From positions 544,001-608,000 of the forward strand of contig OY970061.1 in the NCBI GenBank assembly GCA_963705255.1: a stretch of DNA of 64,000 nucleotides, in the 5' to 3' direction. This DNA comes from an uncultured Methanoregulaceae archaeon (GTDB lineage: Archaea; Halobacteriota; Methanomicrobia; Methanomicrobiales; Methanospirillaceae). The position numbers were made by a program, and so were the translations under genes. Under the pieces are notes generated by a model. The model saw only the letters and a list, made by a program, of their open reading frames with translations. It had not been told where the DNA came from and did not search any database. The stretch's first letter is position 1; every line of letters begins with the position of its first letter. Positions 1 to 64,000 of this stretch are shown here, piece by piece.

Positions 1-1196
1 GACAATCCCAGAATCTCGGGGGGAACACCGATCGAGTACATGGCAGCAGTAAAGGTGATCGCCCGGGGCAGCGTGACACCGCCGGTACTCCGGGTATAGC
101 CGAACAGGCCGATGTGGAGTTTGCGCTTGCGCCGGCCCGGTATATGGGCTGCAACCCGGTTGACGATGTCCGTGAGCGGGAGGAGTTCGTTGATGTAGGC
201 CTGCGTGTATTTCCCGATGATCTCACAGCACCGTTTTTCATCAATGGCCGCCGGTGCGACAACCTCGCGCTGTTCAAGCTGCCTGACTGCAGTCCGCACC
301 GCATCCAGCGGATAGTCATACTTGAATGCGGACTGGATGGTGAAGGTATGTGCCGAAGGATACTCGGCGCTGACCCGGTCTACGGTATCCGGCCGGAGGT
401 TGCCCCTGAACGGTGCAGACCCGACCCCGATGATCGGGAAGACCGGGGTGCCAGTCCGCTCCTGCAGGGCGTTCAGGTTAAAGAGAGTGATCTTGTTGAG
501 CAGGACTGCGCTGACAAGCCCGTAGTTCATGGCCGGATCCGAGCGGGCAAGAAAGACCCGCTGGTAGGGGAGCTGCTTGTCGAGCAGGTACCGCCGTACC
601 GTTGTGTGGGCACCGAGCATGCTCTTCTGGTCTTCGAATAACGGGATCACGTTGATATGCCGGGGTCCAAACGTCCCGATCCAGTCGGCGATGGTGGTAT
701 CCCTTCCGCCGAGCCGTTTGTACTGCTTGCCGATCACAAAATCCGCGTAATACTGGTAGATGTTGTCGATGGCGGTATGGGAATCGGTCATCGGCAGGAT
801 GACTTCAAAGATAGGCGCAATATCTTCCTTATAGAAGAGTTTTGCACTGTCGAAAGAGCGGGGGATGCTTTCCAGAGTCTCGAGCAGGATCTTTGCCTCG
901 GCCTTCTCCACCTGCGGGTTTGGCACACGGAGGGTAAGGAAGATATCCTGTCCCAGTTTTTTTTCTGAAAAGAACGGGAAATAGGTGGTCAGGAGTTTCT
1001 TGACAACGAAGTTGTCCACTTCCTTTCCTTCGCAGTCCCACATCTGCTCCCGGCAGTTGAGGTGCGAGTAGACATAATATGCCTCCCTGACCTCATCCTC
1101 GCCACCGAGCTCGGACGATTCTGCAAAAAAAGGCACGTGGACGTTGTCCGGGTGCTGGGTGCTCATGCATTTGGGGATCCTGGGCAACTCATCCAT
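1..1196 (-). CDS. ppcA: Archaeal-type phosphoenolpyruvate carboxylase (3' end beyond window start)
   Basis: Manual translation from ATG 1196: MDELPRIPKCMSTQHPDNVHVPFF...EQMWDCEGKEVD...FLTLRVPNP, the typical PpcA N-terminus; absent from ORF track because there is no stop in the window. Confidence 0.93.
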   Translation of the reverse strand, partial: MDELPRIPKCMSTQHPDNVHVPFFAESSELGGEDEVREAYYVYSHLNCREQMWDCEGKEVDNFVVKKLLTTYFPFFSEKKLGQDIFLTLRVPNPQVEKAEAKILLETLESIPRSFDSAKLFYKEDIAPIFEVILPMTDSHTAIDNIYQYYADFVIGKQYKRLGGRDTTIADWIGTFGPRHINVIPLFEDQKSMLGAHTTVRRYLLDKQLPYQRVFLARSDPAMNYGLVSAVLLNKITLFNLNALQERTGTPVFPIIGVGSAPFRGNLRPDTVDRVSAEYPSAHTFTIQSAFKYDYPLDAVRTAVRQLEQREVVAPAAIDEKRCCEIIGKYTQAYINELLPLTDIVNRVAAHIPGRRKRKLHIGLFGYTRSTGGVTLPRAITFTAAMYSIGVPPEILGL

Positions 1197-1442
1197 GGGA
1201 TTCACCGGCGCCGTGCTTTCCGGTCGGACGTCTATAACCTGTTATCGTCAACCATATTTATTTTTGAGGTTGACAAACTCCGGAATTCACAACCCGGGCC
1301 GGCACCTGCTCTCCTCACCGGCTCTTGCCAAACGCCCCACTCTCACCGGCCAACGGCTGCACCATCGCGCAAGAACCGGCCCGGCATCAGGGCCACTGGC
1401 AGATTCACCCTATGAGCTGCAATCCCATCCTGGTATAATCGC

Positions 1443-1793
1443 TCACTTCCGCGCTTCTTCGCTCTTAAGGATCTGTCGGATCTCGGTTTTCAGGTCAGGC
1501 AGTTTGTTTGTAGCGTTATCCCAGAGGATCGTATATTTGATCCCGAAATAGACATGGGTGAGGACGTCGCGGAACCCGGCAATCTTTTTCCAGTCCGTAT
1601 TGGGATACCGCTCCTTGAGATCGTCCGGGAGTTTTTCATCGCTTCCCCAATAACCTGAAAATTCCTGATAACGGCATCCCGGCGTCGGCGGTCATGAGAA
1701 AATTCTTCGAATGAGATCCCGCTTGTATCCTCTTCGATATTGCCGATTGATTCGAGGATATCGTCAAGGTACTGGAGCACGGTCCTACGTATA
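1443..1793 (-). pseudogene. HepT/DUF86 HEPN toxin, disrupted (ATA at the expected start; frameshift ~1631)
   Basis: YLDDILESIGNIEE...DAVIRNFQVIGEA continues in another frame as PDDLKERYPNTDWKKIAGFRDVLTHVYFGI (R-x4-H HEPN motif). Confidence 0.75.
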
Positions 1794-2070
1794 GACGACC
1801 TCACTGAGGATGTAGGGTTTAAGCCGTTTCTTGATTGCACCTTTCATGATGAGATCGACATTGCGCCCGAACAGGTCTTCGAGATAGAACTTGCAATCCA
1901 TATAGTTTATCGAAAGTCTCCTCTCCTTCCCGGAACGTTACGAGAACGTCAACGTCACTTTCCGGCCGCGCCTCTCCCCGTATAAATGAACCAAAGATGC
2001 CAATTGTTGCAATCCCGAACCGTTTCTTCAGTTCCGGTTCGTGCTGACGGAGGAGTTTAAGAACATCCAT
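1785..2070 (-). pseudogene. MNT-family nucleotidyltransferase antitoxin, frameshifted ~1907
   Basis: GIFGSFIRGEARPESDVDVLV motif; after removing one A it continues YMDCKFYLEDLFGRNVDLIMKGAIKKRLKPYIL. Confidence 0.78.
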
Positions 2071-2375
2071 AAATTTTCTGTACGTGAGAGTTTGTGTGTT
2101 TCTGATATTAATGCATTGACGGTTTTGGGCTTTATCCCGAAGCTAATTCTTATCCCCCGATGGCTATAGCATGAGGAGAGCCCACTCATACCATAACGGC
2201 CAGCCTCTGCCCGGAATTTTTCAACCAGACCTTGCAGGAAAAATTTTAACCGATCCCCAGACCCCGGCCTGAAAAAGACGCGAATGAAAGTCTCCTGGAT
2301 TGTATGAACGGCTGCTGAAAATGCCTGGCTTTTCAGACCATTGTAACCGGTCATGCGGTGGAAAAGCGGGTCTGG

Positions 2376-3632
2376 TCAGGGCGGATGATCGCCAGCCCCC
2401 CACCGTTTCCGGATCCCCTGCGCCGCCAGGTACCCGGTCGAGAACGCGACCTGCAGGTTGTAGCCTCCGGTATCCCCGTCGATGTCCAGCACTTCGCCGG
2501 CAAAAAACAGCCCGGGCACGATGGTCGATTCCATGGTCTTCTGGTTAACGCCCTCCAGCGCAACGCCGCCGCGGGTGGCCATCGCGACGGAATATTCTCC
2601 GAGCGCGGCAACCGTCAGCGGGAATTCCGTGCAGTTCGTGACTAGTTTCGATCGCTGCGCTGCCGGGAAGTGGGAGCATTTGAGGTCATCCGGGATGCCG
2701 GACAAGACCAGCAGTTTTTTGTTGAGGCGCTCCGGGATCGGGTACGCGGCAAGGATGGTCCGGACCTGCCAGCCGGGGTTCTCCTGCACGCGCTTAGCAA
2801 GGTCAGCGGCAAACTCCTCGCGTCTCATGGCGCCCACAAACGAGAGCCGGATACCATCCCCTGCCCGGATATCCCGCGATGCATCCAGGATGCCAGGGCC
2901 GGAAAGGCCAAGGTGCGTGAAGAGGAGATCCCCGGAATAATCCGCAACTTTCTTCCCGTCCCTCCAGACCGAGAACGGAAGGGACTCAAACGAGATGCCG
3001 GAGAGCGCTGCAAACGGGAAGTTGCCGATCTTCAGCGGGGCGAGTGCCGGTGCGGTCTCCGTCAGCGGCTGGCCAAGTGCTGCAGCGAAGCGGTACCCGT
3101 CACCGGTCGAGCCGGTCAGCGGATAGGACCTACCGCCGGTGGTAATGACGACTGCGCCGGCACGGTATAAGGTTGTGCCGGTCTGTACGATAAACCCCTC
3201 CTGGTCCTGCACTATCTCCTCAACCTGCTCCGCACACCTCAGTTCCACGCCCCGCTTCCCGCATTCCCGTACGAGGATCGAGAGGACGTCCGCCGAGGCG
3301 CGGGTCTCCGGGAACACTTTCCCGTCCTCACCGGCCGCCATCCCAAGGCCGCGCTCAGAAAAGAAACGGACGAGGTCGTCGTTGGTAAAACCATGGAGGG
3401 CCGGCTTGAGGAACCTGCCGTTCTTCCCGTAGTGCGATAGAAATTCAGCAACCGTGCCGGTATGAGTGATGTTGCACTGCCCCGACCCGGTGAGCAGGAG
3501 CTTGGCGCCCGGCATCGCATTTTTTTCCAGGAGCACGACCCGGCGGCCCGGCACGGCAGCATGGACTGCACAGAAGAGCCCGGCCGGCCCGCCCCCGATC
3601 ACCACGGCATCGGACTGTTCGATCGCGATCAC
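2376..3632 (-). CDS. HI0933/BaiN-family NAD(P)/FAD-dependent oxidoreductase
   Basis: GGGPAG FAD motif, GxKLLxTGxGxCNITH, C-terminal GEVLDIDGDTGGYNLQ. Confidence 0.9.
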   Translation of the reverse strand: MIAIEQSDAVVIGGGPAGLFCAVHAAVPGRRVVLLEKNAMPGAKLLLTGSGQCNITHTGTVAEFLSHYGKNGRFLKPALHGFTNDDLVRFFSERGLGMAAGEDGKVFPETRASADVLSILVRECGKRGVELRCAEQVEEIVQDQEGFIVQTGTTLYRAGAVVITTGGRSYPLTGSTGDGYRFAAALGQPLTETAPALAPLKIGNFPFAALSGISFESLPFSVWRDGKKVADYSGDLLFTHLGLSGPGILDASRDIRAGDGIRLSFVGAMRREEFAADLAKRVQENPGWQVRTILAAYPIPERLNKKLLVLSGIPDDLKCSHFPAAQRSKLVTNCTEFPLTVAALGEYSVAMATRGGVALEGVNQKTMESTIVPGLFFAGEVLDIDGDTGGYNLQVAFSTGYLAAQGIRKRWGAGDHPP

Positions 3633-3720
3633 TTCCCGGATACCGTAGGTTGCCCGGGTTTAGATAGATCGTCCCAGGGCCCGGCGCCGGGGAATCGCCT
3701 CACTATCCGGCAGGATTCAT

Positions 3721-4077
3721 GAGGGCGACCCCCTCTCTCAGGTCGCAGAACTCTGACGAGTTCTTCTCCAGTCTGCTCTTCCCTTCGGGAACAGCAGTCT
3801 CCCTAGAGGGGGGAGGCATCCCAAAGGGAGCGCCCCCTTGACCCCCTCCTATTATTCATCCAGTTCTCTGAAAATTTCTCACTAACCTTCTGAGTGATTA
3901 TCGCGCTGTGGGGGATGCCACAGCGGCGGGGAATTAACCGTCGCATCAGCGAGGGTTAATTGGAGAAGAATTCATCAGAATTCTTCGACTGCGAAGGCGA
4001 CAGCATTCGAAGAACCCTCCGGGTTCTTCTCAAGCCTGTTCTTCCCTTCGGGAACAGCAGTCTCCCCCAAGAGCGTC
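3721..4077. repeat. Mosaic palindromic intergenic repeat (copy 1)
   Basis: Backbone shared with 19200-19410 and 28839-29120; REP-like hairpins at 3743-3769, 3962-3988, 4007-4032; two CTTCCCTTCGGGAACAGCAGTCTC units. Confidence 0.85.
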
Positions 4078-4134
4078 TTTTTTTATCTCTTCAAAGCAGG
4101 AAAAACAAAAAAAACCGAAAACTAAAAAACCAAT

Positions 4135-4416
4135 TTATGCGTGATGGCTTTTTGCTCGCTTGCGCAGGGCCTCGGCATAGTGGTGGCGGAGTTCTGCGGT
4201 CTCCTCTGCAGTAAAATCTTTCTTTTTTGTGGCGTGGAGGTGCTTTTCCATCTGTTTTACGATATGCTCGGCCTCGTGGTAATCCTCGACCTCGAGATAC
4301 GCGGGTGCCCTGGCAACCTCATGCGCATGCCCGCAGAGCGGACAGAGTTTCCAGCGCTGGAAACGGTCCACGTAGGAGAACGTCCTGCATCCCGGGCAGC
4401 GGATGATGAGGTACAT
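4135..4416 (-). CDS. Small zinc-ribbon protein (DUF1922-like)
   Basis: MYLIIRCPGC...CPLCG two CxxC pairs; start placed at ATG 4416. Confidence 0.7.
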   Translation of the reverse strand: MYLIIRCPGCRTFSYVDRFQRWKLCPLCGHAHEVARAPAYLEVEDYHEAEHIVKQMEKHLHATKKKDFTAEETAELRHHYAEALRKRAKSHHA

Positions 4417-4560
4417 GGTAATCAGGTGATGGGTGCTATCCTCATAAAAATATATCGGCGGACGGTTAAAACGTTTCACCGGATTTCTCCCGGTTATATG
4501 ACGGATGCCCCAAAAACCCGGAGCATACAAGGCCCTGTCTTCGTGCAGGGTATACCGTGG

Positions 4561-5412
4561 CTACCGGTCACACTGGTGATGCCAGCCCCCGGCGGATTTT
4601 TTCGGCATTTTCGGCAACAGCCGCGCCACAATGGCAGCAAGGATGAAGAAACAGATGGTAACAAGGACAATTGACCCGCCCGGGGCGAGGTTATACATGA
4701 ATGACAGCTGTAACCCGGCAAAGACCGAGAAGACCGCGGTACCGCAGGCAGCGAGTACGGTCCGCTTGAACGGCATCTTCAGTTGTATCATCGCAGATGC
4801 CGGGATTACGATCAGGCTTGACACCAGGAGAACACCCACCAGCCGCATCGCAACGACCACGGTCAGACCGGTCAGTATGGTGAAGACAAGTTCCAGTGCC
4901 GGCACCGGCAGTCCTGAAACTCTGGCGAACTCCGCATCGACCGTGATCCCTACCCATTCCTTCCAGAACAACAATAAAATACCGATGACTATCACCCCGA
5001 GACCTGCCGCAAGGTAGATATCTGTCTGGTTTATACCGAGGATTGTCCCGAAAAGAAAGGAGAGGACGTCGACGGCCACATTCTGCGTGATGCTTACGAG
5101 GATGATCCCGATTGCGAGCCCTGCTGCAAACAGGATCGCGATTGCTGCATCCGAGGCCACCCGTAATTTACCGAGCGCGTGGATACCCAGTGCCCCGAGC
5201 ACCACCCCGGCAACGGCCGTGTATAACGGGTAAATTCCCGTGAATAACCCGAAGGCGATCCCGCCAAAGGCTACATGGCTCAGCCCGTCTGCGATGAGTG
5301 AGAGTCTCCGGAGGACGAGGAACACCCCGAGGCTCGAACAGGTGACTGCGACGATCAGCCCCCCTGTCAGGGCGCGGACTCCGAACTGGTAGGCTAAAAA
5401 TTCAAGGACCAT
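4561..5412 (-). CDS. Zn/Mn ABC transporter permease (ZnuB-like)
   Basis: Hydrophobic; LRRLSLIADGLSHVAFGG motif of ABC-3 permeases. Confidence 0.9.
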   Translation of the reverse strand: MVLEFLAYQFGVRALTGGLIVAVTCSSLGVFLVLRRLSLIADGLSHVAFGGIAFGLFTGIYPLYTAVAGVVLGALGIHALGKLRVASDAAIAILFAAGLAIGIILVSITQNVAVDVLSFLFGTILGINQTDIYLAAGLGVIVIGILLLFWKEWVGITVDAEFARVSGLPVPALELVFTILTGLTVVVAMRLVGVLLVSSLIVIPASAMIQLKMPFKRTVLAACGTAVFSVFAGLQLSFMYNLAPGGSIVLVTICFFILAAIVARLLPKMPKKSAGGWHHQCDR

Positions 5413-5421
5413 GGTCTGATC

Positions 5422-6183
5422 TCAGGTGCTTCTGCCTGCCTCTATCATCAGGTTCCACAGGCCTTCCGCGTTGAGGTTCGCAGCGGGGCCGTCGTAGATC
5501 ACCTTCCGTTGCAGGAATATGACCCGTTCGACATGCGCTGCCAGGTCAGGCAGGTCGTGCAGGATCATCAGGACGGTGATCCGGTGCGCTTTGTTCAGGT
5601 GAGTGACCAGTTTATAGAACTCCTGCTTGCTCTGGGCATCGACACCGTTCGTGGGTTCGTCGAGGGCGATGATATGGGGCCTGCCGACAAGTGCGCGGGC
5701 GATCAGGGTTCTCTGCTGCTGGCCGCCGGAAAGGTCTGAAAACAACTCGTGCTGCACATTTTCAAGACCCGCTTCTGCGATTGCATTGCCGACAGCCCTC
5801 TTACTGTCGGAATTCATGCGCCTGAACAGTCCTACCTGGCCGAACGTTCCCATCTCGACGACTTCCCGGGCAGTAACCGGAAATTGTTCCTGCCTGATGA
5901 CCGGGTTCTGGGGGACATAGCCGATGCAGGGCCTGCAGGGGGTCATGCCCTCGCATTCATCGATATGGCAGGTGAATGCAACGGTTCCCTTGTCGGGCTT
6001 CAGGAGGCCGACCATGATCTTCATGAGGGTGGATTTCCCCGAGCCGTTCGGCCCGGCAATTCCCACGAGCTCTTCCTGCCGGATCGAGAGTGATACATCT
6101 TCGAGGACGGTGTTTGCCCCGTACGCAAACCAGACATTGTCCAGGGTGAGACAGACCTGCTCACCTTCATGGGTCACTGGCAT
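5422..6183 (-). CDS. Zn/Mn ABC transporter ATP-binding protein (ZnuC-like)
   Basis: Walker A GPNGSGKST, LSGGQQQR, Walker B ALDEP. Confidence 0.92.
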   Translation of the reverse strand: MPVTHEGEQVCLTLDNVWFAYGANTVLEDVSLSIRQEELVGIAGPNGSGKSTLMKIMVGLLKPDKGTVAFTCHIDECEGMTPCRPCIGYVPQNPVIRQEQFPVTAREVVEMGTFGQVGLFRRMNSDSKRAVGNAIAEAGLENVQHELFSDLSGGQQQRTLIARALVGRPHIIALDEPTNGVDAQSKQEFYKLVTHLNKAHRITVLMILHDLPDLAAHVERVIFLQRKVIYDGPAANLNAEGLWNLMIEAGRST

Positions 6184-7208
6184 ACCATCGCTTTTTTCAT
6201 TTCCTGCAGGTTGTTCTCCATGATCGCCACGTAATCGGTATCCTCCGGCGTCAGGGGGCCCGAAGGGAGTACCTCCATTGTGGTGAACGCATACAAGGGA
6301 AGATTGAGTTCGGCAGATACGGATTTACTCAGGTCTTCAGCTTCATCCGGTTCCGCGAGGACTCCTCTTGCATTGTGTGCCTTTGCCTCACTGACGATGG
6401 CCGCCATCTGCTGAATGGATGGTTCCGCGTCGGGACTCATCCCGGCAATGGAGATCGGTGTCAGGTTGTACGCCGCCGCAGTATAGTCAAGGAAGGCGTG
6501 CGAGCTCAGGAACGTCCTGGTGGTGCAGTTCGAAAACCCTGCCTTGTAGTCGGAGTCGAGCTGTTTCAGCCGTTTTTCAAATGCTGCAGCATTATTCTGG
6601 TAATCGGTCGCATTTTCCGGGTCTGCTTCTGATAGTTGTTGGGCTACGTAGGGTACATAATACTCTGCCAGCTGCGGCGATAACCAGAGATGCGGGTCCT
6701 GGGTCAGGTTCGGGAAGTCCGCGTACCGGCTCTTCATCTGGTCATAGACAGGTCCCGGGATGGCATCGGCGAAGGTCACGAGTTGTATATCAGGGTTTGT
6801 CGAATCTGCAAGGGTTGCTGCCCAGGGTTCGAGGAACGGACCGTCATAGAAGAAGATCTTCCCGTTTTTCAGAGCTACTGCATCGTCCGGTGTCGGCTCA
6901 TAATCATGGGGATCGGCGCCGGGCGGGAGTATCTGGGTGATGGTGATATGATCCCCGCCAACGGGTGCGACGAGGAGCGTGAACGGGCGGAACGAGGTGA
7001 TTACCGGTAATCCGTTTCCTGAACCGGTAGCCTGGGCTGATCCTGGGACGCCGGTAGTGGATTGACCGCCGGGCGCATTCTTTGCGGGAGTGGCACCCGG
7101 TTGAATAGATCCCTGCGAGCTGCTCGTGCAGCCGGTTGCTGCAGCGAGCACAAGAATGATTACCAGGGCCGCGATCGGCAGAATCGATTTATATTGTCTT
7201 TGTACCAT
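6174..7208 (-). CDS. Zn/Mn ABC transporter substrate-binding lipoprotein (ZnuA-like)
   Basis: PPGADPHDYEP and DPHLWLSP motifs; lipobox-like AAATGC; start moved to ATG 7208. Confidence 0.88.
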   Translation of the reverse strand: MVQRQYKSILPIAALVIILVLAAATGCTSSSQGSIQPGATPAKNAPGGQSTTGVPGSAQATGSGNGLPVITSFRPFTLLVAPVGGDHITITQILPPGADPHDYEPTPDDAVALKNGKIFFYDGPFLEPWAATLADSTNPDIQLVTFADAIPGPVYDQMKSRYADFPNLTQDPHLWLSPQLAEYYVPYVAQQLSEADPENATDYQNNAAAFEKRLKQLDSDYKAGFSNCTTRTFLSSHAFLDYTAAAYNLTPISIAGMSPDAEPSIQQMAAIVSEAKAHNARGVLAEPDEAEDLSKSVSAELNLPLYAFTTMEVLPSGPLTPEDTDYVAIMENNLQEMKKAMVCQ

Positions 7209-7290
7209 CCGGACCACAATCCATCGCTTGACACCCGTCTCTTTTCTGCAAATCTGCTTCGCCGGGTGTCCATATAAAAGTTGTGAGAAT

Positions 7291-7307
7291 TTTGGACAGT
7301 TCCCAAA
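7291..7307. promoter_or_regulatory. Candidate DtxR-family operator TTTGG-N7-CCAAA upstream of the metal ABC operon
   Basis: TTTGGACAGTTCCCAAA; related site TTTGGACTGATTACAAA (minus) at 7897-7913 upstream of the regulator. Confidence 0.45.
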
Positions 7308-7441
7308 TTTTTCTTTCATGTTCTTTCCGGGCCGGCCAAAAACGCATCCGAAGGAATTTTTCAGAATGCCCACCTGCGGCTGCCCGGAGAGAGCGGGTGC
7401 AATCGATACCGCCGGAACAAAGGTTCAGGTTCCCGGCCTTA

Positions 7442-7879
7442 TTACCTGAGGCAGCCGTCATCATGCGTTATATCCCCGCAGACACCCTGGTTCGGATGTC
7501 CCATGGCCCTGCACATCCGGTCTATGGCATCCTTCGAGACGAAACTCTCGAACCTCGAGACCTCACGGCAGGCCTGTTCATGCGAAAGACCAAAATGCGT
7601 CAGCGCCAGCGCGAGAATCCTGTGTCTTTTGATCAGGAATTCTGCCGTGATCTTTCCTTTCTCCGAGAGCGATACCCCGTAATACGGTGTGTAAACCAGA
7701 AGCCCCTCACCGGCAAGTTCGACAATGGTTTTTGTAATGGTTGAAGGGTCCACGCCAAAACCGGCGGCCAGGTCATTCGTCTTCACAGGACTGTTCTTCC
7801 CGTTCATGAATTTGATATATTCGACTTTCTTTGGCGAAAGTTCAAGCCCGGTATCCCCGCTCATGGGTACAATGTTCAT
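7442..7879 (-). CDS. DtxR/MntR-family metal-dependent transcriptional regulator
   Basis: HTH (TNDLAAGFGVDPSTITKTI), KRHRIL and GHP...CG motifs; adjacent to metal ABC operon. Confidence 0.88.
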   Translation of the reverse strand: MNIVPMSGDTGLELSPKKVEYIKFMNGKNSPVKTNDLAAGFGVDPSTITKTIVELAGEGLLVYTPYYGVSLSEKGKITAEFLIKRHRILALALTHFGLSHEQACREVSRFESFVSKDAIDRMCRAMGHPNQGVCGDITHDDGCLR

Positions 7880-8075
7880 GGGTAAACCAAAAAATGTTTG
7901 TAATCAGTCCAAAAATATCCGGGGATCAGATTTGCTTGAATGCCGTGATAATGAATTCACTTCGTGCCCGGGCATCGCGCAGGTCAGGTATCTCCGGTTG
8001 GAGTAAAAAAGGCAGAGGCACGGATGCGCTGAGTGGGAAGAAAAGGCTTTGGAGAAATCATAGGTTTTCATCTTA

Positions 8076-8371
8076 GACGCTCTGAGGGCTACGGCATCTG
8101 ATCCCTCCCCGCTGCTTAGGCATCCCCCATAGAGAGATAGTCCCTTAAAAGGTTAGTGAAAATCCTGCCGAAAATGGGGTCGCAGATTTACTTTGTAAAT
8201 CTTCTCCTCTTCGAGGTCTGAAGACCTCTCAGAGATTCAAGGGGATGCTCCCCCTGCGTTGCCCCCCTTCTGGGGGCAGACTGATGTTCCCGAAGGGAAA
8301 TCGCGGAAGGTTGTCTCTCTTTTACCATTGCGATGAACGCCGCCGCCCCCGACGGGGCGCCCCCGCGGCGG
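8076..8371. repeat. Mosaic palindromic repeat (copy 2, inverted) ending in the left-arm module 8330-8371
   Basis: Reverse complement of the 19200/28839 backbone with nested hairpins 8180-8238, then GCGATGAACGCCGCCGCCCCCG.CGGGGCGCCCCCGCGGCGG. Confidence 0.85.
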
Positions 8372-8472
8372 TTTTTATACGGTTATATTTGAAAAAACGA
8401 ATGGTAAAATTCACTTTCATTCTGCGTAATACAGATTATTAAATACAGGGATTAAGAATAGTCCATTGAGAT

Positions 8473-9096
8473 ATGGATTTGTCGATAAAAGACCGTAAAA
8501 AATTATGGAGCGCGGCTTCCGGAATATGTTCCTATCATCATAATGGCGAAAATTGTGAAAAAAAACTATTTGCAGCGAATGGAATGGTTGATACCAACCT
8601 AGGTGAAGAGTGCCATATTGTCGGTGAAAGACCCGGCGCTGCAAGATATCTAGAAAATTTTGCTGAAAAAGAGACTTCCGACAATGCAATTGTCCTATGC
8701 AAAATACATCATAAAATTGTTGATGATAATCCCGATGAATATACGGTGGACGTCCTTAAAAGAATGAAAGAGGAGCATGAACGCACAATCTCCGAAAGAT
8801 TAGCAAATCGAGAAATTGTACCATTTATATTAAATGATTGTCAGATCTTGCTTAAAGTTGATAAAGCGGAAGAAGATGTAATAGGATTAGATGTTCAGAG
8901 ACCCGCAATACTTTCGAATGTTGGTGTAAGGGTCCAAGTAGGTGAAGCCAAGACCGCAATTGGAATGAAGGTTTCAGGAGGACTTACTGTAACAATGGGT
9001 TATTGTGAAAATTGTAAAAGATATTTTAGTAAATCCTTTTCAGGTCAACAAGATACGCAAATTAAAGAATGCCCTTCCTGTCATCGACCTGTATAA
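8473..9096 (+). CDS. HNH endonuclease-domain protein with C-terminal zinc ribbon (foreign, AT-rich)
   Basis: LW..ASGICS...C...GEECHIVG..PG..R...NAIVLCKIHHKIVD...Y.VD.L..MK..HE pattern; CxxC..CxxC at C-terminus; much more AT-rich than flanks. Confidence 0.8.
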   Translation: MDLSIKDRKKLWSAASGICSYHHNGENCEKKLFAANGMVDTNLGEECHIVGERPGAARYLENFAEKETSDNAIVLCKIHHKIVDDNPDEYTVDVLKRMKEEHERTISERLANREIVPFILNDCQILLKVDKAEEDVIGLDVQRPAILSNVGVRVQVGEAKTAIGMKVSGGLTVTMGYCENCKRYFSKSFSGQQDTQIKECPSCHRPV

Positions 9097-9104
9097 AACC
9101 TTCC

Positions 9105-9148
9105 TGCCCCGCCGTGCCTCGGAGAGGCCCTGAGGCGGGGGCCTCCCC
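9105..9148. repeat. Right-arm module of the repeat family
   Basis: TGCCCCGCCGTGCC...GGCCCTGAGGCGGG matches 25185-25227 and inverted copies 52779-52822, 39206-39248. Confidence 0.85.
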
Positions 9149-9301
9149 TATCAGAATTTTCATAATTTTTTGTGGAATTATCCATCTTTTTCGTTTCAAC
9201 CGAACATGGTGAAGAAACTGGATCGTCCCAGCCGGTACAAGTGGACCTCCACGCTCAATCCGAAACCGCTATATCGGGCGATCATTCATAGAGATGTGAC
9301 T

Positions 9302-10054
9302 ATGGAACACATACAGGTCATGGGTGTGCAGGGACTGCCGCTCATCCATGCGGGCGATAACATTGCAGCAATGATCTGCGAACGCGTGCCGGTGCGGGAC
9401 AACGATATCCTCTGCATCGCATCGACCATCTATTCCAAGGCCCGGGGGTACACAAAACTGCTCTCCGCCATCACCCCTTCAGAGCGGGCCGTGCGGCTGG
9501 GGAACCTGAACGGCGAGGACCCGCGTTTTGTCCAGGCCGTGCTGGACGCGTCCACGGACGTCATCATGGAGCACCCCTTCATCCTCTCCGAACTCGCGTT
9601 CGGGCATGTCGGCGTGAGAGCCGGAGTGGACCAGTCCAATATCGAGGACGGCATGGTCATCTTCCTCCCTCCGGACCCCATGAAATCGGCAGACGAAGTA
9701 CGGGCTGAAATCCGTTCGATCGCCAATGCGGATACCGGCGTGATCATCACCGATACCTGCGGGAGGTCATTCCGCCGCGGCCAGACCGGCAACGCCATCG
9801 GGTGGAGCGGTTTTCCGGCAATCCGGGACTTCCGTGGCGACACAGACCTGTTCGGGCACGTGCTCAAGATCACCGAGGAGGCGGTCGTGGACGAGATCGC
9901 CGGGTTCGCCAACTTCGTGATGGGGGAGAGCAACAATGGTGTCCCCGCAGTCGTCTTCCGCAACTGCCCGAAGTGGACCGGTCACGACAGCCTGTATTTT
10001 ACGAACAACGAGGATATCACAAAACGCGTGCTGAAAAAAGAGTGGGGTCAGTAG
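9302..10054 (+). CDS. cofE: Coenzyme F420-0:L-glutamate ligase
   Basis: GLPLIHAGD, AGVDQSN, VIITDTCGRSFRRGQTGNAIG, DFRGDTDLFG motifs; start ATG 9302. Confidence 0.93.
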   Translation: MEHIQVMGVQGLPLIHAGDNIAAMICERVPVRDNDILCIASTIYSKARGYTKLLSAITPSERAVRLGNLNGEDPRFVQAVLDASTDVIMEHPFILSELAFGHVGVRAGVDQSNIEDGMVIFLPPDPMKSADEVRAEIRSIANADTGVIITDTCGRSFRRGQTGNAIGWSGFPAIRDFRGDTDLFGHVLKITEEAVVDEIAGFANFVMGESNNGVPAVVFRNCPKWTGHDSLYFTNNEDITKRVLKKEWGQ

Positions 10055-10206
10055 ACGATATTCAGGATGAGGATGAAGATGCCGAACGCCGCGGCGACGG
10101 CCATGACGGTAATGGGGCTGATATGGACAGCCCGCCGGTCCTCGCTCTCATAGTAGTTGACGAGACCTGCTGAGGAGAGTAATCTCCCGCCTTGCTTCTT
10201 TGCCAT
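10048..10206 (-). CDS. secG: Preprotein translocase subunit Sec61beta (SecG)
   Basis: Manual translation MAKKQGGRLLSSAGLVNYYESEDRRAVHISPITVMAVAAAFGIFILILNIVY (52 aa, below ORF-track cutoff). Confidence 0.9.
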   Translation of the reverse strand: MAKKQGGRLLSSAGLVNYYESEDRRAVHISPITVMAVAAAFGIFILILNIVY

Positions 10207-10251
10207 GCAAATATATTTCATTTCTCGATATATAAAGGAGAGTTACGCCGT

Positions 10252-11292
10252 ATGAAAAAGACGCAGCAGCAGGTGTCCGGACTGGCACTGGTCGGGGAGG
10301 ATCTCTTACCCTCGCGGGTGGATATTTTTATCGAGGACGGGACCATCACGGCGGTCGAGGAGAACCGGAACGTCCCGGAAGTCTGGGTCTGCCCGGCATT
10401 TTTCAATGCCCATACGCACCTTGGCGATACCATCGCCATGGACTGTGGTGCCGGGGGAGATCTTGCCGCGCTGGTCACACCGCCCGACGGGCTGAAGCAC
10501 CGGTTGCTGGCGGCCGCCACGCGGGACGATCTCGTTGCCGGGATGCGGTCCAGTATCCGCGGGATGATTGCCGGGGGGACCGCCGGGTGTGCGGATTTCC
10601 GGGAAGGCGGCACCGGGGGGGTTGCGGCCCTGCGCGAATCCGTCCGGGGGCTCCCGTTCCGGACCTGTATTTTCGGGCGCGGCGGCGGGGAGACGGTTGC
10701 CGAGGGGCTGGGGATCAGCAGCGCCAGGGATGTACCCGACACGGAACATCTCGTGGCAGAAGCACGCCGGGCCGGGAAGAAAGTGGCGTTCCATGCAGGT
10801 GAACGGGACAAGGACGATGTGGACCTGGCGCTCTCGTTCGACCCGGACCTCATCATCCATGCGACCCATGCGACGAAAGGCCAGCTCCGGCAGTGCGCTG
10901 AAAGAGGGATCCCTGTCGTTGTCTGTCCCCGCTCCAACTGGACGCTCAGGGTTGCATCCTCATGCCGGCACCCCCCGCTTGCCCTGATGGAGGAACTCGG
11001 CTGCAGGATCTATCTCGGTACCGACAACGTGATGTTCGTAGCCCCGGATATGCCGTCCGAACTGTCGTTTGCCTCAACGGTCTACGGTCTGGAGCCGTCT
11101 TGCCTGCTCCGGGCTGCGATCCGTGGTTCCGAGATGACCGGCTCACCGTTTTTTATCCGGGCAGGGGCGAGGGCGAACCTCGTAGTCATCGATCCCACGC
11201 GGTCGTCCCTCCGCTTCTCGCGCGATCCGCTCGCTTCACTGGTGAAACGGGTGGATTTTGCCGTTTTCGGCAATAACGTTTTTAATTCGTAA
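10252..11292 (+). CDS. Amidohydrolase-family (deaminase-like) protein
   Basis: NAHTHLGD, FHAGE, IHATHA, LGTDN metal-binding motifs. Confidence 0.85.
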   Translation: MKKTQQQVSGLALVGEDLLPSRVDIFIEDGTITAVEENRNVPEVWVCPAFFNAHTHLGDTIAMDCGAGGDLAALVTPPDGLKHRLLAAATRDDLVAGMRSSIRGMIAGGTAGCADFREGGTGGVAALRESVRGLPFRTCIFGRGGGETVAEGLGISSARDVPDTEHLVAEARRAGKKVAFHAGERDKDDVDLALSFDPDLIIHATHATKGQLRQCAERGIPVVVCPRSNWTLRVASSCRHPPLALMEELGCRIYLGTDNVMFVAPDMPSELSFASTVYGLEPSCLLRAAIRGSEMTGSPFFIRAGARANLVVIDPTRSSLRFSRDPLASLVKRVDFAVFGNNVFNS

Positions 11293-11330
11293 ATCCAATA
11301 AAAGAGGCATGTTTGTTTTTGGTGATACCG

Positions 11331-11759
11331 GTGTTTACTAATATCCTAGTCGCACTGGACGGCTCGGAGGCAGGCCAGCGCGCATTTACCCGTGCCACAG
11401 AGTCTGCAAAGGCCGGGAACGCACAGATCCATGCCGCATATGTTGTGGAGACCGGCCTCTTCGCATCCCTCCCCACGGACAATACCGTGGAACTGATGTA
11501 CAATGTCCTCCAGAAAGAGGGCGAATCCGTCCTGGCGAACGCAAAAGCCGAAACAAAGGATGACGGCCTGGCACTCACCACGCACCTGAAATTCGGTCAT
11601 GCCGGCAATGAGGTCGTGACCCTTGCAGAAAAGATAAAGGCCGACCTTATCGTGGTCGGCTCCCACGGCAAGAGCCAGACCGACCGGTTGCTCATCGGGA
11701 GTGCCAGCATGTTTGTCGTCACCCACAGCAAGGTTTCGACCCTGGTGGTGAGATCATAA
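11331..11759 (+). CDS. Universal stress protein
   Basis: ILVALDGS...ADLIVVGSHGKS..DRLLIGS. Confidence 0.9.
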   Translation: MFTNILVALDGSEAGQRAFTRATESAKAGNAQIHAAYVVETGLFASLPTDNTVELMYNVLQKEGESVLANAKAETKDDGLALTTHLKFGHAGNEVVTLAEKIKADLIVVGSHGKSQTDRLLIGSASMFVVTHSKVSTLVVRS

Positions 11760-11764
11760 CAGAC

Positions 11765-12614
11765 ATGATTGTAAGGAACTACATGACATCCGACGTGGTC
11801 CACGTCGAGATCCCGGGGAACCGCGACGATGTCCTGAAGATACTCAAGCGGACGGGGATCTCCGGTGTCCCGGTCATCAAGAACAGGAAGATCGTCGGGA
11901 TCATCACGAGGAAAGATCTGCTCCGCAAACCCGAGGAGACCCAGCTCGGCCTGCTGATGACGGCAAAGCCGGTCGTCATCGAACCTGATATGGAGATCCG
12001 GGAAGCAGCACGCCTCCTGGTCACCCGCCGCATCCGGCGCCTTCCCGTCGTAGAAGACGGGATCCTCATCGGCCTCCTCTCGGTTGCCGATGTCATCCAT
12101 GCCCTCGCCCAGCTCAAGGTCAAGGACGAGATCAAGGAGAACTATACCAGCAGGACCTTTGCGCTCTGGGAAGAGACCCCCCTCCCGGTGGTCGGGCGCG
12201 TCATGGAGATCTCAGGCGTGGATGCCATCCCGATTCTCGACGCAGAGAACAGGCTGCAGGGCATGATATCCGAGCGCGACCTGATCAGGAACTCGTCCAT
12301 CGAGGACTCGGTCGGGGTGAGCGATTTCTCGAACGGCACTGACGACGATGAATGGACCTGGGAGAGCATCCGGGACAACCATACCATCAGCTTCGGCATC
12401 TCCAAGGTGCAGCTCCCCAACCGCCCGGTCAAACTCGCGATGGTCAGGAACGTCGTATCCGTGCCGGCGAATGCCGAAGTGAGCGAGTGCGCCCTCAAGA
12501 TGCGCAGATCAAGGGTCGACCAGCTGCCCGGTCGTGAACGGCGACAAGAAGCTTGTCGGCATGTTGTATGACCGGGAGCTCATCCGGGCATTCTGCCGAG
12601 AAGATCCGGAATAA
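11765..12614 (+). CDS. CBS-domain protein (four CBS motifs); probable artefactual frameshift ~12528
   Basis: Repeated xPVV...GxIS/TxxDL units; removing one C restores LPVVNGDKKLVGMLYDRELI to TAA 12614. Confidence 0.85.
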
Positions 12615-12697
12615 CAACCTTTAAATTTCCCGATATCATCTAATACTTTAAGCGCTTTTAATAATTTCTGGCGTTCATTTGTTTTTACGGTGTTACT

Positions 12698-13339
12698 ATG
12701 CCTGAACAGTTACAGGAGTCCATGAAGGGGACAACAACCATCGGCATCGTCTTTGCCGGAGGAGTAATCCTCGCAACCGAGAAGAGGGCGACCATGGGCT
12801 ACATGATCGCCAGCAAGAAGGCGAAAAAGGTATACCGGGTCGCAGACCGGATCGGCATGACAACCGCTGGCGGTGTCGGCGATGCCCAGCAGCTCGCACG
12901 CATCCTGACCGTAGAATGCAGCCTCTACCAGATCCGCAGGTCCCGCCCGATCACGGTCGGCGCGACGGCCACGCTGCTCTCGAATTACCTCAACCAGAAC
13001 CGCTACTTCCCGTATTACGTCCAGCTCCTCGTCGGCGGTATCGATGAGAACGGTCCGAGCGTCTACTCGGTCGATGCGATGGGCGGGGCCACGAAGGAAG
13101 AAGAGATCGTAGCCACCGGTTCCGGTTCTCCCATGGCATACGGTGTGCTCGAGGACCGGTTCCGCCCCGGCATGACCGAGGACGAAGCCATCGACCTCGC
13201 CATCCGCGGGCTGAAGTCCGCCATGAAACGGGATGCAGGGTCCGGGGAAGGGATCCATGTCGTAGTGATAACAAAAGAGAAGTATCAGGAGCTCGGCGAG
13301 GATGACCTCAAGAAGTATCTGGCGAAAACTCCTGCATAA
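12698..13339 (+). CDS. psmB: Proteasome subunit beta
   Basis: Propeptide then KG-TTTIG, TGSGSPMAYGVLE, SAMKRDAGSG. Confidence 0.97.
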   Translation: MPEQLQESMKGTTTIGIVFAGGVILATEKRATMGYMIASKKAKKVYRVADRIGMTTAGGVGDAQQLARILTVECSLYQIRRSRPITVGATATLLSNYLNQNRYFPYYVQLLVGGIDENGPSVYSVDAMGGATKEEEIVATGSGSPMAYGVLEDRFRPGMTEDEAIDLAIRGLKSAMKRDAGSGEGIHVVVITKEKYQELGEDDLKKYLAKTPA

Positions 13340-13340
13340 C

Positions 13341-13361
13341 TTTTTTTAGGACGACTTTTTT
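13341..13361 (+). terminator. Two oligo-T tracts (T7, T6) between psmB and aCPSF1
   Basis: TTTTTTTAGGACGACTTTTTT immediately after psmB stop; archaeal terminators are U-tracts. Confidence 0.4.
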
Positions 13362-15272
13362 ATGCAAATTGAAGAACGACTCAAAGAGCTCAAAGACAAG
13401 ATCAACGATAAGGTGCCCCGCGGCATCACGGTAACCCAGGTCGAGTTCGAAGGACCCGAGCTCGTGATCTATACTGACGACCCGAAACGGTTTGCCGATG
13501 AGGCGGACTTAATCAAGATCCTGGCCCGCGACCTGCGCAAGCGGATCGTGGTACGGCCGACGATCCTCGAGGACCCGGAAAAGGCGTACAATGATATCAG
13601 GTCTGTCGTGCCGGAGACAGCCGGGATCACCGATATTTTTTTCGATGCCGATACCGGGGAAGTCCTCATCGAGGCGGAAAAACCCGGCGTGGTCATCGGC
13701 AAGAACGGCAGCACGCTCCGGGAGATAACCAAGCATATCGGGTGGACCCCCAAGGTGGTCCGCACTCCCCCTATCGAGAGCACCACGGTCAAGCAGGTGA
13801 GGCAGTACCTCCGTTCTGTCAATGAAGATCGCAAACAGTTCCTGCGCACCATCGGCCGCAGGATCCACCGCGACATCCCCGGGAAGGAAGAGACCGGGAC
13901 CAAGAAGGACCAGTGGGCACGGGTCACCATGCTGGGCTGCTGCCGGGAAGTCGGCCGCGCAGCGTTCCTCCTCTCGACCCCGGACAGCAAGGTGCTGATC
14001 GATTGCGGGGAGAAACCCGACAATTCCAACGGGACCCCGTACCTGTATGTCCCTGAAATTCACCCGCTCGCCCAGCTGGATGCGGTCGTCCTCACGCATG
14101 CCCACCTCGATCACTGTGCGCTCATTCCCCTCCTGTACAAATACGGCTACGAGGGCCCGGTCTACGCAACCCCCCCCACGCGCGACCTCTCGGCGATGCT
14201 CCAGCTCGATTACCTCGATGTCATCCACAAGGAAGACCGGAAAGTTCCCTACTCCTCGAACGAGGTCAAGACCTACATCCGCCACTCCATCACGCTCAAT
14301 TACGGCAGCGTGACCGATATTGCGCCGGACATCAAGCTCACGTTCCACAATGCCGGCCACATCCTCGGCTCGGCGATCGCCCATTTCCATCTCGGCGACG
14401 GCCTGTACAACATCGCGTTCACCGGCGATTTCAACTACAGCAAGAGCCGGCTCTTCAACCCGGCCATCAACCAGTTCCCCCGTCTCGAGGCGCTCTTCAT
14501 GGAAAGTACCTACGGCGGGTCCAACGACTTCCAGCAGGCGCGATCGGATGCCGAGGCCCGGCTCTACGAGACCATCAATGCGGTCCTCCAGCGGGGCGGC
14601 AAGGTGATCGTTCCTGCCTTCTCAGTCGGGCGTTCCCAGGAAGTCATGCTGGCCCTCGAAGAGGGAATGCGCCTTGACAAGATCCCGAAGGTGAAGATCT
14701 ACCTTGACGGCATGATCCGCGAGGCGACCGCCATCCACACGACCTACCCGGAATACCTGAATACCGAGCTCCGCAACCTGATCTTCCGCGAGGGCATGAA
14801 CCCGTTCCTTGCCGAGTGCTTCCAGCAGGTGGACAGCCAGGAGCTCCGCGAGAAAGTGATGGCGGGCGAACCCTGCGTCATCATCTCGACGAGCGGTATG
14901 CTCAACGGCGGGCCGGTCATGGAGTACCTGCTGACGCTCGCCCAGGACGAGAAGAATGCGCTCGTCTTCGTCGGCTACCAAGCCGACGGTACCCTGGGGC
15001 GCCGGATCCAGAAAGGCTGGCGGGAGGTGCCTCTCGGGCGGAAGGGGACCATCACCATCAACCTCGAGATCGTCACGGTAGACGGGTTCTCCGGCCATTC
15101 CGACCGGCGCCAGCTGATGAACTATGTCGGGCAGGTCCAGCCGCGCCCGGAGAAGATATTCTGCATCCATGGCGACGAGAACAATACCATCGACCTTGCC
15201 AGTTCGATCTACAAGCGCTACCATATCGAGACCCACTCCCCCATGAACCTCGAGACCTACCGCATGGTTTGA
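13362..15272 (+). CDS. fttA: beta-CASP ribonuclease aCPSF1 / transcription termination factor FttA
   Basis: Two N-terminal KH domains, THAHLDH, AGHILGS, GFSGHSD; conserved position after psmB. Confidence 0.95.
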   Translation: MQIEERLKELKDKINDKVPRGITVTQVEFEGPELVIYTDDPKRFADEADLIKILARDLRKRIVVRPTILEDPEKAYNDIRSVVPETAGITDIFFDADTGEVLIEAEKPGVVIGKNGSTLREITKHIGWTPKVVRTPPIESTTVKQVRQYLRSVNEDRKQFLRTIGRRIHRDIPGKEETGTKKDQWARVTMLGCCREVGRAAFLLSTPDSKVLIDCGEKPDNSNGTPYLYVPEIHPLAQLDAVVLTHAHLDHCALIPLLYKYGYEGPVYATPPTRDLSAMLQLDYLDVIHKEDRKVPYSSNEVKTYIRHSITLNYGSVTDIAPDIKLTFHNAGHILGSAIAHFHLGDGLYNIAFTGDFNYSKSRLFNPAINQFPRLEALFMESTYGGSNDFQQARSDAEARLYETINAVLQRGGKVIVPAFSVGRSQEVMLALEEGMRLDKIPKVKIYLDGMIREATAIHTTYPEYLNTELRNLIFREGMNPFLAECFQQVDSQELREKVMAGEPCVIISTSGMLNGGPVMEYLLTLAQDEKNALVFVGYQADGTLGRRIQKGWREVPLGRKGTITINLEIVTVDGFSGHSDRRQLMNYVGQVQPRPEKIFCIHGDENNTIDLASSIYKRYHIETHSPMNLETYRMV

Positions 15273-15276
15273 ACCG

Positions 15277-16332
15277 ATGAGAACCGAGGTCACGCTCTTT
15301 TTCGGGATATTTACCGTGATGGCGTTGTCCAATGCCATTGTCCCGGTCCTCCCCTCATTTTCAAATACATCGTCGTGGCAGGGTGCGATCTACTCCGCGT
15401 ACTTCCTCGGCGCCGTCCTCAGCACGCTGCCGTCCGGGATCCTCTCGGACCGGTTCGGGCGGGTCCGGATGATGCGGGCCGGGTTCTTACTCACGATCGC
15501 GAGCGGCTTCCTCCTCTCGGTCACGACTGCCGAAGTGCCGGCCCTCGCGGCCCGGCTCATCGAAGGGATCGGGGCCGGGCTCTTTGTTGTCCCGGCGCTG
15601 TCCGTGGTCAATGCCGGGGAGGACCACAAGAAGATGAGCGGCTACTTCATGGCCCTGCTCAACGGGGGCCTCGTCATCGGCCTCGTCGGCCCCGGGCTCC
15701 TCGCCACCGCGACCGGCCAGCCGGCCGCCGGGATCATCCTCTTCACCCTGCTCGCGCTCGTCCCGGCCGGCGCGAGCCTCTTCCTCCGGGAACCGCCGGC
15801 AGCTCCCGCCACCCACGGGGATCTCCCGGCTTTCATCGCCCTCGTGAAGGAGTACCGCTGGATCTGGTACTCGTCCATCGTCCTGATCGGGATCACCGGG
15901 GTCGTTACGTCCCTGTACCCGAAGTTCAGCGGGGCACCGCCCGACCTCCTCGGCCTCTGGATCGCGGGCATGAGCATCGCGACCATCCTCGCGGTCCTCG
16001 CCGTCTCCCGGTTCCGCTTCGATGAGATCCTCGCGATCCGGGTCTCCGCCATCCTGATGATGGGCGGCGTCGCTATCTCGTTCATCTCCCCGGCCGGGTT
16101 CCTCGTGCTCGGGGTCGTGGCCGGAATCGTCATGATCGCCCAGATGGCATTCCTCGCACGCGTCCGCGAGCACCAGGGGACCGCGATGGGCCTCTTCACC
16201 ACCGCCAGCTACCTCGGGATGGCGGTGCTGCCGTTTATCGCCGGGGTTGTTGCTGATATGGCCGGGTTTTTTGTGGCGTTTTCTGTCACTGCTATTATGG
16301 CGGCAACGGTGGTGGCGGTGGTGAGGGGGTAG
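15277..16332 (+). CDS. MFS transporter
   Basis: GILSDRFGR motif A; multiple TM segments. Confidence 0.85.
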   Translation: MRTEVTLFFGIFTVMALSNAIVPVLPSFSNTSSWQGAIYSAYFLGAVLSTLPSGILSDRFGRVRMMRAGFLLTIASGFLLSVTTAEVPALAARLIEGIGAGLFVVPALSVVNAGEDHKKMSGYFMALLNGGLVIGLVGPGLLATATGQPAAGIILFTLLALVPAGASLFLREPPAAPATHGDLPAFIALVKEYRWIWYSSIVLIGITGVVTSLYPKFSGAPPDLLGLWIAGMSIATILAVLAVSRFRFDEILAIRVSAILMMGGVAISFISPAGFLVLGVVAGIVMIAQMAFLARVREHQGTAMGLFTTASYLGMAVLPFIAGVVADMAGFFVAFSVTAIMAATVVAVVRG

Positions 16333-16521
16333 TTCTGTTTTGAAATTCATGCCAGGTACCTGGAGTACCCGAACCTCACCGGGACGTCCGAATCTTGTGC
16401 ATGAGTCCCCGTGCGATGCCGGGAGCGCCATGCTCGTATGTTCATGAAGAGAATTTAATACGCGACCGTACAAAGATCTCATCTGAACCGCCAGAAAAAA
16501 ATGCCCGGGAGGAAGAGAACA

Positions 16522-16782
16522 ATGATCCTGCAATATATTGAAAAAGCCCTTGCCCATGCGCGGTACGAGATCATCAAGGATGATGAACCCTATTACGGGG
16601 AAATCCGGGAACTCGCCGGCGTCTATGCGACCGGGAAGACCCTTGAAGAATGCCGGGCTAACCTGGTGGAAGTGATCGATGGCTGGATCGTCGTCCGGCT
16701 GCGGCGGGGACTTCCCATTCCCCCGATAGACAATTGCACGATCGAGGAAGTCGTAAGGCTTGATCAGAGTGCCCGGGCATAA
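16522..16782 (+). CDS. HicB-family antitoxin
   Basis: YYGEIRELAGVYATGKTLEECRANL.E....W.......GLPIP. Confidence 0.85.
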   Translation: MILQYIEKALAHARYEIIKDDEPYYGEIRELAGVYATGKTLEECRANLVEVIDGWIVVRLRRGLPIPPIDNCTIEEVVRLDQSARA

Positions 16783-16868
16783 ACTTATTCCGGTCTCGTG
16801 GACGGATCTCGTCCGCAGGCTGAAGTTTTTTGGTTTTGACGGTCCTTTCCAGGGAGGGAAACACCCGT
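16769..16868 (+). pseudogene. Truncated HicA-family toxin
   Basis: GTG start overlapping hicB end: MPGHKLIPVSWTDLVRRLKFFGFDGPFQGGKHP, then similarity is lost. Confidence 0.7.
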
Positions 16869-17280
16869 TACATCCCGTTATCGATGCGTTCGGATTTCAC
16901 GTCGGATAAAAGAGAGTTTTCCAGCCAGATTCCATAAGTATATCTCCCCATCCCACAGGTCCTTTGGCGTTTGAGGGTGCTATAGCCCTCGGATTCGTGT
17001 TTCTCTGGAGATGAATGTAGATCCGTGATGATCTGCCGGACCCCCTCTTCATGCAAATCCACCAGGAGTTTCGTGCTAAACAAGGGGTTATCGGATCCCA
17101 ATCCGGGCACGATACGGGGCCCGTTTCCCGGAAATGTCCAAACGGAGCCCTATACAAGCCCGGATACGGAAGGTTGTAACCTCCGGAAAAGTGGGTTCCG
17201 GAGGAGCTGTTTCAAACGTTGGTTGGAGAGATTCCGGTTGAATATTTCTGGAGGTCCGATGCAGAAATTTTTTGCCGGTC

Positions 17281-17420
17281 CGTGAAAATAATTTCCGGAA
17301 ATTTTCTGGGAAGATTTTTGAAAAATTTAAAAAAAAATTTCTTAAAAAAAATTCTGAAAAAGATTCTGAAATTTTTTTTATACGTTTCAAAAAATTTTTA
17401 AAAATGTTTTCTACGAAATT
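17281..17420. other. Very AT-rich A/T-tract region forming an imperfect palindrome
   Basis: TTTTTGAAA (17315-17323) vs TTTCAAAAA (17385-17393); T-A9-TTTC (17328-17341) vs GAAA-T8-A (17368-17380). Confidence 0.6.
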
Positions 17421-17467
17421 GTCCGATCCGAAACCATAATGGAGATACAGGAACAACAACGTGTATC

Positions 17468-17653
17468 ATGACTGCACAGGCCGCATCCCGGTCGCCGAAA
17501 GATCACCCGGCAAAGAAGGCGGGAAGATCCAAAACGAAAGGAGAGGATCGGAAAGACGGCCTTTATGCAGTAGCGGAGCATTCCCTCTCCGGATTTCTTG
17601 ACAGCGAGCCTGATATCTATACGGTAGCAGACATCAAAGTGCGGTACCGATGA
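17468..17653 (+). CDS. Small putative antitoxin
   Basis: 61 aa, ATGA overlap with downstream PemK-like gene; C-terminal AE.SL..FL..EPDIYT. Confidence 0.6.
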   Translation: MTAQAASRSPKDHPAKKAGRSKTKGEDRKDGLYAVAEHSLSGFLDSEPDIYTVADIKVRYR

Positions 17654-17979
17654 AAGCGAAGATCGTCCTGATCCATTTTCCCTTCACGGACCTGAGCACT
17701 CTCAAACTGCGGCCGGCGCTTGTTATTTACGAAAGCGATCAGGATGTTGTTGCGGCATTTATCTCTTCCAGAGTCCCGATGCACATGGCCGACTCTGATC
17801 TTCTCATACCGGCCGATGATCCTTCGTTCCCCGGTACAGGTCTCAAGAGGACGTCAGTAATAAAATTCGATAAAGTCGCAACCGTTTCAAAGGATCTCAT
17901 TGAAGGAGAGATCGGGGCGATTGATGATCGCCTTGCCGATCAGTGCAATGCGATCATGAGCCGGGTTTTTGTCCTCTGA
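17650..17979 (+). CDS. PemK/MazF-family toxin
   Basis: IVLIHFPFTDLSTLKLRPALV...TGLKRTSVIKFDKVATV. Confidence 0.85.
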   Translation: MKAKIVLIHFPFTDLSTLKLRPALVIYESDQDVVAAFISSRVPMHMADSDLLIPADDPSFPGTGLKRTSVIKFDKVATVSKDLIEGEIGAIDDRLADQCNAIMSRVFVL

Positions 17980-18101
17980 TGTGGAGATGTTCTCCTCCGC
18001 CGATCTGCAAGTTGCAAAATATACCGGACCCGGTCAGCCCCTGCAAGATAAAACTGATAATCAATACATTCATCTGCGATCAAGGGGAATTTCGTCATAA
18101 T

Positions 18102-19085
18102 ATGCAGACCAAGGCACTCATACTGGTTCTCATCCTTGCCCTCCTGTTCATTCCTGTCGTCCACGGCGAGGACGCCAACGACTGGTACACGTACGGACAG
18201 AATGCCCTCACGGTCGGGAACTATACCCTCGCTCTCACGGATTTCAATAACGCTCTTTCCGTCAGCGCGAACTTTGCATCCGCAATGTCCGGCGAGGCAG
18301 TTGCCCTGAACGGGCTGGGAAATTATACCGGTGCAATCCCGTGGGCAGAAGAGGCGCTGACCTACCGGCCGTCTGACCCGATTGCGCTGAATGCGCGGGC
18401 CTTTGCCCTCTACAAACTCGGGCGGTATAATGACTCAGTCGCCGCATACAATACGCTGCTTGCCGTCCAGAACAACAACAAGGACGCCTATTGCAACCAG
18501 GGGTATGCCTATACATTTATGAACCAGTCTGACAATGCGATCTCCTCGTTCAAGCAGTGCCTGGTACTGGACCCCGCCAACGTCGAAATCTGGAACCAGG
18601 TGGGCCTTGCCTATATGAGTCTCGGCGCGTACGATCAGGCACTTGCAGAATTCAACCAGGCGACAAGCCTGACAATAAAGAATGCCACGTACTGGAACAA
18701 CAAGGGGCTTGCTTACAAAGCCCTCGGCAAGCCGGCGGACGCGCTGACATGTTTCCAGACAGCACTGGGGATCGACCCGAACTTTGCCGATGCGCAGAAC
18801 AACGCGCAGTCCGTGACGGGCATGCTGCAGAATTTCAACATTACCGGCACCATCACCCCGGTACCCACCATCAGCCGTATCGGGACGTTGTATACGACCG
18901 CAGCACCCACGCCGCAACCAACCACGGCCATCACTGCGGCACCGTCCGCCGGAATCACCACTCAGATCCCTGCAACTGCCACCCCCGTCCCAACGAGAAC
19001 AACCTACACGCCGCTCACGCCACTTCCGGCGCTCGGCGCTCTGGCGGCGGCCGGCGGGATTATGCTTGCGCTGAAGAGAAGGTAA
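18102..19085 (+). CDS. Secreted TPR-repeat protein with T/P-rich linker and C-terminal membrane anchor
   Basis: Signal peptide from ATG 18102, multiple TPRs (e.g. WNNKGLAY), Thr/Pro tract, TPL-hydrophobic-KRR tail resembling archaeosortase-type sorting signals. Confidence 0.82.
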   Translation: MQTKALILVLILALLFIPVVHGEDANDWYTYGQNALTVGNYTLALTDFNNALSVSANFASAMSGEAVALNGLGNYTGAIPWAEEALTYRPSDPIALNARAFALYKLGRYNDSVAAYNTLLAVQNNNKDAYCNQGYAYTFMNQSDNAISSFKQCLVLDPANVEIWNQVGLAYMSLGAYDQALAEFNQATSLTIKNATYWNNKGLAYKALGKPADALTCFQTALGIDPNFADAQNNAQSVTGMLQNFNITGTITPVPTISRIGTLYTTAAPTPQPTTAITAAPSAGITTQIPATATPVPTRTTYTPLTPLPALGALAAAGGIMLALKRR

Positions 19086-19199
19086 TTTTTTGCGTGCAGT
19101 AATTCCCGGCTTTTTTCCGTTAGAAAATTTCCGTTTTATTTTTCTCTCTGCAGAAAACCTGTCAGTGTCCATTTTTTGTAAACCACTTGAAAAGGCTAT

Positions 19200-19410
19200 G
19201 AGGGTGACCCCCTCTCTCCCCCAGAGGGGGAGGCAGCCCAAGGGGCGCATCCCCTTGACCCCCATCTATTATTCCTCCCGTTTCTGAGAATTTCTCGCTA
19301 ACCTTCTGAGTGACTATCCTATCATGGGGGATGCCCAAGCGGCGGGGGCGGAGGCAACGATTGCCGTAGCCCCCAAGAGCGTGAGAGGCCCTGAGGCGGG
19401 GGAACCTCAC
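19200..19410. repeat. Mosaic palindromic repeat (copy 3, backbone without nested inserts)
   Basis: GAGGGTGACCCCCTCTCTCCCCCAGAGGGGGAGGCA...CCCCTTGACCCC...CTAACCTTCTGAG...CCCCAAGAGCG plus partial right arm. Confidence 0.85.
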
Positions 19411-19548
19411 AGATATTGATTATTCTTACGATTTTCAGGGTTCCGGTGTGAACATAATTGGTTCATGACTGTTTCAAGAACCAATTTTTTTTATTGTGCA
19501 CAGTTACCGGGCTTCCCCAACGGGGCTGAAACTTTCGGGTTGTGAAAA

Positions 19549-20727
19549 TCAGTCCTCTTTCCCGGCATATGCGCGCATAACGCCCTGGTAGACGGCCGAT
19601 GCCTTCTCGAGCGATTCGATCGTAACCCGCTCGTTCGTCGCGTGGAGCGTGGAGATCTCGCCGGGCCCATATTCAATGACGCGGAACCCGGCACGCCGCA
19701 GGTGCCGGGCATCGCTTGCTGCCCACTGGAAGATGGGAAAGACCGGGCCGCCAAAGACCCGTTCCACTTCATTGCAGGTAATGGTAACAAGCGGGCTTCC
19801 GGGTTCTGTTACCGATGGCTCATGGGTCTCCAGCGATGAGATCTTCCCGTTCGGGGCATGGTCGGCAATCCCTGCAACGACCTCCGGGATCGAACATCCC
19901 CACGGGATCCTCATCTCGAGCTCAAGGCTGCAGTGCTGCGCGACCACGTTGGATTTTTCACCGCCGCTGATGGTCCCCGGGTTGAAGGTCAGTTTTTTCA
20001 GGATATCGCTCACACCCGCGATCCTGAACTCATCCCCGAGCACCTCCGATGACCGTGTGATGATCCCTTTGAGCTCGTCGCTGACCGGGTATTCCCGTTC
20101 GTGCAACACTTTCACATAGTCGAGAAGAGCGACGGCTTCCATGATTGCGCTCACGCCGACCGCGGGATAGAGCGACCCGTGGGCCGGCGTCCCCTGGAAT
20201 TGTATATCCATCCGGCAGAGCCCTTTCTGCCCGATACACGGGTAGCGGGCCGGTGCCGTTTCCGCGATCAGGCAGTCGCACGGGCTGATCCATCTCCTGG
20301 CAAGGAGGAGCTGTATGCCATGCTCCCCGCCGGTCTCCTCATCGCAGACAAAGACGAGCGCAGCGGGAACTTCGGCACCGGTATCTGCAATGGCTTTGCA
20401 TGCGGCAAGGATCGCTGCACAACCGCCTTTCATGTCCGTAGCGCCACGGCCCCAGACGACCCCGTCCTCTATTGTCCCGGAGAACGGAGCATGAGTCCAG
20501 CCCTCGTCCAATGCCGGCACGACGTCCACATGACCGCAGAACATAAGACGGTCGCCCGGTTTCCGGGACACGAGGTTGCACATGCCGCCCGTATCTTCCG
20601 ACACGTCTGACCGTATGCCAAGACCCTCAAGGAACACGCGGATATACTCGATGATCCCGTCTGTCCGCCCGGGTGGGTTCTCGCTCCTGATTGCGACGAG
20701 GTCCGAACAGATCCGGCTGACATGCAT
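19549..20727 (-). CDS. M20-family metallopeptidase/deacylase (ArgE/DapE-like)
   Basis: GHVDVVP, GRGATDMKGG, DEETGG, ASDARH, H..NE motifs. Confidence 0.9.
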   Translation of the reverse strand: MHVSRICSDLVAIRSENPPGRTDGIIEYIRVFLEGLGIRSDVSEDTGGMCNLVSRKPGDRLMFCGHVDVVPALDEGWTHAPFSGTIEDGVVWGRGATDMKGGCAAILAACKAIADTGAEVPAALVFVCDEETGGEHGIQLLLARRWISPCDCLIAETAPARYPCIGQKGLCRMDIQFQGTPAHGSLYPAVGVSAIMEAVALLDYVKVLHEREYPVSDELKGIITRSSEVLGDEFRIAGVSDILKKLTFNPGTISGGEKSNVVAQHCSLELEMRIPWGCSIPEVVAGIADHAPNGKISSLETHEPSVTEPGSPLVTITCNEVERVFGGPVFPIFQWAASDARHLRRAGFRVIEYGPGEISTLHATNERVTIESLEKASAVYQGVMRAYAGKED

Positions 20728-20746
20728 GACGGCGGCTCCGGTCTCC

Positions 20747-21253
20747 TTACCGCGAACAATAGGTCCTGAAAAGCGCGGCGAGCGAGGCGTCTTCGTACAG
20801 GCTTTTTAAGAACTCAGGCTCAAAAAATTCGTCGATGATAGCGTAAAAAAAGTCTGCAGGGATCGGGTTCCTGCTGTCCGGGTCGAGAACGATCCGGAAA
20901 CTCCGGTAGGACGCCGGGTCTTCGGTATCATAGATCATCTGCCAGAGCGATGGGAGCGACGTGAATTTCTCCGGGTGGTTTTCGCGGAGCCAGTTGACAA
21001 AGCCCGGGAACCTGGCCCGGTCGCCTTTCTTCTCTTCGTCAATCCTCCAGCGCAGGTACTCGCCGCCCATGATATTTTTTGGGGAGGCAAAGTTATAGGA
21101 ATAGATCCCTGCAGTATAATCGATATGGGCGAGGGCATCGATGAAATAGAAATAGAGGACCTTGTCGAACCCGGCCGTATCCTGGAGGATCAGGGACTTT
21201 TCATACAGGTAATCGAGGACCGTCAGATATTCGTTCTCATCCTTCATATCCAC
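20747..21253 (-). CDS. Hypothetical protein
   Basis: 168-aa ORF with host-like codon use, collinear with neighbours; no motif recognised. Confidence 0.7.
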   Translation of the reverse strand: MDMKDENEYLTVLDYLYEKSLILQDTAGFDKVLYFYFIDALAHIDYTAGIYSYNFASPKNIMGGEYLRWRIDEEKKGDRARFPGFVNWLRENHPEKFTSLPSLWQMIYDTEDPASYRSFRIVLDPDSRNPIPADFFYAIIDEFFEPEFLKSLYEDASLAALFRTYCSR

Positions 21254-21300
21254 AGGTTCGTTATGGCATTGTAAATATATTGTCGTTTCAGTGAATGACG

Positions 21301-21520
21301 GACGCTCTTGGGGGCACGCGAGCGTGCCCCCGCCGCTGTGGCATCCCCATGGAGCGATAGTGCCGTATTACCGGAAAGATTGAATGGGATTTCACCTTTA
21401 GTCTTGTAATGTTACGGGCAAGGCAAGCAGGGACAGAATTTATGGTCTGCTGATATTGTTTCCATCGCAATGAGCCCCGTCCCCCATCGGGGGACTGGCG
21501 GCGCAAGAGGGGGGCGACTA
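21301..21520. repeat. Mosaic palindromic repeat (copy 4)
   Basis: GACGCTCTTGGGGGC...CCCCGCCGCTG..GCATCCCC shared with copies 1-3; GCGATAGTGCCGTATTACC identical to 41598-41616. Confidence 0.8.
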
Positions 21521-21576
21521 CACAAATATAATTTTTTGGAGCCGCTTTTTCTAAAACTATTTTGCACGAACAGCCT

Positions 21577-22455
21577 TCACCGGTAAAACGGCACCCGGTC
21601 TGCCACGGCCTTCCGGAACAGCGCTTCAAGTTCCGCGCCATGTTTTCCCCGGATATCGATGTGGTTGTCCGTACGCATGAGGCAGGGCTTGAGTTTTCCA
21701 TCGGAAGTAACCCTGAGTCTGGTGCAGTATGCGCAGAACTCGGTATTGTGGACCGGGCGCACGACCTCGACCTCGGCCCCGTCAAGACAGTATTTTTTCC
21801 GGTGGTGCATACGGCGGGTCACAATCTGTTTTGATCGCGATGCGAGGGAGCGTTCAACGCCGTTCAGGTCCCCATGGTGATCGCACTCGTTGAAGTTCAT
21901 CAGTTCGATCAGCTGGAGGATAAGGTTCCGGTTGCCGCGGACGAAGGCGAGGAAATCATCGACCTCCTGGTCGTTGATGCCTTCGAGCAGGACCATGTTG
22001 ATCTTCACGGGGGTCAGTCCCGCCTTGAGGGCAGCAGTTATCCCGTTGAAGACATCGGACAGCCGGTCAATACCGGTGATCTTCTTGTAGGTGTCCGGGT
22101 TCAGGCTGTCAAGACTGACGTTCACCCGCCTGAGGCCCGCATCTTTGAGGTCCTGTGCCAGACCCGAAAGGAGCGTGCCGTTCGTGGTCAGGGAAGATTC
22201 CATGCCCGGTGGCACGGACCGGATTATCTCCAGGAGATCGGGGCGGAGGAGTGGTTCGCCGCCGGTGAACTTGACGCTGCGGATCGCGAATTTTGCGGCG
22301 ACCCGCAGGATCTCGGCAATTTCCGGAGCAGACAACTGGTCTTTTGATCCTTTTTCACCCTCGCGGTGACAGTAGATGCAGGAGAGGTTGCACTGCTTGG
22401 TGAGGCTGATCCGGATATTGGTCACCGGGCGGTCGTAGGAATCCTTGAGAACCAT
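21577..22455 (-). CDS. moaA: GTP 3',8-cyclase MoaA
   Basis: CNLSCIYCH radical SAM motif; FCAYCTRLRVTSDGKLKPCL. Confidence 0.95.
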   Translation of the reverse strand: MVLKDSYDRPVTNIRISLTKQCNLSCIYCHREGEKGSKDQLSAPEIAEILRVAAKFAIRSVKFTGGEPLLRPDLLEIIRSVPPGMESSLTTNGTLLSGLAQDLKDAGLRRVNVSLDSLNPDTYKKITGIDRLSDVFNGITAALKAGLTPVKINMVLLEGINDQEVDDFLAFVRGNRNLILQLIELMNFNECDHHGDLNGVERSLASRSKQIVTRRMHHRKKYCLDGAEVEVVRPVHNTEFCAYCTRLRVTSDGKLKPCLMRTDNHIDIRGKHGAELEALFRKAVADRVPFYR

Positions 22456-22465
22456 TTTGTACTGT

Positions 22466-23047
22466 TCATCCTGTGAAATTTTTTGCGACTATGTAAAGTT
22501 CAGTGCTTCCTTTCCGGGTCGATCGGGTAATGCAGGTCTTGACAGAATAAAAGTGTTCCTTGGTCATGGCATAGAGCTCGGGAAAGTCCGTTCCCTGGAA
22601 AGACTTGACGACAAAATTTCCTCCCTGTTTCAGGACCCTGCAGGCGAAGTTGAGGGCCTGTTCGTCGAGTTCGATGATCCGTGCCTGGTCGTAACTTTTA
22701 TGCCCGGAGAGCCTGGGTGCCGCATCGCAGAGGACGACATTGACCACCCCGAGCAGGGACCGCACTTTTTCCAGCACCTCGGGGTCATTCAGGTCGCCCT
22801 CGATCGTCTCGACCCCTTCAAGGGCGGCAATCGGGTTGAGATCGATGCCCACGACCCGGGCCTGCGTCAGCGTACGCTCTACCTGGAGCCAGCTCCCCGG
22901 GGCAGCCCCGAGGTCGACGATATTGTCATCCGCCCGGATCACGGAAAATTTCTGCTGGATCTCCGTCAGCTTGTATGCGGCCCGGGAGCGGTACCCCTCG
23001 TGTTTCGCCCGCAGGTAGGTCTTGTCATAACCCCATTGTGAACCCAT
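22466..23047 (-). CDS. rlmE: 23S rRNA U2552 2'-O-methyltransferase RlmE/RrmJ
   Basis: YRSRAAYKL, DLGAAPGSWLQ, D-AAP, K-F-G motifs; start ATG 23047. Confidence 0.93.
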   Translation of the reverse strand: MGSQWGYDKTYLRAKHEGYRSRAAYKLTEIQQKFSVIRADDNIVDLGAAPGSWLQVERTLTQARVVGIDLNPIAALEGVETIEGDLNDPEVLEKVRSLLGVVNVVLCDAAPRLSGHKSYDQARIIELDEQALNFACRVLKQGGNFVVKSFQGTDFPELYAMTKEHFYSVKTCITRSTRKGSTELYIVAKNFTG

Positions 23048-23145
23048 TATCCGGATCGTTCCCCTCAAATTCCGGGTAAAACCCAAAACGCTATAATTAA
23101 AGTATGACGATATACTGTATAAGAGATTGTGTTAAGGGGTAAGCG

Positions 23146-23889
23146 ATGTTAAAAGCAACGATCGACACAGACATATTCAGGGAAGCTATCGAAGCGATCT
23201 CGGCTCTCATCCCTGAGTGCCGGCTGCATACGGATGAGGCCGGCATCTCCACGCGGGCGGTCGATACCGCCAATGTGGCGATGATCGGACTGACTCTCAA
23301 GAAGGAAGCATTCGATTCGTACAAGGCAACGAAGAGCCAGCTCGGTATTGACCTGATGAAGATGAAGAACATCTTCGGCATGTCCGGAAAGGGCGACCTC
23401 ATCAGCATCGAGATGGCTGACAATGCCCAGAAGATGTCGGTCTCGGTGCACGGCTACCACTATTCGATCACGCTCCTCGACACCAATACCATCCGGAAAG
23501 ACCCGAACCCTCCCACCATCAACCTGCCGGGCAAGATCGTGATCAAAGGCGAAGACCTGAACAATGCGATGAAGGCCGCGGCAGTGATCTCCGACAAGAT
23601 CGCGCTCGGGATCAACCCGAAGGACCAGACCTTCTACCTTGTGGCCGAAGGGGATACCGACCACATCCGGCGGGAATTCTCCAAGGACGAGCTCGTATCG
23701 CTCACCCCGGTTGAAGCCCGTTCGCTCTTCTCCCTCGATTACCTGAAAGACATGGGGAAGGTCATGAGCAAGGCGGCGGAAGTCGAGATTTACCTGGGCG
23801 TCGACCACCCGGTCAGGTTCTCGTTCGATATTGCGGGTGGCAACGGGCATGTCGAGTACCTCCTCGCACCCCGGATAGAGGCTGACTGA
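23146..23889 (+). CDS. pcn: DNA polymerase sliding clamp (PCNA)
   Basis: RAVDTANVAM, SLFSLDYL, YLLAPRIE. Confidence 0.96.
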   Translation: MLKATIDTDIFREAIEAISALIPECRLHTDEAGISTRAVDTANVAMIGLTLKKEAFDSYKATKSQLGIDLMKMKNIFGMSGKGDLISIEMADNAQKMSVSVHGYHYSITLLDTNTIRKDPNPPTINLPGKIVIKGEDLNNAMKAAAVISDKIALGINPKDQTFYLVAEGDTDHIRREFSKDELVSLTPVEARSLFSLDYLKDMGKVMSKAAEVEIYLGVDHPVRFSFDIAGGNGHVEYLLAPRIEAD

Positions 23890-25010
23890 TGGACTACAGC
23901 CCATCGGCAAAGGAACTTTCCCATTTCCCCTTTTTAAAAAAAGCCCAGGACCATGTCAAGAACTCTTTCCCTCCGATCGATGTGCTGTTGGCCGGAAAGA
24001 AAGGGGCGTTCCTGACCGACCTTGCCGTGAAGCGAATCAATCAGGCCCTCTCCTCAAAAAAGACCATCGTTGCGCATTTCCAGAACCATGACGATGACGA
24101 GATTGCAGGGTATGTTCTTTCCCGGATCCTTGTCTCCTGCATCAACGACAAACAGCTGTTCGACCGCCTCACCCGGTACGAAGCTGAGCGTGCCTACTAT
24201 TTTCTCAATTCCGAGACCGGATCTGAGAGCGAGAGGGGCTGGAACGAGAACACGGTTCTCGATGAAGACAATAACAGCCGGATACTCGCTTACCTGGCAC
24301 GGGAGTTCCGGATCGACATAACAAAGGACCGGATGCCCCTTGCAGATTATGTTGAGATAGTATCCCCGCTCCACGAGGCCCGGTTCAAACTGGTAAACCG
24401 CCGGGTGGAGAACGGGCAGGTGGAGATCCGGAAGGAGGAACTGCTCGAACTGCTCCGCGAAAGGATCCGTGTCATCCTCCGGCGGGATCTTCCCTATAAA
24501 GTCCCGAAGAAGATCTGTGAACAGCTCGGGCCGGTCGCGGAACACATAAAGAAAAAGTACCAGGAGCAGATGCTCCGCCAGTTCGGCACGATTGAGGAGA
24601 GCGCGTTCCCCCCCTGCATGCAGGCCCTCATGGCAGCCCTCACGTCCGGGACAAACCTGACCCATGCCGGCAGGTTCTCCCTGACGACCTTCCTGCATAC
24701 GATCGGCATGGATGTCAGCGGCATCGCCCGGCTCTACGCCCGCTCACCGGACTTCGACCTGGAGAAGACCATGTACCAGGTGGAACACATTACCGGGCGG
24801 GGCGGTTCCGGCACCGAATATACCGCGCCCGCCTGCGCCGCGATGCGTACCACCGGGCTCTGTGTCCACCGGGACCCCCTCTGCGAACGGGTTGCCCACC
24901 CCCTGAGTTATTACACGGTGAAGAAGAAGGATCAGAAAGTGAAAGGGAAGAAGGGCGACGAGAAGAAGGAAGAAAAGCAGGAAGAGAAAACGCCGACATC
25001 GTCCACGTGA
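23889..25010 (+). CDS. priL: DNA primase large subunit
   Basis: FPPCM...LTHAGRF...YQVEHI...YTAPACAAMRT.GLC Fe-S domain; follows PCNA. Confidence 0.93.
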   Translation: MDYSPSAKELSHFPFLKKAQDHVKNSFPPIDVLLAGKKGAFLTDLAVKRINQALSSKKTIVAHFQNHDDDEIAGYVLSRILVSCINDKQLFDRLTRYEAERAYYFLNSETGSESERGWNENTVLDEDNNSRILAYLAREFRIDITKDRMPLADYVEIVSPLHEARFKLVNRRVENGQVEIRKEELLELLRERIRVILRRDLPYKVPKKICEQLGPVAEHIKKKYQEQMLRQFGTIEESAFPPCMQALMAALTSGTNLTHAGRFSLTTFLHTIGMDVSGIARLYARSPDFDLEKTMYQVEHITGRGGSGTEYTAPACAAMRTTGLCVHRDPLCERVAHPLSYYTVKKKDQKVKGKKGDEKKEEKQEEKTPTSST

Positions 25011-25078
25011 TCCTTCTTCAGGTCAGGAGATTTCAATTATTCTGCTGCAATCCCGAAAAAACATTTGGATATGGTTTA

Positions 25079-25229
25079 TGGGGGTTGAGACCCCCATTCC
25101 CCCTTCGCGATGAACGCCGCCGCCCCCGGCGGGGCGCCCCCGCGGCGGGTTGATTGCCTGTTTTCTAAAATATGATCGGTAATTTGCCCCGCCGTGCCCC
25201 GTAAGGGGCCCTGAGGCGGGAGTCCTCAC
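25079..25229. repeat. Left arm - 36 bp spacer - right arm repeat (copy 5)
   Basis: Left arm 25107-25148 and right arm 25185-25227 match 8330-8371/9105-9148 and the inverted copy at 52779-52920. Confidence 0.88.
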
Positions 25230-25325
25230 ATAGTTTCAGATTTAAGATAGTAGTCGCTACCGTTTCGGATAATTCAAAAATAGACGGGTGGAACTTATCC
25301 CCCCCGGAAAAATTATGAAGTCGTA

Positions 25326-25532
25326 TCAGGTAATCTTCTCGTTGACCAGGTATCCTGCGCCGGAGAGGAAGACGATGAAGATGACGATTGCCGCAAGGTA
25401 GGCAAAACTTGCGACCTGTTCAAGGGGTAGCGCCAGGACAAGGGCGAATGCCATGGGCAGAACGGCAAGCAGTACGATCAGCAGGATAAAAGCGATCACG
25501 CCGATGATCACGTCAAGAAGTCGCGCGTCCAT
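25326..25532 (-). CDS. Small two-TM membrane protein
   Basis: 68 aa, two hydrophobic segments. Confidence 0.7.
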   Translation of the reverse strand: MDARLLDVIIGVIAFILLIVLLAVLPMAFALVLALPLEQVASFAYLAAIVIFIVFLSGAGYLVNEKIT

Positions 25533-25629
25533 TCATAGCATTTTCGACACGGGAGAATATAGGTTTATCCAATATGCAGAGGACGACCTCCCGTTAACCT
25601 CATGACCCCCGGCTCCAAACCATCTGCTT

Positions 25630-26181
25630 ATGGAACGAACCGGAGCTGTTGCACTTCTCGCACGGTATGTCCATGATAAAAATCTCACCCGGCACTGCCT
25701 TGCCACCGGTGCCGTGATGAAGAAAGCCGCGGAATTCCTGTCGGAAGACGCTGTGACATGGGAAACGATCGGGATCCTCCACGATATCGACTTTGAGCTC
25801 GTCGGCGGCGACATGGGCCGCCACGGTACTGAAGGAGCCGGGATCCTGGTCCGTGAGGGTATCGACAGAGAACTGGCGGAAATCATACAACGCCACAACC
25901 ACTTCATCTATCGCGGGACGTACGAACGCCCCGTCGAGATCGTGCTGCAGGCAGCGGACAGCGTCTCCGGGCTGGTGTTTGCGTGCGCTCTCGTAAAAGG
26001 CGGGAAGATCTCCGACGTCACCCCGAAGACCGTAGGAAAAAAGATGAAAGATAAAGGGTTTGCGGCCGGGTGCGACCGGGACCGGATCGGGCTCATCCGG
26101 GCAGTGATGGATCCCGTAGTCTTCTACGAGCTGGCAATACAGGGGCTCAGGGAGATCCGTTCAGAACTTGACCTTACGTAA
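25630..26181 (+). CDS. HD-domain (HDIG-type) phosphohydrolase
   Basis: RHCLA...GILHDIDFE...H...HN...AADSVSGL. Confidence 0.85.
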   Translation: MERTGAVALLARYVHDKNLTRHCLATGAVMKKAAEFLSEDAVTWETIGILHDIDFELVGGDMGRHGTEGAGILVREGIDRELAEIIQRHNHFIYRGTYERPVEIVLQAADSVSGLVFACALVKGGKISDVTPKTVGKKMKDKGFAAGCDRDRIGLIRAVMDPVVFYELAIQGLREIRSELDLT

Positions 26182-26228
26182 AACCAACCGGGAGGTTTAA
26201 TTGCCCACCCGGTAACCTCTGGAATGGT

Positions 26229-26774
26229 ATGAACAACCCGGCACAGGAACGAAACGACGTCATGGACCGGCTGGCACAAGCAGTTGCCCTGCTTGAAGGG
26301 TCACTGGACCGCCGCCTCATCCCTGAACACGGTCTCCCGCTCGGGTACGCCATCAGGGGTGCGCGGGACAGCCACGGTGTTGCGGCCGTGCAGGGGGGGA
26401 TCGTGGCCGGAGAGACAAAACCCCGTGCCGCAGGCCCCTGCGGGTTCGGCATGGATGACGGGATCGCGGGAATTATCCTGACTGCAATGAAGTTCGACCC
26501 GCTGATGCGGAGTGCAGCGTCGGTCCAGTTCACCGGGCGGGCGCGTGCGGTGCTGGAGGATGACCTGTTCCTCGAATGCGTTACCGGTGATCCCAGACAG
26601 GTATCTGAGGGAATCAGCACGATGGACTGGGGTGTCGCCTCCTGCTGCAGGGATGGCGTACCGGACGTGATATTCAGGCCGGGTGCGGGGGGAAACGTAT
26701 CCCGAATCCTTCTTTTCGGCGAGGATCCGGTCGGCGTTGCAAACAATATCATTATCTGCTCAAACCGCATTTAA
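26229..26774 (+). CDS. ThiN-like (thiamine-phosphate synthase family) domain protein
   Basis: LIPE.G....YA...ARD...VAAV.G, ILTAMKFDP.MRSA, PDVIF..G pattern. Confidence 0.7.
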   Translation: MNNPAQERNDVMDRLAQAVALLEGSLDRRLIPEHGLPLGYAIRGARDSHGVAAVQGGIVAGETKPRAAGPCGFGMDDGIAGIILTAMKFDPLMRSAASVQFTGRARAVLEDDLFLECVTGDPRQVSEGISTMDWGVASCCRDGVPDVIFRPGAGGNVSRILLFGEDPVGVANNIIICSNRI

Positions 26775-26800
26775 AATATAGAATTCTTGAGGAATTGTAC

Positions 26801-26992
26801 ATGGGAATCAAGCCGTCATATATCAAAACGCTCGGTAACGAACTTGTGGCGAAACAGCGCGACAAATTCTCGAATAACTTCGAAGAGAACAAGCAGCAGC
26901 TCGGTACTTCCGCAGTCATCGGGAGCAAGCGTGTCCGGAACCGCGTCGCCGGATACATTACAAGAAAAATAAATACCAAAAGACGCTCATAA
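26801..26992 (+). CDS. rps17e: 30S ribosomal protein S17e
   Basis: MGIKPSYIK...FEENK...SKRVRNRVAGYITR. Confidence 0.96.
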   Translation: MGIKPSYIKTLGNELVAKQRDKFSNNFEENKQQLGTSAVIGSKRVRNRVAGYITRKINTKRRS

Positions 26993-27000
26993 CCCTATTC

Positions 27001-27966
27001 ATGTTTGAAGGCGTCCTTCCGGCAATCATTACCCCTTTTAAAAGAAACCCTTCCATGAGCCTTGACATCCAGGGCCTTGACCGCAACATTGGGTTTCTCC
27101 TCTCCCGTGGCATCCACGGGATTGTTCCCTGCGGATCGACTGGTGAATCTGCGACTCTTACCTTTGAAGAGCACGAAAAGGTCATTGAGCTCACGGTCGG
27201 GAAGGTCAACGGAAAGATCCCGGTGCTCGCCGGTACCGGTTCCAACAACACTGCCGAGGCAGTGCGACTGACGAAGGCCGCGAAGGACATCGGTGCGGAC
27301 GGGGTGCTCGTCATCAGTCCGTACTACAACAAGCCGAACCGGGCAGGTCTCATCAAGCACTACACGAAACTTGCGGACCTTGACATCCCGGTGGTCGTGT
27401 ACAACGTTCCGGGGAGGACCGGCCAGAACCTTGAGCCGGATCTCATCGCAGAACTGGCGCAGCACCCCAACATCGTCGGTGTCAAGGAAGCGAGCGGCAA
27501 TATCGGGCAGATCTCGCGGATCCTCGAAGAGACGCAGGATGAGGATTTTGCGGTCATATCCGGTGACGACAATATCACGCTGCCGATAATTGCGCTCGGC
27601 GGATCCGGTGTCATCTCGGTTGCGGCCAACGTCGATCCTGCACGGATGGTCGCGATGTACGAGGCCATGAAATGCGGCGACTACCAGAAGGCGCTGGTGC
27701 TCCACTATGCCCTCTCCCCCCTGTTCCGCTCCATGTTCATCGATACCAACCCGATCCCGGTGAAGAAGGCGGTGGAACTGATCGGCCTAGCAGGCGGCCC
27801 GGTGCGTCTCCCGCTCGACGAACTTGATGAGAAAAAGACCGAGCAGCTGAAGAAGGTTCTCGCCACCGTCCCTGCAAAGGCGGCGGCAAAGGCAAAGCCG
27901 GCTGCGAAGAGACCGGTGAAGAGAGCAGCGCCAAAAGCAAAACCCGCCCAGAAACGCACCCGGTGA
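27001..27966 (+). CDS. dapA: 4-hydroxy-tetrahydrodipicolinate synthase with Lys/Ala/Pro-rich C-terminal tail
   Basis: GSTGES, YNVPGRTG, GVKEASG, TNPIPVK. Confidence 0.96.
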   Translation: MFEGVLPAIITPFKRNPSMSLDIQGLDRNIGFLLSRGIHGIVPCGSTGESATLTFEEHEKVIELTVGKVNGKIPVLAGTGSNNTAEAVRLTKAAKDIGADGVLVISPYYNKPNRAGLIKHYTKLADLDIPVVVYNVPGRTGQNLEPDLIAELAQHPNIVGVKEASGNIGQISRILEETQDEDFAVISGDDNITLPIIALGGSGVISVAANVDPARMVAMYEAMKCGDYQKALVLHYALSPLFRSMFIDTNPIPVKKAVELIGLAGGPVRLPLDELDEKKTEQLKKVLATVPAKAAAKAKPAAKRPVKRAAPKAKPAQKRTR

Positions 27967-27973
27967 GCGGCTT

Positions 27974-28738
27974 ATGGCAAGAGTCGTCGTGTGCGGCGCC
28001 TTCGGGCGCATGGGCCAGACCATCGGCCGGATGGTCAACGAGTCGAAGGACCTCGAGCTCGTCGGGGGTATCAACCTGAAGCCCGGATCGTTCTTCGGGG
28101 TGGAGATCGTTGAGGCGAAGGACGCCGAGGCGCTCCTGAAGAGGACGAAGGCCGAGGTGCTGATCGACTTCACGGTCGCCAGCGCCGCTGTCGGGAACGT
28201 GAAGATGGCGGCCCGCAACAACTGTGCCCTCATTGTCGGCACCACCGGTATCACCGCGGAGCAGCGGGCCGAGATGGAGAAGGCAATCCAAGGTCATGTC
28301 CCGGCGGTCATCTCCAGCAACTTCTCGATTGGCGTCAATATCTTCTTGAAGCTGGTACGGGAATCGGCAAAGCTCCTCAGGGACTATGACATCGAGGTGA
28401 TCGAAGCCCACCACCGGAACAAGAAGGACGCCCCGAGCGGCACGGCAAAGACGATCCTGCAGATCCTCGACGAGGAAGCCGGCCAGCGCAAAAAGATGTA
28501 CGGCCGGGAAGGGATGACCGAACGGCAGAACGAGATCGGCGTCCACGTGATCCGCGGTGGGGATATTGTCGGGGACCACAAGGTCATGTTCTCGAAGAAC
28601 TTCGAGACTATCGAACTTTCGCACCGGGCCTATGACCGGTCGGTCTTTGCCAGCGGTGCCCTTACCGCGGCACGCTGGGTTGTCGGGAAGAGACCCGGTA
28701 TCTATGGCATGAGCGATGTGCTCGGGTTGAGGAAATAA
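27974..28738 (+). CDS. dapB: 4-hydroxy-tetrahydrodipicolinate reductase
   Basis: GAFGRMG, EAHHRNKKDAPSGTA. Confidence 0.96.
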   Translation: MARVVVCGAFGRMGQTIGRMVNESKDLELVGGINLKPGSFFGVEIVEAKDAEALLKRTKAEVLIDFTVASAAVGNVKMAARNNCALIVGTTGITAEQRAEMEKAIQGHVPAVISSNFSIGVNIFLKLVRESAKLLRDYDIEVIEAHHRNKKDAPSGTAKTILQILDEEAGQRKKMYGREGMTERQNEIGVHVIRGGDIVGDHKVMFSKNFETIELSHRAYDRSVFASGALTAARWVVGKRPGIYGMSDVLGLRK

Positions 28739-28838
28739 TCGCCCCTTTTTAAAAATGCCGATTGAATAATTTGCATAAATTCCGGTTTTGTTGAAACCTT
28801 TTTCTGATCATTTGCTTATACTATTCTGCTGCGGTTAG

Positions 28839-29120
28839 GAGTGTGACCCCCTCTCTCAAATCGAAGAACACTCCGGGTTCGATCGAAGACCTGCGGTCTT
28901 CTCCTGTCTCAAGTCTGATGACTTTCGACATTCTCCAGCCTACTCTTCCCTTCGGGAACAGCAGTCTCCCCAGAGGGGGAGGCAACGCAAGGGGAGCGTC
29001 CCCTTGACCCCCCTTTTTTCGGCAGGATTTTCACTAACCTTCTGAGGGACTATCTCTATATGGGGGCTGCCCAAGCGGCGGGGGCGGAAGCATGAAGTGC
29101 TGGAGCCCCCAAGAGCGACT
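28839..29120. repeat. Mosaic palindromic repeat (copy 6)
   Basis: Same backbone as 19200-19410 with a ~111-bp hairpin insert 28858-28968; 44 bp (28897-28940) identical to 62401-62444. Confidence 0.88.
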
Positions 29121-29343
29121 TCTAGTTTCCTTGAGGATTTCAGCATTTTTGCCTGAACTCCATTTCCGGTTATTCTGTATCGCGATCGTTCCGCGGTTAA
29201 GTCAGATTACCTACCATGTTATTTCGCTTTTTGATTCTCGTAATCTCTGCTTACGCTGCCGAAAAACACAGTTCGGTTTTGTATATGCCATATCGAAACC
29301 TATTTTTTGTCTTTTGAGAAACATATACGATGGAGTGAATGAG

Positions 29344-29517
29344 TTGGTAGCGGTCGTTGACAACGATAAGTGTACCGGATGTGAAACCTGCGTGAGCGAA
29401 TGTCCCGCATCGGCAATCGCCCTCGATAATGACAAGGCAAAAGTTGACAAGGAGATGTGCGTTGACTGCCAGACCTGTGTCGATATCTGCCCCTCTGAAG
29501 CCATAACCGTGGAGTGA
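29344..29517 (+). CDS. 2x[4Fe-4S] ferredoxin (copy 1)
   Basis: CTGCETCVSECP and CVDCQTCVDICP; TTG start after SD-like GGAGTGA (GTG 29335 is an alternative). Confidence 0.9.
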   Translation: MVAVVDNDKCTGCETCVSECPASAIALDNDKAKVDKEMCVDCQTCVDICPSEAITVE

Positions 29518-29522
29518 ATGAA

Positions 29523-29696
29523 TTGGTAGCTGTTGTTGACACCGATAAGTGTACCGGATGCGAGACCTGCGTGAGCGAATGTCCCGCATCGGCAATCGCC
29601 ATGGAGAATGACAAGGCGAAAGTGGACAAGGACATGTGCGTCGACTGCCAGACCTGTGTCGACGCCTGTCCGTCAGAAGCAATCCATATGGAATAA
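29523..29696 (+). CDS. 2x[4Fe-4S] ferredoxin (copy 2, tandem duplicate)
   Basis: Near-identical to copy 1 at a 179-bp period. Confidence 0.9.
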   Translation: MVAVVDTDKCTGCETCVSECPASAIAMENDKAKVDKDMCVDCQTCVDACPSEAIHME

Positions 29697-29890
29697 GGCT
29701 GGAATACCTCCGGCACTCTTTTTGATGTAATTCAGTCCTGACTCACTTTTCGGGAATCCGTGATAGGAAGCAGTGCGTCCCGCATGATAATTATAAAAAA
29801 CAACGTTTTTATCATCATAAGTGAAATGGGATTTTACAACCCGCCATCATTTCAAACGGGGAAGAACACACTAGACAGGACCTGACACCT

Positions 29891-30909
29891 ATGATCAATG
29901 TTGGAGTGCTCGGTGCAACGGGCGCGGTTGGTCAGCGATTTGTTGAACTTTTAGCGGATCACCCCTGGTTCAAACTTACAACGCTTGCCGCTTCCGGACG
30001 CAGTGCGGGAAAACCTTACGGGAAGATCGTCAAATGGCGCCTTGATACGCCGTTTCCTGAGACCATCGGAAAACTCAAAGTCGTCCCGACTTCGCCCAAG
30101 GCCATGAAGGGTGTCGACCTTGTCTTCTCCGCCCTTCCCGCAGAGATTGCAACGGATGTCGAGACCGAGTTTGCCGACGCGGGCATCGGGGTCTGCAGCA
30201 ACGCAAGTTCCCACAGGATGGAACCGGCCATTCCCCTCGTGGTACCGGAAGTGAACCCGGAACACCTCGGCCTCATCGACGTCCAGCGCGATGCCGGCAG
30301 GGATGGGTTCATCGTTACCAACCCGAACTGTTCCACCATCGTGATGGTGGCAGCCCTCGCACCCCTCCGCACATTCAGGTTTACGGACGTCCGGGTCGCG
30401 ACCATGCAGGCTATATCCGGGGCAGGGTTTGAAGGAGTTGCGGCGATGGCCATCTGCGACAACGTCATCCCGTACATCGGCAAGGAAGAAGAGAAGATGG
30501 AGACCGAGGCGCTCAAGATCATGGGGACCCTGAAGGGGAAGAAGGTGACCAACGCGCCATTCAAAGTCAGCGCCAGTTGCCACCGCGTACCGGTGATCGA
30601 CGGACATACCATGGCCGTCTGGGTGGATATCAAGGAACCCGTGGAAAAACTCAAAAAAGCGTTCCAGAACTATAAACCGCCGATCAGGGGGCTCCCGACA
30701 CAACCGGCGGAATCCGTGCATTTCTTCGATGAAGAACCCGACCGGCCCAGCCACGCCTCGACCGGATGCGGGGGAAAGGAATGACGGTCTCGGTGGGCCG
30801 GCTCCGTGAAGGTGTCCGGTTCGTGGCGATGGGGCATAACACCATCCGCGGCGCCGCCGGGGCAAGTGTACTGAACGCAGAACTGATCACAAAGAAGAAG
30901 TATCTCTAA
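29891..30909 (+). CDS. asd: Aspartate-semialdehyde dehydrogenase; probable artefactual frameshift ~30748
   Basis: [21 protein letters not shown]; adding one C restores RPQPRLDR...[17 protein letters not shown] to TAA 30909. Confidence 0.93.
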
Positions 30910-30926
30910 AAAAGGGATGGGAACCT

Positions 30927-31208
30927 ATGCAGCAGCTGAAAGAGAACACAGTATTCGTCGGAAATAAACCGGTCATGAACTACGTCCTTGCCGTAGTCAC
31001 TCAGTTCAACAATGGTGCAGACGAGGTGGCGATCAAGGCACGGGGCAAGGCAATATCCCGTGCTGTCGATACCGCAGAGATCGCCCTGAACCGCTTCCTT
31101 GATGGAGTAACAAAGAAGGAGATCGTGACGTCGACCGAGATCATAGATACCGACTCCGGAAAGACCAATGTCTCGTCGATTGAGATAGTCCTTGCCAACA
31201 ACAAATGA
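30927..31208 (+). CDS. albA: DNA/RNA-binding protein Alba
   Basis: [14 protein letters not shown]...[13 protein letters not shown]...VSSIEI. Confidence 0.96.
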
Positions 31209-31329
31209 TTTTTTTCACGGTCATCTGATATCTTCAGGGATTCCTGAATGACCTGCTGGGGTGATCATGTCCCTCGATCCGGGAACATACCCAAAACAAT
31301 TTAAATTGAATTCACGAATTTATTATGCC

Positions 31330-31809
31330 ATGCGAGCCCGTGCGGTCGCGCTTCTTATCCTGATATCTGTCTGCATAGTGGCTCCTGCTTTTGCGGCAAA
31401 TGAAGACCGGTACAGTTACATTACGGTTGAAGATGTCCAGATCCAGCTGGATAACGGGACCGCTCTGATTCACGTGAACTATACGGTCGATGAAGGGACC
31501 CGTTTCATATTCTTCTTATTCGGTAAACAGGATCTCAAGAACAAACTGCTCAAGATCCTCAATTATGATGACGCCCAGATGATACGTATCGACCTGAATA
31601 GTGCTGAATTTTCGGTGAACAATGCGTCGTTCTCATATGGAAACGGGATTTACTGGTATCCGTCGCATGATTTCAACGTGGTCATCCCCACCCTTACCGT
31701 CAAATCACCCCAGGTGACAAGAAATCTCACCATGGTGAATCAGTTCCCCGGTGGAATGGGATATTTTGCCCATGAAGGGATACCCCTGAATGTCTCGGGA
31801 TTGAAATAA
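31330..31809 (+). CDS. Hypothetical secreted protein
   Basis: N-terminal signal peptide from ATG 31330; N-x-S/T sequons. Confidence 0.7.
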   Translation: MRARAVALLILISVCIVAPAFAANEDRYSYITVEDVQIQLDNGTALIHVNYTVDEGTRFIFFLFGKQDLKNKLLKILNYDDAQMIRIDLNSAEFSVNNASFSYGNGIYWYPSHDFNVVIPTLTVKSPQVTRNLTMVNQFPGGMGYFAHEGIPLNVSGLK

Positions 31810-32050
31810 GATCTTTTAGAATCTTACCTCCATGGCGATCGTGGAACTTTTTCTTAACCGGCTACTGTCTTAACCGGATACAGGCGCGCAGGGGGTGTTA
31901 CCGGGAGAATTTCCGGGAGCGTCGGATATATTCCGTGGCTGTTGTGTCGTGCACAACGGAGTTTTGTGCATGCCGGGTGGCGGGTTACAGGGATCCCTGA
32001 ACAAAACCCGATATTCAGATCGCGGGAAAAAACAGAGCCGGTGAGGAGAA

Positions 32051-33184
32051 TTACATGACTTCGATGATCTCCTGGTTGTGGAGCTCTGCCATTTTCCTGT
32101 TGACAAGAAACTGGATGGCAACGCCGGCTATCGCAGAGATGATACCTGCGATGGTGGCGTAGAGAATATTTTTTGAGGCTGCATCGGCGGACAACGGGAA
32201 GTCCTGAACACCGTAGGATATGATGATATAGACGCTTGCGGCATAGAGGATGAGTCCGATGGCAGTAACAAAGAACGGAAATACGATGACCTTGCCAAGA
32301 TTTTCCCGCTCGTTTACATACACATCATAAATAACGCCGACCGACGTGATAAGTCCGGCAACGATGAGCCACTCCACGGAACCGTACACGAATGTCATCA
32401 GGTACAGGACAAGCCCGAGGCTTGCGTCCGATGAGTAATAGATCAGGACATTACCGAACCCGAAAGTAAGTCCGATAATGACGAGGATGACGGTAGCGGC
32501 ATAGGTTACGAACGAAAAACGGCCGCGCGAGAGCGACAGCCTGAGCGCATCCATGACGCCGTGAAACAGTTCATCAAAGCCGAACCCTTTGTAGAGCAGA
32601 TAGCACCCGATCACTCCTACTACGATAATGGTGGCGGCACCCGGGGCACCGAGCAGGTACGCGCTTGCATACAGGAGCATTGCGAGACCGACGGGGATAA
32701 AGACCATACGGGAGATCTTGGGGTCATCGAAGAATTTTTTCAGGATGTAGTACGTCCCCTCGAGGTTGGGCATCTGGTTGACGATCACCCTGCGGATACT
32801 TGATACCGGAATTTTCGACTGGATGATCGGGATGACGTACTCGTCCTCGGCACCATCGGTTACAAGGACGCAGCTGGTGGCGTGCGTCTCGGCAATCACC
32901 TTTTCGAGCGACGTGGCAATCCGCCGGTCCCCTTCTATCATGTGCAGGTGATCCCCGGCAACCACCGCAATGGCCGTCTCTTCACCTTTCGCAGTGAGGT
33001 CGTCATAAATCTTGATAGCAGAAAAGATCGCATTAACGTCAGAGTCCTCGGGATCGGCCAGAGCCAGCGTATTGGCCGCTTTCAGGCATGCCGCGCGGCC
33101 GATGCACGGACTATCGACCTTTGCCTTCCATCCGATATCATCGTCGCGATCGACACTCAGGACCAACGTCCGCCCCTGCGTCAT
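32051..33184 (-). CDS. DUF373-family membrane protein
   Basis: LVLSVDRDDDIG...DPEDSDVN...DGAEDE followed by TM helices. Confidence 0.88.
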   Translation of the reverse strand: MTQGRTLVLSVDRDDDIGWKAKVDSPCIGRAACLKAANTLALADPEDSDVNAIFSAIKIYDDLTAKGEETAIAVVAGDHLHMIEGDRRIATSLEKVIAETHATSCVLVTDGAEDEYVIPIIQSKIPVSSIRRVIVNQMPNLEGTYYILKKFFDDPKISRMVFIPVGLAMLLYASAYLLGAPGAATIIVVGVIGCYLLYKGFGFDELFHGVMDALRLSLSRGRFSFVTYAATVILVIIGLTFGFGNVLIYYSSDASLGLVLYLMTFVYGSVEWLIVAGLITSVGVIYDVYVNERENLGKVIVFPFFVTAIGLILYAASVYIIISYGVQDFPLSADAASKNILYATIAGIISAIAGVAIQFLVNRKMAELHNQEIIEVM

Positions 33185-33250
33185 TATATCAATAAATCGC
33201 CGTAAATCTATTAAATTATTGCTGACTGCGTAAAAAAGAAAAATATACGA

Positions 33251-34111
33251 TCAGATGAGTTTTGAGCGCTGGAGGAGCAGTATATCGTCGGTGGTAAGTT
33301 TTTCTCCTGCCCGGAAATTCTTGAACAGGCTCTCCGCCTCCTTCCTGACTGCCTTCTGCTCTTTGGTGACTTTGACCTTTTTCGTCTTCTTGCGGAGCCC
33401 GGATATTACCTTGTCATAATCGCGGAGCTCTTTCTGGCAGGAAATGAAGAACTTGTGCTCTGAGTCGGCCGATTCCTGTGCCTCTACGAAACTCTTGTGG
33501 GCTGAATCCGCAGCTTCACGGGACTTGTCAGCCTTGCGGTAGGACTCGACCATGAGATCGTGGTGCTTCTGGGCGAGCTCTGCGACCTCGGTCACTTTTG
33601 CGTGGAGGTCGGACGCCTGCTTGCGTAAGTCACGGGCTTCGGAAACCTTGGTGCGCATCTCCTTGTTCTGTTCGAGCTCTGCTTCCTGTTCCCGCACCTG
33701 ACCTTTCATCTGCTTGATCTTCTCGATCAGCTCGCGTTCTTTGTCAGTAGTGAAGACTTCGGTCTGCTGCCGGTACTCCATATACTCGATCTGCTTCTGG
33801 AGTTCCTTGATCCCGCGGTTTTTCAGGGTCCCGTGTTCTTTCTTGAACGATTCGATCTCTTCAAAAAGGACGTTTGCCCTGTCGTTGAAATTGTTGCGCT
33901 GCCCTTTGATATCAAGGACGTCCTGGTTGTATTTGTCCCGGAGATCCTTGTTCTTCTGCGCCTCTTCCACAAATTCCCGGGTCTGGTTGTTGAGTGTGTT
34001 GCGCTCGCGGGCAGATTTGCTCGCTGCAGCATTCAGTTCGTTGCGGCGGTTTTTGTGTTCTTCAGACTCGGCAAGAATTTTCTTTCTTTTTTCCATAAGG
34101 TCATTCAACAT
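33251..34111 (-). CDS. Conserved archaeal coiled-coil protein (COG1340-like)
   Basis: Long heptad pattern, QQTEV...ERELIEKI, GEKLTTDDILLLQ terminus; adjacent to DUF373. Confidence 0.85.
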   Translation of the reverse strand: MLNDLMEKRKKILAESEEHKNRRNELNAAASKSARERNTLNNQTREFVEEAQKNKDLRDKYNQDVLDIKGQRNNFNDRANVLFEEIESFKKEHGTLKNRGIKELQKQIEYMEYRQQTEVFTTDKERELIEKIKQMKGQVREQEAELEQNKEMRTKVSEARDLRKQASDLHAKVTEVAELAQKHHDLMVESYRKADKSREAADSAHKSFVEAQESADSEHKFFISCQKELRDYDKVISGLRKKTKKVKVTKEQKAVRKEAESLFKNFRAGEKLTTDDILLLQRSKLI

Positions 34112-34410
34112 GCGTTACCACTCCCCATCACATTCCCCTTTTCTGGAAGGCACGAGCTTTTTTTATGTGAGGCATAGGTGACCAAAAGAGCAAAATGTTC
34201 GGACTCTCCTGATACTCTCATTTGACAACTCTGCATGCAGGATGCAGGGCGAAAAACATCAGAAAAGCTAATCAGCGCAGAATTCAGGCAAGACTCCGGT
34301 ACGAAGTCTTTGTTCAACACTCTGTTCATGATGTTCAACTCCCGATACCGGGTGCAACCGTCCACAGGGTCACACCCCCATCCTCCCAGTGAAGGATTGG
34401 TCGAATGTAC
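34112..34410 (-). ncRNA. Candidate structured 5' leader / ncRNA upstream of the coiled-coil gene
   Basis: Three hairpins (34380-34397, 34351-34376, 34290-34310), each with G-U wobbles only on the minus strand. Confidence 0.45.
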
Positions 34411-34614
34411 TATATTTTAAAGGAGCGGAGGATTATTAAGTGTTTCGCCGGTTATCAGGGGTAAATATTCCCGAATTGAAAATTTTTAGAAAAACGAACA
34501 AGCTGACAAAAAGGATGTTGGTCGTTGGATACACCAACAATTCCTGAATTACTGTGGGGGATGGAATGTTTCCCTTCGATTTTTAGGTTAGTATTTTTGT
34601 GCGTGGCGTGACGA

Positions 34615-35781
34615 TTAACCGACCCATTCGAGGACGCCGCCACCGCTGGGCTGGTCACGGCCGCCTCTCTTGGCTACCGGCATCTCGACTGCCTTGGGGT
34701 TTGAGCGTTTGTTCTCGATGTCTTCGATCATGGTCTTGTAGGACTGGCGGGTACCGAGGATCTGCGCGCTCTTGACACCGGTCATGATGGCAAGCACACG
34801 GATTTTTCCCTCCATGTCGCTGCGGACGCGGGCACCCCAGATGACATCTGCATGGGGGTCGAGTTCGTACGTAAGCGAGGTCGCGACTTCTTCTGCATCC
34901 TGCAGGGTAAGGTCAGTCCCGCCGGTAATATGGATCAGGCTGCCGGTTGCGCCACGGTAGTCGATGTCGAGCATCGGGTTGGAAAGGCATTCGCGGACAA
35001 CGCTCTCGGCTTTGTTCTGCTGCTTGCTCTCACCGACGAGCATGACGGCAACCCCGCCCTTGGACATGATTGCACGGACATCGGCATAGTCGATGTTGAT
35101 AAGCGAAGGCTCGGTGATCGTTTCAGAGATACCCTTGACGGTTTCACCGATGAGCTGGTCCATGACCGAGAACGCCTGGCCCAGCGGGAGGTTCGGGACG
35201 AAGTTCTTCAGCCGGTTGTTATCAAGGACGATGACTGAGTCGGCTGCCGAGGCGAGGGCCTCAAGACCTTCCTCTGCGCGGATCAGGCGTGCTTTCTCGA
35301 CCTGGAACGGGTAGCTGACCATCCCGACAACGATGGCGCCCTGTTCTTTTGCAACCTGGGCAACCACGGGTGCGGAACCGGTACCGGTACCTCCTCCCAT
35401 ACCTGCTGTGATAAAGACAAGATCTGCGGATTCAAGAATTGCCTCAAGCGTGGGGCGTGCCATCTCGGCTGCACGTTTACCGACGTCCGGGTACCCGCCG
35501 GCACCGAGACCTTTGGTCAGGGATTTGCCGATAAGTACACGTTTGTCGGCCTGGATCATGTCCAGGTGCTGCTTGTCCGTGTTGATCGCGATTGTCTCTG
35601 CACCGGAAACGCCCATGTGGTGGATGCGGTTTACCGTGTTGTTTCCCGCACCCCCGCACCCGATGATGACAATTCTCGGTTGTCCGACAAAGTCATCTTC
35701 CATTGCGTTCGTACTGCCGGGCTTGTTCAACTCTTTTTCAAGTTCGGCATTTTTTAAAGCGTCGTTGATAATGCTCTGCAT
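34615..35781 (-). CDS. ftsZ: Cell division protein FtsZ (FtsZ2 type)
   Basis: [24 protein letters not shown]; downstream of cdrS. Confidence 0.97.
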
Positions 35782-35791
35782 GTTTACCCTC

Positions 35792-35971
35792 TCAAACCTT
35801 GAATGAAACCTGGTCGCTTTCCTTCAGGACACGGCTGGCGCGTTTTTCAACAAGTTCACGTACCGCTGCTCTCACCGCTTCCGAAACATTGGGATACTCG
35901 CCTGAGTCCACCATCTGCTGGAGCAGGTTGATCTGCTGTTCGGGCAAGCGTAGCGTGATTCTTTGCATCAT
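35792..35971 (-). CDS. cdrS: Ribbon-helix-helix regulator CdrS
   Basis: Manual translation [41 protein letters not shown]... (59 aa) directly upstream of ftsZ. Confidence 0.88.
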
Positions 35972-35984
35972 CGTATCTCACATT

Positions 35985-36045
35985 TCTGACATATGTCTGG
36001 CTTTTGTCGTTCATATGTCAGACAAAGAGAATCCTTGTGTCTGAC
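35985..36045. promoter_or_regulatory. Cluster of inverted TCTGAC/GTCAGA boxes upstream of cdrS-ftsZ
   Basis: TCTGACATATG...CATATGTCAGA and GTCAGACA...TGTCTGAC inverted pairs. Confidence 0.5.
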
Positions 36046-36167
36046 TTAACCAGATGAATCAAAGTAGCACATTACTCTATATAAATCTTTTTCTTTGCTT
36101 GCAGATCAGGGTTCACAATGCATTTAAGACTGGTAATCCAAATATTCTGGAAAAAGAGCGATATATC

Positions 36168-37175
36168 ATGGCTGTTGACTTTCCAGTAAAGGCAATACAT
36201 GGGGGGACCGGAAAGCGGCAGCGTGAAAAAACCCGGAAAAACGTGCTGGATTTCAGCGCGAGCACAAATCCGTTCCCGCCAAACGTCAACTGGGAGCCGG
36301 ATCTCCATCTGCTTGAGTATTACCCGGACGATTATTATGCCGAGCTCAAAGAACGGATCGGCACCATTTTTCATCGGGATATAGAGGAAATCTGTGTCGG
36401 CAACGGCTCGATTGAACTGATCCGGGTATTTTGCTCCGTAGTTTTCAGAAACAGGATCGGCAGGAACCGGTTTTACCTTCAGTCTCCGACATTTGGCGAA
36501 TATGAATTATCCGCACGTCTTTCGGGTGCAACTCCCGCTGTCATACCTTCTGATGCCGGAGTGTATTTTTTATGCAATCCCAACAATCCTACCGGATTAT
36601 TGATGAAGAAGGAAAAAACACAGGCCCTGCTGGATGAAGTGAAACGTCACAAAGGCATGCTTTTCTGCGATGAGGCATTTATCGAACTTTCCGATCCCGG
36701 CCAGAGTGTGGCGGACATCTCTGACCCCGCCCTCTTTGTTCTGCGTTCGCTTACCAAGAGTTTCGCAGTACCGGGTATCCGGTTCGGTTACGGTTTTGGG
36801 GAACCGGCACTCATCGAAAAAATCGAAACGGCGCGGTCTCCCTGGAGCGTGAATGCTTTTGCGGAGTCATATGCCCTGGAAGCACTCGGGCACATGGACG
36901 AACTGGAAGGATCACGGTCAGCGATCGAACGGGAACGTCACTGGCTCAGTTCAGCAGTCACAGCACTTGGCCTCCGCAGCCATCCTTCTTCTGCCAATTA
37001 CATCCTTGTTGAATGCGGGCAGGATGCATCATCCCTGTGCAATGAACTTATCCGGAAGGATATCCTTGTCCGGGACTGCACATCGTTCGGGTTGCCAACA
37101 TCCATCCGGATCGCCGTCCGCACCCACGAAGAGAATATCCAACTTATCGAGGCGCTTGCAGCATGCGTGCGCTGA
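36168..37175 (+). CDS. PLP-dependent threonine-phosphate decarboxylase (CobD-like, aminotransferase class I/II)
   Basis: HGG...LDFSASTNP, CNPNNPTG, DEAF, RSLTKSFAVPGIRFGY; adjacent to cobY-like gene. Confidence 0.82.
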   Translation: MAVDFPVKAIHGGTGKRQREKTRKNVLDFSASTNPFPPNVNWEPDLHLLEYYPDDYYAELKERIGTIFHRDIEEICVGNGSIELIRVFCSVVFRNRIGRNRFYLQSPTFGEYELSARLSGATPAVIPSDAGVYFLCNPNNPTGLLMKKEKTQALLDEVKRHKGMLFCDEAFIELSDPGQSVADISDPALFVLRSLTKSFAVPGIRFGYGFGEPALIEKIETARSPWSVNAFAESYALEALGHMDELEGSRSAIERERHWLSSAVTALGLRSHPSSANYILVECGQDASSLCNELIRKDILVRDCTSFGLPTSIRIAVRTHEENIQLIEALAACVR

Positions 37176-37763
37176 TCATGGCCGGGGGCGGGGAGCCGGC
37201 TCAACCTCGGGGAAAAACCGCTTATTACCCTGTGCGGCCGGCCAATGATTGAATACATCACTGATGCGTTCACGGCTGCCGGTTTTGAACCGGTTGTTGC
37301 TGCATCCATGAAAACACCCATGACCGTGAACTGGTGCAGGGCAAGGGGCATTGCAATTTGTAAAGCTGAAGGCAAAGGATATGTGGAGGATATGGTGGAA
37401 TCTGTGCTTGGCCTGGAGGAACAGGGACCACTTTTTATCTGTGTTTCGGATATCCCCTGTATAACTCCGGATATCATCCGGTTCATCTTCGCGTCCTATC
37501 AGTCAACCGGTAAAGACGCCTTGTCAACCTGGATCCCTGCAAAACTGGTAAAATCCTGCCGTGGGGGGATGCCGTACCGGGAGACTGTCGATGGCATTGA
37601 CGCCTGCCCGGCGGGAGTTAATGTCCTTCGCGGGGACCGGATCGGCGAAGTTCAGGAAGAGTGCTCTCTCCTCATTGACGAACTCCGACTTGCGGTCAAT
37701 GTCAATACTCGGGCAGATCTTGCACAGGCCGAAAAGATTTTAAAAATACATTCTTCGTTCTGA
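37163..37763 (+). CDS. cobY: Adenosylcobinamide-phosphate guanylyltransferase (CobY-like); frameshift in G-run ~37185
   Basis: MRALIMAGG..SRLNLGEKP split across frames; G.GYVED, D.P, NVNT..DL. Confidence 0.78.
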
Positions 37764-37889
37764 TGGGGGCACATGGACTGGAAATATGCTGCCAATATCT
37801 TCCAATTCATGGCATTCAGCAAAAAATACGCATAATCCTGCCTTTTTCAGGAAATGCATATTAAGGGGCATCGCCTAAGATCTTGTACT

Positions 37890-39123
37890 ATGGCGGAGTC
37901 GCAGGAGATCGAGCTGCAGGGTCATATCATTGATTCCGGTATCATGACCCAGCTCTTTGACCGGGTCATGGACATGGGAGGAAATTTCGAGATCCTCGTG
38001 TTCGAAGTGGGTAAGAAAAAGACCGACCCGAGTTATGCCCGCCTGCGCATTGCTGCATCGAACAAGGAGAAATTGCGCGCAATCCTTTCCGAGCTCCACC
38101 GGCTCGGTGCCCGTCCGCTCGAAGTGAAAGATGTTCACCTTGTCCCGGCAGAAGCGGATCGCGTTGTGCCAAAAGGGTTTTACACGACCACCAACCACCC
38201 GACCCAGGTGAAGTGCGGCGGTGAATGGGTTGCGGTCGAAGCGATCGAGATGGATTTCCTTATTGTGGTTGATCCCGTAAAAAAGCGTGCAGTGTCCAAA
38301 CCTCTCGGGAAGATCCGGAAGGGTGACCTGGTCGTCGTGGGGGAACAGGGTGTGAGCGTGAGTTACCCCGAACGGCCCCGCGAGCAGAGCGCGTTCGAGT
38401 TCATGCACGGGACTGTTTCGCCGGAACGCCCGAGTGAGACCCTCATCGCAAAGATCGCACGCGAGATCCTCGAAGTGCGGAGAAACGGTGGGAAAATAGC
38501 CCTTGTGGGGGGTCCTGCAATCATCCATACCGGGGCAGACAGGGCCCTTGCCGAGATTATCCGCAAGGGTTACATTGACGTACTCTTTGCCGGCAACGCC
38601 CTTCCGACCCATGACATCGAGTACAACCTTTACGGTACTTCCCTTGGCATGGATATCTCGACGGGCAAACCGGTGATGGGGGGCCATAAGCACCACCTCT
38701 ACGCGATAAGCGAGATCATGCGTGCCGGATCGATCAGGATTGCGGTGGAAAAGGGTGTGATCAAAAGCGGGATCATGTATGAGTGCGTCAGGAACAATGT
38801 ACCGTTTGTCCTCGCCGGCTCCATCCGTGACGATGGGCCGCTGCCGGATGTTATTTCGGATGTGATGATTGCGCAGGACGCCATGCGGGAGCATATCCGG
38901 GGCTGCAGCATGGTACTGATGATCGCGACGCTCCTGCACTCTATAGCCGTAGGTAACTGCCTGCCTTCAAATGTGAAGACCGTCTGTGTGGATATCAACC
39001 CCGCGCACCTGACCAAGCTGATGGACCGGGTACCACCCAGGCGATCGGCATCGTCTCGGATGCGGGCACATTCCTCCCCCTGCTCGCCCGGCAGCTCGAC
39101 TCCAGAGCGGCGGGAAGAAGTGA
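37890..39123 (+). CDS. TIGR00300/LOR-SDH-domain protein (probable ornithine cyclodeaminase); indels ~39030 and ~39090
   Basis: GHIIDS, FYTTTNHPT, GPAIIHTG, LAGSIRDDGPLP, TLLHSIAVGN; corrected end KLMDRGTTQAIGIVSD. Confidence 0.82.
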
Positions 39124-39205
39124 GAAATTTCATTTTTTTATTTTGTTCCGTGTACGTGAACGTACAGGGGTAGTCAAAGAATAAAAAATGAAAACGATGA
39201 ATTAC

Positions 39206-39465
39206 GAGTGCTCCCCGCCTCAGGGCCCTCAACGGGCACGGCGGGGCAGGGAGGTTTTTCAGTCACAAATCTGTAATGAGGAGCCGGTCGTCGCACCAGT
39301 GAGGGACGATTAATTCCCCGCCGTTCGGGCATCCCCTCATGGCGATATTCTCTCATAAGGTATACGGGACACCATCGGAAAATTCCCTAGCGGGTAATAC
39401 CGAGGAATCGCTCAGCGCAGGGGTGGGTCAAGGGAGGGGACAGGCACTGTCCCCTCCCTGATTGC
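39206..39465. repeat. Mosaic palindromic repeat (copy 7)
   Basis: Inverted right arm 39206-39248; TTAATTCCCCGCCG..GGCATCCCC shared with 3910-3937; GGTAATACCGAGG shared with 41649-41661. Confidence 0.75.
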
Positions 39466-39470
39466 TTACT

Positions 39471-40463
39471 CTACCGTGTCAGAGGCATGCAGTATGGTCT
39501 CTCTTCTGCCAGCACGTATTCCCACTCTTTCCTGCATCCGCAATCGATGTCCAGTAACGCCCCGATTAAATCGCGGTCCGCATTCAGTGAATAGTCGCGT
39601 ACTCCTTTGACAATATCGTAATCACATCTTCCGCAGTTGTGCGGTCCGCGTTTCTGGCCACCCCCCAGCGGATCGCAGGTGATATGGACCGGTGCATCCT
39701 TGAGGATCTTCAGAACGCTCCAGAGATACGGCGGGCGGTAAGCACCTCTCTTCCAGTAAAATTCCAGTTCGGTGTTACGCTGGACGGTACACGGATTCAT
39801 CGAGATCAGGTCCGCATGGCCGGAAACATCCTGGATCGAGGTTTGCATATCTGCCATCGCCTCACCTTCCGTCAGGAAGAGCGGTTTGAACAGCAGGTAT
39901 GCTTTCACGCCGGCTCCCGCTGCATGGGCACGGTGGGCAGCGTCCGCGAAATCTGCAAAACGGAAACCCTTGTTGATGCTTTTTTCCCGGATGAGGTCAT
40001 TGCTGGTCTCAAGGCCCATGGCACAGTACAGCGGGATTTCCCAGCTCCCGTCATCGATGCCCCCGATGAATTGTTCAAGTGTTTGCCGGGTGACATACTC
40101 CGGGCGTGTCTCCGCGATAACCAGTTTTCCCCGGAATGCAGCGGCAATGTCCGTAAGAAATGCAGGCGGAACTTCATCCGGATCAAAAAAACTTCCCGAG
40201 GTGAAAATTTTTACCATGCGGTAATCTTCGGATTTGTACTGGTCAATAATCCAGGCAAGTTGTCCCCGGAGTCGATCAAGTAGTGTATCGCACGACAGGC
40301 CGCTGTACCTTTCGTGCCGGTAGCTGCACATCCGGCAGGCAGACCATGCACAACCGCCGCTCTTGAATATCACGGTGAGGCAGTCAAGCAGATCGTTTTC
40401 GTATCGCTCCTGTCCCCGCCACGATGCGAGCGGTTTTTCCCCTGTGTAAGAAATCATTAACAT
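39471..40463 (-). CDS. Archaeosine biosynthesis radical SAM protein RaSEA (TIGR01210)
   Basis: GCAWSACRMCSY, KIFTSGSF, ETRPE, INKG, YRPPYLWS, RGPHNCG. Confidence 0.88.
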   Translation of the reverse strand: MLMISYTGEKPLASWRGQERYENDLLDCLTVIFKSGGCAWSACRMCSYRHERYSGLSCDTLLDRLRGQLAWIIDQYKSEDYRMVKIFTSGSFFDPDEVPPAFLTDIAAAFRGKLVIAETRPEYVTRQTLEQFIGGIDDGSWEIPLYCAMGLETSNDLIREKSINKGFRFADFADAAHRAHAAGAGVKAYLLFKPLFLTEGEAMADMQTSIQDVSGHADLISMNPCTVQRNTELEFYWKRGAYRPPYLWSVLKILKDAPVHITCDPLGGGQKRGPHNCGRCDYDIVKGVRDYSLNADRDLIGALLDIDCGCRKEWEYVLAEERPYCMPLTR

Positions 40464-40485
40464 CCTATTAGTTGATCTGATATAG

Positions 40486-41286
40486 ATGAAAAAGATCGTC
40501 CTGCTGGTGATGGGACTTCTCTTTCTGTCCGGGTATGCAGCAGCCTACGAAGTGAATATCGATACACCGGTTACGCTTACCCTCGGTGAACCTCTCGTTG
40601 TCACGGGGACAACCACTTTTGGTATAGGAACGCCGTTCGATGTCGTGCTCTATTATCAGCTGAACACCGCGACAGAGGTCAAACGAAAGGCCGTGTATGT
40701 CCAGTCCGACAAGACCTTCACAGCGGTTTTCGATACAACCGACCTTAAGGCAGGAACCTACAAAGTTGAAGTTCCGGCGAACGGACTGGGAGACTCGGTA
40801 ACCATGCGCCAGATCCAGCTGGTTGACCGTTCTGATGATCTTGACCTTGCCTCTCCGGCAACCCAGAACTTTACAGGAAACCTGTATGTAGCGGGAACGA
40901 TCAGGGGCGAAATAAATTCCGGAGTCCAGATCGTGGTCACCGGCCCGGACAACCAGGTACTCTATGGCCCTCAGTATGTGAATACGAATAATAAAGGCGA
41001 TTTTTCCACCGACGTTCCCATACCGGAACCTGGAGAATACGATGTGAGTTTTACGGATTCTAGGGGCTTTATCAGTACCCGTACCCTCTCGGTAATCGCC
41101 CAACAGTCCCAAACCGGAACGTCCGTGGAGACAGCATCACCGAATTCCTTGGGAGCTTCTGTACAGGCCGGGACTGTCAGCCGGACGACTCCTGTTGAAA
41201 CCCAGAAATCATCGGAAGTTGCAGTTTTTAGTGCAATGGGAGCGGGTGCTGCGACGTTCTTATTCTGTGCCCGCCGGAAAAAATAG
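40486..41286 (+). CDS. Secreted/cell-surface hypothetical protein with C-terminal anchor
   Basis: Signal peptide, beta-rich body, S/T linker, hydrophobic + RRKK tail. Confidence 0.75.
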   Translation: MKKIVLLVMGLLFLSGYAAAYEVNIDTPVTLTLGEPLVVTGTTTFGIGTPFDVVLYYQLNTATEVKRKAVYVQSDKTFTAVFDTTDLKAGTYKVEVPANGLGDSVTMRQIQLVDRSDDLDLASPATQNFTGNLYVAGTIRGEINSGVQIVVTGPDNQVLYGPQYVNTNNKGDFSTDVPIPEPGEYDVSFTDSRGFISTRTLSVIAQQSQTGTSVETASPNSLGASVQAGTVSRTTPVETQKSSEVAVFSAMGAGAATFLFCARRKK

Positions 41287-41555
41287 TTCCTGTCCAGACC
41301 TTGAAACTTTCACATTCCCCTGTACCTGCTCTGAACCTTCCCCTCCCTCAACCGGTGCGGGCCTCCTCCTTTTCATACCCGCCGTCTCATGGCCAGCCTT
41401 ATATCGGAAAGAATACATCGGAAGTGCCAGGGAACCCCTTTCTCTCCGGAGGCGTCACCGGAGGAGATGCAAAGTTCACGTACAGGTACAACAATAGTTT
41501 CCCGATCGCCAGGAAATGATTTTATGGGCTCTGTAGAAATCATTGAGAGTAGCTT

Positions 41556-41716
41556 GACGCTCCAGGGGCTTCGCCCCGCCGCTGGGGCGCCCCAGTTGCG
41601 ATAGTGCCGTATTACCTGTTTATAAAAAATGCAAAGAAATTTTGAACAGGTAATACCGAGGCATCACGTGCGCCCCCGCCCCCAACGGGGGCAGGGATGG
41701 CGCAAGGGGGGCGATC
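41556..41716. repeat. Mosaic palindromic repeat (copy 8)
   Basis: Same outer modules as 21301-21520; inner 12-bp inverted repeat GTATTACCTGTT/AACAGGTAATAC. Confidence 0.8.
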
Positions 41717-41876
41717 CTATCTCACGAAATAGGTTTTCTACAGAGGAATTTTATGCATTCTTGAAATTGTTCCGCTGGATAAAATGCGATCAGATGGGGT
41801 GCTTAACCTTTATCTATTTTCGAATCGTGTTTATTAAGATAAGATAGGGGTGGTCAGTACATCTTTATCTCAAAGA

Positions 41877-41961
41877 GCCGGGGTAGTCTAGTCCGGGAAG
41901 GCGGTAGCCTTGAAAGCTACTGGTGCCCTGCACCTCAAGAGTTCAAATCTCTTCCCCGGCG
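41877..41961 (+). tRNA. tRNA-Ser (anticodon UGA)
   Basis: Acceptor GCCGGGG/CCCCGGC, anticodon arm GTAGC-CTTGAAA-GCTAC, long variable arm, TTCAAAT T-loop. Confidence 0.95.
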
Positions 41962-42121
41962 TCAGAAGCACAACCGGAAATTCTTTTCACGGAACGTACT
42001 AAAAACAGATTTGGCTGCCGTGAATACATTGCCGGGTCTTTGCCGCCGATCCGTTCCCTATCATCGTTTTTATGTGATTGAAACTCACACATTAATGACA
42101 GGCAGAAGAGAGGATCTTTTT

Positions 42122-42346
42122 ATGTGTGTTGCAGTTCCCGCGGAAGTAATCGAAATAAGAGAGGGAAATATCGGCCTTGTGGACTATGGCGATCTCCGGC
42201 AGGAAGTAAGGCTCGAACTCGTTGATGTGAAAGTCGGTGAGTTTGTGCTCGTCCACGTCGGGTTTGCGATCCAGCGGCTCTCCCGCGAAGAGGGACTTGA
42301 GACCCGTGAGCTGTTCAAACAGGTCTACGCCGCAATGGAGAGTTGA
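42122..42346 (+). CDS. hypC: Hydrogenase maturation chaperone HypC
   Basis: MCVAVP...VLVHVGFAI. Confidence 0.95.
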   Translation: MCVAVPAEVIEIREGNIGLVDYGDLRQEVRLELVDVKVGEFVLVHVGFAIQRLSREEGLETRELFKQVYAAMES

Positions 42347-42684
42347 TGCACGAGTACTCCATTGCGTATGACCTTTATGCAACTGCACGGTCTGCCGCAT
42401 ACGAGCATCACGCGGTAAAAATAAAAAAAATCAGTGTGGAAGTCGGCAGGATGGCGATGGTGAACCCGGAACAGGTCGTGTACCTTTTTGACATCATCAA
42501 GGAAGATGATCCTCTCTTTCAAAATGCTGTCCTCGAATGCCATGAGACATCCCCGGAGACCAGATGCGCGTGCGGGTATACCGGGGACGAGATTTACCTG
42601 TGCCCGAAATGCGGGGCTCTTCCGGAACTGGTGAAGGGCAGGGAGATCGTAGTCACCAATGTGGAGATTGAGGTGGAAGATTAG
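42346..42684 (+). CDS. hypA: Hydrogenase nickel-insertion protein HypA
   Basis: MHEYSIA, CACG, CPKCG, GRE. Confidence 0.93.
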   Translation: MHEYSIAYDLYATARSAAYEHHAVKIKKISVEVGRMAMVNPEQVVYLFDIIKEDDPLFQNAVLECHETSPETRCACGYTGDEIYLCPKCGALPELVKGREIVVTNVEIEVED

Positions 42685-43680
42685 ATGAAAGTCAACATGA
42701 TGCATGGCGCCGGCGGTGAAGTGATGGGGGAACTGCTCCAGACCCTCACCAGATTCCGGCATAACAACGCCGGCGGTATCGGGCTGGAGGCCATGGATGA
42801 CGGTGCGGTCATCCCCTTCAATGGGGAGAACCTCGTATTTACCACGGATTCCCACATTGTACGGCCGATCTTTTTCCCGGGCGGGGATATCGGCCGGATC
42901 TCGGTCTGTGGCACCGTCAACGATCTCGCAATGATGGGTGGCAGGCCCATTGCCCTGTCATGCGGCATGATCATCGAGGAAGGTTTCGATATCGACGATC
43001 TTGCACGGATCATTGCCTCCATGGATGAAGCTCTCGGCGAGGCGGGTGCAAACCTTGTCACCGGTGATACGAAAGTCATGGAGAGAGGTGCACTCGACGG
43101 GATTGCTATCAATACCTCGGGAATCGGGATAGCCAAAAAGATCGTGCGGGACAACGGGCTCGTGCCCGGGGATGTGGTGATCGTTTCCGGCACCCTTGGG
43201 GATCACGGCCTTGCCATCATGGCACACCGCGAAGGGTTCGACCTTGGTGAACAGATACAATCAGATGTAGCCCCCCTCTGGAAAATGATAGAAAAGGTGC
43301 TCGATGCCGGGACCATTCATGCCATGAAAGACCCGACCCGTGGCGGGTTTGCCAGCGCAATCAATGAGATGGCCCGGAAAAGCGGCGTGTGCGTCCGGGT
43401 GCAGGAAGAGTATATACCTATCCGAAAAAATGTGAAAAGTGCTGCGGGAATGCTGGGCATCGACCCTCTTGAAGTTGCCAACGAAGGCAAAGTAGTGATG
43501 GGTGTCCCGGCGTCCGAAGCAGATGCTATCCTTTCAGCTCTCCGTTCACACCCCTATGGAAAGGACGCGATAATTGTCGGGAACGTCACCAGAGGAGCCC
43601 ATGTTATCATGGAAACAAAAATCGGCGGCGAACGGTTTATTGAGCCTCCGATGGGTGATCCGGTCCCCCGCGTCTGCTGA
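42685..43680 (+). CDS. hypE: Hydrogenase maturation protein HypE
   Basis: HGAGG, GGDIG..SVCGTVNDL, DPTRGG, C-terminal PRVC. Confidence 0.96.
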   Translation: MKVNMMHGAGGEVMGELLQTLTRFRHNNAGGIGLEAMDDGAVIPFNGENLVFTTDSHIVRPIFFPGGDIGRISVCGTVNDLAMMGGRPIALSCGMIIEEGFDIDDLARIIASMDEALGEAGANLVTGDTKVMERGALDGIAINTSGIGIAKKIVRDNGLVPGDVVIVSGTLGDHGLAIMAHREGFDLGEQIQSDVAPLWKMIEKVLDAGTIHAMKDPTRGGFASAINEMARKSGVCVRVQEEYIPIRKNVKSAAGMLGIDPLEVANEGKVVMGVPASEADAILSALRSHPYGKDAIIVGNVTRGAHVIMETKIGGERFIEPPMGDPVPRVC

Positions 43681-43793
43681 AAATTTTCAAAAATTTTTTA
43701 TGCAGAATCATCCATCCTCCATATCTGCAGTTTTGCAGATTTGATTGCGCGCGGACTGGATTCCCGCACGCAATTCTTTCGGGTGCCGTGTAC

Positions 43794-45158
43794 TTACGGT
43801 TTTTTTGATCGATCGATAGAGTTCCCTCCTGTCGAGCGGTATGCTTCCCGTGGTACGTGGATAATAAATCGCGCACCTTTCCCCGGCACACCCGTCTCCC
43901 TTACTGTCAGATTGGTTATCGCGAGAATCTCCCGTGACAGGAAGAGGCCAAACCCGGTATGTTTAAAATACTCCCGCCGGAAAATATGTTCCTTCTCTTC
44001 ATGGGGGATCCCGATCCCGTCATCTTCAACGATGAGATCGAGACTGTCGGTGTATTCTTCTGACCTGATTATGATCTCTGTCACATGCTCCCCGTGGCGG
44101 ATTGAATTGTCGATGAGATTGTAAAATACTTTCTCCAGAAGGGGATCGGCATATATCTCAACAGGAGGTATCGTGACATTGACAAGAACCAAATGGATGT
44201 CGATGCTTGCCAGTGCAAGTGATACCGTCTCACCGACATTATGCCACTGGGGTGAATGCACGCCGATATTCTGGTAATCACGGGTGAACAGGATCTGGCT
44301 CCGGATCGCATTCGCTGCCTGTTCCTCCTTGAGCAGATAGTTGATCATGCGGGGATCCGTGGTATCCTGTTTTGAGAGCTCGAGAAACCCGAGGAGTGCA
44401 GTCAGCTGGTTGAGGATATCGTGGCGTGTAACGTTATTGAGCAGGTTGAGTTTCTTATTGGCCTGGGTCAGTGCTTCCTGCGATAATTTATTGTCAGTAA
44501 TATCAACAACCGTGCAGATGACGCCGGGTTCACCGGTTTCTGCGGCGGAGACAAGTGCCCATCGCATACTCCCGTCCCAGGCACGGAACCTTACTTCGAT
44601 ATCACCGACCCTCCGCATGTCGCGGATCTTGGTGATGAAACATTCCCGTTCTTCCCGGTCCGGAATAAGGTCAGGGAGGGACCTCTGCATGAGTTCATCG
44701 CAATCGTACCGGATCATATTGGCAAATTTCCGGTTGGCATCCATGATCCTGAGGGTCTGCCGGTCATAGCTGAATACTCCGGCCTGGGAATTGTAATACG
44801 CCCCGCAGCTCTTCTCCCCTTCTTTCCGGTATACCTGCGAATACGTGGAGATAAGGACCCCAAGCGAGACGAAGATATAGAACCAGACCGTGGCAACCGT
44901 ATACAACTGACTGTCCGGCAACCCGATGATAAAGACCAGCGCGATATACAACCAGCCTACCAGAACCGTCCCGTAGATACTCAGCTTCGGGCGTGAAAAC
45001 GCGATAAGGACAATGGGGATAAGGTAAAAGTACGGGAATACATCGTAAATTCCCTTCTGGATACTGAAATAGGTGATCACTCCTGCAGCAATGATACTCC
45101 CGATGATACAGATATCATACAGGATCTGCCTTTTCCGGGTGATAGGCCGCATCGTCAT
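43794..45158 (-). CDS. Membrane PAS-domain sensor histidine kinase
   Basis: N-terminal TMs, PAS, RHDILNQL H-box, NLIDNSIRHG, DDGIG, GFGLFL. Confidence 0.92.
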   Translation of the reverse strand: MTMRPITRKRQILYDICIIGSIIAAGVITYFSIQKGIYDVFPYFYLIPIVLIAFSRPKLSIYGTVLVGWLYIALVFIIGLPDSQLYTVATVWFYIFVSLGVLISTYSQVYRKEGEKSCGAYYNSQAGVFSYDRQTLRIMDANRKFANMIRYDCDELMQRSLPDLIPDREERECFITKIRDMRRVGDIEVRFRAWDGSMRWALVSAAETGEPGVICTVVDITDNKLSQEALTQANKKLNLLNNVTRHDILNQLTALLGFLELSKQDTTDPRMINYLLKEEQAANAIRSQILFTRDYQNIGVHSPQWHNVGETVSLALASIDIHLVLVNVTIPPVEIYADPLLEKVFYNLIDNSIRHGEHVTEIIIRSEEYTDSLDLIVEDDGIGIPHEEKEHIFRREYFKHTGFGLFLSREILAITNLTVRETGVPGKGARFIIHVPREAYRSTGGNSIDRSKKP

Positions 45159-45273
45159 GGTTCACGGAGAAACCTGTTAAGGGGAAAAAACGTTGAGTGC
45201 TTACACTCATATTCTTCGATGATAAATATATTAACTCTGATTTGGATCCGAAAAAAATGTGCGGGCTCTTTTT

Positions 45274-45828
45274 TCAGGCAATATATTTCATCAAAAGTTC
45301 CATGGCTGCGAGTTCCTGTCTTCCGCCGCATTTCCTTACGATCCCCGCGTGATAGTCGATCAGTTTTTTCAGATCCGGATCCCGGTTTTTCCTGTACCGT
45401 GTTGCATATACCGCCATGTCAATAATACTGTTGAACCCCCGGTTCACCGGGCAGGCAAAGACCTCTTCAATAATCTCCTTTTCGAGGGTGAGCCCGACCA
45501 CCAGTGCCTCGTTTGTCTTTCGTTCGACCGATGCAGTGAATGCTGCCCAGGCGTCAGCTCCGGCAAGCCGCTGCATTTTTTTCCCGCCAACGGGCTCTTC
45601 AACGAACGATTCGCGGGAAAGGTCATCGAATGCAGTTTTGACATAGAGTACCGGATCATGGATCAGATTCGCCACGATCCAGCCATCCCTCACAATGTTA
45701 TCGGCAGTGTGGCTCCCGATAAAGAGCACAAGACGTGCTTCCCCTTCGCGGAAGTGGATGCCTATAGGGGCAGCGTTAAACCCGGTAGTCGCAATGACCT
45801 CATTGATACCCTCAGTCAATAGTCCCAT
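45274..45828 (-). CDS. DUF447-family protein
   Basis: EVIATT..NAAPIGI...GSHT..N, NRGFN...ATR; start ATG 45828. Confidence 0.82.
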   Translation of the reverse strand: MGLLTEGINEVIATTGFNAAPIGIHFREGEARLVLFIGSHTADNIVRDGWIVANLIHDPVLYVKTAFDDLSRESFVEEPVGGKKMQRLAGADAWAAFTASVERKTNEALVVGLTLEKEIIEEVFACPVNRGFNSIIDMAVYATRYRKNRDPDLKKLIDYHAGIVRKCGGRQELAAMELLMKYIA

Positions 45829-46637
45829 GACCAGCCCTCCCCGAGCGCGATAAAGAGGGATGCGATCAGGATGTCGGCGATGGAACCCGGATTGATATCC
45901 CGTGAAATGCACTCGCCGTCGAGATCCTCTGCCGAACGTTTCCCGTCGAGCACATCGCGCGCACTGTTCATGATCTCCTGCGCCACTCCGGCGCCGTGCT
46001 TCTTGATGATGAAGGTGTCAGGTTCTGTTGCGAGGAGCGTGAGGAACGTCCGGACAATTGCCTGCCTGCCTGGGCCGGTCTCCCTGAGGATGTCCGCACC
46101 CCGCCGGGACAGGCGAAATCCGGTCACCCACTCGCGGGCCACCATATCGCTTGCCGCAGAGTGCTGCATGATGTCAAGGAGTGTCATCCCGCGGTCACGT
46201 ATCAGGGTCAGCGTATGCGGGTCATTGACATCAAGTTCATCCGCTGCGTTCATCCTCACCGATGTCATGGCAAAGGCCTTGTAGAATGCTACGGCATCCG
46301 AGGTATCGGTCTTTTCTATGGCTTTCTGCGCACCGGGAATGTCTTTTCCGTAAATAAGCGGGATGAGAAGGATAAATGCCCCAAAGTGGGTATTTCCCCC
46401 CAGATGGCAGTTGGTATCACGGACTGCATGTTTGATGATCTCCCCGATCCTCCCGGTACCCGGTTCGGCTTCTTCAAAGGCAGAGCGGGCAAAGATGGTG
46501 GATGCCAGGAAATGTTCGAGCCGGGTATCAGGATAGTCGTGGCAACGGTCAACGTTTCCCGGCTTCGGGTAGGCGCAGACCTCAAGCATCATTGCAAGTT
46601 GCGCCCGTTCAGCGGCTGGTATCTGCAGGCACGTCAT
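45816..46637 (-). CDS. Triphosphoribosyl-dephospho-CoA synthase (CitG)-like protein
   Basis: LEVCAYPKPGNVDR, NTHFG, DTFI..KHG, NPGSIAD. Confidence 0.85.
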   Translation of the reverse strand: MTCLQIPAAERAQLAMMLEVCAYPKPGNVDRCHDYPDTRLEHFLASTIFARSAFEEAEPGTGRIGEIIKHAVRDTNCHLGGNTHFGAFILLIPLIYGKDIPGAQKAIEKTDTSDAVAFYKAFAMTSVRMNAADELDVNDPHTLTLIRDRGMTLLDIMQHSAASDMVAREWVTGFRLSRRGADILRETGPGRQAIVRTFLTLLATEPDTFIIKKHGAGVAQEIMNSARDVLDGKRSAEDLDGECISRDINPGSIADILIASLFIALGEGWSWDY

Positions 46638-47748
46638 GGAAAACACGGCTCATTATCGTATCTGAAAGCTCGCGTTTGAGGCGCATATACTCTTTCTTTG
46701 TAAGTCCCGCCTGCCTGAGGGTCATATCCCGGAACATGCACGGCGATGACGTCTTGCAGCACCAGGAAAGGCTGCCAAAACAGGTCTGCTTGCCGTCTTC
46801 GAGAGGGGTCCCCTTTACGGCACCGGTCTTCATCGCTATATAGTCTTCCTTGGGCACGCCGATGCGAGAAAGTGTCGGGATCAGCGGGCACTCTTTCACC
46901 GGCATGCAACAGAACGTGAGGGAACGGATATCTCCCCCGCGACAGAGCTGCTTTGGCGCATTGTACCATCCTTCTTCGTCCGCGTACCGGGTAATAGCAG
47001 CATCGAGCCCGGCAAGAGTCCGCATGTCCGCATGCCGCGCGAGAGAAACGATATCAGCGCCATGGGAGAGCATGTCTTTCATGCGATCGAAGGTGTTGAT
47101 GGAATTGTTGGCGATCAGCATCAGGGGGCAGCTGTTCCTGATCTGCCGGAGCTTTGCCGTGCCGAAGTCCATGAGGTCCACGTGAAGAATATCTGCTCCC
47201 GCCTCCCAGAGTTTCCCGGCCAACAGCCGGTCGTCGTCTGAAACACCGGCCCTGATCTTCACCGATACCGTAACACCGGTCCCTTTGAGAGCACGGACAA
47301 CGGCAAGGAGCTTTTCCACGTTCCTGAGATAATATTCCCCGGACCCGGCGTCAACCATGGCCGGCTGGCGGCAGTGGGCATCGATCTCGTAGACGACCGT
47401 ATCCCCGAGCACCCTCACCAGGTCGCAAAATGAGTCGGGGGTACTCCCACGAAGGTTGATCCCGGTGATCACGCCGGATCCTTCCAGTTTCCGGATCTGG
47501 TTCGTAAGTTCGGTTACCGGATCATCATAGAGGAATTCTTTATGGTCGCCTGCAGAAGCGATGGTCTCTGCGGCATTCATGGTCTGTTCATCAATGGAAT
47601 ATCCGCCGATAAAAGCGAGGCCGATGTGGCTTGCACGTTCGAGCACGTATGCTGCATCGACGATTCCTGCCATCGATGCAACCGCCACGGGAGTCCTGAC
47701 AACCCGGTCATTGATGAGCAGCCCGAAGCGCTCAAACGCATCCATCAT
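46609..47748 (-). CDS. TIM-barrel (DUS-like) protein fused to methanogenesis marker 9 domain
   Basis: ASMAG, DAHCRQ, ANNS; C-terminal W.NAP...CRGGD.R.L.FCC.P.K.CP...TCFGSL.WCCK; start ATG 47748. Confidence 0.85.
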   Translation of the reverse strand: MMDAFERFGLLINDRVVRTPVAVASMAGIVDAAYVLERASHIGLAFIGGYSIDEQTMNAAETIASAGDHKEFLYDDPVTELTNQIRKLEGSGVITGINLRGSTPDSFCDLVRVLGDTVVYEIDAHCRQPAMVDAGSGEYYLRNVEKLLAVVRALKGTGVTVSVKIRAGVSDDDRLLAGKLWEAGADILHVDLMDFGTAKLRQIRNSCPLMLIANNSINTFDRMKDMLSHGADIVSLARHADMRTLAGLDAAITRYADEEGWYNAPKQLCRGGDIRSLTFCCMPVKECPLIPTLSRIGVPKEDYIAMKTGAVKGTPLEDGKQTCFGSLSWCCKTSSPCMFRDMTLRQAGLTKKEYMRLKRELSDTIMSRVFHDVPADTSR

Positions 47749-47816
47749 AAGTTCATATCTATTGAAGGTGATGGGACAAATTACTTTGGGTATGATCCGG
47801 CACATGCACGCGATTC

Positions 47817-48030
47817 AATCCCGTCGCGAACGAAAGTGAGCACGGGATTGCATTGAGGAGGGGCATATGCCGGATCAGGAGAAGACCGTGAGCGAAGCGC
47901 ACGGTCTTCGACATGCAAGTACCTATTAATCCCCGTTCGCGAACGAAAGTGAGCACGGGATTGCATTGAGGAGGGGCATATGCCGGATCAGGAGAAGACC
48001 GTGAGCGAAGCGCACGGTCTTCGACATGCA
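47817..48030. repeat. Tandem duplication (113-bp period) of a two-hairpin unit of the repeat family
   Basis: 47825-47917 identical to 47938-48030; each unit has an AATCCCG...CGGGATT hairpin and GGAGAAGACCGTGAGC-GAA-GCGCACGGTCTTCGA. Confidence 0.92.
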
Positions 48031-48087
48031 GGAATCCAATCAAGACAGATCAACTTCGTGGCAAGCCACGTGGTTTTTGAATCACTC

Positions 48088-48540
48088 TCAGAGTTTCTCG
48101 ACACAATATCCATCCCTGGTCCGGCCCAGGACGACCCCCTCCCGCGCATCCTCAACGGTTATCCCTCTGTTGTTCCTGAAGTGTTCTATAACGGTCGCCC
48201 AAGGTATCAGGAACGCCTCATTAGCTTTTCCCGGCCCATGCCGGAATTCGATCGCAAGGTACCCTGTCCGCCCGGTCTTCGAGAGGAAATCCGATATTGT
48301 GTCCACCTGGTGGACATTATTCTTATCGGCATGAAAATGCTGGGAAAAGTAGAGCTTCTTATCCATAATGGATTTACATTCAATAGAAAGGTAATAGGAA
48401 GGATTGAGGGAGTCCACCAGCACGTCCACGTACTGGCTGGTGAACTTATGCTGCTTGAGCCGGTAGGCAAATCCCTGAATATGGTGTGTTTTGAAATACC
48501 GGTTCAGGCAGTGGACGATCTCCCGTTCGAAATCACTCAT
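48088..48540 (-). CDS. Holliday junction resolvase-like PD-(D/E)xK nuclease
   Basis: FERE...VDVLVDS...IECKS..LYF. Confidence 0.75.
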   Translation of the reverse strand: MSDFEREIVHCLNRYFKTHHIQGFAYRLKQHKFTSQYVDVLVDSLNPSYYLSIECKSIMDKKLYFSQHFHADKNNVHQVDTISDFLSKTGRTGYLAIEFRHGPGKANEAFLIPWATVIEHFRNNRGITVEDAREGVVLGRTRDGYCVEKL

Positions 48541-48617
48541 TGATTACTGGTGCGACGTCATCCGAAAAAAACCATTTGGTAAGAATTTTTAATCTGTCCG
48601 GTAATACTATTTGTTAT

Positions 48618-49019
48618 ATGAGTACAAAGGGAATGTTACTCGTAGGGCACGGGAGCACGATGCCCTACAACCAGGAGCTCGTCGAGAAGACTGCATCTTT
48701 CATCAGGGCGCAGAATACGGAGTTTATTGTCAAATGTGGTTTTATGAACATGAATAAACCGTCGATCAAGGAGTCACTCACTGAATTCCGGCTCGAACCG
48801 ATCGATGTGCTCGTGGTAGTACCCCTCTTCCTTGCAAAAGGAGTCCATATAGAAAAAGACATTCCCGGTGAGATCGGATTGCCCGAAGGGACAAAGAAAG
48901 GGAGCTTTGTGTTGAACGGCAGAACGATACCGCTCGTGTACGCAGACCCGATCGGGAGCGATCCCCTGCTTGCCGATCTCATGATCAAGAACGCGACAAA
49001 AGCGCTCGCACTCCTCTGA
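48618..49019 (+). CDS. cfbA: Sirohydrochlorin nickelochelatase
   Basis: LLVGHGS, PLFLAKGVH...DIP; first gene of cfb cluster. Confidence 0.92.
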   Translation: MSTKGMLLVGHGSTMPYNQELVEKTASFIRAQNTEFIVKCGFMNMNKPSIKESLTEFRLEPIDVLVVVPLFLAKGVHIEKDIPGEIGLPEGTKKGSFVLNGRTIPLVYADPIGSDPLLADLMIKNATKALALL

Positions 49020-49027
49020 CGTATTTT

Positions 49028-50248
49028 ATGCGCATCCTTGTACTGGACACAATCCACGGCGGAAAGCAGATAAGCCGGGCTTTTGCAGCCCGCGGAGACG
49101 CGGTGGACCTTGTGGACGTGTACCGTGGAGAAACGGCAGTGGATGAAAAGACTGCCCTTTCAAGGACCTATGACCTTATCGTTGCTCCAGTCCATCTCGA
49201 CCCCGATCACCCGCTCCTGAAACATGCAACTGTGCCGGTGATCAACCACCATGAGGCGGTCCGCCAGCTGCTGGGTGACGATATCCCCAGGCCCATGATA
49301 GAGATTACCGGTGCCCGGGGAAAGACGACAACCGCCCATGCCCTGGCATCCCTGCTTCCGGGTAAAGGAATCCTGCATACGTCGAACGGGACATTCAGGT
49401 TCCCGGAAAAAACCTGGATCTCCCGGTCCAGTATTACGCCCGGTTCGGTACTCGAAGTCGTCCGGTTGGCCAAGGAGATCCATGGGTGGCTGGTTGTGGA
49501 AGAATCCCTTGGTGTCAGCGGAGCAGGAACCCTTGCCATCATCACATCAGATGAGGATTATTCTTTTGCAAGCGGGAAGAGATCAGCCGTCAAGGCCAAG
49601 CTGGCGTCAACAAAACACTGCCGGCACCTTCTTCTTGCGGAAAATATCCGGGCCGGTTATCAGGATGGTATTGTGCATCTTGAGGACATTGCATCCTGTG
49701 ATGGAATTGAATGCACCCTCACATTCGATGGCAAAACCCGGCGGTTCAGTTCACCGCTTCTCGCGCTGCCGGCATATAATGAACCAATACTGCTTGCCGC
49801 AGCGGCAGCACTGATGCTTGGACAGGACCCGTCCCCGCTCTCATCGTTCGCCTCTCTGGCCGGGCGGATGTCAGTCTCCTACGAGCAGGGCCTGCTGGTG
49901 GTGGATAACGCCAACAGCGGAACAAATGTTGTGACCACCCTTGATGCAGCCCGTTATGCACGGAGCACCTCGGGCAGTGAAGATATGACTCTTGTCATCG
50001 GGCAGCAGGAAGGCGACGGTGCGGTATGCGAAGGTTTTGCCCAGGACCAGATTCTTGCGGCTGTAGAGGCAATCCGCGCTCAAAGGCTTATCTGGGTCGG
50101 AAGGCTCCCGAAGCCGGGCACGGATGAATACAAACGTCTCGCCCCGCTGATAACTGCGCACGCTCAGACGCTTGACGAAGGGTATTCCCTTGCCAGGAAA
50201 AAGACCGTGCGGGGATCCATAGTCCTCTCTGTCAAGATGTGGAGATAA
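49028..50248 (+). CDS. cfbE: Coenzyme F430 synthase
   Basis: VLDTIHGG, EITGARGKTTT Mur-ligase P-loop, ESLG.SG, DNANSG. Confidence 0.9.
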   Translation: MRILVLDTIHGGKQISRAFAARGDAVDLVDVYRGETAVDEKTALSRTYDLIVAPVHLDPDHPLLKHATVPVINHHEAVRQLLGDDIPRPMIEITGARGKTTTAHALASLLPGKGILHTSNGTFRFPEKTWISRSSITPGSVLEVVRLAKEIHGWLVVEESLGVSGAGTLAIITSDEDYSFASGKRSAVKAKLASTKHCRHLLLAENIRAGYQDGIVHLEDIASCDGIECTLTFDGKTRRFSSPLLALPAYNEPILLAAAAALMLGQDPSPLSSFASLAGRMSVSYEQGLLVVDNANSGTNVVTTLDAARYARSTSGSEDMTLVIGQQEGDGAVCEGFAQDQILAAVEAIRAQRLIWVGRLPKPGTDEYKRLAPLITAHAQTLDEGYSLARKKTVRGSIVLSVKMWR

Positions 50249-51322
50249 GTGATACGGATGAAGTATATGCACCCCCGCCCGAGTTCCATTGTCGCAGCAC
50301 TGTATACTGCCCGCGATCTCAATGTCGACGTTGCGATCCTGCACGGTCCTTCCGGCTGTTCATTCAAACATGCCCGGCTGCTCGAGGAGGACGGGATGCG
50401 GGTTCTGACCACTTCGCTGGCTGACAACGAGTTCATCTTCGGCGGGCAGAAATCCCTCGAGGATGTGCTGCGGTATGCCGAGGATACATTCTCACCCAGC
50501 CGGATGGCGGTGGTAGGCACGTGTGTTGCCATGATTATCGGCGAGGATCTCCAGTCCGCAATTGACGGGGCCGGTATCACGACTCCCACCATAGCAGTTG
50601 ATATTCACGCAGGGTACCTGGAGAATATTGCCGGTGTACTTTCAACGCTTGAAGCAGCCGAACGGGCCGGATGGATATCAGGTGATGAACTTGCCAGGCA
50701 GCGTTTCCTGATGGAGAAGGCCAATGAGGTCGAGCGGGTGCGGGGAGCTGCATCGCAACCCTATATCGAAGCGTCCCGGGGGGATCTCAAACATATCGCT
50801 GCACGGGAGCTCATCAGACTGGCCCGGGGAGGGGCAAAAGGGATTGCCATCCTGAACGCGAAAAAGGAGACGGCATATATGTTTGCCGACGAACTGATCG
50901 CACTCCACGATGTGTGCCCGGATGCCGACATCACGTACCTGGCAAATCTCGAACAACGCGGGCTGCCGAAGACCCGTGGTGACGCAGCGCGGATTGCGGA
51001 GGAGCTGGAACAGCGCGGCGTAAAATCCGAGTATATCGGGGCACTCGATGAGTATGGTGCCAATGGCGACGCCCTGGGAAAGCGGATGCGGGAGATCGAC
51101 CCTGCGTTTGCCCTTATTGCCGGTGTGCCCCATGCAATCCCTCCTGAATACACTGCCGGAATTGAGTGTTTCTCCATCACGAACGGGCCACGGCAGGTCG
51201 CACCTCTCCGGAATATCGGGCACCGCCACGTCATGGTCGAGATCGACCTGCACCCGAAGACTCTCGGAGTGCGGGAGATTATCGGGAGCGAGTTCGGGGC
51301 TGTCCTGCGGAGCATTGGATGA
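50249..51322 (+). CDS. cfbD: Ni-sirohydrochlorin a,c-diamide reductive cyclase catalytic subunit
   Basis: HPRPSSIVAALYT.RDL...HGPSGC.FKH, GTCVAMIIGED, TNGPRQ. Confidence 0.95.
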   Translation: MIRMKYMHPRPSSIVAALYTARDLNVDVAILHGPSGCSFKHARLLEEDGMRVLTTSLADNEFIFGGQKSLEDVLRYAEDTFSPSRMAVVGTCVAMIIGEDLQSAIDGAGITTPTIAVDIHAGYLENIAGVLSTLEAAERAGWISGDELARQRFLMEKANEVERVRGAASQPYIEASRGDLKHIAARELIRLARGGAKGIAILNAKKETAYMFADELIALHDVCPDADITYLANLEQRGLPKTRGDAARIAEELEQRGVKSEYIGALDEYGANGDALGKRMREIDPAFALIAGVPHAIPPEYTAGIECFSITNGPRQVAPLRNIGHRHVMVEIDLHPKTLGVREIIGSEFGAVLRSIG

Positions 51323-52695
51323 AAGTTCTCCTCATCACCGGGGACCGGTCCGGCAGTGGCAAGACCAGCATCACGCTTGCCCTCGCAGCTCTCCTTTCGA
51401 AAAGCAACACGGTCCAGACCTTCAAGGTAGGGATGGATTATATCGATCCTTCGTATCTTGCGGCAGTATCGCACCGTCCCTGCCGGAACCTTGACAGTTA
51501 CACCCTTGACCGGCACCAGATACAGGATATTTTCCGGTTCGGGTGCCGGGGTGCGGACATCGCACTGGTGGAAGGTGTTCGCGGGCTCTATGAAGGTGCC
51601 GATGCACTGACCGATACCGGCAGTACCGCGGCAATAGCCAAGGAACTTGACCTGCCGGTAGTTCTTGTCGTGTCGGCGCAGAGCATTACCCGGAGTGCTG
51701 CAGCGATCGTCAAAGGGTTCCAGGAGTTCGACCCGGCCATCCGGATCGCGGGGGTCATCCTCAATAATATCAAAGGCGGCTCGCACAGGACAAAAGCGGT
51801 CACAGCCATTGAGCACTATTGCAATGTACCAGTTGTCGGGGCGATACCCCGTATGGAAGAGATGCAGCTTGCGATGCGCCACCTTGGCCTTGTGCCGTAC
51901 CGCGAAGGTTCCAGGCACGGGGATTTCGATGCACGCATAGCCACGATCACTGCCATGATCGGCCAGTATGTCGATCTTGAACGACTCCGGTCGCTGATGA
52001 AAGACGTGGTATTTCCGGAAAAACCGGCAACCCTTTTCGACAGCATCCCGGCACCGGAAGTCAGGATAGGTATCGCGATCGATGAGGCATTCAACTTTTA
52101 CTACGCGGACCTGTTTGATCTTCTCAGGACCTTTGGCGCTGAAACGGTCCCGTTCAGTCCTGTCCACGACAGGTTACCTGAAGCGGACGGCTATATCCTC
52201 GGCGGGGGATATCCGGAACTTTTTACCGGCGAGCTGGAGGCCAACGACAGGATGCGTGAATCAGTCCGGGAAACCTCCCGGAACGGTGTCCCTGTCTATG
52301 CCGAATGCGGCGGGCTGATGTATCTTACCGGGCGCATGACCCTGAAAAAAGGATGGCAGGGACTGGAGAAGGACCTTACTTCAGAGATGTGCGGGGTGTT
52401 CTCCGGCGAGACCCGGATGCCTGCGCGGAGGGTGGTAAGTTATGTCGAAGGGACAAGCGATGCTGATTCCCCGATGGGCAGTGCGCAGTTCCGGGGGCAC
52501 GAGTTCCATTATTCCGAGGTTATTCTCGAAAAAGGAACCCGCTTTTCCTACACCCTGTCAAGAGGGATCGGTATCAGGGATAACTATGACGGTGCTGTCG
52601 TAAACAACACGCTCGGCAGTTATACGCACCTGCACCCGGTTGCAAGTGCCGGGATGTTCCGGCACTTCGTGGATCTCTGCCGGAAAGAGAGATAG
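51319..52695 (+). CDS. cfbB: Ni-sirohydrochlorin a,c-diamide synthase
   Basis: GDRSGSGKT, FKVGMDYIDP, EGVRGLYEG, AECGGLMYL; start ATG 51319 overlapping cfbD stop. Confidence 0.92.
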   Translation: MKVLLITGDRSGSGKTSITLALAALLSKSNTVQTFKVGMDYIDPSYLAAVSHRPCRNLDSYTLDRHQIQDIFRFGCRGADIALVEGVRGLYEGADALTDTGSTAAIAKELDLPVVLVVSAQSITRSAAAIVKGFQEFDPAIRIAGVILNNIKGGSHRTKAVTAIEHYCNVPVVGAIPRMEEMQLAMRHLGLVPYREGSRHGDFDARIATITAMIGQYVDLERLRSLMKDVVFPEKPATLFDSIPAPEVRIGIAIDEAFNFYYADLFDLLRTFGAETVPFSPVHDRLPEADGYILGGGYPELFTGELEANDRMRESVRETSRNGVPVYAECGGLMYLTGRMTLKKGWQGLEKDLTSEMCGVFSGETRMPARRVVSYVEGTSDADSPMGSAQFRGHEFHYSEVILEKGTRFSYTLSRGIGIRDNYDGAVVNNTLGSYTHLHPVASAGMFRHFVDLCRKER

Positions 52696-52778
52696 TTTTT
52701 TTTTCAACACTCTGTTCCTTTTTTTAATTTTTTTTCCAAGACAATCCCATCGAATCAGAAAAAAACCTGAGAAGATAC

Positions 52779-52922
52779 GAGTCCTCCCCGCCTCAGGGCC
52801 CCTCGCGGGGCACGGCGGGGCAAGGAGTTTCCCGAGATTTTAGTTCCTGATCCGCCGCGGGGGCGCCCCGCCGGGGGCGGCGGCGTCTATCATAATGGGG
52901 GTATGGGGGTCTCAACCCCCAT
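52779..52922. repeat. Left arm - 29 bp spacer - right arm repeat (copy 9, inverted)
   Basis: Reverse complement of 25079-25229 with a different spacer (52823-52851). Confidence 0.88.
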
Positions 52923-53060
52923 CATCGGATTTCATCCTCATGATCTTTACGATCTGCTTCTCCGATATTTTCTCTTCGAAATCCGAAAAGCAATTTCCTC
53001 CCTGCACCACTCCCGGACAAAAGAAAAAACTACAAAACCCCCTACACCCCATCAACAGCT

Positions 53061-53933
53061 ATGATCATCTACTATGATGGGAAATACCTGCCGGACGACC
53101 AGGCAAAAGTTTCGGTGTTTGATCACGGGTTCCTCTATGGTGATGGCGTTTTCGAAGGGATCCGGGCTTATAACGGAAGGATATTCCGGTTAAAGGAGCA
53201 CATTGACCGGCTCTATGATTCCGCCCAGACCATTGATCTCCACCCGCCCATCTCCAAGGAGGAGCTGACTGAAGCCATCTGCGAGACCCTGCGCAGGAAT
53301 AACCTTAAAGATGCCTATATCCGCCCGATCATAACCCGGGGCGTCGGGGACCTCGGGCTCGACCCGCGGAAGTGCCCGAAAGCGTCGGTCATTGTCATTG
53401 CCGTGACCTGGGGGGCGATGTACGGGGACCTGTACGAGAAGGGCCTCAGGGCCGTCACGGTCTCCATCCGCCGGAATCCCGCAGAATCCATGCCGCCGAA
53501 TGTCAAGAGCCTCAATTATCTCAACAACATCCTCGCGAAGATCGAGGCAAACTACAAAGGAGGGGACGAGGCGATATTCTTCGATACGAACGGGTATATA
53601 TCCGAAGGTTCCGGCGACAACCTGTACATTGTCAAGAACGGGGAGATCGTCACCCCGCCCACGCTCAATAACCTCCGTGGTATTACCCGCATGGTACTGC
53701 TGGAGATCGCAAGGTCCCTGGGAATCACGGTCAAAGAACAGAACATCGGTTACTTTGACCTGTATACCGCGGATGAGATGATCTGTACCGGAACCGCCGC
53801 TGAAGTCGCCCCGATCACCTGGGTCGATGGGCGCACGATCGGCTCCGGTAAGCCCGGCCCGGTGACCCGTCAGCTGATGGCAGCGTTCAAGGCAGTCACG
53901 GAAAAAGAAGGGTATCCCATTAATAAGAAATAA
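53061..53933 (+). CDS. ilvE: Branched-chain amino acid aminotransferase
   Basis: [38 protein letters not shown]. Confidence 0.95.
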
Positions 53934-54176
53934 TTTTTTCCGGAATTCCGTTCAGTTCAGCAGGTAATGTGCTCGTACTTGATCCAGTTATTGAATACGT
54001 AATTCGTAATAATGCCGGTTTTTCTTACACGTTCCTGATGGTCCGCGTTATGTTCGTGCTTTTCACGCATTGAACTTTTTTACCGCTCTCAGGAATTCCT
54101 GGAGGGAGCTTATGTGGTTACTTGTATTTCCATAACCTATTTATGACGTTACGTGAAACTACATAGAGCAACGTGT

Positions 54177-54251
54177 GCTGCTATAGTGTAGACCGGCCAA
54201 TCATGCGGGCCTTTCACGCCCGCGACTGGGGTTCAAATCCCCATAGCAGCA
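54177..54251 (+). tRNA. tRNA-Glu (anticodon UUC)
   Basis: Acceptor GCTGCTA/TAGCAGC, anticodon arm CGGGC-CTTTCAC-GCCCG, TTCAAAT T-loop. Confidence 0.95.
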
Positions 54252-54312
54252 TCCCGGTTTTAAGGATACATTCCGTCCAACGGCCCGATTGAATCAAAAT
54301 TTAAAAGAATAA

Positions 54313-55041
54313 TCATTCGTACTCGCCACGCACCAGGACAACGGTGATCGTCCCTTCGCTCCCGGCAGAGAGTGCTTTTTGTATCAGCTCTTCGCAGGCT
54401 GCTTCGAGATTATTGCCGTTCTCCATAACGATATCCTGGATGGTATCTCTCTTCACATAATCGTACAAGCCGTCCGAGCTCAGTAACAGGAACGAGTCGC
54501 GTATGTTCAGCTCGGTAAAATCATCGTCCTTCAGGACCCGCGGTTCGCCGAGTGCATGGGAGACCATTTTTGAAAGCTGGGGGTTTTGTCCCGTCTGCTC
54601 CCGCGAATGACTGTCCCGCCCTCTGGTTTCAGGGAAAGCATGGTCCCGTGGGGTTGTAATTCCATCTGAATTGATAATGTAGATACTGCCGTCACCGATA
54701 TCGAGGGCCGTGCAGTCCAGGTTGTCATCAACCAGGCATGCAACGATCTGCGTACCCATGCCTGATCTCTCACGGGACTGTTCGGATTTCTGGCGGATCT
54801 CCCTGTCTGCATCATGGACCGCATTCTCCAGGGTCGTTCTCGGGGATCCATCTATTTTGCGGACTGCACGTATCAGCGACGAAATTGCAATATCACTTGC
54901 AATCCTTCCTGCAGGATGACCGGCAAGACCATCTGCGACTGCAAACACGGAGAAGTTGCCGATTCTCTCAGCGCAAAATGAGTCCTCGTTCGTGTCCTGG
55001 ATCCCTCTTTCCGATAGTGCGATGAAACGGACCGGGGCCAT
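54313..55041 (-). CDS. PP2C-family Ser/Thr protein phosphatase
   Basis: NEDS, VADGLAGH..G..AS, MGT, IGD, LSSDGL; terminal DN motif appears as GSEGTIT. Confidence 0.85.
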   Translation of the reverse strand: MAPVRFIALSERGIQDTNEDSFCAERIGNFSVFAVADGLAGHPAGRIASDIAISSLIRAVRKIDGSPRTTLENAVHDADREIRQKSEQSRERSGMGTQIVACLVDDNLDCTALDIGDGSIYIINSDGITTPRDHAFPETRGRDSHSREQTGQNPQLSKMVSHALGEPRVLKDDDFTELNIRDSFLLLSSDGLYDYVKRDTIQDIVMENGNNLEAACEELIQKALSAGSEGTITVVLVRGEYE

Positions 55042-55270
55042 ACCATCCGGGTGTCACGCGGTAAAATAATCCTTTTGTTGTTGCCAAAAACCGGAGGGAA
55101 CCAATACCTTTTGGAATTCGTATATAATTTTTGGGTGATAATCAGGAAAATATTCCACAAGGATAGCGCGGAGTAGCATTATTAAGGATACCGGGTTCGT
55201 CCGGAATATCAGGATCCGGCAGTTGGGTCTGTAAGCGCCTTCGCAATGCCTCAAATGGCAGAAAAAAGAT

Positions 55271-56923
55271 TTAGTGAGTCGCAGTCGTCGTAGCGGTAGT
55301 ATTTACCGTTGTTGTTACCGGGATAGGAATTTTTGTCAGGGTTGGCGTAGGAGTCGGAGTTGGTGACGGTTTGAGATTTGCCTGGATATCGACGGTCCCT
55401 TCCGGCGTATTGGTTGATTTCTGCAGTACCAGGCTGCCATCCTTATAAAGTTCCACCAGAAGGCTGTCGGCCGAACCGTCCGATTTCTGGATGTTGGCAA
55501 TGACCGTTCCCACACTCGTGGATATCTGGTACACCTGGTCGCCGGTGCCGCCGACCTCGGTCAGGCTTCCGGGCGTTCCCACCGATCCCGCGAAATTATG
55601 GGGATACACGACCCGGACCCAGACCCCGGTACTAGGAATTATGACCTGCGGCGTTGATGAAGGGATCGGGGTTACCACAGCAGATACTGTTGTCGGGACC
55701 GGGGATGGTGTGGGTGTTGCAACCGTTGTGGCCACCGTAACGGGCAATGGTGTCGGGGTAACGGCAGGAGTTGGGGTGTTTCCGCCAGCGAGCGGGTGTA
55801 CAAACAGGAAAACGCCGGCAACTACGGCAATAATGATGATGGCAAGGACCCCTGCCACAAGGTATCTTGAACGCTTCCGGCCCGGCGATGGTACCGGGAG
55901 ATGCGGAGGTGGTGAGGTTGGAGCCCCGGGCGCAGTGACCGGAACTTCAGGCGAATCTCCGGTCGAAATGACCGGCCATTTTATGTCAGAGATAGAAGTT
56001 TCCGGCTGCGTGACCTCCGGAATGTGTCCGGCCTGTGGAATCGGATGGTGTTTCGGGATGATGGGTGCAGGTTCCGTACGGGGGACGGAATCTTCGATGA
56101 GGGGTTCGATTGAATGAATTACCTGTTCGATAGGCCTTTCTTTTTTATCGGCAGCTGCGCCGAAAACCGGGGGGAGCGGGACCTGGACCTGCGGAACAAC
56201 CGGCGCCGGAGCCACTTCCTGGGGTATAACCTGGGGAGGGACCGGAACTGGGGCCGTTTCAGCAGCGGGAGTTCCCAGATCTGACTCCTGTACGACGGGT
56301 GTCCCGCAGCGGTTACAGAAAGCGGATTCCGGGGGTACCCGGTTACCGCAACGGTTGCAGAAGGAGCCCGTTGGCAGCGACGTCGTCTCAATGGGTTTTG
56401 GCATGGCAGGTACCGAGTCAACAATCTTTTTCATCGGCCGGGAGATCTCAATCTTCTTTTTTGGTGCCTGGATTGTCGGTGCCCCGCCAACTTCCGATCT
56501 TGGCGGGACGGGCTCTTCATGTTCCGGTACCTGTTGTGGCTCTACGGACGACGGGGTATCCTGCTGTACCGGATGCTGAAATACCGGTGACAGGTGTTGC
56601 TTAAGAATCCCGATCCATTCATCGCACTCCCTCTTTCGTTCCCCGCCGCTGGTTTTTGTGAACGTCAGGATCATCTGGCGGGTCGCGCCACTGCTGGTGA
56701 TGAGCGAGAGTGTGATGGTCGGGTCACGGATAGCATTCTCACCTTCTTCCACATTTCTGAGCGTTGCAAGCAGGATCTCCTGGGGCGGGATCAGGTGTTT
56801 TTTGCTGTCCACAAGAATGAGACGTCTGTTGGTGAGTATGGCCTCAAATGATACGGATTTGACCTTGACGTTCTGCGCATTCAAAAGGATTGATTCGTCA
56901 TGATACAGATCAGGATATGCCAT
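55271..56923 (-). CDS. Pro-rich single-pass membrane protein with PH-like N-terminus and zinc ribbon
   Basis: ILTNRRLILV PH-like pattern, FCNRCG..FCNRCG, one TM, Thr-rich distal part. Confidence 0.8.
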   Translation of the reverse strand: MAYPDLYHDESILLNAQNVKVKSVSFEAILTNRRLILVDSKKHLIPPQEILLATLRNVEEGENAIRDPTITLSLITSSGATRQMILTFTKTSGGERKRECDEWIGILKQHLSPVFQHPVQQDTPSSVEPQQVPEHEEPVPPRSEVGGAPTIQAPKKKIEISRPMKKIVDSVPAMPKPIETTSLPTGSFCNRCGNRVPPESAFCNRCGTPVVQESDLGTPAAETAPVPVPPQVIPQEVAPAPVVPQVQVPLPPVFGAAADKKERPIEQVIHSIEPLIEDSVPRTEPAPIIPKHHPIPQAGHIPEVTQPETSISDIKWPVISTGDSPEVPVTAPGAPTSPPPHLPVPSPGRKRSRYLVAGVLAIIIIAVVAGVFLFVHPLAGGNTPTPAVTPTPLPVTVATTVATPTPSPVPTTVSAVVTPIPSSTPQVIIPSTGVWVRVVYPHNFAGSVGTPGSLTEVGGTGDQVYQISTSVGTVIANIQKSDGSADSLLVELYKDGSLVLQKSTNTPEGTVDIQANLKPSPTPTPTPTLTKIPIPVTTTVNTTATTTATH

Positions 56924-57004
56924 GCAACCACTCTCTCGAATATAATTACGTCACCCGGATACAATAAGTGTTTGTGAAAGTCCGGGCCATGGCTTGAGTC
57001 CGCT

Positions 57005-58282
57005 TCAGAGAATTTCACGCCCGTTCATAGAGGGCCGGAGGATATCCGGTACCCTGACCGATCCATCATCCTGCTGGTAATTCTCCAGGATTGCACGGAG
57101 TACCCGCGATGTTGCGACAGCAGTCGAATTGAGGGTGTGGACGTGCCGCTTTGATTCAAAATCGCTCTTGTCCCGCACCCTGATATTGAGGCGCACAGCC
57201 TGGTACGTGGTGCAGTTGCTGCAGGAGACCACTTCCCGGTAGGCCCCTTCACGCGGCATCCATACCTCAATGTCATATTTCTTCGCGGCAACCGTACCGA
57301 TGTCGCCGGTACAGATGTTCACGACCCGGTAGGGGAGGCCGAGACTCCGGAATATCTCTTCGGCATTCGCCAGCAGTTCCTCATGGATCTGCCACGAATC
57401 TTCCGGATTGCAGTACACGAACTGTTCGACTTTGGTGAACTGGTGGACCCTGAAAAGTCCTTTCGTGTCAAGACCGTGCGCCCCGATCTCACGCCGGAAA
57501 CACGGGGAGATGCCGGCAAGCTTCAGAGGAAGATCTTTCTCTTCAAAGATCTCGTCCTGGTACATCGCACCGATTGGGTGTTCGCTGGTAGCGATCAGGT
57601 AGGCATCGTCGCCGTCGATCTTGTACATGACCTTCTCGAAATCCCCGAGATCTGTCACACCTTCGTAGGATGTGCGGTTGATCATGTAAGGAGGGATAAC
57701 CGGGGTAAATCCTTTCTGTACAAGCAGGTCGATTGCGTAGCGCTGGAGGGCCATATCGAGAAGGACAAGGCTCCCTTTCAGGAAATAAAACCCTGCCCCG
57801 CTTGTCTTTGCAGCCCGCTCGAAATCGGCCCAGCCCTGTTCGGCAGCCAGCTGGCCATGGTTTTTGATCTCGAAACTGAACGTTCCCGGGGTCCCGTTCC
57901 TCCGGATCTCAACATTTTCGGTATCGTCTTTTCCTACGGGAACACTTTCATGTAACATATTGGGGAGGCGCATCAGGTACGAGCGGATTGCCACCCGGAT
58001 CTCTTCCTGTTCGGTATCATAGTCCCTGATCTTCCGGGGCAGCTCGGCTGCTTCAGCCAGGAGGGCCGTTACCTCCCGGCCGGCTTTTTTGCCGGCGTTG
58101 ATATCCCGTGCGATGGTATTCCTCCGCTGGCGGAGTCTGTCAGCCTCGACCTTGAGTTCACGGGACCGGGCATCCTTTGCAAGCAGGTCATCGACCCATG
58201 CTATCTTTTCGGGATCATTTCGTTTCCTGAGATCTGCTTTTACGCTAGCGGGGCTGGCCCGCACGAACCTGATATCAAGCAT
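57005..58282 (-). CDS. serS: Serine--tRNA ligase (bacterial-type)
   Basis: MLDIRFVR, LIATSEHP, FRRE, GLFRVHQF.KVEQ, EVVSCSNC, HTLNST. Confidence 0.97.
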   Translation of the reverse strand: MLDIRFVRASPASVKADLRKRNDPEKIAWVDDLLAKDARSRELKVEADRLRQRRNTIARDINAGKKAGREVTALLAEAAELPRKIRDYDTEQEEIRVAIRSYLMRLPNMLHESVPVGKDDTENVEIRRNGTPGTFSFEIKNHGQLAAEQGWADFERAAKTSGAGFYFLKGSLVLLDMALQRYAIDLLVQKGFTPVIPPYMINRTSYEGVTDLGDFEKVMYKIDGDDAYLIATSEHPIGAMYQDEIFEEKDLPLKLAGISPCFRREIGAHGLDTKGLFRVHQFTKVEQFVYCNPEDSWQIHEELLANAEEIFRSLGLPYRVVNICTGDIGTVAAKKYDIEVWMPREGAYREVVSCSNCTTYQAVRLNIRVRDKSDFESKRHVHTLNSTAVATSRVLRAILENYQQDDGSVRVPDILRPSMNGREIL

Positions 58283-58526
58283 GGATAATTCTCCTGTCCT
58301 GCTCTCCTGTTCAATAGTATATGCACTCCATCATAATTAATCGCCTTCTCCGGAATGTCCGGGGCTGGATTTTCTGGTACTATGAGAGGACAGACAACAA
58401 GGAAAAAGAGATGGCGATGGGTCCGTTGACACGACATGCAGCGCTGATGGAACTGCTTTTCAATACCATCCTGCGTTTGCACTTCCGACCCAGGTATGAA
58501 ATAAACGTTCCTTGCCGTGGGGAAGA

Positions 58527-59051
58527 TCACCACTCGACAGCGGTAATTCTGCGGATGATCTCTGCTGCAAATTCCTTTGAGGCTGCCGGGCCGTTCGCCG
58601 TGATGATCCTGCCGTCAGTAACCACGGACTTGTTCACGAGGACGGCACCACCGATCTTCATCTCCCGGAATGATAACGGGTTTTCATAATACGTGGCTTT
58701 TTTCCCTTTCAGGATCCCGGCCCGTGCAAGTACTACCGGGGCGAGGCAGATCGCAGCCACCACCTTTCCTTTCGGAGGGAAATATTTTGTAATCTCCCTC
58801 AGGAGATCATCTTCCCACAGGTGAACCTGGGAGCCGGATCCGCCAACGATAAGGAGAGCTTCGTATTGTTTCGGATCAACCTCTTCAAAAGATAACGTAG
58901 CCGTTGCCCGTGCACCAAGCATGCCAACACAGGATCCCCGACGGGTCGAAGCGATCTCGTATTCTATCCCGGCCTGCGTGAGTGCAGCCACAGGCTCGGC
59001 CAGCTCCTCATCCCTGAATTTCTCGGGAGCGATGGCGATCAGGATCTTCAT
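58527..59051 (-). CDS. DJ-1/PfpI-family protein
   Basis: FRDEE, GG.G, AAICLAP, ITANGP. Confidence 0.9.
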   Translation of the reverse strand: MKILIAIAPEKFRDEELAEPVAALTQAGIEYEIASTRRGSCVGMLGARATATLSFEEVDPKQYEALLIVGGSGSQVHLWEDDLLREITKYFPPKGKVVAAICLAPVVLARAGILKGKKATYYENPLSFREMKIGGAVLVNKSVVTDGRIITANGPAASKEFAAEIIRRITAVEW

Positions 59052-59300
59052 GATCAACGGGAGATCTTTTGTTCATATAACTGTATTGGCTTTTCGCTTT
59101 GGTGTGAAAAATCATGGAATGTTTTTGCGGAACCGTTCATTGTCCCCCGGGAAACCGTTTTTATTGCGGTCGCACAAACCGGAGGGCCTGCTGATGGTGA
59201 AACGCCGGAAGAAAGAGAAGAATGCGACAAGAATTTTTTTGGGTTTTTACTCATTTTATGACAAAATTTAACCCGGAAATCCAAACAAGGCGCGGTGGTA

Positions 59301-59316
59301 CGAAATTATTATAAAC
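59301..59316 (+). promoter_or_regulatory. Candidate BRE/TATA box for the Nramp operon
   Basis: CGAAATTATTATAAAC ~130 bp upstream of the Nramp ATG. Confidence 0.5.
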
Positions 59317-59446
59317 GTCCGATGTCTATCCCTATGCAGGACGTCATCATTGGTGACTTTCTTCAACTGCCATTCAGATCGAGTGGATCGAATGGGGGGA
59401 TGACCGGCACAATGAACTGAAAAAACACTATAAGAAAGGGCATACC

Positions 59447-60715
59447 ATGGATTTTTTATCGAAGTTTTATTTTAATTACAGCAAGCTCATCAAGACCATC
59501 AAGATCTACCTGCTGCTTGCCGGACCAGGCCTCATTGTCATGATCGCCGACAACGATGCCGGTGGGATCACCACGTACGCCGCAACCGGCGCAAAGTACG
59601 GGTACGGCCTCATCTGGTTCCTCGTCCTGCTCGGGCCGGTTGCATATTTTGTACAGGAAATGACGGTACGGCTGGGGGCCGTCACCAAGCATGGGCACGC
59701 AGAGGCGATCTTCAGCGCGTTCGGCTCGTTCTGGGGATGGTTCTCGCTCCTTGACCTCACCGTTGTCAACTGGCTCACGATGGTCACCGAGTTCATCGGC
59801 ATGACTGCGGCGCTCAGCATCTTCGGTGTTCCACCCGCCATCACGGTAGGCATAGTCATCCTCGTGATGTTTGGCATCGTTTTGTCTGGGAGGTACTGGA
59901 CGTGGGAGAAGATCACCATGGCCTTCTGTCTTGTCAATCTCATCTACATACCGGCGGCGATACTCGTCCACCCTTCGGTCCCCGATATCCTCCGGAACGG
60001 GATCGTCCCCAACTTCCCGGGAGGGTTCAATGGCGAACTCTTCTTCCTGCTGATGGCAAACATCGGGACTACGATCGCGCCCTGGATGATCTTCTTCCAG
60101 CAGAGCGCGGTCGTTGACAAGCAGATGAAGGAGAAGGACATTCCGTGGGGGAAATTCGACACGGTTGTCGGTGCAATCTTTACCGTTCTCGTCGCGGTAT
60201 TCATTATCATCGTGACCGGGACCCTGCTCTACGGTATGAACATCGAGAGTGCCGCCCAGGCCGCCCAGGTCATGATGGGAATGCACCCGTGGGTGGGGAC
60301 GCTCATCGCCATCGGTCTCTTCGATGCCGGGTTTCTGGGAGCAATCTGCATTGCGCTCACCAACTCGTGGGCATTCGGGGAAGTCTTCGGATGGGCGCAC
60401 TCGCTGAACTACAAAGTCAGAGAGGCGCTCTGGTTCTACGTCTTCTACTTCATCGGCCTTGTCACCGCAGGGGCGGTCGTGCTCATTCCGGGAGCACCGC
60501 TGGTGCTGATCACGCTCTTCGTTCAGGTGATCGCAGTGACCCTCCTGCCGGCTGCGCTGGTATTTTTGATCATCCTCCTGAACAACGAGGAGATCATGGG
60601 GAAATACAAAAATACCCGCTTCGACAATATAGCGAACATAACAATCGTCGTGTGCATCATCGTCGTGTCTTCACTGTACGGTATCAGCACGCTGTTCCCG
60701 AATTTGTTCGGGTAA
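59447..60715 (+). CDS. Nramp-related divalent metal (probably Mg2+) transporter
   Basis: GPGL...ADNDAGGITTY (NRMT-type rather than DPGN), QEM..RLG.VT, GTTIAPW..FFQQS. Confidence 0.88.
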   Translation: MDFLSKFYFNYSKLIKTIKIYLLLAGPGLIVMIADNDAGGITTYAATGAKYGYGLIWFLVLLGPVAYFVQEMTVRLGAVTKHGHAEAIFSAFGSFWGWFSLLDLTVVNWLTMVTEFIGMTAALSIFGVPPAITVGIVILVMFGIVLSGRYWTWEKITMAFCLVNLIYIPAAILVHPSVPDILRNGIVPNFPGGFNGELFFLLMANIGTTIAPWMIFFQQSAVVDKQMKEKDIPWGKFDTVVGAIFTVLVAVFIIIVTGTLLYGMNIESAAQAAQVMMGMHPWVGTLIAIGLFDAGFLGAICIALTNSWAFGEVFGWAHSLNYKVREALWFYVFYFIGLVTAGAVVLIPGAPLVLITLFVQVIAVTLLPAALVFLIILLNNEEIMGKYKNTRFDNIANITIVVCIIVVSSLYGISTLFPNLFG

Positions 60716-60730
60716 GGAGGGATTTAGAGA

Positions 60731-60946
60731 ATGGAATCAATCGAAAGAGTATTCGGGGAACGGATCGGAAGTATCATCAGTGAATCGACGGGGAAGATCC
60801 GCAGCATTAACCAGAAATATGCAACGCCGAAGATCAAACTGACGGGAGGGGCAAAATTTGCGCTCCTCTTCCTCAGGTTCTACCTTATCTTCCTGGTTGT
60901 CCTGCTCGCGTACAAGTTCTGGACGATCGTTCACGGGAGTGCATGA
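60731..60946 (+). CDS. Small single-TM membrane protein
   Basis: SD GGAGG; IN.KYA.P.I......LL.LR.YL pattern; coupled to next gene. Confidence 0.75.
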   Translation: MESIERVFGERIGSIISESTGKIRSINQKYATPKIKLTGGAKFALLFLRFYLIFLVVLLAYKFWTIVHGSA

Positions 60947-62232
60947 TGGCGCAGCAGGATAGCGCGAACAGCTCCGCGATGGCAGGAGACCTCGTGATCC
61001 TCCTCTCCGATATCCTGAATGTCCCTGTCCTGCGTTCCGGGAAAAAAATCGGTTTGCTCACCGATCTGGTGATCGCAGAGACCGCGAAGATCCCTGAAGT
61101 GCGGTCCCTGTACGTCTCCCGGTCGTTCGGCAACCCGAGCCTTCTCATCCCGTGGGAGAATGTCCACACCCTCACCGGGAGAGGGATCGAGGTCATCATC
61201 AGCGACCTCAAGCCCTATGAGGCGGAACCAGCCGAGGATGTCATCCTCCTCCGCGACTACGTACTCGACAAGAAGGTCATCGATCTCGAGGAGAACGAGG
61301 TGGAGGTGGTGTACGACATCCGGCTCGTCCTCCGGAACAAGAAACTCTATGTCACCGATGTCGATACCGGGAAGGCAGCCCGTCTCCGCAGGCTCGGGTT
61401 CGGGTTCCTCGCGAAAGTTCTCTATTCCTCTGTTGATCCCGAGGCAGAGCAGATGATCCCCTGGACATGCATCCAGCCGCTCCCGACCAACATCGGCCGG
61501 TTCAAGGGCAACGTCAAGCTGAATGTCCTAAAAGAGAATCTTTCGGAGATCCATCCCGTCGATCTCGCAGACATCCTCGAAGAGGTGGACCACGACCAGC
61601 GGGTCATGCTCTTCTCAACCCTCGATCACGAGCACGCGAGCGATACTCTCGAGGAGATCGAGCCGAAGGTGCAGCGCGAGATCATCTCCTCGCTGTCAAC
61701 GGAGAAGGTCGTCCAGCTCATCAACGATATGACCCCCGGTCAGGCGGCTGACATCCTCTCCGGCCTGCCGTCGGCGGAGGCCCATGTCATCCTTGACGCC
61801 ATGAACGCTGAGAGCGCACGGAAGGTCCAGGCTATCATCAACCGGCAGGAAGAGAAGGTCATCCACTATACCACCCAGAAGATCCTGAAATTCCCTCCGG
61901 ACACGACCGTCGAGTATGTCCAGAATGACTACCCTCGCCATGCCCGGGACAAAGATGTTATCATGTACATCTACGTTGTCGACGAGAACGATCGCCTGAT
62001 CGGCGTCATCGATTTAAAGGAGCTCCTGCAGGCCGATGACAAGGCATTCCTCCGGGACGTCATGGTCGAGAACGTGATCAGCCTCCCGACCGGGAGCACT
62101 CTCAAGGAAGGTGCACAGGAATTTGCGCGGTACGGGTTCCGTGCCCTGCCGGTTGTCGACGAGGAGAACCGTCTCGTTGGTGTAATCCCGTACCGGGACG
62201 TCATGAACCTGACCCATCACTTTGTCGAGTGA
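60943..62232 (+). CDS. Soluble MgtE-like regulatory protein (PRC-barrel-like + MgtE N-domain + CBS pair, no TM)
   Basis: HPVDLADILEE MgtE_N motif, YIYVVD...L.GVI.LKELL and ALPVVD CBS motifs. Confidence 0.85.
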   Translation: MMAQQDSANSSAMAGDLVILLSDILNVPVLRSGKKIGLLTDLVIAETAKIPEVRSLYVSRSFGNPSLLIPWENVHTLTGRGIEVIISDLKPYEAEPAEDVILLRDYVLDKKVIDLEENEVEVVYDIRLVLRNKKLYVTDVDTGKAARLRRLGFGFLAKVLYSSVDPEAEQMIPWTCIQPLPTNIGRFKGNVKLNVLKENLSEIHPVDLADILEEVDHDQRVMLFSTLDHEHASDTLEEIEPKVQREIISSLSTEKVVQLINDMTPGQAADILSGLPSAEAHVILDAMNAESARKVQAIINRQEEKVIHYTTQKILKFPPDTTVEYVQNDYPRHARDKDVIMYIYVVDENDRLIGVIDLKELLQADDKAFLRDVMVENVISLPTGSTLKEGAQEFARYGFRALPVVDEENRLVGVIPYRDVMNLTHHFVE

Positions 62233-62545
62233 GAGGTCATCAGACCTCGAAGTGGAGAAGATTTCCGAAGGAAATCTTCGACCAGCGAGAGGTCATCACA
62301 AGTCGAAGGTCGGCTGACGCCTCCCTTCTCCTCGTCGAGGTCTGACGACCTCTCCGAACTCGAAGAACGCTGATGCGTTCCATCGAAGAACCCTTCGGTT
62401 TCTTCTCCTGTCTCAAGTCTGATGACTTTCGACATTCTCCAGCCAGCCCTGCCCTTCGGGAACGGCATACTACGGCAAGTCGAAGAATGCTAATGCATTC
62501 TTCTCCATCCAGCCCTGCCCTGCGGGCACGGCAGGCTCCCCAAAG
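62231..62545. repeat. Dense array of REP-like hairpin modules
   Basis: GGAGAAG-stem-CTTCGA units at 62253-62281, 62303-62331, 62383-62408, 62480-62506; AGGTC-TGAY-GACCT units; two GCCC-TNC-GGG hairpins. Confidence 0.88.
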
Positions 62546-62596
62546 CAATAGTCTATCTGCCCGAAAATCTTACAGCTGGGACAGGAGATACAGGAC

Positions 62597-63379
62597 ATGA
62601 AAATTGCAACCGGCGGAAAGGGGGGTGTTGGCAAGACGTTCATAGCAGGCAGTCTTGCGGCATACTTTGCCGGTTCCAGGCGCCGGGTCATCGCAATTGA
62701 TGCCGATGCGTCTCCCAGACCTCGCGCTTACCCTTGGCCTGTCCGCTGATGAGGCCTCCCGTATTCTGCCGATAGCGGAGAACAAGGACCTGATCCAGCT
62801 GAAGACCGGCACCGGTTACTCCGGTGTATTCCGGCTCACATTCACGGTCGATGATATCATCGGCAGGTATGCAGTCCCGACACCGGCCGGAGTGAATCTT
62901 CTTGTCATGGGCACCGTAAAATCCATGGGAGGGGGGTGCACCTGCCCGGCCCATTCTGTAGTAAAGGCACTGATGCGCCATCTTGTGGTCGAGCGTGACG
63001 AGATTGTCATACTTGATATGGAAGCCGGGATCGAACACCTCGGCCGGGGTACTGCAGAGCATGTCGATATCCTCCTTGTTGTCAGCGACGCAAATAAAAG
63101 ATCACTGGATGTTGCAGCAACGATCTGCCGGCTTGCGAAGGAATCGGATATTCCCCGCATAGGCCTCGTGGGAAACAGAGTCTCCGATCCCCGCCATGAG
63201 ACCGCGATCCGGGATTTTGCCGGAAAGTACAGACCTCCCTGTTATTGCACTCATCCCTTTTGACCAGGTAATCGCAGAGCGCCGGTATCTCCGGTGAACC
63301 AATTGAACCATCGTCTTCTGTAGCACTTCAGGCAATCGGGGATCTCGCGCGAAATCTGGAGGGAAATTTCAATGAATGA
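62597..63379 (+). CDS. CooC/AcsF-type nickel-insertion ATPase; several indels (~62718, ~63230-63280)
   Basis: GKGGVGKT, IDAD, GGGCTCP, DMEAGIEHLGRG across frames. Confidence 0.8.
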
Positions 63380-63415
63380 CCTATCCCGATATCCGGCTTT
63401 GCAGGGAGGAGACTG

Positions 63416-64000
63416 ATGCAGACGATCGTCACCATGGGCCGCGGGGGGACCGGAAAGACCACGTTCGTGGCCCTGATGGCGAAGTACCTGACGGAGCAGG
63501 GATCGGTCCCGCTGCTCCTTGTCGATGCCGATCCCGACCAGAACCTTGCGGAGATGGTAGGGGTAGATCTTGAAACTTCCGGAAAAAAGACCATAGCTGA
63601 ACTGCTGACCGAGACATTCATCGCACGGGGTGGCACGACAATCGGCATTCCCCCGTCACGAAGGATCGAAAACCAGATCTGGGAGCAGGGACTCTATGAA
63701 GGAAAAAACTTTGATCTCATCTCGGTCGGCACCAAGTGGGTCGAGGGATGCTATTGCCTGCCGGATGCTGCACTCAAGAATGCCCTTGCCGCGATCACAC
63801 GCCAGTACCGCTACATCCTCATCGATTCCCCCGGGGGGCTCGAGCACCTCAACCGCAAGATTGCACGCGATGTTGATATCATATTTGACGTGATGGGGCC
63901 GTCCAGTAAGTCCTTTGCCCATGTACGGCGGGCTCACCGGGTCATCCAGGAAGTAGGGATAACCTTCAGGAGGTTCTACGTCGTCGGGGGGTACGGGTTC
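63416..64000 (+). CDS. Second CooC-like ATPase (runs off window end)
   Basis: Manual translation MQTIVTMGRGGTGKTT...LVDADPDQNL...EGCYC...IDSPGGLEHLNR. Confidence 0.85.
   Translation, partial: MQTIVTMGRGGTGKTTFVALMAKYLTEQGSVPLLLVDADPDQNLAEMVGVDLETSGKKTIAELLTETFIARGGTTIGIPPSRRIENQIWEQGLYEGKNFDLISVGTKWVEGCYCLPDAALKNALAAITRQYRYILIDSPGGLEHLNRKIARDVDIIFDVMGPSSKSFAHVRRAHRVIQEVGITFRRFYVVGGYGF

Follow-up and report, generated by a model that had tools for sequence, protein, structure and literature searches.

How does a methanogen come to carry a large family of short palindromic repeats, and what keeps their stems paired? REP-type repeats and RAYT enzymes are usually regarded as bacterial. An earlier note on a 64-kb stretch of archaeal DNA, from a host reported as Methanoregula (genome under study, G000), described small extragenic palindromes that form a dispersed family, with feet that stay fixed, covarying stems and mosaic arrangements, and our genome-wide counts and alignments agree with that description. 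The family is real, and we judge it to be a mobile or recombining repeat at the DNA level. We favour, with a probability of roughly 60%, the reading that the repeats are small non-coding palindromic DNA acting as mobile or recombining DNA, and not a conserved RNA gene.

The whole stretch of 64,000 nucleotides, hereafter the window, was searched with the pattern GGAGAAG-N(8-30)-CTTCGA and compared with 100 shuffles. Eight exact matches were found versus 0.10 expected, a count reached by none of the shuffles, with starts at 3962+, 28883-, 47878+, 47991+, 62254+, 62303-, 62383- and 62480-; three further copies with one flank mismatch (3743-, 4007- and 8180-) were each found by the covariance model R1. 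The claim of at least 11 copies with at most one flank mismatch thus holds for all 11, and the stems and loops listed for them agree as written; the copy placed at 62253+ is genuine, with its start corrected to 62254+. The features of the window are as follows.

3714..4078, no strand: mosaic repeat block of 365 nt, self-BLAST coverage up to 44, with three main-motif copies and other hairpin modules; it aligns module by module with four other loci, the indels being whole modules.
3743..3769, minus strand: main-motif hairpin with AACTC/GAGTT as stem and, on the GGAG strand, GTCA as loop; the 3' foot CTGCGA has one mismatch, and the R1 hit spans 3740-3772(-) at 41.2 bits.
3962..3988, plus strand: main-motif hairpin GGAGAAGAATTC-ATCA-GAATTCTTCGA, an exact match (R1 53 bits), preceded by the partner hairpin CCGTCGC-ATCA-GCGAGG.
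4007..4032, minus strand: main-motif hairpin, stem AACCC/GGGTT; the 5' foot TGAGAAG has one mismatch (R1 33.4 bits).
8045..8373, no strand: mosaic block that opens, at 8045-8059, with an inverted end of the MITE type, GGCTTTGGAGAAATC, scored by nhmmer at 16.2 bits; about 195 nt of it matches six other loci at 84-88%.
8180-8207 with 8211-8230, minus strand: doublet of a main motif, ending CTGCGA (R1 18.8 bits), and a partner hairpin.
19146..19475, no strand: MITE-like scaffold copy without doublets, which in comparison with filled copies shows the empty sites CTCTCTC^CCCCAGAGGGGG and CCCCTTGA^CCCCC.
28780..29145, no strand: mosaic block of 366 nt, a MITE-like scaffold with degenerate ends that carries the 28883- doublet.
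28883..28904, minus strand: short main-motif hairpin GGAGAAGACC-GCA-GGTCTTCGA, an exact match, forming with the partner hairpin 28909-28926(-) a recurrent 50-nt doublet.
41527..41745, no strand: MITE-like element of 219 nt from the same inverted-end family, without doublets, flanked by the 8-bp duplication ATTTTATG.
47820..48030, plus strand: tandem duplication of a 113-nt unit (TRF period 113, 1.9 copies, 98% matches) between an Hjc-like gene and the next gene, with a long-stem main-motif hairpin in each unit (47878-47911 and 47991-48024).
62230..62542, no strand: mosaic of 313 nt in which the main motif forms four hairpins, 62254+, 62303-, 62383- and 62480-, accompanied by partner hairpins at 62231-62250+, 62335-62354- and 62413-62430-.

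Genome-wide, 158 exact copies of GGAGAAG-N5-24-CTTCGA were found, 18-37 nt long, versus 2 matches to the same pattern read backward as a control. The density, about one copy per 16 kb across the genome and five loci in the 64-kb window, is lower than the one locus per 6 kb proposed before. By our own crude gene calls, which assign 72% of the genome to coding sequence, 144 of the 158 copies are intergenic and 10 of the 14 others form no hairpin, so that the statement that all copies are intergenic stands inside the window and fails genome-wide. For 47 of the 158, the surrounding repeat block is no longer than 90 nt or there is no block at all.

The unit of the family is a hairpin between unpaired purines, 5'-(G)GA-[stem-loop-stem]-GA(C)-3', in which the foot and the first four stem pairs, GAAG/CTTC, are fixed and the upper stem and loop are free. 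Judging from their sequence, the two GA pairs can make a tandem G.A/A.G mismatch closed by G-C. Usually two hairpins on the same strand, 5-6 nt apart and each bracketed by 5'-GA...GA-3' on that strand, form a doublet of about 50-60 nt with the GGAGAAG...CTTCGA hairpin second. In 91 of the 144 intergenic copies the 34 nt upstream contain a partner hairpin with 5 or more perfectly paired bp, versus 269 of 2000 random intergenic 34-mers, and the gap is 5-6 nt in 58 of the 91, with linkers such as GAAGA and GAGACA. GA...GA flanks occur on 343 intergenic hairpins (157 + 186), by far the commonest flank pair (the next has 53); in coding DNA this pair falls outside the top 12. The unit is not the single REP alternating in orientation that had been pictured, but a doublet whose two hairpins point the same way; copies in opposite orientation are also present within mosaics. 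Doublets stand alone in unique DNA, nested, in tandem arrays with periods of 52-59 nt, or inside MITE-like elements, and identical module boundaries recur between paralogous copies.

The stems were examined in an alignment of 82 R1 model hits (73 distinct) from 464 kb picked for copy density. Paired cells make up 98.6%, versus 84.3% in shuffles; 100 cells are changed on both sides, versus 25.8 +/- 5.5 (0 of 500 shuffles reach 100); and the covariation score is 0.373, versus 0.113 shuffled and 0.04-0.07 with slid partners, all of these numbers being biased towards structure because the alignment was fitted to the R1 model and its rows are paralogues. The claim that the flanks are fixed while the stems vary yet pair is borne out by this strong covariation. 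Loops differ by strand, those of the GA strand being ATCA (84), GAA (43), TTCA (21), GCA (17) and GTCA (17), and 307 of 485 hairpins have a C-G closing pair. The purine-foot strand is more stable than its complement in 142 of 144 copies with DNA parameters and in 93 of 144 with RNA parameters, by a small gap of about 0.7 kcal/mol. With such repeats one can ask whether perfect "compensatory" stems come from palindrome correction at the DNA level or from selection on RNA.

Tandem G.A pairs are a common protein-binding motif in RNA, and the G.A-bracketed stem would fit a role at that level. If the repeats were functional RNA, hairpins in 3'-UTRs or between cistrons would stabilise or terminate transcripts or bind a protein, and selection on RNA structure would keep the covariation. 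The copies are about twice as common in spacers between convergent genes as between divergent ones (127 versus 60), the foot and doublet layout is kept across genera, the covariation is strong, and many bacterial REPs have been argued to be RNA elements in the account given by Di Nocera et al. (PMC3733652). However, orientation relative to transcription is unbiased: in same-direction spacers the sense strand is not preferred (76 copies in the same direction, 80 opposite). Copies are nested, tandemly arrayed and polymorphic between genomes of about 95% identity, and ten other species, the repeat-rich G002 and G055 among them, have no copy in their neighbourhoods syntenic with window loci A and B. 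Rfam 15 at gathering score gave two tRNAs in the window and no match to the hairpins, and on direct inspection the hairpin sequences do not have the three-base bulge that defines a kink-turn. We consider a role as functional RNA quite unlikely.

The same hairpins had been proposed to be processed by HUH TnpA(REP)/RAYT enzymes, in which case a domesticated Y1 HUH transposase would cut and move them as single-stranded DNA. Their layout of a short unpaired tag and a hairpin, the insertion beside a short conserved word without target duplication, and the DNA-parameter preference for one strand all fit such a process. Yet a search for the Y1/HUH domain PF01797 gave no match in the genome under study, with a positive control in 6 of 14 reference genomes, and likewise none in the 14 Methanoregula genomes that are rich in the repeats. 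Within the genus it is held by 5 of 81 genomes (G001, G006, G016, G023, G054), each with at most two strict-pattern copies. In Quentin et al. 2018 (PMC6006769), Archaea yielded only the IS200 subclass of Y1 proteins. Replication-strand bias was not seen either: the copies show no visible bias along the chromosome or to one replication strand of this genome, whose origin position is unmapped. With no RAYT gene in any repeat-rich genome, the term "REP-like" is supported and "RAYT-processed" is not. RAYT processing is accordingly very improbable and, with the known Y1 proteins, largely refuted, PF01797 being missing wherever the repeats are abundant.

The likeness to bacterial REPs and BIMEs lies in the size and number of extragenic palindromes (20-40 nt in tens to hundreds of copies there, 18-37 nt in 158 copies here), in the short unpaired foot tag, in mosaics with other motifs, in the preference for spacers downstream of genes and in the restriction of families to lineages. 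The differences are an archaeal host, a tag that reads G-GA...GA (GGAG / CGA) and not GTAG or CGTC as in the families treated by Di Nocera et al. 2013 (PMC3733652), a same-orientation doublet as the unit where REPs and REPINs form an inverted pair, much greater diversity of stems within one genome, and no RAYT. The same account describes a CGTC-tagged super-family as REPs without a dedicated transposase. A methanogen lineage thus keeps hundreds of structure-defined palindromic repeats without a RAYT-type enzyme. In the genome under study there were also no hits to the ISL3, IS110, IS256 and IS1595 transposase families, and the remnants found were two truncated TnpB-like frames (250 and 259 aa, TNB domain only) with a further weak match, a pair of short DDE_Tnp_1 fragments and a single rve match below threshold.

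ISL3 elements make 8-bp target duplications and have ends starting GGCTCT. A MITE-like family with ends GGCTCTGGAGAAATC gave 83 + 82 matches with at most 3 mismatches, versus 28 + 24 in the control; its scaffolds have 15-nt inverted ends starting GGCTCT and 8-bp target duplications. There are 24 paired elements, of 133-578 nt, whose contents are hairpin modules, and 13 of them show an 8-bp duplication with at most one mismatch at zero offset, more doing so with ends shifted by 1-2 nt (examples are CGATAATC, AATTTCCA, CAGACAAC and AAAAAAAC). The hairpins might then be immobile on their own, being carried inside ISL3-like MITEs that a DDE transposase moves, and their module differences would come from gene conversion, slippage and deletion. 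Whole-stem swaps at orthologous sites, which resemble conversion, also fit this explanation. Against it, paired ends enclose only 26 of the 158 copies, an end hit within 700 nt is found for 49 of them, otherwise unique sequence contains solo doublets whose stems are unique, and the scaffold copies at 19146-19475 and 41527-41745 have no doublets. Inverted ends and target duplication hold for the scaffold elements only, not for the hairpin doublets. The ISL3 transposase domain PF01610 is missing from the genome under study and present in 9 of 81 genus genomes; no MITE end (at most 3 mismatches) was found within full-length ISL3 loci, and the ISL3 element of G051, whose ends read GGCTCTTCTCCCAATTTAGGAT, starts GGCTCTT and has only the 6 nt GGCTCT in common with the MITE end. 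We regard the hairpins as unlikely to be MITE sequence alone. Concerning a match to the termini of a catalogued IS or MITE, which the earlier note had named as a refutation, some copies are internal MITE-like cargo, but the hairpins are not termini and many lie outside.

The preferred reading of mobile or recombining DNA draws on a comparison with a relative, G041, over about 525 kb aligned at about 95% identity. From 26 indels of at least 15 nt plus 18 indels of at least 25 nt, seven base-exact hairpin-block events of 31-124 nt were obtained, none with a target duplication, each being either an insertion or a precise deletion in this comparison of two genomes. Three of the seven are at GGAGAA^G of an existing copy; the other sites are GAG^T, GTT^T, a hairpin loop and the side of a G+C-rich palindrome. 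One event is a 55-nt doublet in unique DNA, with flanks identical at 30/30 positions on both sides and no inverted ends, which also speaks against MITE cargo; another is a 37-nt single unit with 97%-identical donors elsewhere in the genome. Five of the seven fall within repeat mosaics and could be products of gene conversion, with another mosaic copy as the source and no transposition, as the MITE explanation would have it. Paralogous copies differ in having or lacking the 28883- type of 50-nt doublet at GGAGAA^G, as does one comparison with G041, and G041 has an additional 102-nt four-hairpin block exactly at GGAGAA^G of the 62254 copy. Orthologous hairpins in G041 show whole-stem swaps although their flanks are 90-95% identical; the orthologue of the 3962+ copy, for example, has the stem AATCC/GGATT. 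G041, G053 and G019 share the 47820..48030 insert; in G059 it is degenerate, and the remaining holders examined do not have it. The repeats were recently and cleanly gained or lost at sites known to the base; in Methanoregula genomes they indicate where assemblies break and where rearrangements occur, and they can be used directly as strain-typing markers.

How the units move can be sketched conditionally. The purine strand would fold when the DNA is single-stranded, at a replication fork or in an extruded cruciform, and a trans-acting activity, or a replisome switching templates at the conserved feet, would cut or copy the unit at the hairpin foot and join it beside another foot or a short purine-rich site without target duplication. 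Quasi-palindrome correction is known from the literature; intrastrand template switching in quasi-palindromes could transfer changes from arm to arm. The stems would then stay perfectly paired because only fold and foot are recognised and because changes are copied between arms. Doublets accumulate within one another and within the separate MITE-like family, and this gives the mosaics of the window. A bolder and quite doubtful suggestion is that the doublets are a new kind of mobile DNA in Archaea, seemingly autonomous yet protein-less, recognised only by the G.A-bracketed foot and copied or cut and pasted at hairpin feet by a host structure-specific activity (replisome template switching or a junction or hairpin nuclease) without a dedicated transposase. 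One candidate host factor is the Hjc-type resolvase that adjoins the long-stem copies of the window: 12 of the 14 repeat-rich Methanoregula genomes have kept it, as have G148 and G025, which also bear the repeats, whereas most relatives free of repeats gave no match to it.

Among archaeal repeats, the family comes closest to the PATE and SMR elements of Haloquadratum, which are free of transposase. In the sections of Dyall-Smith et al. 2011 (PMC3119063) on these elements of Haloquadratum walsbyi, PATEs have no inverted ends, PATEs and SMR-A no target duplication, and PATEs two near-terminal palindromes and a size of about 50 nt in the 52-bp "terminal-only" form; insertions vary between strains without an intact IS200-type transposase, and palindromes of other elements receive small repeats. 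This account supplies archaeal precedents both for transposase-free palindromic elements and for insertion into palindromes. Our doublets, as seen in the seven indels and in their anatomy, likewise lack inverted ends and duplications and have palindromes near both ends. As to a fixed 4-6-nt target word of the PATE type, three of the seven events share GGAGAA^; the others follow GAG or GTT, fall in a loop or adjoin a palindrome rich in G+C, so that the sites are not uniform. PATE palindromes resemble IS605-type transposon ends from the same or related genomes in that description, whereas in six genomes a family hairpin was found within 1.5 kb of 1 of 17 TnpB-like loci (R1, filters off), and the methanogen TnpB-like frames reach a length of no more than about 250 aa. 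The methanogen family differs from PATEs as described there in its GA-bracketed foot and its free stems. Bacterial CGTC REPs and haloarchaeal PATE/SMR pose the same question of how transposase-free palindromic repeats spread, for which the methanogen family offers a tractable case.

Other systems share single features. The scaffolds resemble ISL3-type MITEs in their 15-nt GGCTCT inverted ends, 8-bp duplications and length, in contrast to the hairpin doublets, which have neither ends nor duplications, and to a genome without the cognate transposase. In integron attC sites, too, the feet are fixed while the stems are free, but they are imperfect hairpins of at least 55 nt with conserved R''/R' feet in arrays beside an IntI integrase, whereas the methanogen units are 18-37 nt and dispersed, outside cassette arrays.

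The family is not confined to this assembly, a restriction that the earlier note would have taken as a refutation. Several copies are present in each of 14 of the 81 Methanoregula genomes and also in a second genus (G148). In G148, as in G025, which belongs to another taxonomic family and has two copies, the foot and the doublet layout are unchanged while the stems differ.

The main motif, a GGAGAAG-[stem]-loop-[stem]-CTTCGA hairpin, was searched for in the window as GGAGAAG-N(8-30)-CTTCGA. The pattern matched eight times, compared with a mean of 0.10 in dinucleotide-preserving shuffles, none of which (0/100) reached eight. Three further copies, each with one flank base off, were all recovered by a covariance model, so that the eleven copies listed in the earlier note are genuine, and the sequences of their stems and loops agree as written there. 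The source genome, G000, is a single 2.60-Mb contig with 54.6% G+C (window at 544,001-608,000), and GGAGAAG-N5-24-CTTCGA occurs in it 158 times, the reversed pattern used as a control only twice. According to a rough gene prediction of our own (2,216 genes, 72% of the genome), 144 of these 158 exact copies are intergenic and 14 lie in coding sequence, ten of which are non-hairpins; the statement that all copies are intergenic holds for the window and has to be relaxed to a large majority genome-wide.

The fixed "flanks" turned out to be mostly stem base, since GAAG pairs with CTTC, and the unpaired remainder is 5'-G-GA on one side and GA-C-3' on the other. From these unpaired GA pairs a tandem G.A/A.G mismatch could arise, with a G-C pair to close it. 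A kink-turn reading was ruled out because the 3-nt bulge is absent. A census of every perfect hairpin in G000 (minimum stem 5 bp, loop 3-6 nt) identified GA...GA (TC...TC on the opposite strand) as by far the commonest intergenic flank pair, accounting for 157 + 186 of 4,754 hairpins (runner-up 53), and in coding DNA the same pair is outside the top 12. Bracketing of hairpins by GA...GA is a general rule across G000. Loop sequences of the GA strand include ATCA (84), GAA (43), TTCA (21), GCA (17), and GTCA (17), their complements being scarce (TTC 6), and 307 of 485 hairpins have C-G as the closing pair. Folding with DNA parameters makes the purine strand the more stable of the two strands in 142 of 144 copies; RNA parameters do so in 93 of 144. 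On average, the strands differ by about 0.7 kcal/mol.

Most main-motif copies are one half of a doublet. A second perfect hairpin, the partner hairpin, is present within 34 nt upstream of 91 of the 144 intergenic copies; among 2000 random intergenic 34-mers, 269 contain one. In 58 of these 91 cases the two hairpins are 5-6 nt apart, joined by linkers like GAAGA or GAGACA.

To describe stem variation, a covariance model built from 14 distinct 27-nt copies was run on 464 kb of sequence picked for copy density, yielding 82 full-length matches at E < 7e-6 and 73 distinct rows. That the stems vary yet keep pairing, as had been claimed, is borne out: 98.6% of cells are paired (84.3% in shuffles) and 100 cells are altered on both sides (25.8 +/- 5.5 in shuffles, reached by 0/500), although the model itself shaped the alignment, whose rows are paralogues, so that these numbers show that pairing is kept and not its cause. 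The covariation score was 0.373, compared with 0.113 for shuffled alignments and 0.04-0.07 with slid partners, and each of the three upper-stem pairs occurs as three to five standard pair types.

The distribution among 81 Methanoregula genomes was surveyed with the strict pattern GGAGAAGA-N3-22-TCTTCGA, which finds 119 copies in G000 (controls 0-1). Thirteen other genomes contain 86, 64, 62, 50, 49, 37, 27, 25, 24, 23, 19, 18, and 15 copies, forming with G000 the repeat-rich set, and the remaining 67 contain 0-7. Among 151 genomes sampled across the phylum, the covariance model found many copies only in G000 and in G148, a closed genome from another genus of the same family with at least 27 copies (up to 47 candidates were scored per genome). 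Two copies were found in G025, from another family, and single weak matches in three further genomes. In G148 and G025 the copies have other stems, with foot, loops, and doublet layout preserved. The genes near the two G025 copies (cobalamin, tRNA-synthetase, and Mrr-type nuclease genes) are uninformative.

Gain and loss were studied against the nearest relative compared, G041, three contigs of which align with G000 at about 95% identity over about 525 kb. Among the indels examined (one set of 26, each 15 nt or longer, and another of 18, each 25 nt or longer), seven are base-exact hairpin-block indels of 31-124 nt without target duplication, any one of which may have arisen by insertion or by precise loss. 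Three of them lie exactly at GGAGAA^G of an existing copy.

Hairpin-block indels between G000 and G041
Genome position 48,493: 50 nt, at GGAGAA^G
Window position 62,259: 102 nt, in G041, at GGAGAA^G
Position 2,588,776: 124 nt, at GGAGAA^G, with a 3-nt GAA ambiguity
53-nt doublet in the loop of another module; identical insert in the identical place at a different G041 locus
31-nt single hairpin adjoining a G+C-rich palindrome
37-nt single unit after an existing partner hairpin; 97%-identical donors elsewhere in the genome
55-nt doublet in unique DNA between convergent genes; 30/30 flanking bases identical on both sides

Five of the seven are inside mosaics, blocks of several hairpin modules, where gene conversion could give the same result. 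Module boundaries recur among paralogous copies. Larger differences were also seen: a 734-nt composite with inverted ends stands in place of CTGA, and in G041 a block of 550 nt in place of 25 nt. At one repeat locus of the window, locus A, the stems are AATTC/GAATT in G000 and AATCC/GGATT in the G041 orthologue, between flanks that are 90-95% identical. Ten further species, of which two are repeat-rich, have no copy in the neighbourhoods syntenic with locus A and a second window locus, locus B. No replication-strand bias was visible in 200-kb bins, and the flat GC skew gives no position for the origin.

On the best reading, the repeats form a lineage-restricted family of hairpin doublets, defined by their structure, whose feet would be the sites at which they move or recombine as DNA. 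The recurring module boundaries, nested and tandem copies, swapped stems at locus A, and empty neighbourhoods at loci A and B point to movement as well. The REP/BIME-like description in the earlier note was right in kind. Di Nocera et al. (PMC3733652) describe REPs as 20-40-bp palindromes with an unpaired GTAG or CGTC tag, mostly downstream of genes, the CGTC type being without a dedicated transposase. In the archaeon Haloquadratum, Dyall-Smith et al. (PMC3119063) describe PATEs with near-terminal palindromes, including a 52-bp form, and without inverted ends or target duplication, SMR-A repeats that insert into palindromes, and insertions that are strain-specific though the IS200-type transposases are broken. 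No earlier description of the hairpin family was found in the open-access literature searched.

BLAST against G000 showed that the window loci belong to larger dispersed repeats, each module of which has 10-45 copies. Five loci that align over 400-450 nt share one module order, whole modules being present or absent, and some blocks are bounded by the 15-nt inverted end GGCTCTGGAGAAATC. Allowing up to three mismatches, this end has 83 + 82 matches in G000, compared with 28 + 24 for a control word. We found 24 paired-end elements of 133-578 nt, 13 of which have an 8-bp duplication (at most one mismatch) at zero offset; more show one once a 1-2-nt shift of the ends is allowed, which inflates chance matches. 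Perfect duplications are CGATAATC, AATTTCCA, CAGACAAC, and AAAAAAAC. These elements are MITE-like.

Repeat features (window coordinates unless noted)
41527-41745: MITE-like element of 219 nt without a doublet; ends GGCTCTGTAGAAATC / CCTCTGTAGAAAACC, 8-bp duplication ATTTTATG
19146-19475: scaffold copy without doublets
25078-25230, 39188-39361, 52773-52924, 8330-8373: second dispersed repeat family, G+C-rich palindromes; 22-34 BLAST partners
L071 (a sequence stretch of G000) 5000-5560, genome about 360.0-360.5 kb: tandem array of about eight copies of a 59-nt unit on a degenerate main-motif hairpin

Doublets build up within the MITE-like scaffolds. Only 26 of the 158 hairpin copies are inside paired ends, and 47 lie outside any repeat block or in one no longer than 90 nt, many of these being doublets with both stems unique in G000. 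Nesting was seen, with a reverse-orientation copy within the loop of another copy, and tandem arrays have periods of 52-59 nt. A CRISPR-like reading of the arrays was ruled out because the entire 59-nt unit repeats. Like arrays with periods of 52-56 nt are present at 2,461 kb in G000 and in two other genomes, G019 and G050.

The G+C-rich palindromes, with the sequences CCGCCGCGGGGGCGCCCCGCCGGGGGCGGCGG and CCCCGCCTCAGGGCC...GGCACGGCGGGGCA, frequently adjoin hairpin mosaics. A 1,224-nt segment (window 8034-9257), in whose place 160 nt stands in G041, contains a mosaic (8045-8373) and a 207-aa ORF (8473-9096) without a Pfam family. A clean empty site for the element at 8045 was sought in another genome, G048, and not found, synteny being broken there.

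The proposal that RAYT enzymes process the repeats is not supported, as the Y1/HUH family (PF01797) has no match in G000 or in any repeat-rich genome among the 81 genus genomes searched. Quentin et al. (PMC6006769) report the Y1 proteins of Archaea as IS200 subclass only. No IS110, ISL3, IS256, or IS1595 transposase was found in G000, and the ISL3 element of a relative, G051, has only GGCTCT in common with the MITE end. Other traces in G000 are two short DDE_Tnp_1 fragments, one sub-threshold rve match, and, for TnpB-like proteins, two frames of about 250 aa and one weak match. No multi-copy transposase was found among G000 ORFs at 70% identity or more; all Pfam-named multi-copy ORFs are housekeeping paralogues, and two small families are without a Pfam match. 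Four genes in G000 have hairpins on both sides, and the two that were scanned (167 and 175 aa) gave no Pfam family and no HUH motif by eye. An origin of the hairpins from TnpB ends was rejected, a family hairpin being nearby at only one of 17 TnpB-like loci in six genomes.

Six repeat-rich genomes encode one or two frames each, of about 245-342 aa, with only the Cas12f1-like TNB domain of TnpB (stretches L055, L056, L179-L185). Similar in size across species, these frames may represent conserved genes and not transposases in decay.

A further candidate partner adjoins the long-stem copies of the window.

48088-48540, minus strand: Hjc-type Holliday-junction-resolvase-like gene, 150 aa

The gene is the sole PF01870 match in G000 (24.4 bits, cut-off 21.1), and its product conserves the E...D...ExK residues. 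It is present in 12 of the 14 repeat-rich and 9 of the 67 repeat-poor genomes of the genus, in total only 21-23 of 81, with broken remnants in G014, G076, and G001. In line with a prior prediction, G148 and G025 carry the gene, and none was found in the hairpin-free genomes G108, G170, and G200. Hairpins adjoin the gene in only four of 20 loci, the repeat-rich holders group with two repeat-poor ones in one clade of moderate support (81/75) on a tree of this gene from 30 genomes, and the family occurs in 67 of the 151 sampled phylum genomes, nearly all of them hairpin-free. The link to the hairpins is therefore unspecific and confounded by descent. The protein is an ordinary resolvase, and its patchy retention may or may not be significant; it keeps a place only as a candidate host factor in a more novel and less likely reading, in which the doublets would spread with no dedicated transposase.

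The neighbouring 398-aa gene (window 46609-47805, minus strand) has only a weak Dus-like Pfam match. In about two dozen relatives, its orthologues read through one in-frame TGA, absent in G000, which could reflect selenocysteine, recoding, or error. Elsewhere in the window (29331-29662), a 179-nt unit is repeated 1.9 times at 91% identity, starting within a 4Fe-4S ferredoxin-like ORF (29092-29517) and running past its end; it is probably an internal domain duplication.

Follow-up and report, generated by a model that had tools for sequence, protein, structure and literature searches.

Between positions 8330 and 9141 of a 64,000-nucleotide stretch of archaeal DNA (hereafter the window), two palindromic arms enclose a gene for an HNH protein, and the same arms stand only a few dozen nucleotides apart elsewhere in the window. 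This locus raises the question of whether such an arm pair acquires single genes and, if so, by what route. The initial annotation had proposed that it does and had looked to integrons or HUH/Y1 elements for kinship. We examined this proposal in the genome that contains the window (G000; a single contig with an estimated completeness of 89.5%) and in related genomes.

The gene-bearing copy and its arms

The composite is made of a left arm (L), a gene designated HNH1 and a right arm (R), preceded by a leader module (U) and followed by a tail module (D) (Table 1). The arm separations given by the initial annotation for this locus and for two short copies were confirmed to the base, as was the position of the HNH1 stop codon 8 nucleotides ahead of R. 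The 733 nucleotides between the arms (8372-9104) contain one gene and are AT-rich as described, with a GC content of 0.34-0.41 over 8400-9100 versus 0.52-0.63 in the flanks. The neighbouring genes encode a DtxR-type repressor and an F420-0:gamma-glutamyl ligase. A TATA-like sequence upstream of HNH1 may serve as its promoter, and about 45 nucleotides preceding the ATG are conserved in L151, a genome with a homologous composite. A conserved spacer of 12-13 nucleotides, (T/A)TCAACyyyCTTG, occupies 10 of the 34 L-R junctions of G000, and the two ends of its 13-nucleotide form flank the HNH1 insert. An 8-nucleotide terminal inverted repeat of the insert (TTTTATAC / GTATAAAA) was considered and rejected: its right half consists of the last codons of the gene, and its left half is not kept in L151.

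Table 1. Features of the composite and of the other arm copies in the window
Feature	Position	Strand	Remarks
Family B repeat copy and small hairpin modules	8045-8299	-	Separate dispersed repeat, adjoining the composite on its left
Leader module U, variant 2	8300-8329	+	Precedes L in several copies
L arm	8330-8371	+	GC-rich two-tier hairpin; 21 copies in the genome; DNA fold -15.5 kcal/mol
Cargo, 5' part	8372-8472	+	AT-rich; TATA-like ATTATTAAATA at 8435-8445, 28-38 nt before the ATG
HNH1 gene	8473-9096	+	207 aa; last base of the TAA stop at 9096
Remnant of the conserved short L-R spacer	9097-9104	+	AACCTTCC, continued by TG
R arm	9105-9141	+	Two-tier hairpin with covarying inner stem
D module, AT-rich degenerate version	9142-9205	+	Read by eye; D follows R in about 20 copies
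'Empty' U-L-spacer-R copy	25107-25227	+	Arms 36 nt apart
Solo R arm	39214-39248	-	Found by the fixed R pattern; inside a stretch aligning at 96% with the closest relative, G025
'Empty' U-L-spacer-R copy, inverted	52779-52893	-	Arms 29 nt apart

A chance origin of the arm matches is excluded. A 37-nucleotide L pattern matched three times in the window versus never in 100 dinucleotide shuffles, and an R pattern with a fixed 7-nucleotide loop matched twice versus never in shuffles; the latter pattern misses two R copies with 8-nucleotide loops and picks up a fourth, solo R. Both arms share the same architecture of an outer stem, an inner hairpin and a 5-nucleotide bulge on the 3' side. Their fold z-scores are only -1.9 and -2.3, because GC-rich shuffles fold too. 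Across 39 distinct copies, one pair of the R inner stem is U-A in 22, C-G in 16 and U-G in 1, and it is never unpaired. Reading the 'GATGAA ... CTGA' of the arms as a C/D box or kink-turn was dismissed: the sheared G-A pair of a kink-turn needs an A opposite the bulge, and a T is found there.

The compensatory change in the inner stem of R preserves its pairing, as would be expected if the arms act at the RNA level, with L and its T-run as an upstream insulator or terminator hairpin and R as a 3' stabiliser. They would then be kept around foreign genes for expressibility or harmlessness, by selection and not by mobility. A TTTTT follows L, R begins 8-10 nucleotides past the stop codon in both HNH1 copies, and AT-rich genes beside further modules of the family would fit as well. 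Against such a role, an Rfam scan of 8000-9400 (E ≤ 10) returned only five chance-level matches, all far under gathering scores, and the elements lie in both orientations to neighbouring genes, in divergent and convergent gaps. It would also leave unexplained the arm-bounded homology at non-orthologous loci described below, and we consider it quite improbable.

A Methanoregula mosaic of hairpin repeats

L and R are two modules of a much larger Methanoregula mosaic of GC-rich hairpin repeats. The GC-rich palindromes are short, intergenic, many-copy and mosaic; G000 (2.6 Mb) has 341 repeat-rich regions and contains 21 L arms and 51 R 3' halves. Of the L arms, fifteen are paired with a canonical R within 161 nucleotides, one with a degenerate R and one, at 42 nucleotides, with an alternative right arm (R'); two enclose a gene and two are without a partner. 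About 30 of the R 3' halves have no plain L nearby, though many of them are preceded by an L that further modules interrupt; both arms are interrupted by other hairpin modules in many copies. Most copies have 12-65 nucleotides of AT-rich filler between L and R, and they are dispersed singly, with one array-like case, together with other modules, in the genome L097. Of 36 further Methanoregula genomes, 33 contain L, whereas it was found in none of 24 genomes sampled from five other families of the order; the L pattern had no exact match among viral contigs. The sequence of the repeat is near-identical in different species, and close relatives differ in its presence. Only a minority of the 180 low-GC islands adjoin repeats, indicating that the repeat is not a general island border. 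None of the spacers of the single CRISPR array (30 repeats, G000 504944-506886) matches another part of the genome.

In bacteria, BIMEs combine REPs with other motifs in a mosaic fashion, and REP, BIME and REPIN elements are mobilised by RAYT, a Y1 HUH transposase. The Methanoregula repeat resembles these elements in its short GC-rich imperfect intergenic palindromes, in its two hairpins with a spacer, and in being mosaic, lineage-specific, non-autonomous and present in dozens of copies. It differs from them in its archaeal host and in the lack of a RAYT/Y1 gene in G000. The HUH/Y1 transposase profile (PF01797) had no match in this genome, with control matches in 6 of 14 reference genomes, which speaks against the proposed HUH/Y1 kinship. 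In contrast to a REPIN, which is formed by two inverted copies of one REP, L and R differ in sequence, lie in direct orientation and bulge on the same side; moreover, other hairpin modules are nested in the Methanoregula stems, and the spacer can hold a whole gene. We know of no report of a whole gene in a REPIN spacer. An excerpt of the published account describes REPINs as two REPs plus a spacer that exploit RAYT (PMC3337134).

Comparison of all 59 ORFs of the window with Pfam (E ≤ 1e-5) revealed no recombinase or transposase, in agreement with the initial annotation. The only tyrosine recombinase of the genome (PF00589; 2540082-2540543) lies about 2 Mb from the composite. The three TnpB-like matches (1.82, 2.04 and 2.54 Mb) all lie away from the L or R cargo loci, and unlike in IS200/IS605 elements there is no TnpA (Y1). 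The Methanoregula composites and integron attC cassettes have in common that single genes, diverse and AT-rich, are bounded by imperfect palindromes folding as bulged hairpins. However, the Methanoregula copies are dispersed and not arrayed, no integrase is adjacent, the gene is enclosed by hairpins that are halves of one element, and the cargo apparently has its own promoter in the TATA-like box; the suggested integron kinship is not borne out. The attC core sites are RYYYAAC ... GTTRRRY, accompanied by extrahelical bases, and none was seen by eye in L or R.

A layout in which non-autonomous repeat ends bracket a single non-transposase passenger gene, with far more numerous short 'empty' relatives, is shared with mobile insertion cassettes, and such cassettes are known in bacteria according to the portion of a report consulted (PMC5444012). 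The composite might thus be a copy of a non-autonomous transposable repeat with a passenger gene, moved in trans by some enzyme and transposed like the empty copies. The dispersal of the repeat, its near-identity between species and its presence or absence between close relatives are consistent with this, and the common architecture of L and R with its 3' bulge is what a structure-specific enzyme would read. However, the ends are two structured hairpins, no cognate transposase IS was found, the genome is devoid of Y1/HUH matches and the vicinity of recombinases, and no terminal inverted repeats or target duplications were seen at the loci compared with G025. In addition, a whole transposed element should carry both U and D, whereas these differ between two HNH1 composites. 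Transposition of the whole unit is improbable in our judgement.

Filled copies at other loci and in relatives

HNH1 is one of several genes found between arms. In G000, a second L (at 1796036) is followed by a gene for a 248-residue protein, HNH2, and then by R'; an L...R' pair without a gene, only 42 nucleotides apart, is present at 2107099. HNH2 possesses two HNH_repeat domains (homing-endonuclease-associated repeats in Pfam) and an HNH domain, and was found to be unrelated to HNH1 by BLASTP. The third cargo is in L105, another Methanoregula MAG, where L and R enclose 336 nucleotides with a small ORF that does not encode a nuclease. The view that the arm pair acquires single-gene cargo is thus strengthened by other arm pairs that carry a gene, whose absence genome-wide the initial annotation would have counted against it, and by the recurrence described next, and only the integron or HUH membership attached to it has to be given up. 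Of the three genes found between arms, two encode HNH nucleases, whose families are unrelated, and a third HNH gene of G000 lies directly beside an inverted L-R copy. Passive random capture would predict less than this, and the excess points to an active role of the nuclease. All four HNH-type genes found in G000 are in mobile-looking settings, and each is single-copy there.

Both packages recur at non-orthologous loci, with homology starting and stopping at the arms. L151 has an 84% identical HNH1 homologue between L and R, and its BLASTN homology to G000 is confined to window positions 8327-9141 (85.4% over 817 nucleotides); the L151 flanks map 1.08 Mb away in G000, and leader and tail differ between the two composites. 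G102 has an 84% identical HNH2 homologue between a degenerate, partial L and a variant of R' (81.5% over 943 nucleotides), and G000 has only a 247-nucleotide mosaic with an inverted L at that locus. The reappearance of a repeat-plus-gene package at a different place in a related genome suggests that the repeat is both a docking site and a vehicle for single genes.

Solo R arms are common, so L and R could in principle have inserted separately to the left and right of a gene already in place, and distant homologues of both genes without arms would agree with such a history. Among relatives, HNH1 homologues at 55-60% identity and HNH2 homologues at 76% identity are indeed without arms, as the initial annotation had envisaged for genes beside which arms inserted independently, whereas the 84% homologues of both have them. 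No arms were found at ten metagenome loci with distant HNH1 relatives (34-49% identity) either. The link between gene and arms is therefore young in each family. HNH1 and HNH2 are each found in two genomes with matching order, orientation and distances, and the insert lies between the two ends of the conserved short spacer, making coincidence very unlikely indeed.

The comparison with a close relative, for which the initial annotation had called, was made with G025. In this genome, whose flanks are 92-98% identical, 160 nucleotides replace window positions 8034-9258; they open with a canonical solo D module, and neither the composite nor the family B copy is present. Three HNH queries had no match in G025. 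In a 14-kb metagenome contig, too, 224 different nucleotides join 7967 to 9258. Many joints link 8371 to about 9105 through 23-36 different nucleotides; these were considered as empty alleles and rejected, as they are other repeat copies. The G025 ortholog of the copy at 25107-25227 has kept U, the outer stems and the right flank; its L is shortened, its spacer is unrelated and its R contains two extra modules. At the 52779-52893 locus, an entire intergenic stretch of 342 nucleotides is replaced by 80 unrelated nucleotides in G025. The inner parts and spacers of orthologous copies are thus replaced, and two polymorphic loci show wholesale intergenic replacement and not clean arm-bounded exchange.

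The nuclease and the route of transfer

In HNH1, a Cap5-type HNH nuclease domain at the N terminus, with invariant residues H48, N71, H79 and H80, is followed by a beta-rich domain and, at the C terminus, by a CxxC...CxxC zinc ribbon. Its HNH domain resembles that of the CBASS effector Cap5 (SAVED-HNH) both by profile (E = 6e-20) and in its fold (Foldseek E = 4e-6); PADLOC matches extend over residues 1-112 only, and the structural similarity does not go beyond the HNH part. Unlike Cap5, HNH1 has no SAVED sensor domain, is 207 residues long versus about 370, and has no cyclase/CD-NTase gene beside it. No structural match was found for its C-terminal beta domain in a structure model of moderate quality (pLDDT 70). 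HNH genes are patchily distributed (5 of 107 genomes), and decayed copies have a frameshift in L151, a TGA in G117 and stops in G126. The HNH coding sequences are under purifying selection, with dN/dS values of 0.15-0.30 overall and 0.20-0.30 for HNH1.

In our reading, L and R are hairpin modules of a non-autonomous mosaic repeat that is specific to Methanoregula and resembles REP/BIME/REPIN, with the short L-R spacer as its variable point. In the copy at 8330, this spacer is filled by a whole gene of foreign appearance, which encodes a Cap5-type HNH nuclease and apparently brings its own promoter, and L, gene and R behave as one unit. As the arms are multi-copy throughout the genomes of the genus, they would serve as portable homology: recombination or conversion between a filled copy, incoming or resident, and any other copy would transfer the DNA between the arms. 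The route of transfer would then be homologous recombination or gene conversion, and the nuclease would probably be cargo rather than motor. We put the chance that the composite is such a cargo-bearing copy, spread by exchange between repeat copies, at about even.

The main rival explanation reverses the role of the nuclease: the HNH proteins would be free-standing homing endonucleases that target the empty L-spacer-R junction, and repair of the cut from a filled copy would carry the gene and an adjacent arm to a new locus or genome. Several of the above results are in keeping with homing, including the homing-endonuclease-associated repeats of HNH2, the share of HNH genes among the cargos and the settings of all four HNH-type genes, a gene lying inside a conserved 13-nucleotide spacer of which 10 unoccupied copies exist, and selection on the coding sequences. 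Non-orthologous composites whose homology ends in the arms, with U and D differing between G000 and L151, are expected of co-conversion tracts, and the decayed copies fit a cycle of invasion and decay. Free-standing HNH homing genes such as T4 mobE, as presented in an excerpt of the literature (PMC2790892), offer a precedent for a small self-contained HNH gene between conserved sequences, with patchy distribution, decayed copies and co-moving flanking DNA. In those systems, too, insertion is into a conserved site that exists unoccupied elsewhere. However, the Methanoregula flanks are a multi-copy dispersed repeat and not a unique gene. At least 10 near-identical sites with the short spacer, among 34 junctions in all, stand empty in G000, and the HNH genes are nevertheless single-copy there. 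The nuclease domain of HNH1 is closest to Cap5, an anti-phage effector and not a site-specific enzyme, the L105 cargo is no nuclease at all, and homologues at 55-76% identity do without arms. Homing is possible, though on balance we think it unlikely.

Repeat and HNH genes might also make up one previously undescribed archaeal mobile-element system, in which the nucleases would recognise the bulged hairpins or the junction, cut unoccupied copies and drive gene conversion among the dispersed copies. We regard this as speculative and rather doubtful. If true, it would explain the spread of the nuclease genes together with the mosaic reshuffling and the near-identity of 'empty' repeats across Methanoregula species, and the HNH nuclease would be the counterpart of what RAYT is for REPINs.

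In the titles and opening lines of abstracts on Methanoregula repeats or hairpins, and on HNH genes with miniature inverted repeats in archaea, we found no prior description of a gene-bearing Methanoregula hairpin repeat. Among the literature matches listed on free-standing or intergenic homing endonucleases, likewise judged by part of each source, none placed a homing gene within a dispersed repeat. New here are the second pair, L-R', with an unrelated HNH gene, the presence of both packages at non-orthologous loci, the G025 locus without the composite, and an orthologous empty copy with swapped spacer and interior. The hairpin repeats dispersed in prokaryotic genomes are commonly regarded as passengers that are empty and do not code for anything. 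Because the spacer repeatedly holds whole genes and the package reappears with its hairpin borders, this multi-copy repeat could provide genus-wide docking sites, by which accessory genes could move singly between loci or strains without a dedicated integrase. The enzymology of archaeal mobile elements is thin and no RAYT-like partner was seen; a concrete question is raised of whether these HNH proteins cut the empty repeat. The findings also bear on the fast turnover of methanogen intergenic regions between close relatives.

Modules outside the arm pairs recur as well. A leader similar to that of the composite, ending in ...TTGCGATGAA, is present at G000 244927, 352418, 782614, 1646051 and 2107099. 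The family B stretch (8045-8299) matches G000 2577657-2577914 at 82% and also G025:C6, and similar units occur many times in the genome. Other AT-rich genes adjoin modules of the hairpin family.

Arms and gene of the HNH1 copy

The initial annotation had described one pair of left (L) and right (R) hairpin arms around a gene and two pairs around short spacers, and re-reading the sequence at all three places (8330-9141, 25107-25227 and 52779-52893) bore out its coordinates. An L pattern matched three times in the window and never in 100 shuffles. An R pattern with a fixed loop, which skips two R copies with an 8-nt loop, matched twice in the window and never in shuffles. DNA between the arms is 34-41% GC against 52-63% in the flanks.

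Features of the repeat and its neighbourhood in the window
Feature	Position	Strand	Remarks
L arm	8330-8371	+	sequence reading
R arm	9105-9141	+	sequence reading; 733 nt between L and R
HNH1, sole long ORF between the arms	8473-9096	+	207 aa; ends 8 nt before R
Arm pair, 36 nt apart	25107-25227	+	sequence reading
Arm pair, 29 nt apart	52779-52893	-	sequence reading
Extra solo R	39214-39248	-	fixed-loop R pattern
DtxR-type repressor	7442-7879	-	neighbour of HNH1

The folds of L and R share one plan, in which a 6-7 bp outer stem and an inner hairpin go together with five bases left unpaired on the 3' side; their z-scores are modest because GC-rich shuffles fold too. One pair of the inner stem was compared across 39 distinct R copies, taken from other genomes as well as the window: 22 have U-A, 16 C-G and one U-G, and in none are the two bases unpaired, which shows that the R hairpin is maintained. 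Rfam matched no family to the arms or composite region, and an RNA-level role for the arms is a less likely explanation of the locus than the recombination discussed below.

Pfam finds in HNH1 a weak C-terminal zinc ribbon and nothing else. Among defence-system profiles, however, residues 1-112 match the HNH domain of SAVED-HNH (Cap5) effectors (E 6e-20), and a structure model (pLDDT 70), for which ten members of the family were used, matches Cap5 structures via the HNH domain only (Foldseek E 4e-6). Beyond this domain lies a beta-rich domain with two invariant CxxC pairs at its end. The family is rare: a search of 5.8 billion proteins gave 12 relatives at E<=1e-5, and 5 of 107 other genus genomes have matches. 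In three comparisons, dN/dS values of 0.20-0.30 show purifying selection on the gene. A CBASS system was ruled out, as the SAVED domain is absent and the neighbours are the DtxR-type repressor and an F420-0:gamma-glutamyl ligase. Across window 9170-9302, homology to the closest relative, G025, does not set in before 9258, and residue 56 is the first of the ligase's Pfam domain. The ligase start is probably the later ATG at 9303 rather than that of the long ORF, which would make the D-like tail of the HNH1 composite (the arm-gene-arm package) intergenic. Near the window start (1493-1840, minus strand) lies a HepT-like ribonuclease ORF, the toxin of a HepT/MNT-type pair.

The repeat family and its spacer

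The window corresponds to 544001-608000 of a single-contig genome of 2,600,650 bp, which contains 21 L arms, 51 R 3' halves and about 341 repeat-rich regions. Fifteen of the L arms have a canonical R 31-161 nt downstream, one has a degenerate R and one an alternative right arm, R', 42 nt downstream; two are followed by a gene and then a right arm, and two lack a partner. L and R do not form a closed pair. One to several other small hairpin modules interrupt the outer stems of L or R in many copies. Upstream of L stands one of several leaders (U), and a conserved tail of ~75 nt (D) often follows R. L is sometimes joined to quite different modules, and long mosaic versions exceed 400 nt. On these data the family resembles REP/BIME repeats.

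The L arm was found in 33 of 36 other genus genomes; five other families of the order, sampled with 24 genomes, gave no L arm. Scanning one genome per species gave at least 120 loci, with record titles nearly all of Methanoregula, Methanoregulaceae or Methanomicrobiales MAGs; the loci listed include three exceptions, from a Methanolinea, a 'Nitrospirota' bin and a Sorangium record. Exact L-arm matches in the Nitrospirota-titled contig (L080, with R ~35 nt downstream) and the Methanolinea MAG (L092) may reflect mis-binning or a wider host range.

Conserved sequence also marks the point of insertion. At 10 of 34 junctions between the L 3' end and the R 5' end in this genome, we found a 12-13-nt spacer, (T/A)TCAACyyyCTTG, and longer L-R spacers look like its two conserved ends with AT-rich filler between them. 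In HNH1 composites, two or three letters from the beginning of the short spacer come after L, and about ten from its end come before R. As these ends flank the insert, the gene sits inside the spacer.

A second dispersed repeat ('family B', ~100-250 nt) occurs at window 8045-8299 (minus strand), at 2577657-2577914 of the genome and in more than 10 further copies. It has a GC-rich stem around GGGGGATGCCCCAGCGGCGGGGG as its core, ends near AATGAAAACC and often adjoins L/R-family modules. At 71785-72400 of the genome and 2000-3000 of locus L097, L is joined to M, another hairpin module with GCGCAAAAC...GTTTTGCGC at its centre. The L-M composite lies upstream of a conserved AT-rich gene (~158 aa) in two species and recurs downstream of it in L097, giving an array-like layout.

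Gene-bearing packages at other loci

A genome-wide check proposed in the initial annotation turned up another gene-bearing pair. At 1796036, AT-rich DNA that includes a 248-aa ORF, HNH2, comes after L and before R'; an L-R' pair of this type, 42 nt apart, also stands at 2107099. HNH2 combines an HNH domain with two 'homing endonuclease associated repeats', and BLASTP detects no relationship between it and HNH1. An inverted L-R copy adjoins an AT-rich island that holds a third HNH gene (258 aa) and has a D-like module after it. Another AT-rich island, 1.15 kb long (2112630-2113778, or ~830-1980 of locus L006), contains a fourth gene, HNH-like and encoding 283 aa; the borders of this island are near-perfect inverted repeats of 24 bp unlike L/R. 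Its end sequence is found again at the border of a 5.7-kb AT-rich island at 831.7 kb (831773), and such islands may represent a further family of small elements with an HNH gene. In another species (L105), 336 AT-rich nt separate L and R, and their reverse strand, read by hand, holds a small hydrophobic ORF of ~58 aa. Among 123 L arms in the 120 other-genome loci listed (80 with full 2-kb flanks), 66 have R or R' within 250 nt and L105 is the sole clear gene-sized inter-arm insert; cargo is therefore rare.

Both packages recur elsewhere. Metagenome contig L151 carries an HNH1 homologue (84% identical, one frameshift) preceded by a leader and L and followed, 9 nt after its stop, by R and an AT-rich tail. 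In BLASTN, its positions 2378-3167 align to window 8327-9141 (85.4% of 817 nt), an alignment that sets in where L begins and stops where R ends; leader type and tail differ between the two composites. The L151 flanks align 1.08 Mb away, to 1631763-1634097 (86%) and 1636856-1639218 (92%), between which our genome has 2.76 kb of other genes. Genome G102 likewise has an HNH2 homologue (84%) between a partial L and an R' variant, the composites aligning at 81.5% over 943 nt, and its flanks map to 912010-914881, where our genome has only a 247-nt mosaic including an inverted L with nested modules. The left G102 junction (L163 1395-1430 against 913320-913470) runs from what resembles a reverse-complemented spacer start through the L palindromic core to the L 3' half, and looks as if an incoming L recombined with the resident inverted L inside the palindromic loop. 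More distant homologues of HNH1 (G019, 60%; G073, 55%) and HNH2 (G117, 76%, with an internal TGA and adjoining a tRNA gene) lack arms, whereas those at 84% have them; the pattern in each family thus resembles a single capture, after which the composite spread. That the arms stand beside the gene by coincidence is less likely than such joint spread.

Exchange of element interiors and the proposed route of spread

At the HNH1 locus, where flanks are 92-98% identical, G025 proved to lack the composite, an absence for which the initial annotation had suggested looking in close relatives. There, 160 nt opening with a canonical solo D replace window 8034-9258, in which another repeat, in inverted orientation, is followed by leader, L, gene, R and tail. 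The same kind of allele is seen in a metagenome contig of 14 kb. HNH2 is likewise absent from its orthologous locus, where G025 has L with two nested modules, spacer, R with nested modules, partial D and a different gene, and none of three HNH gene queries matched G025. The 25107 element is orthologous, with leader, outer stems and right flank kept, L shortened, the spacer unrelated and two extra modules in R. At the 52779 locus, 80 unrelated nt replace a whole 342-nt intergenic stretch. No target duplications or clean insertion junctions were seen at the loci compared. These differences show that element interiors, above all the spacer, are exchanged in place on a short time scale.

None of the 59 window ORFs is a recombinase, in agreement with the initial annotation. 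The co-occurring HUH/Y1 transposases that it had proposed to look for gave no match in the genome, and the control was positive in 6 of 14 reference genomes. Elsewhere in the genome are one tyrosine recombinase (2.54 Mb) and three TnpB-like matches, all three distant from cargo loci; transposition of repeat and cargo in trans is a less likely route. A CRISPR array outside the window (504944-506886; 30 repeats, period ~66 nt) has spacers without a match elsewhere in the genome.

The account that these results support best, to which we give about an even chance, is that the mosaic hairpin repeat is non-autonomous and that its copy at the HNH1 locus bears cargo and was spread via recombination or gene conversion. 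The arms, present in dozens of copies per genome across the genus, would act as portable homology, through which inter-arm content could be copied into another repeat copy. Gene-bearing pairs and arm-bounded packages at other loci thus favour the earlier idea of a landing site or composite element acquiring single-gene cargo; its transfer route we infer from arm-bounded homology, in-place spacer swapping and the lack of a dedicated enzyme. As the main rival, the HNH proteins themselves might drive spread as homing endonucleases, given that nucleases are over-represented among the cargo, that HNH2 has homing-associated repeats and that decayed HNH gene copies exist. We regard this as unlikely, however, as each HNH gene is single-copy while many near-identical sites remain empty, HNH1 has a Cap5-like ancestry and one inter-arm cargo is not a nuclease.

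Elements of the REP/BIME/REPIN type, MITE-like cassettes with a passenger and HNH homing genes that stand free are all known. Among the papers found on Methanoregula hairpin repeats, on HNH endonucleases with miniature inverted repeats in archaea and on free-standing homing genes, none describes the element reported here. New are the combination of these kinds in an archaeon, the holding of whole genes in the spacer of a structured two-hairpin repeat, and the occurrence of the package at different loci without a recognisable transposase.

Dispersed repeats make up window 28781-29292, a 511-nt block that has partial matches at many places in G025; the orthologous site in G025 has about 2.8 kb instead.
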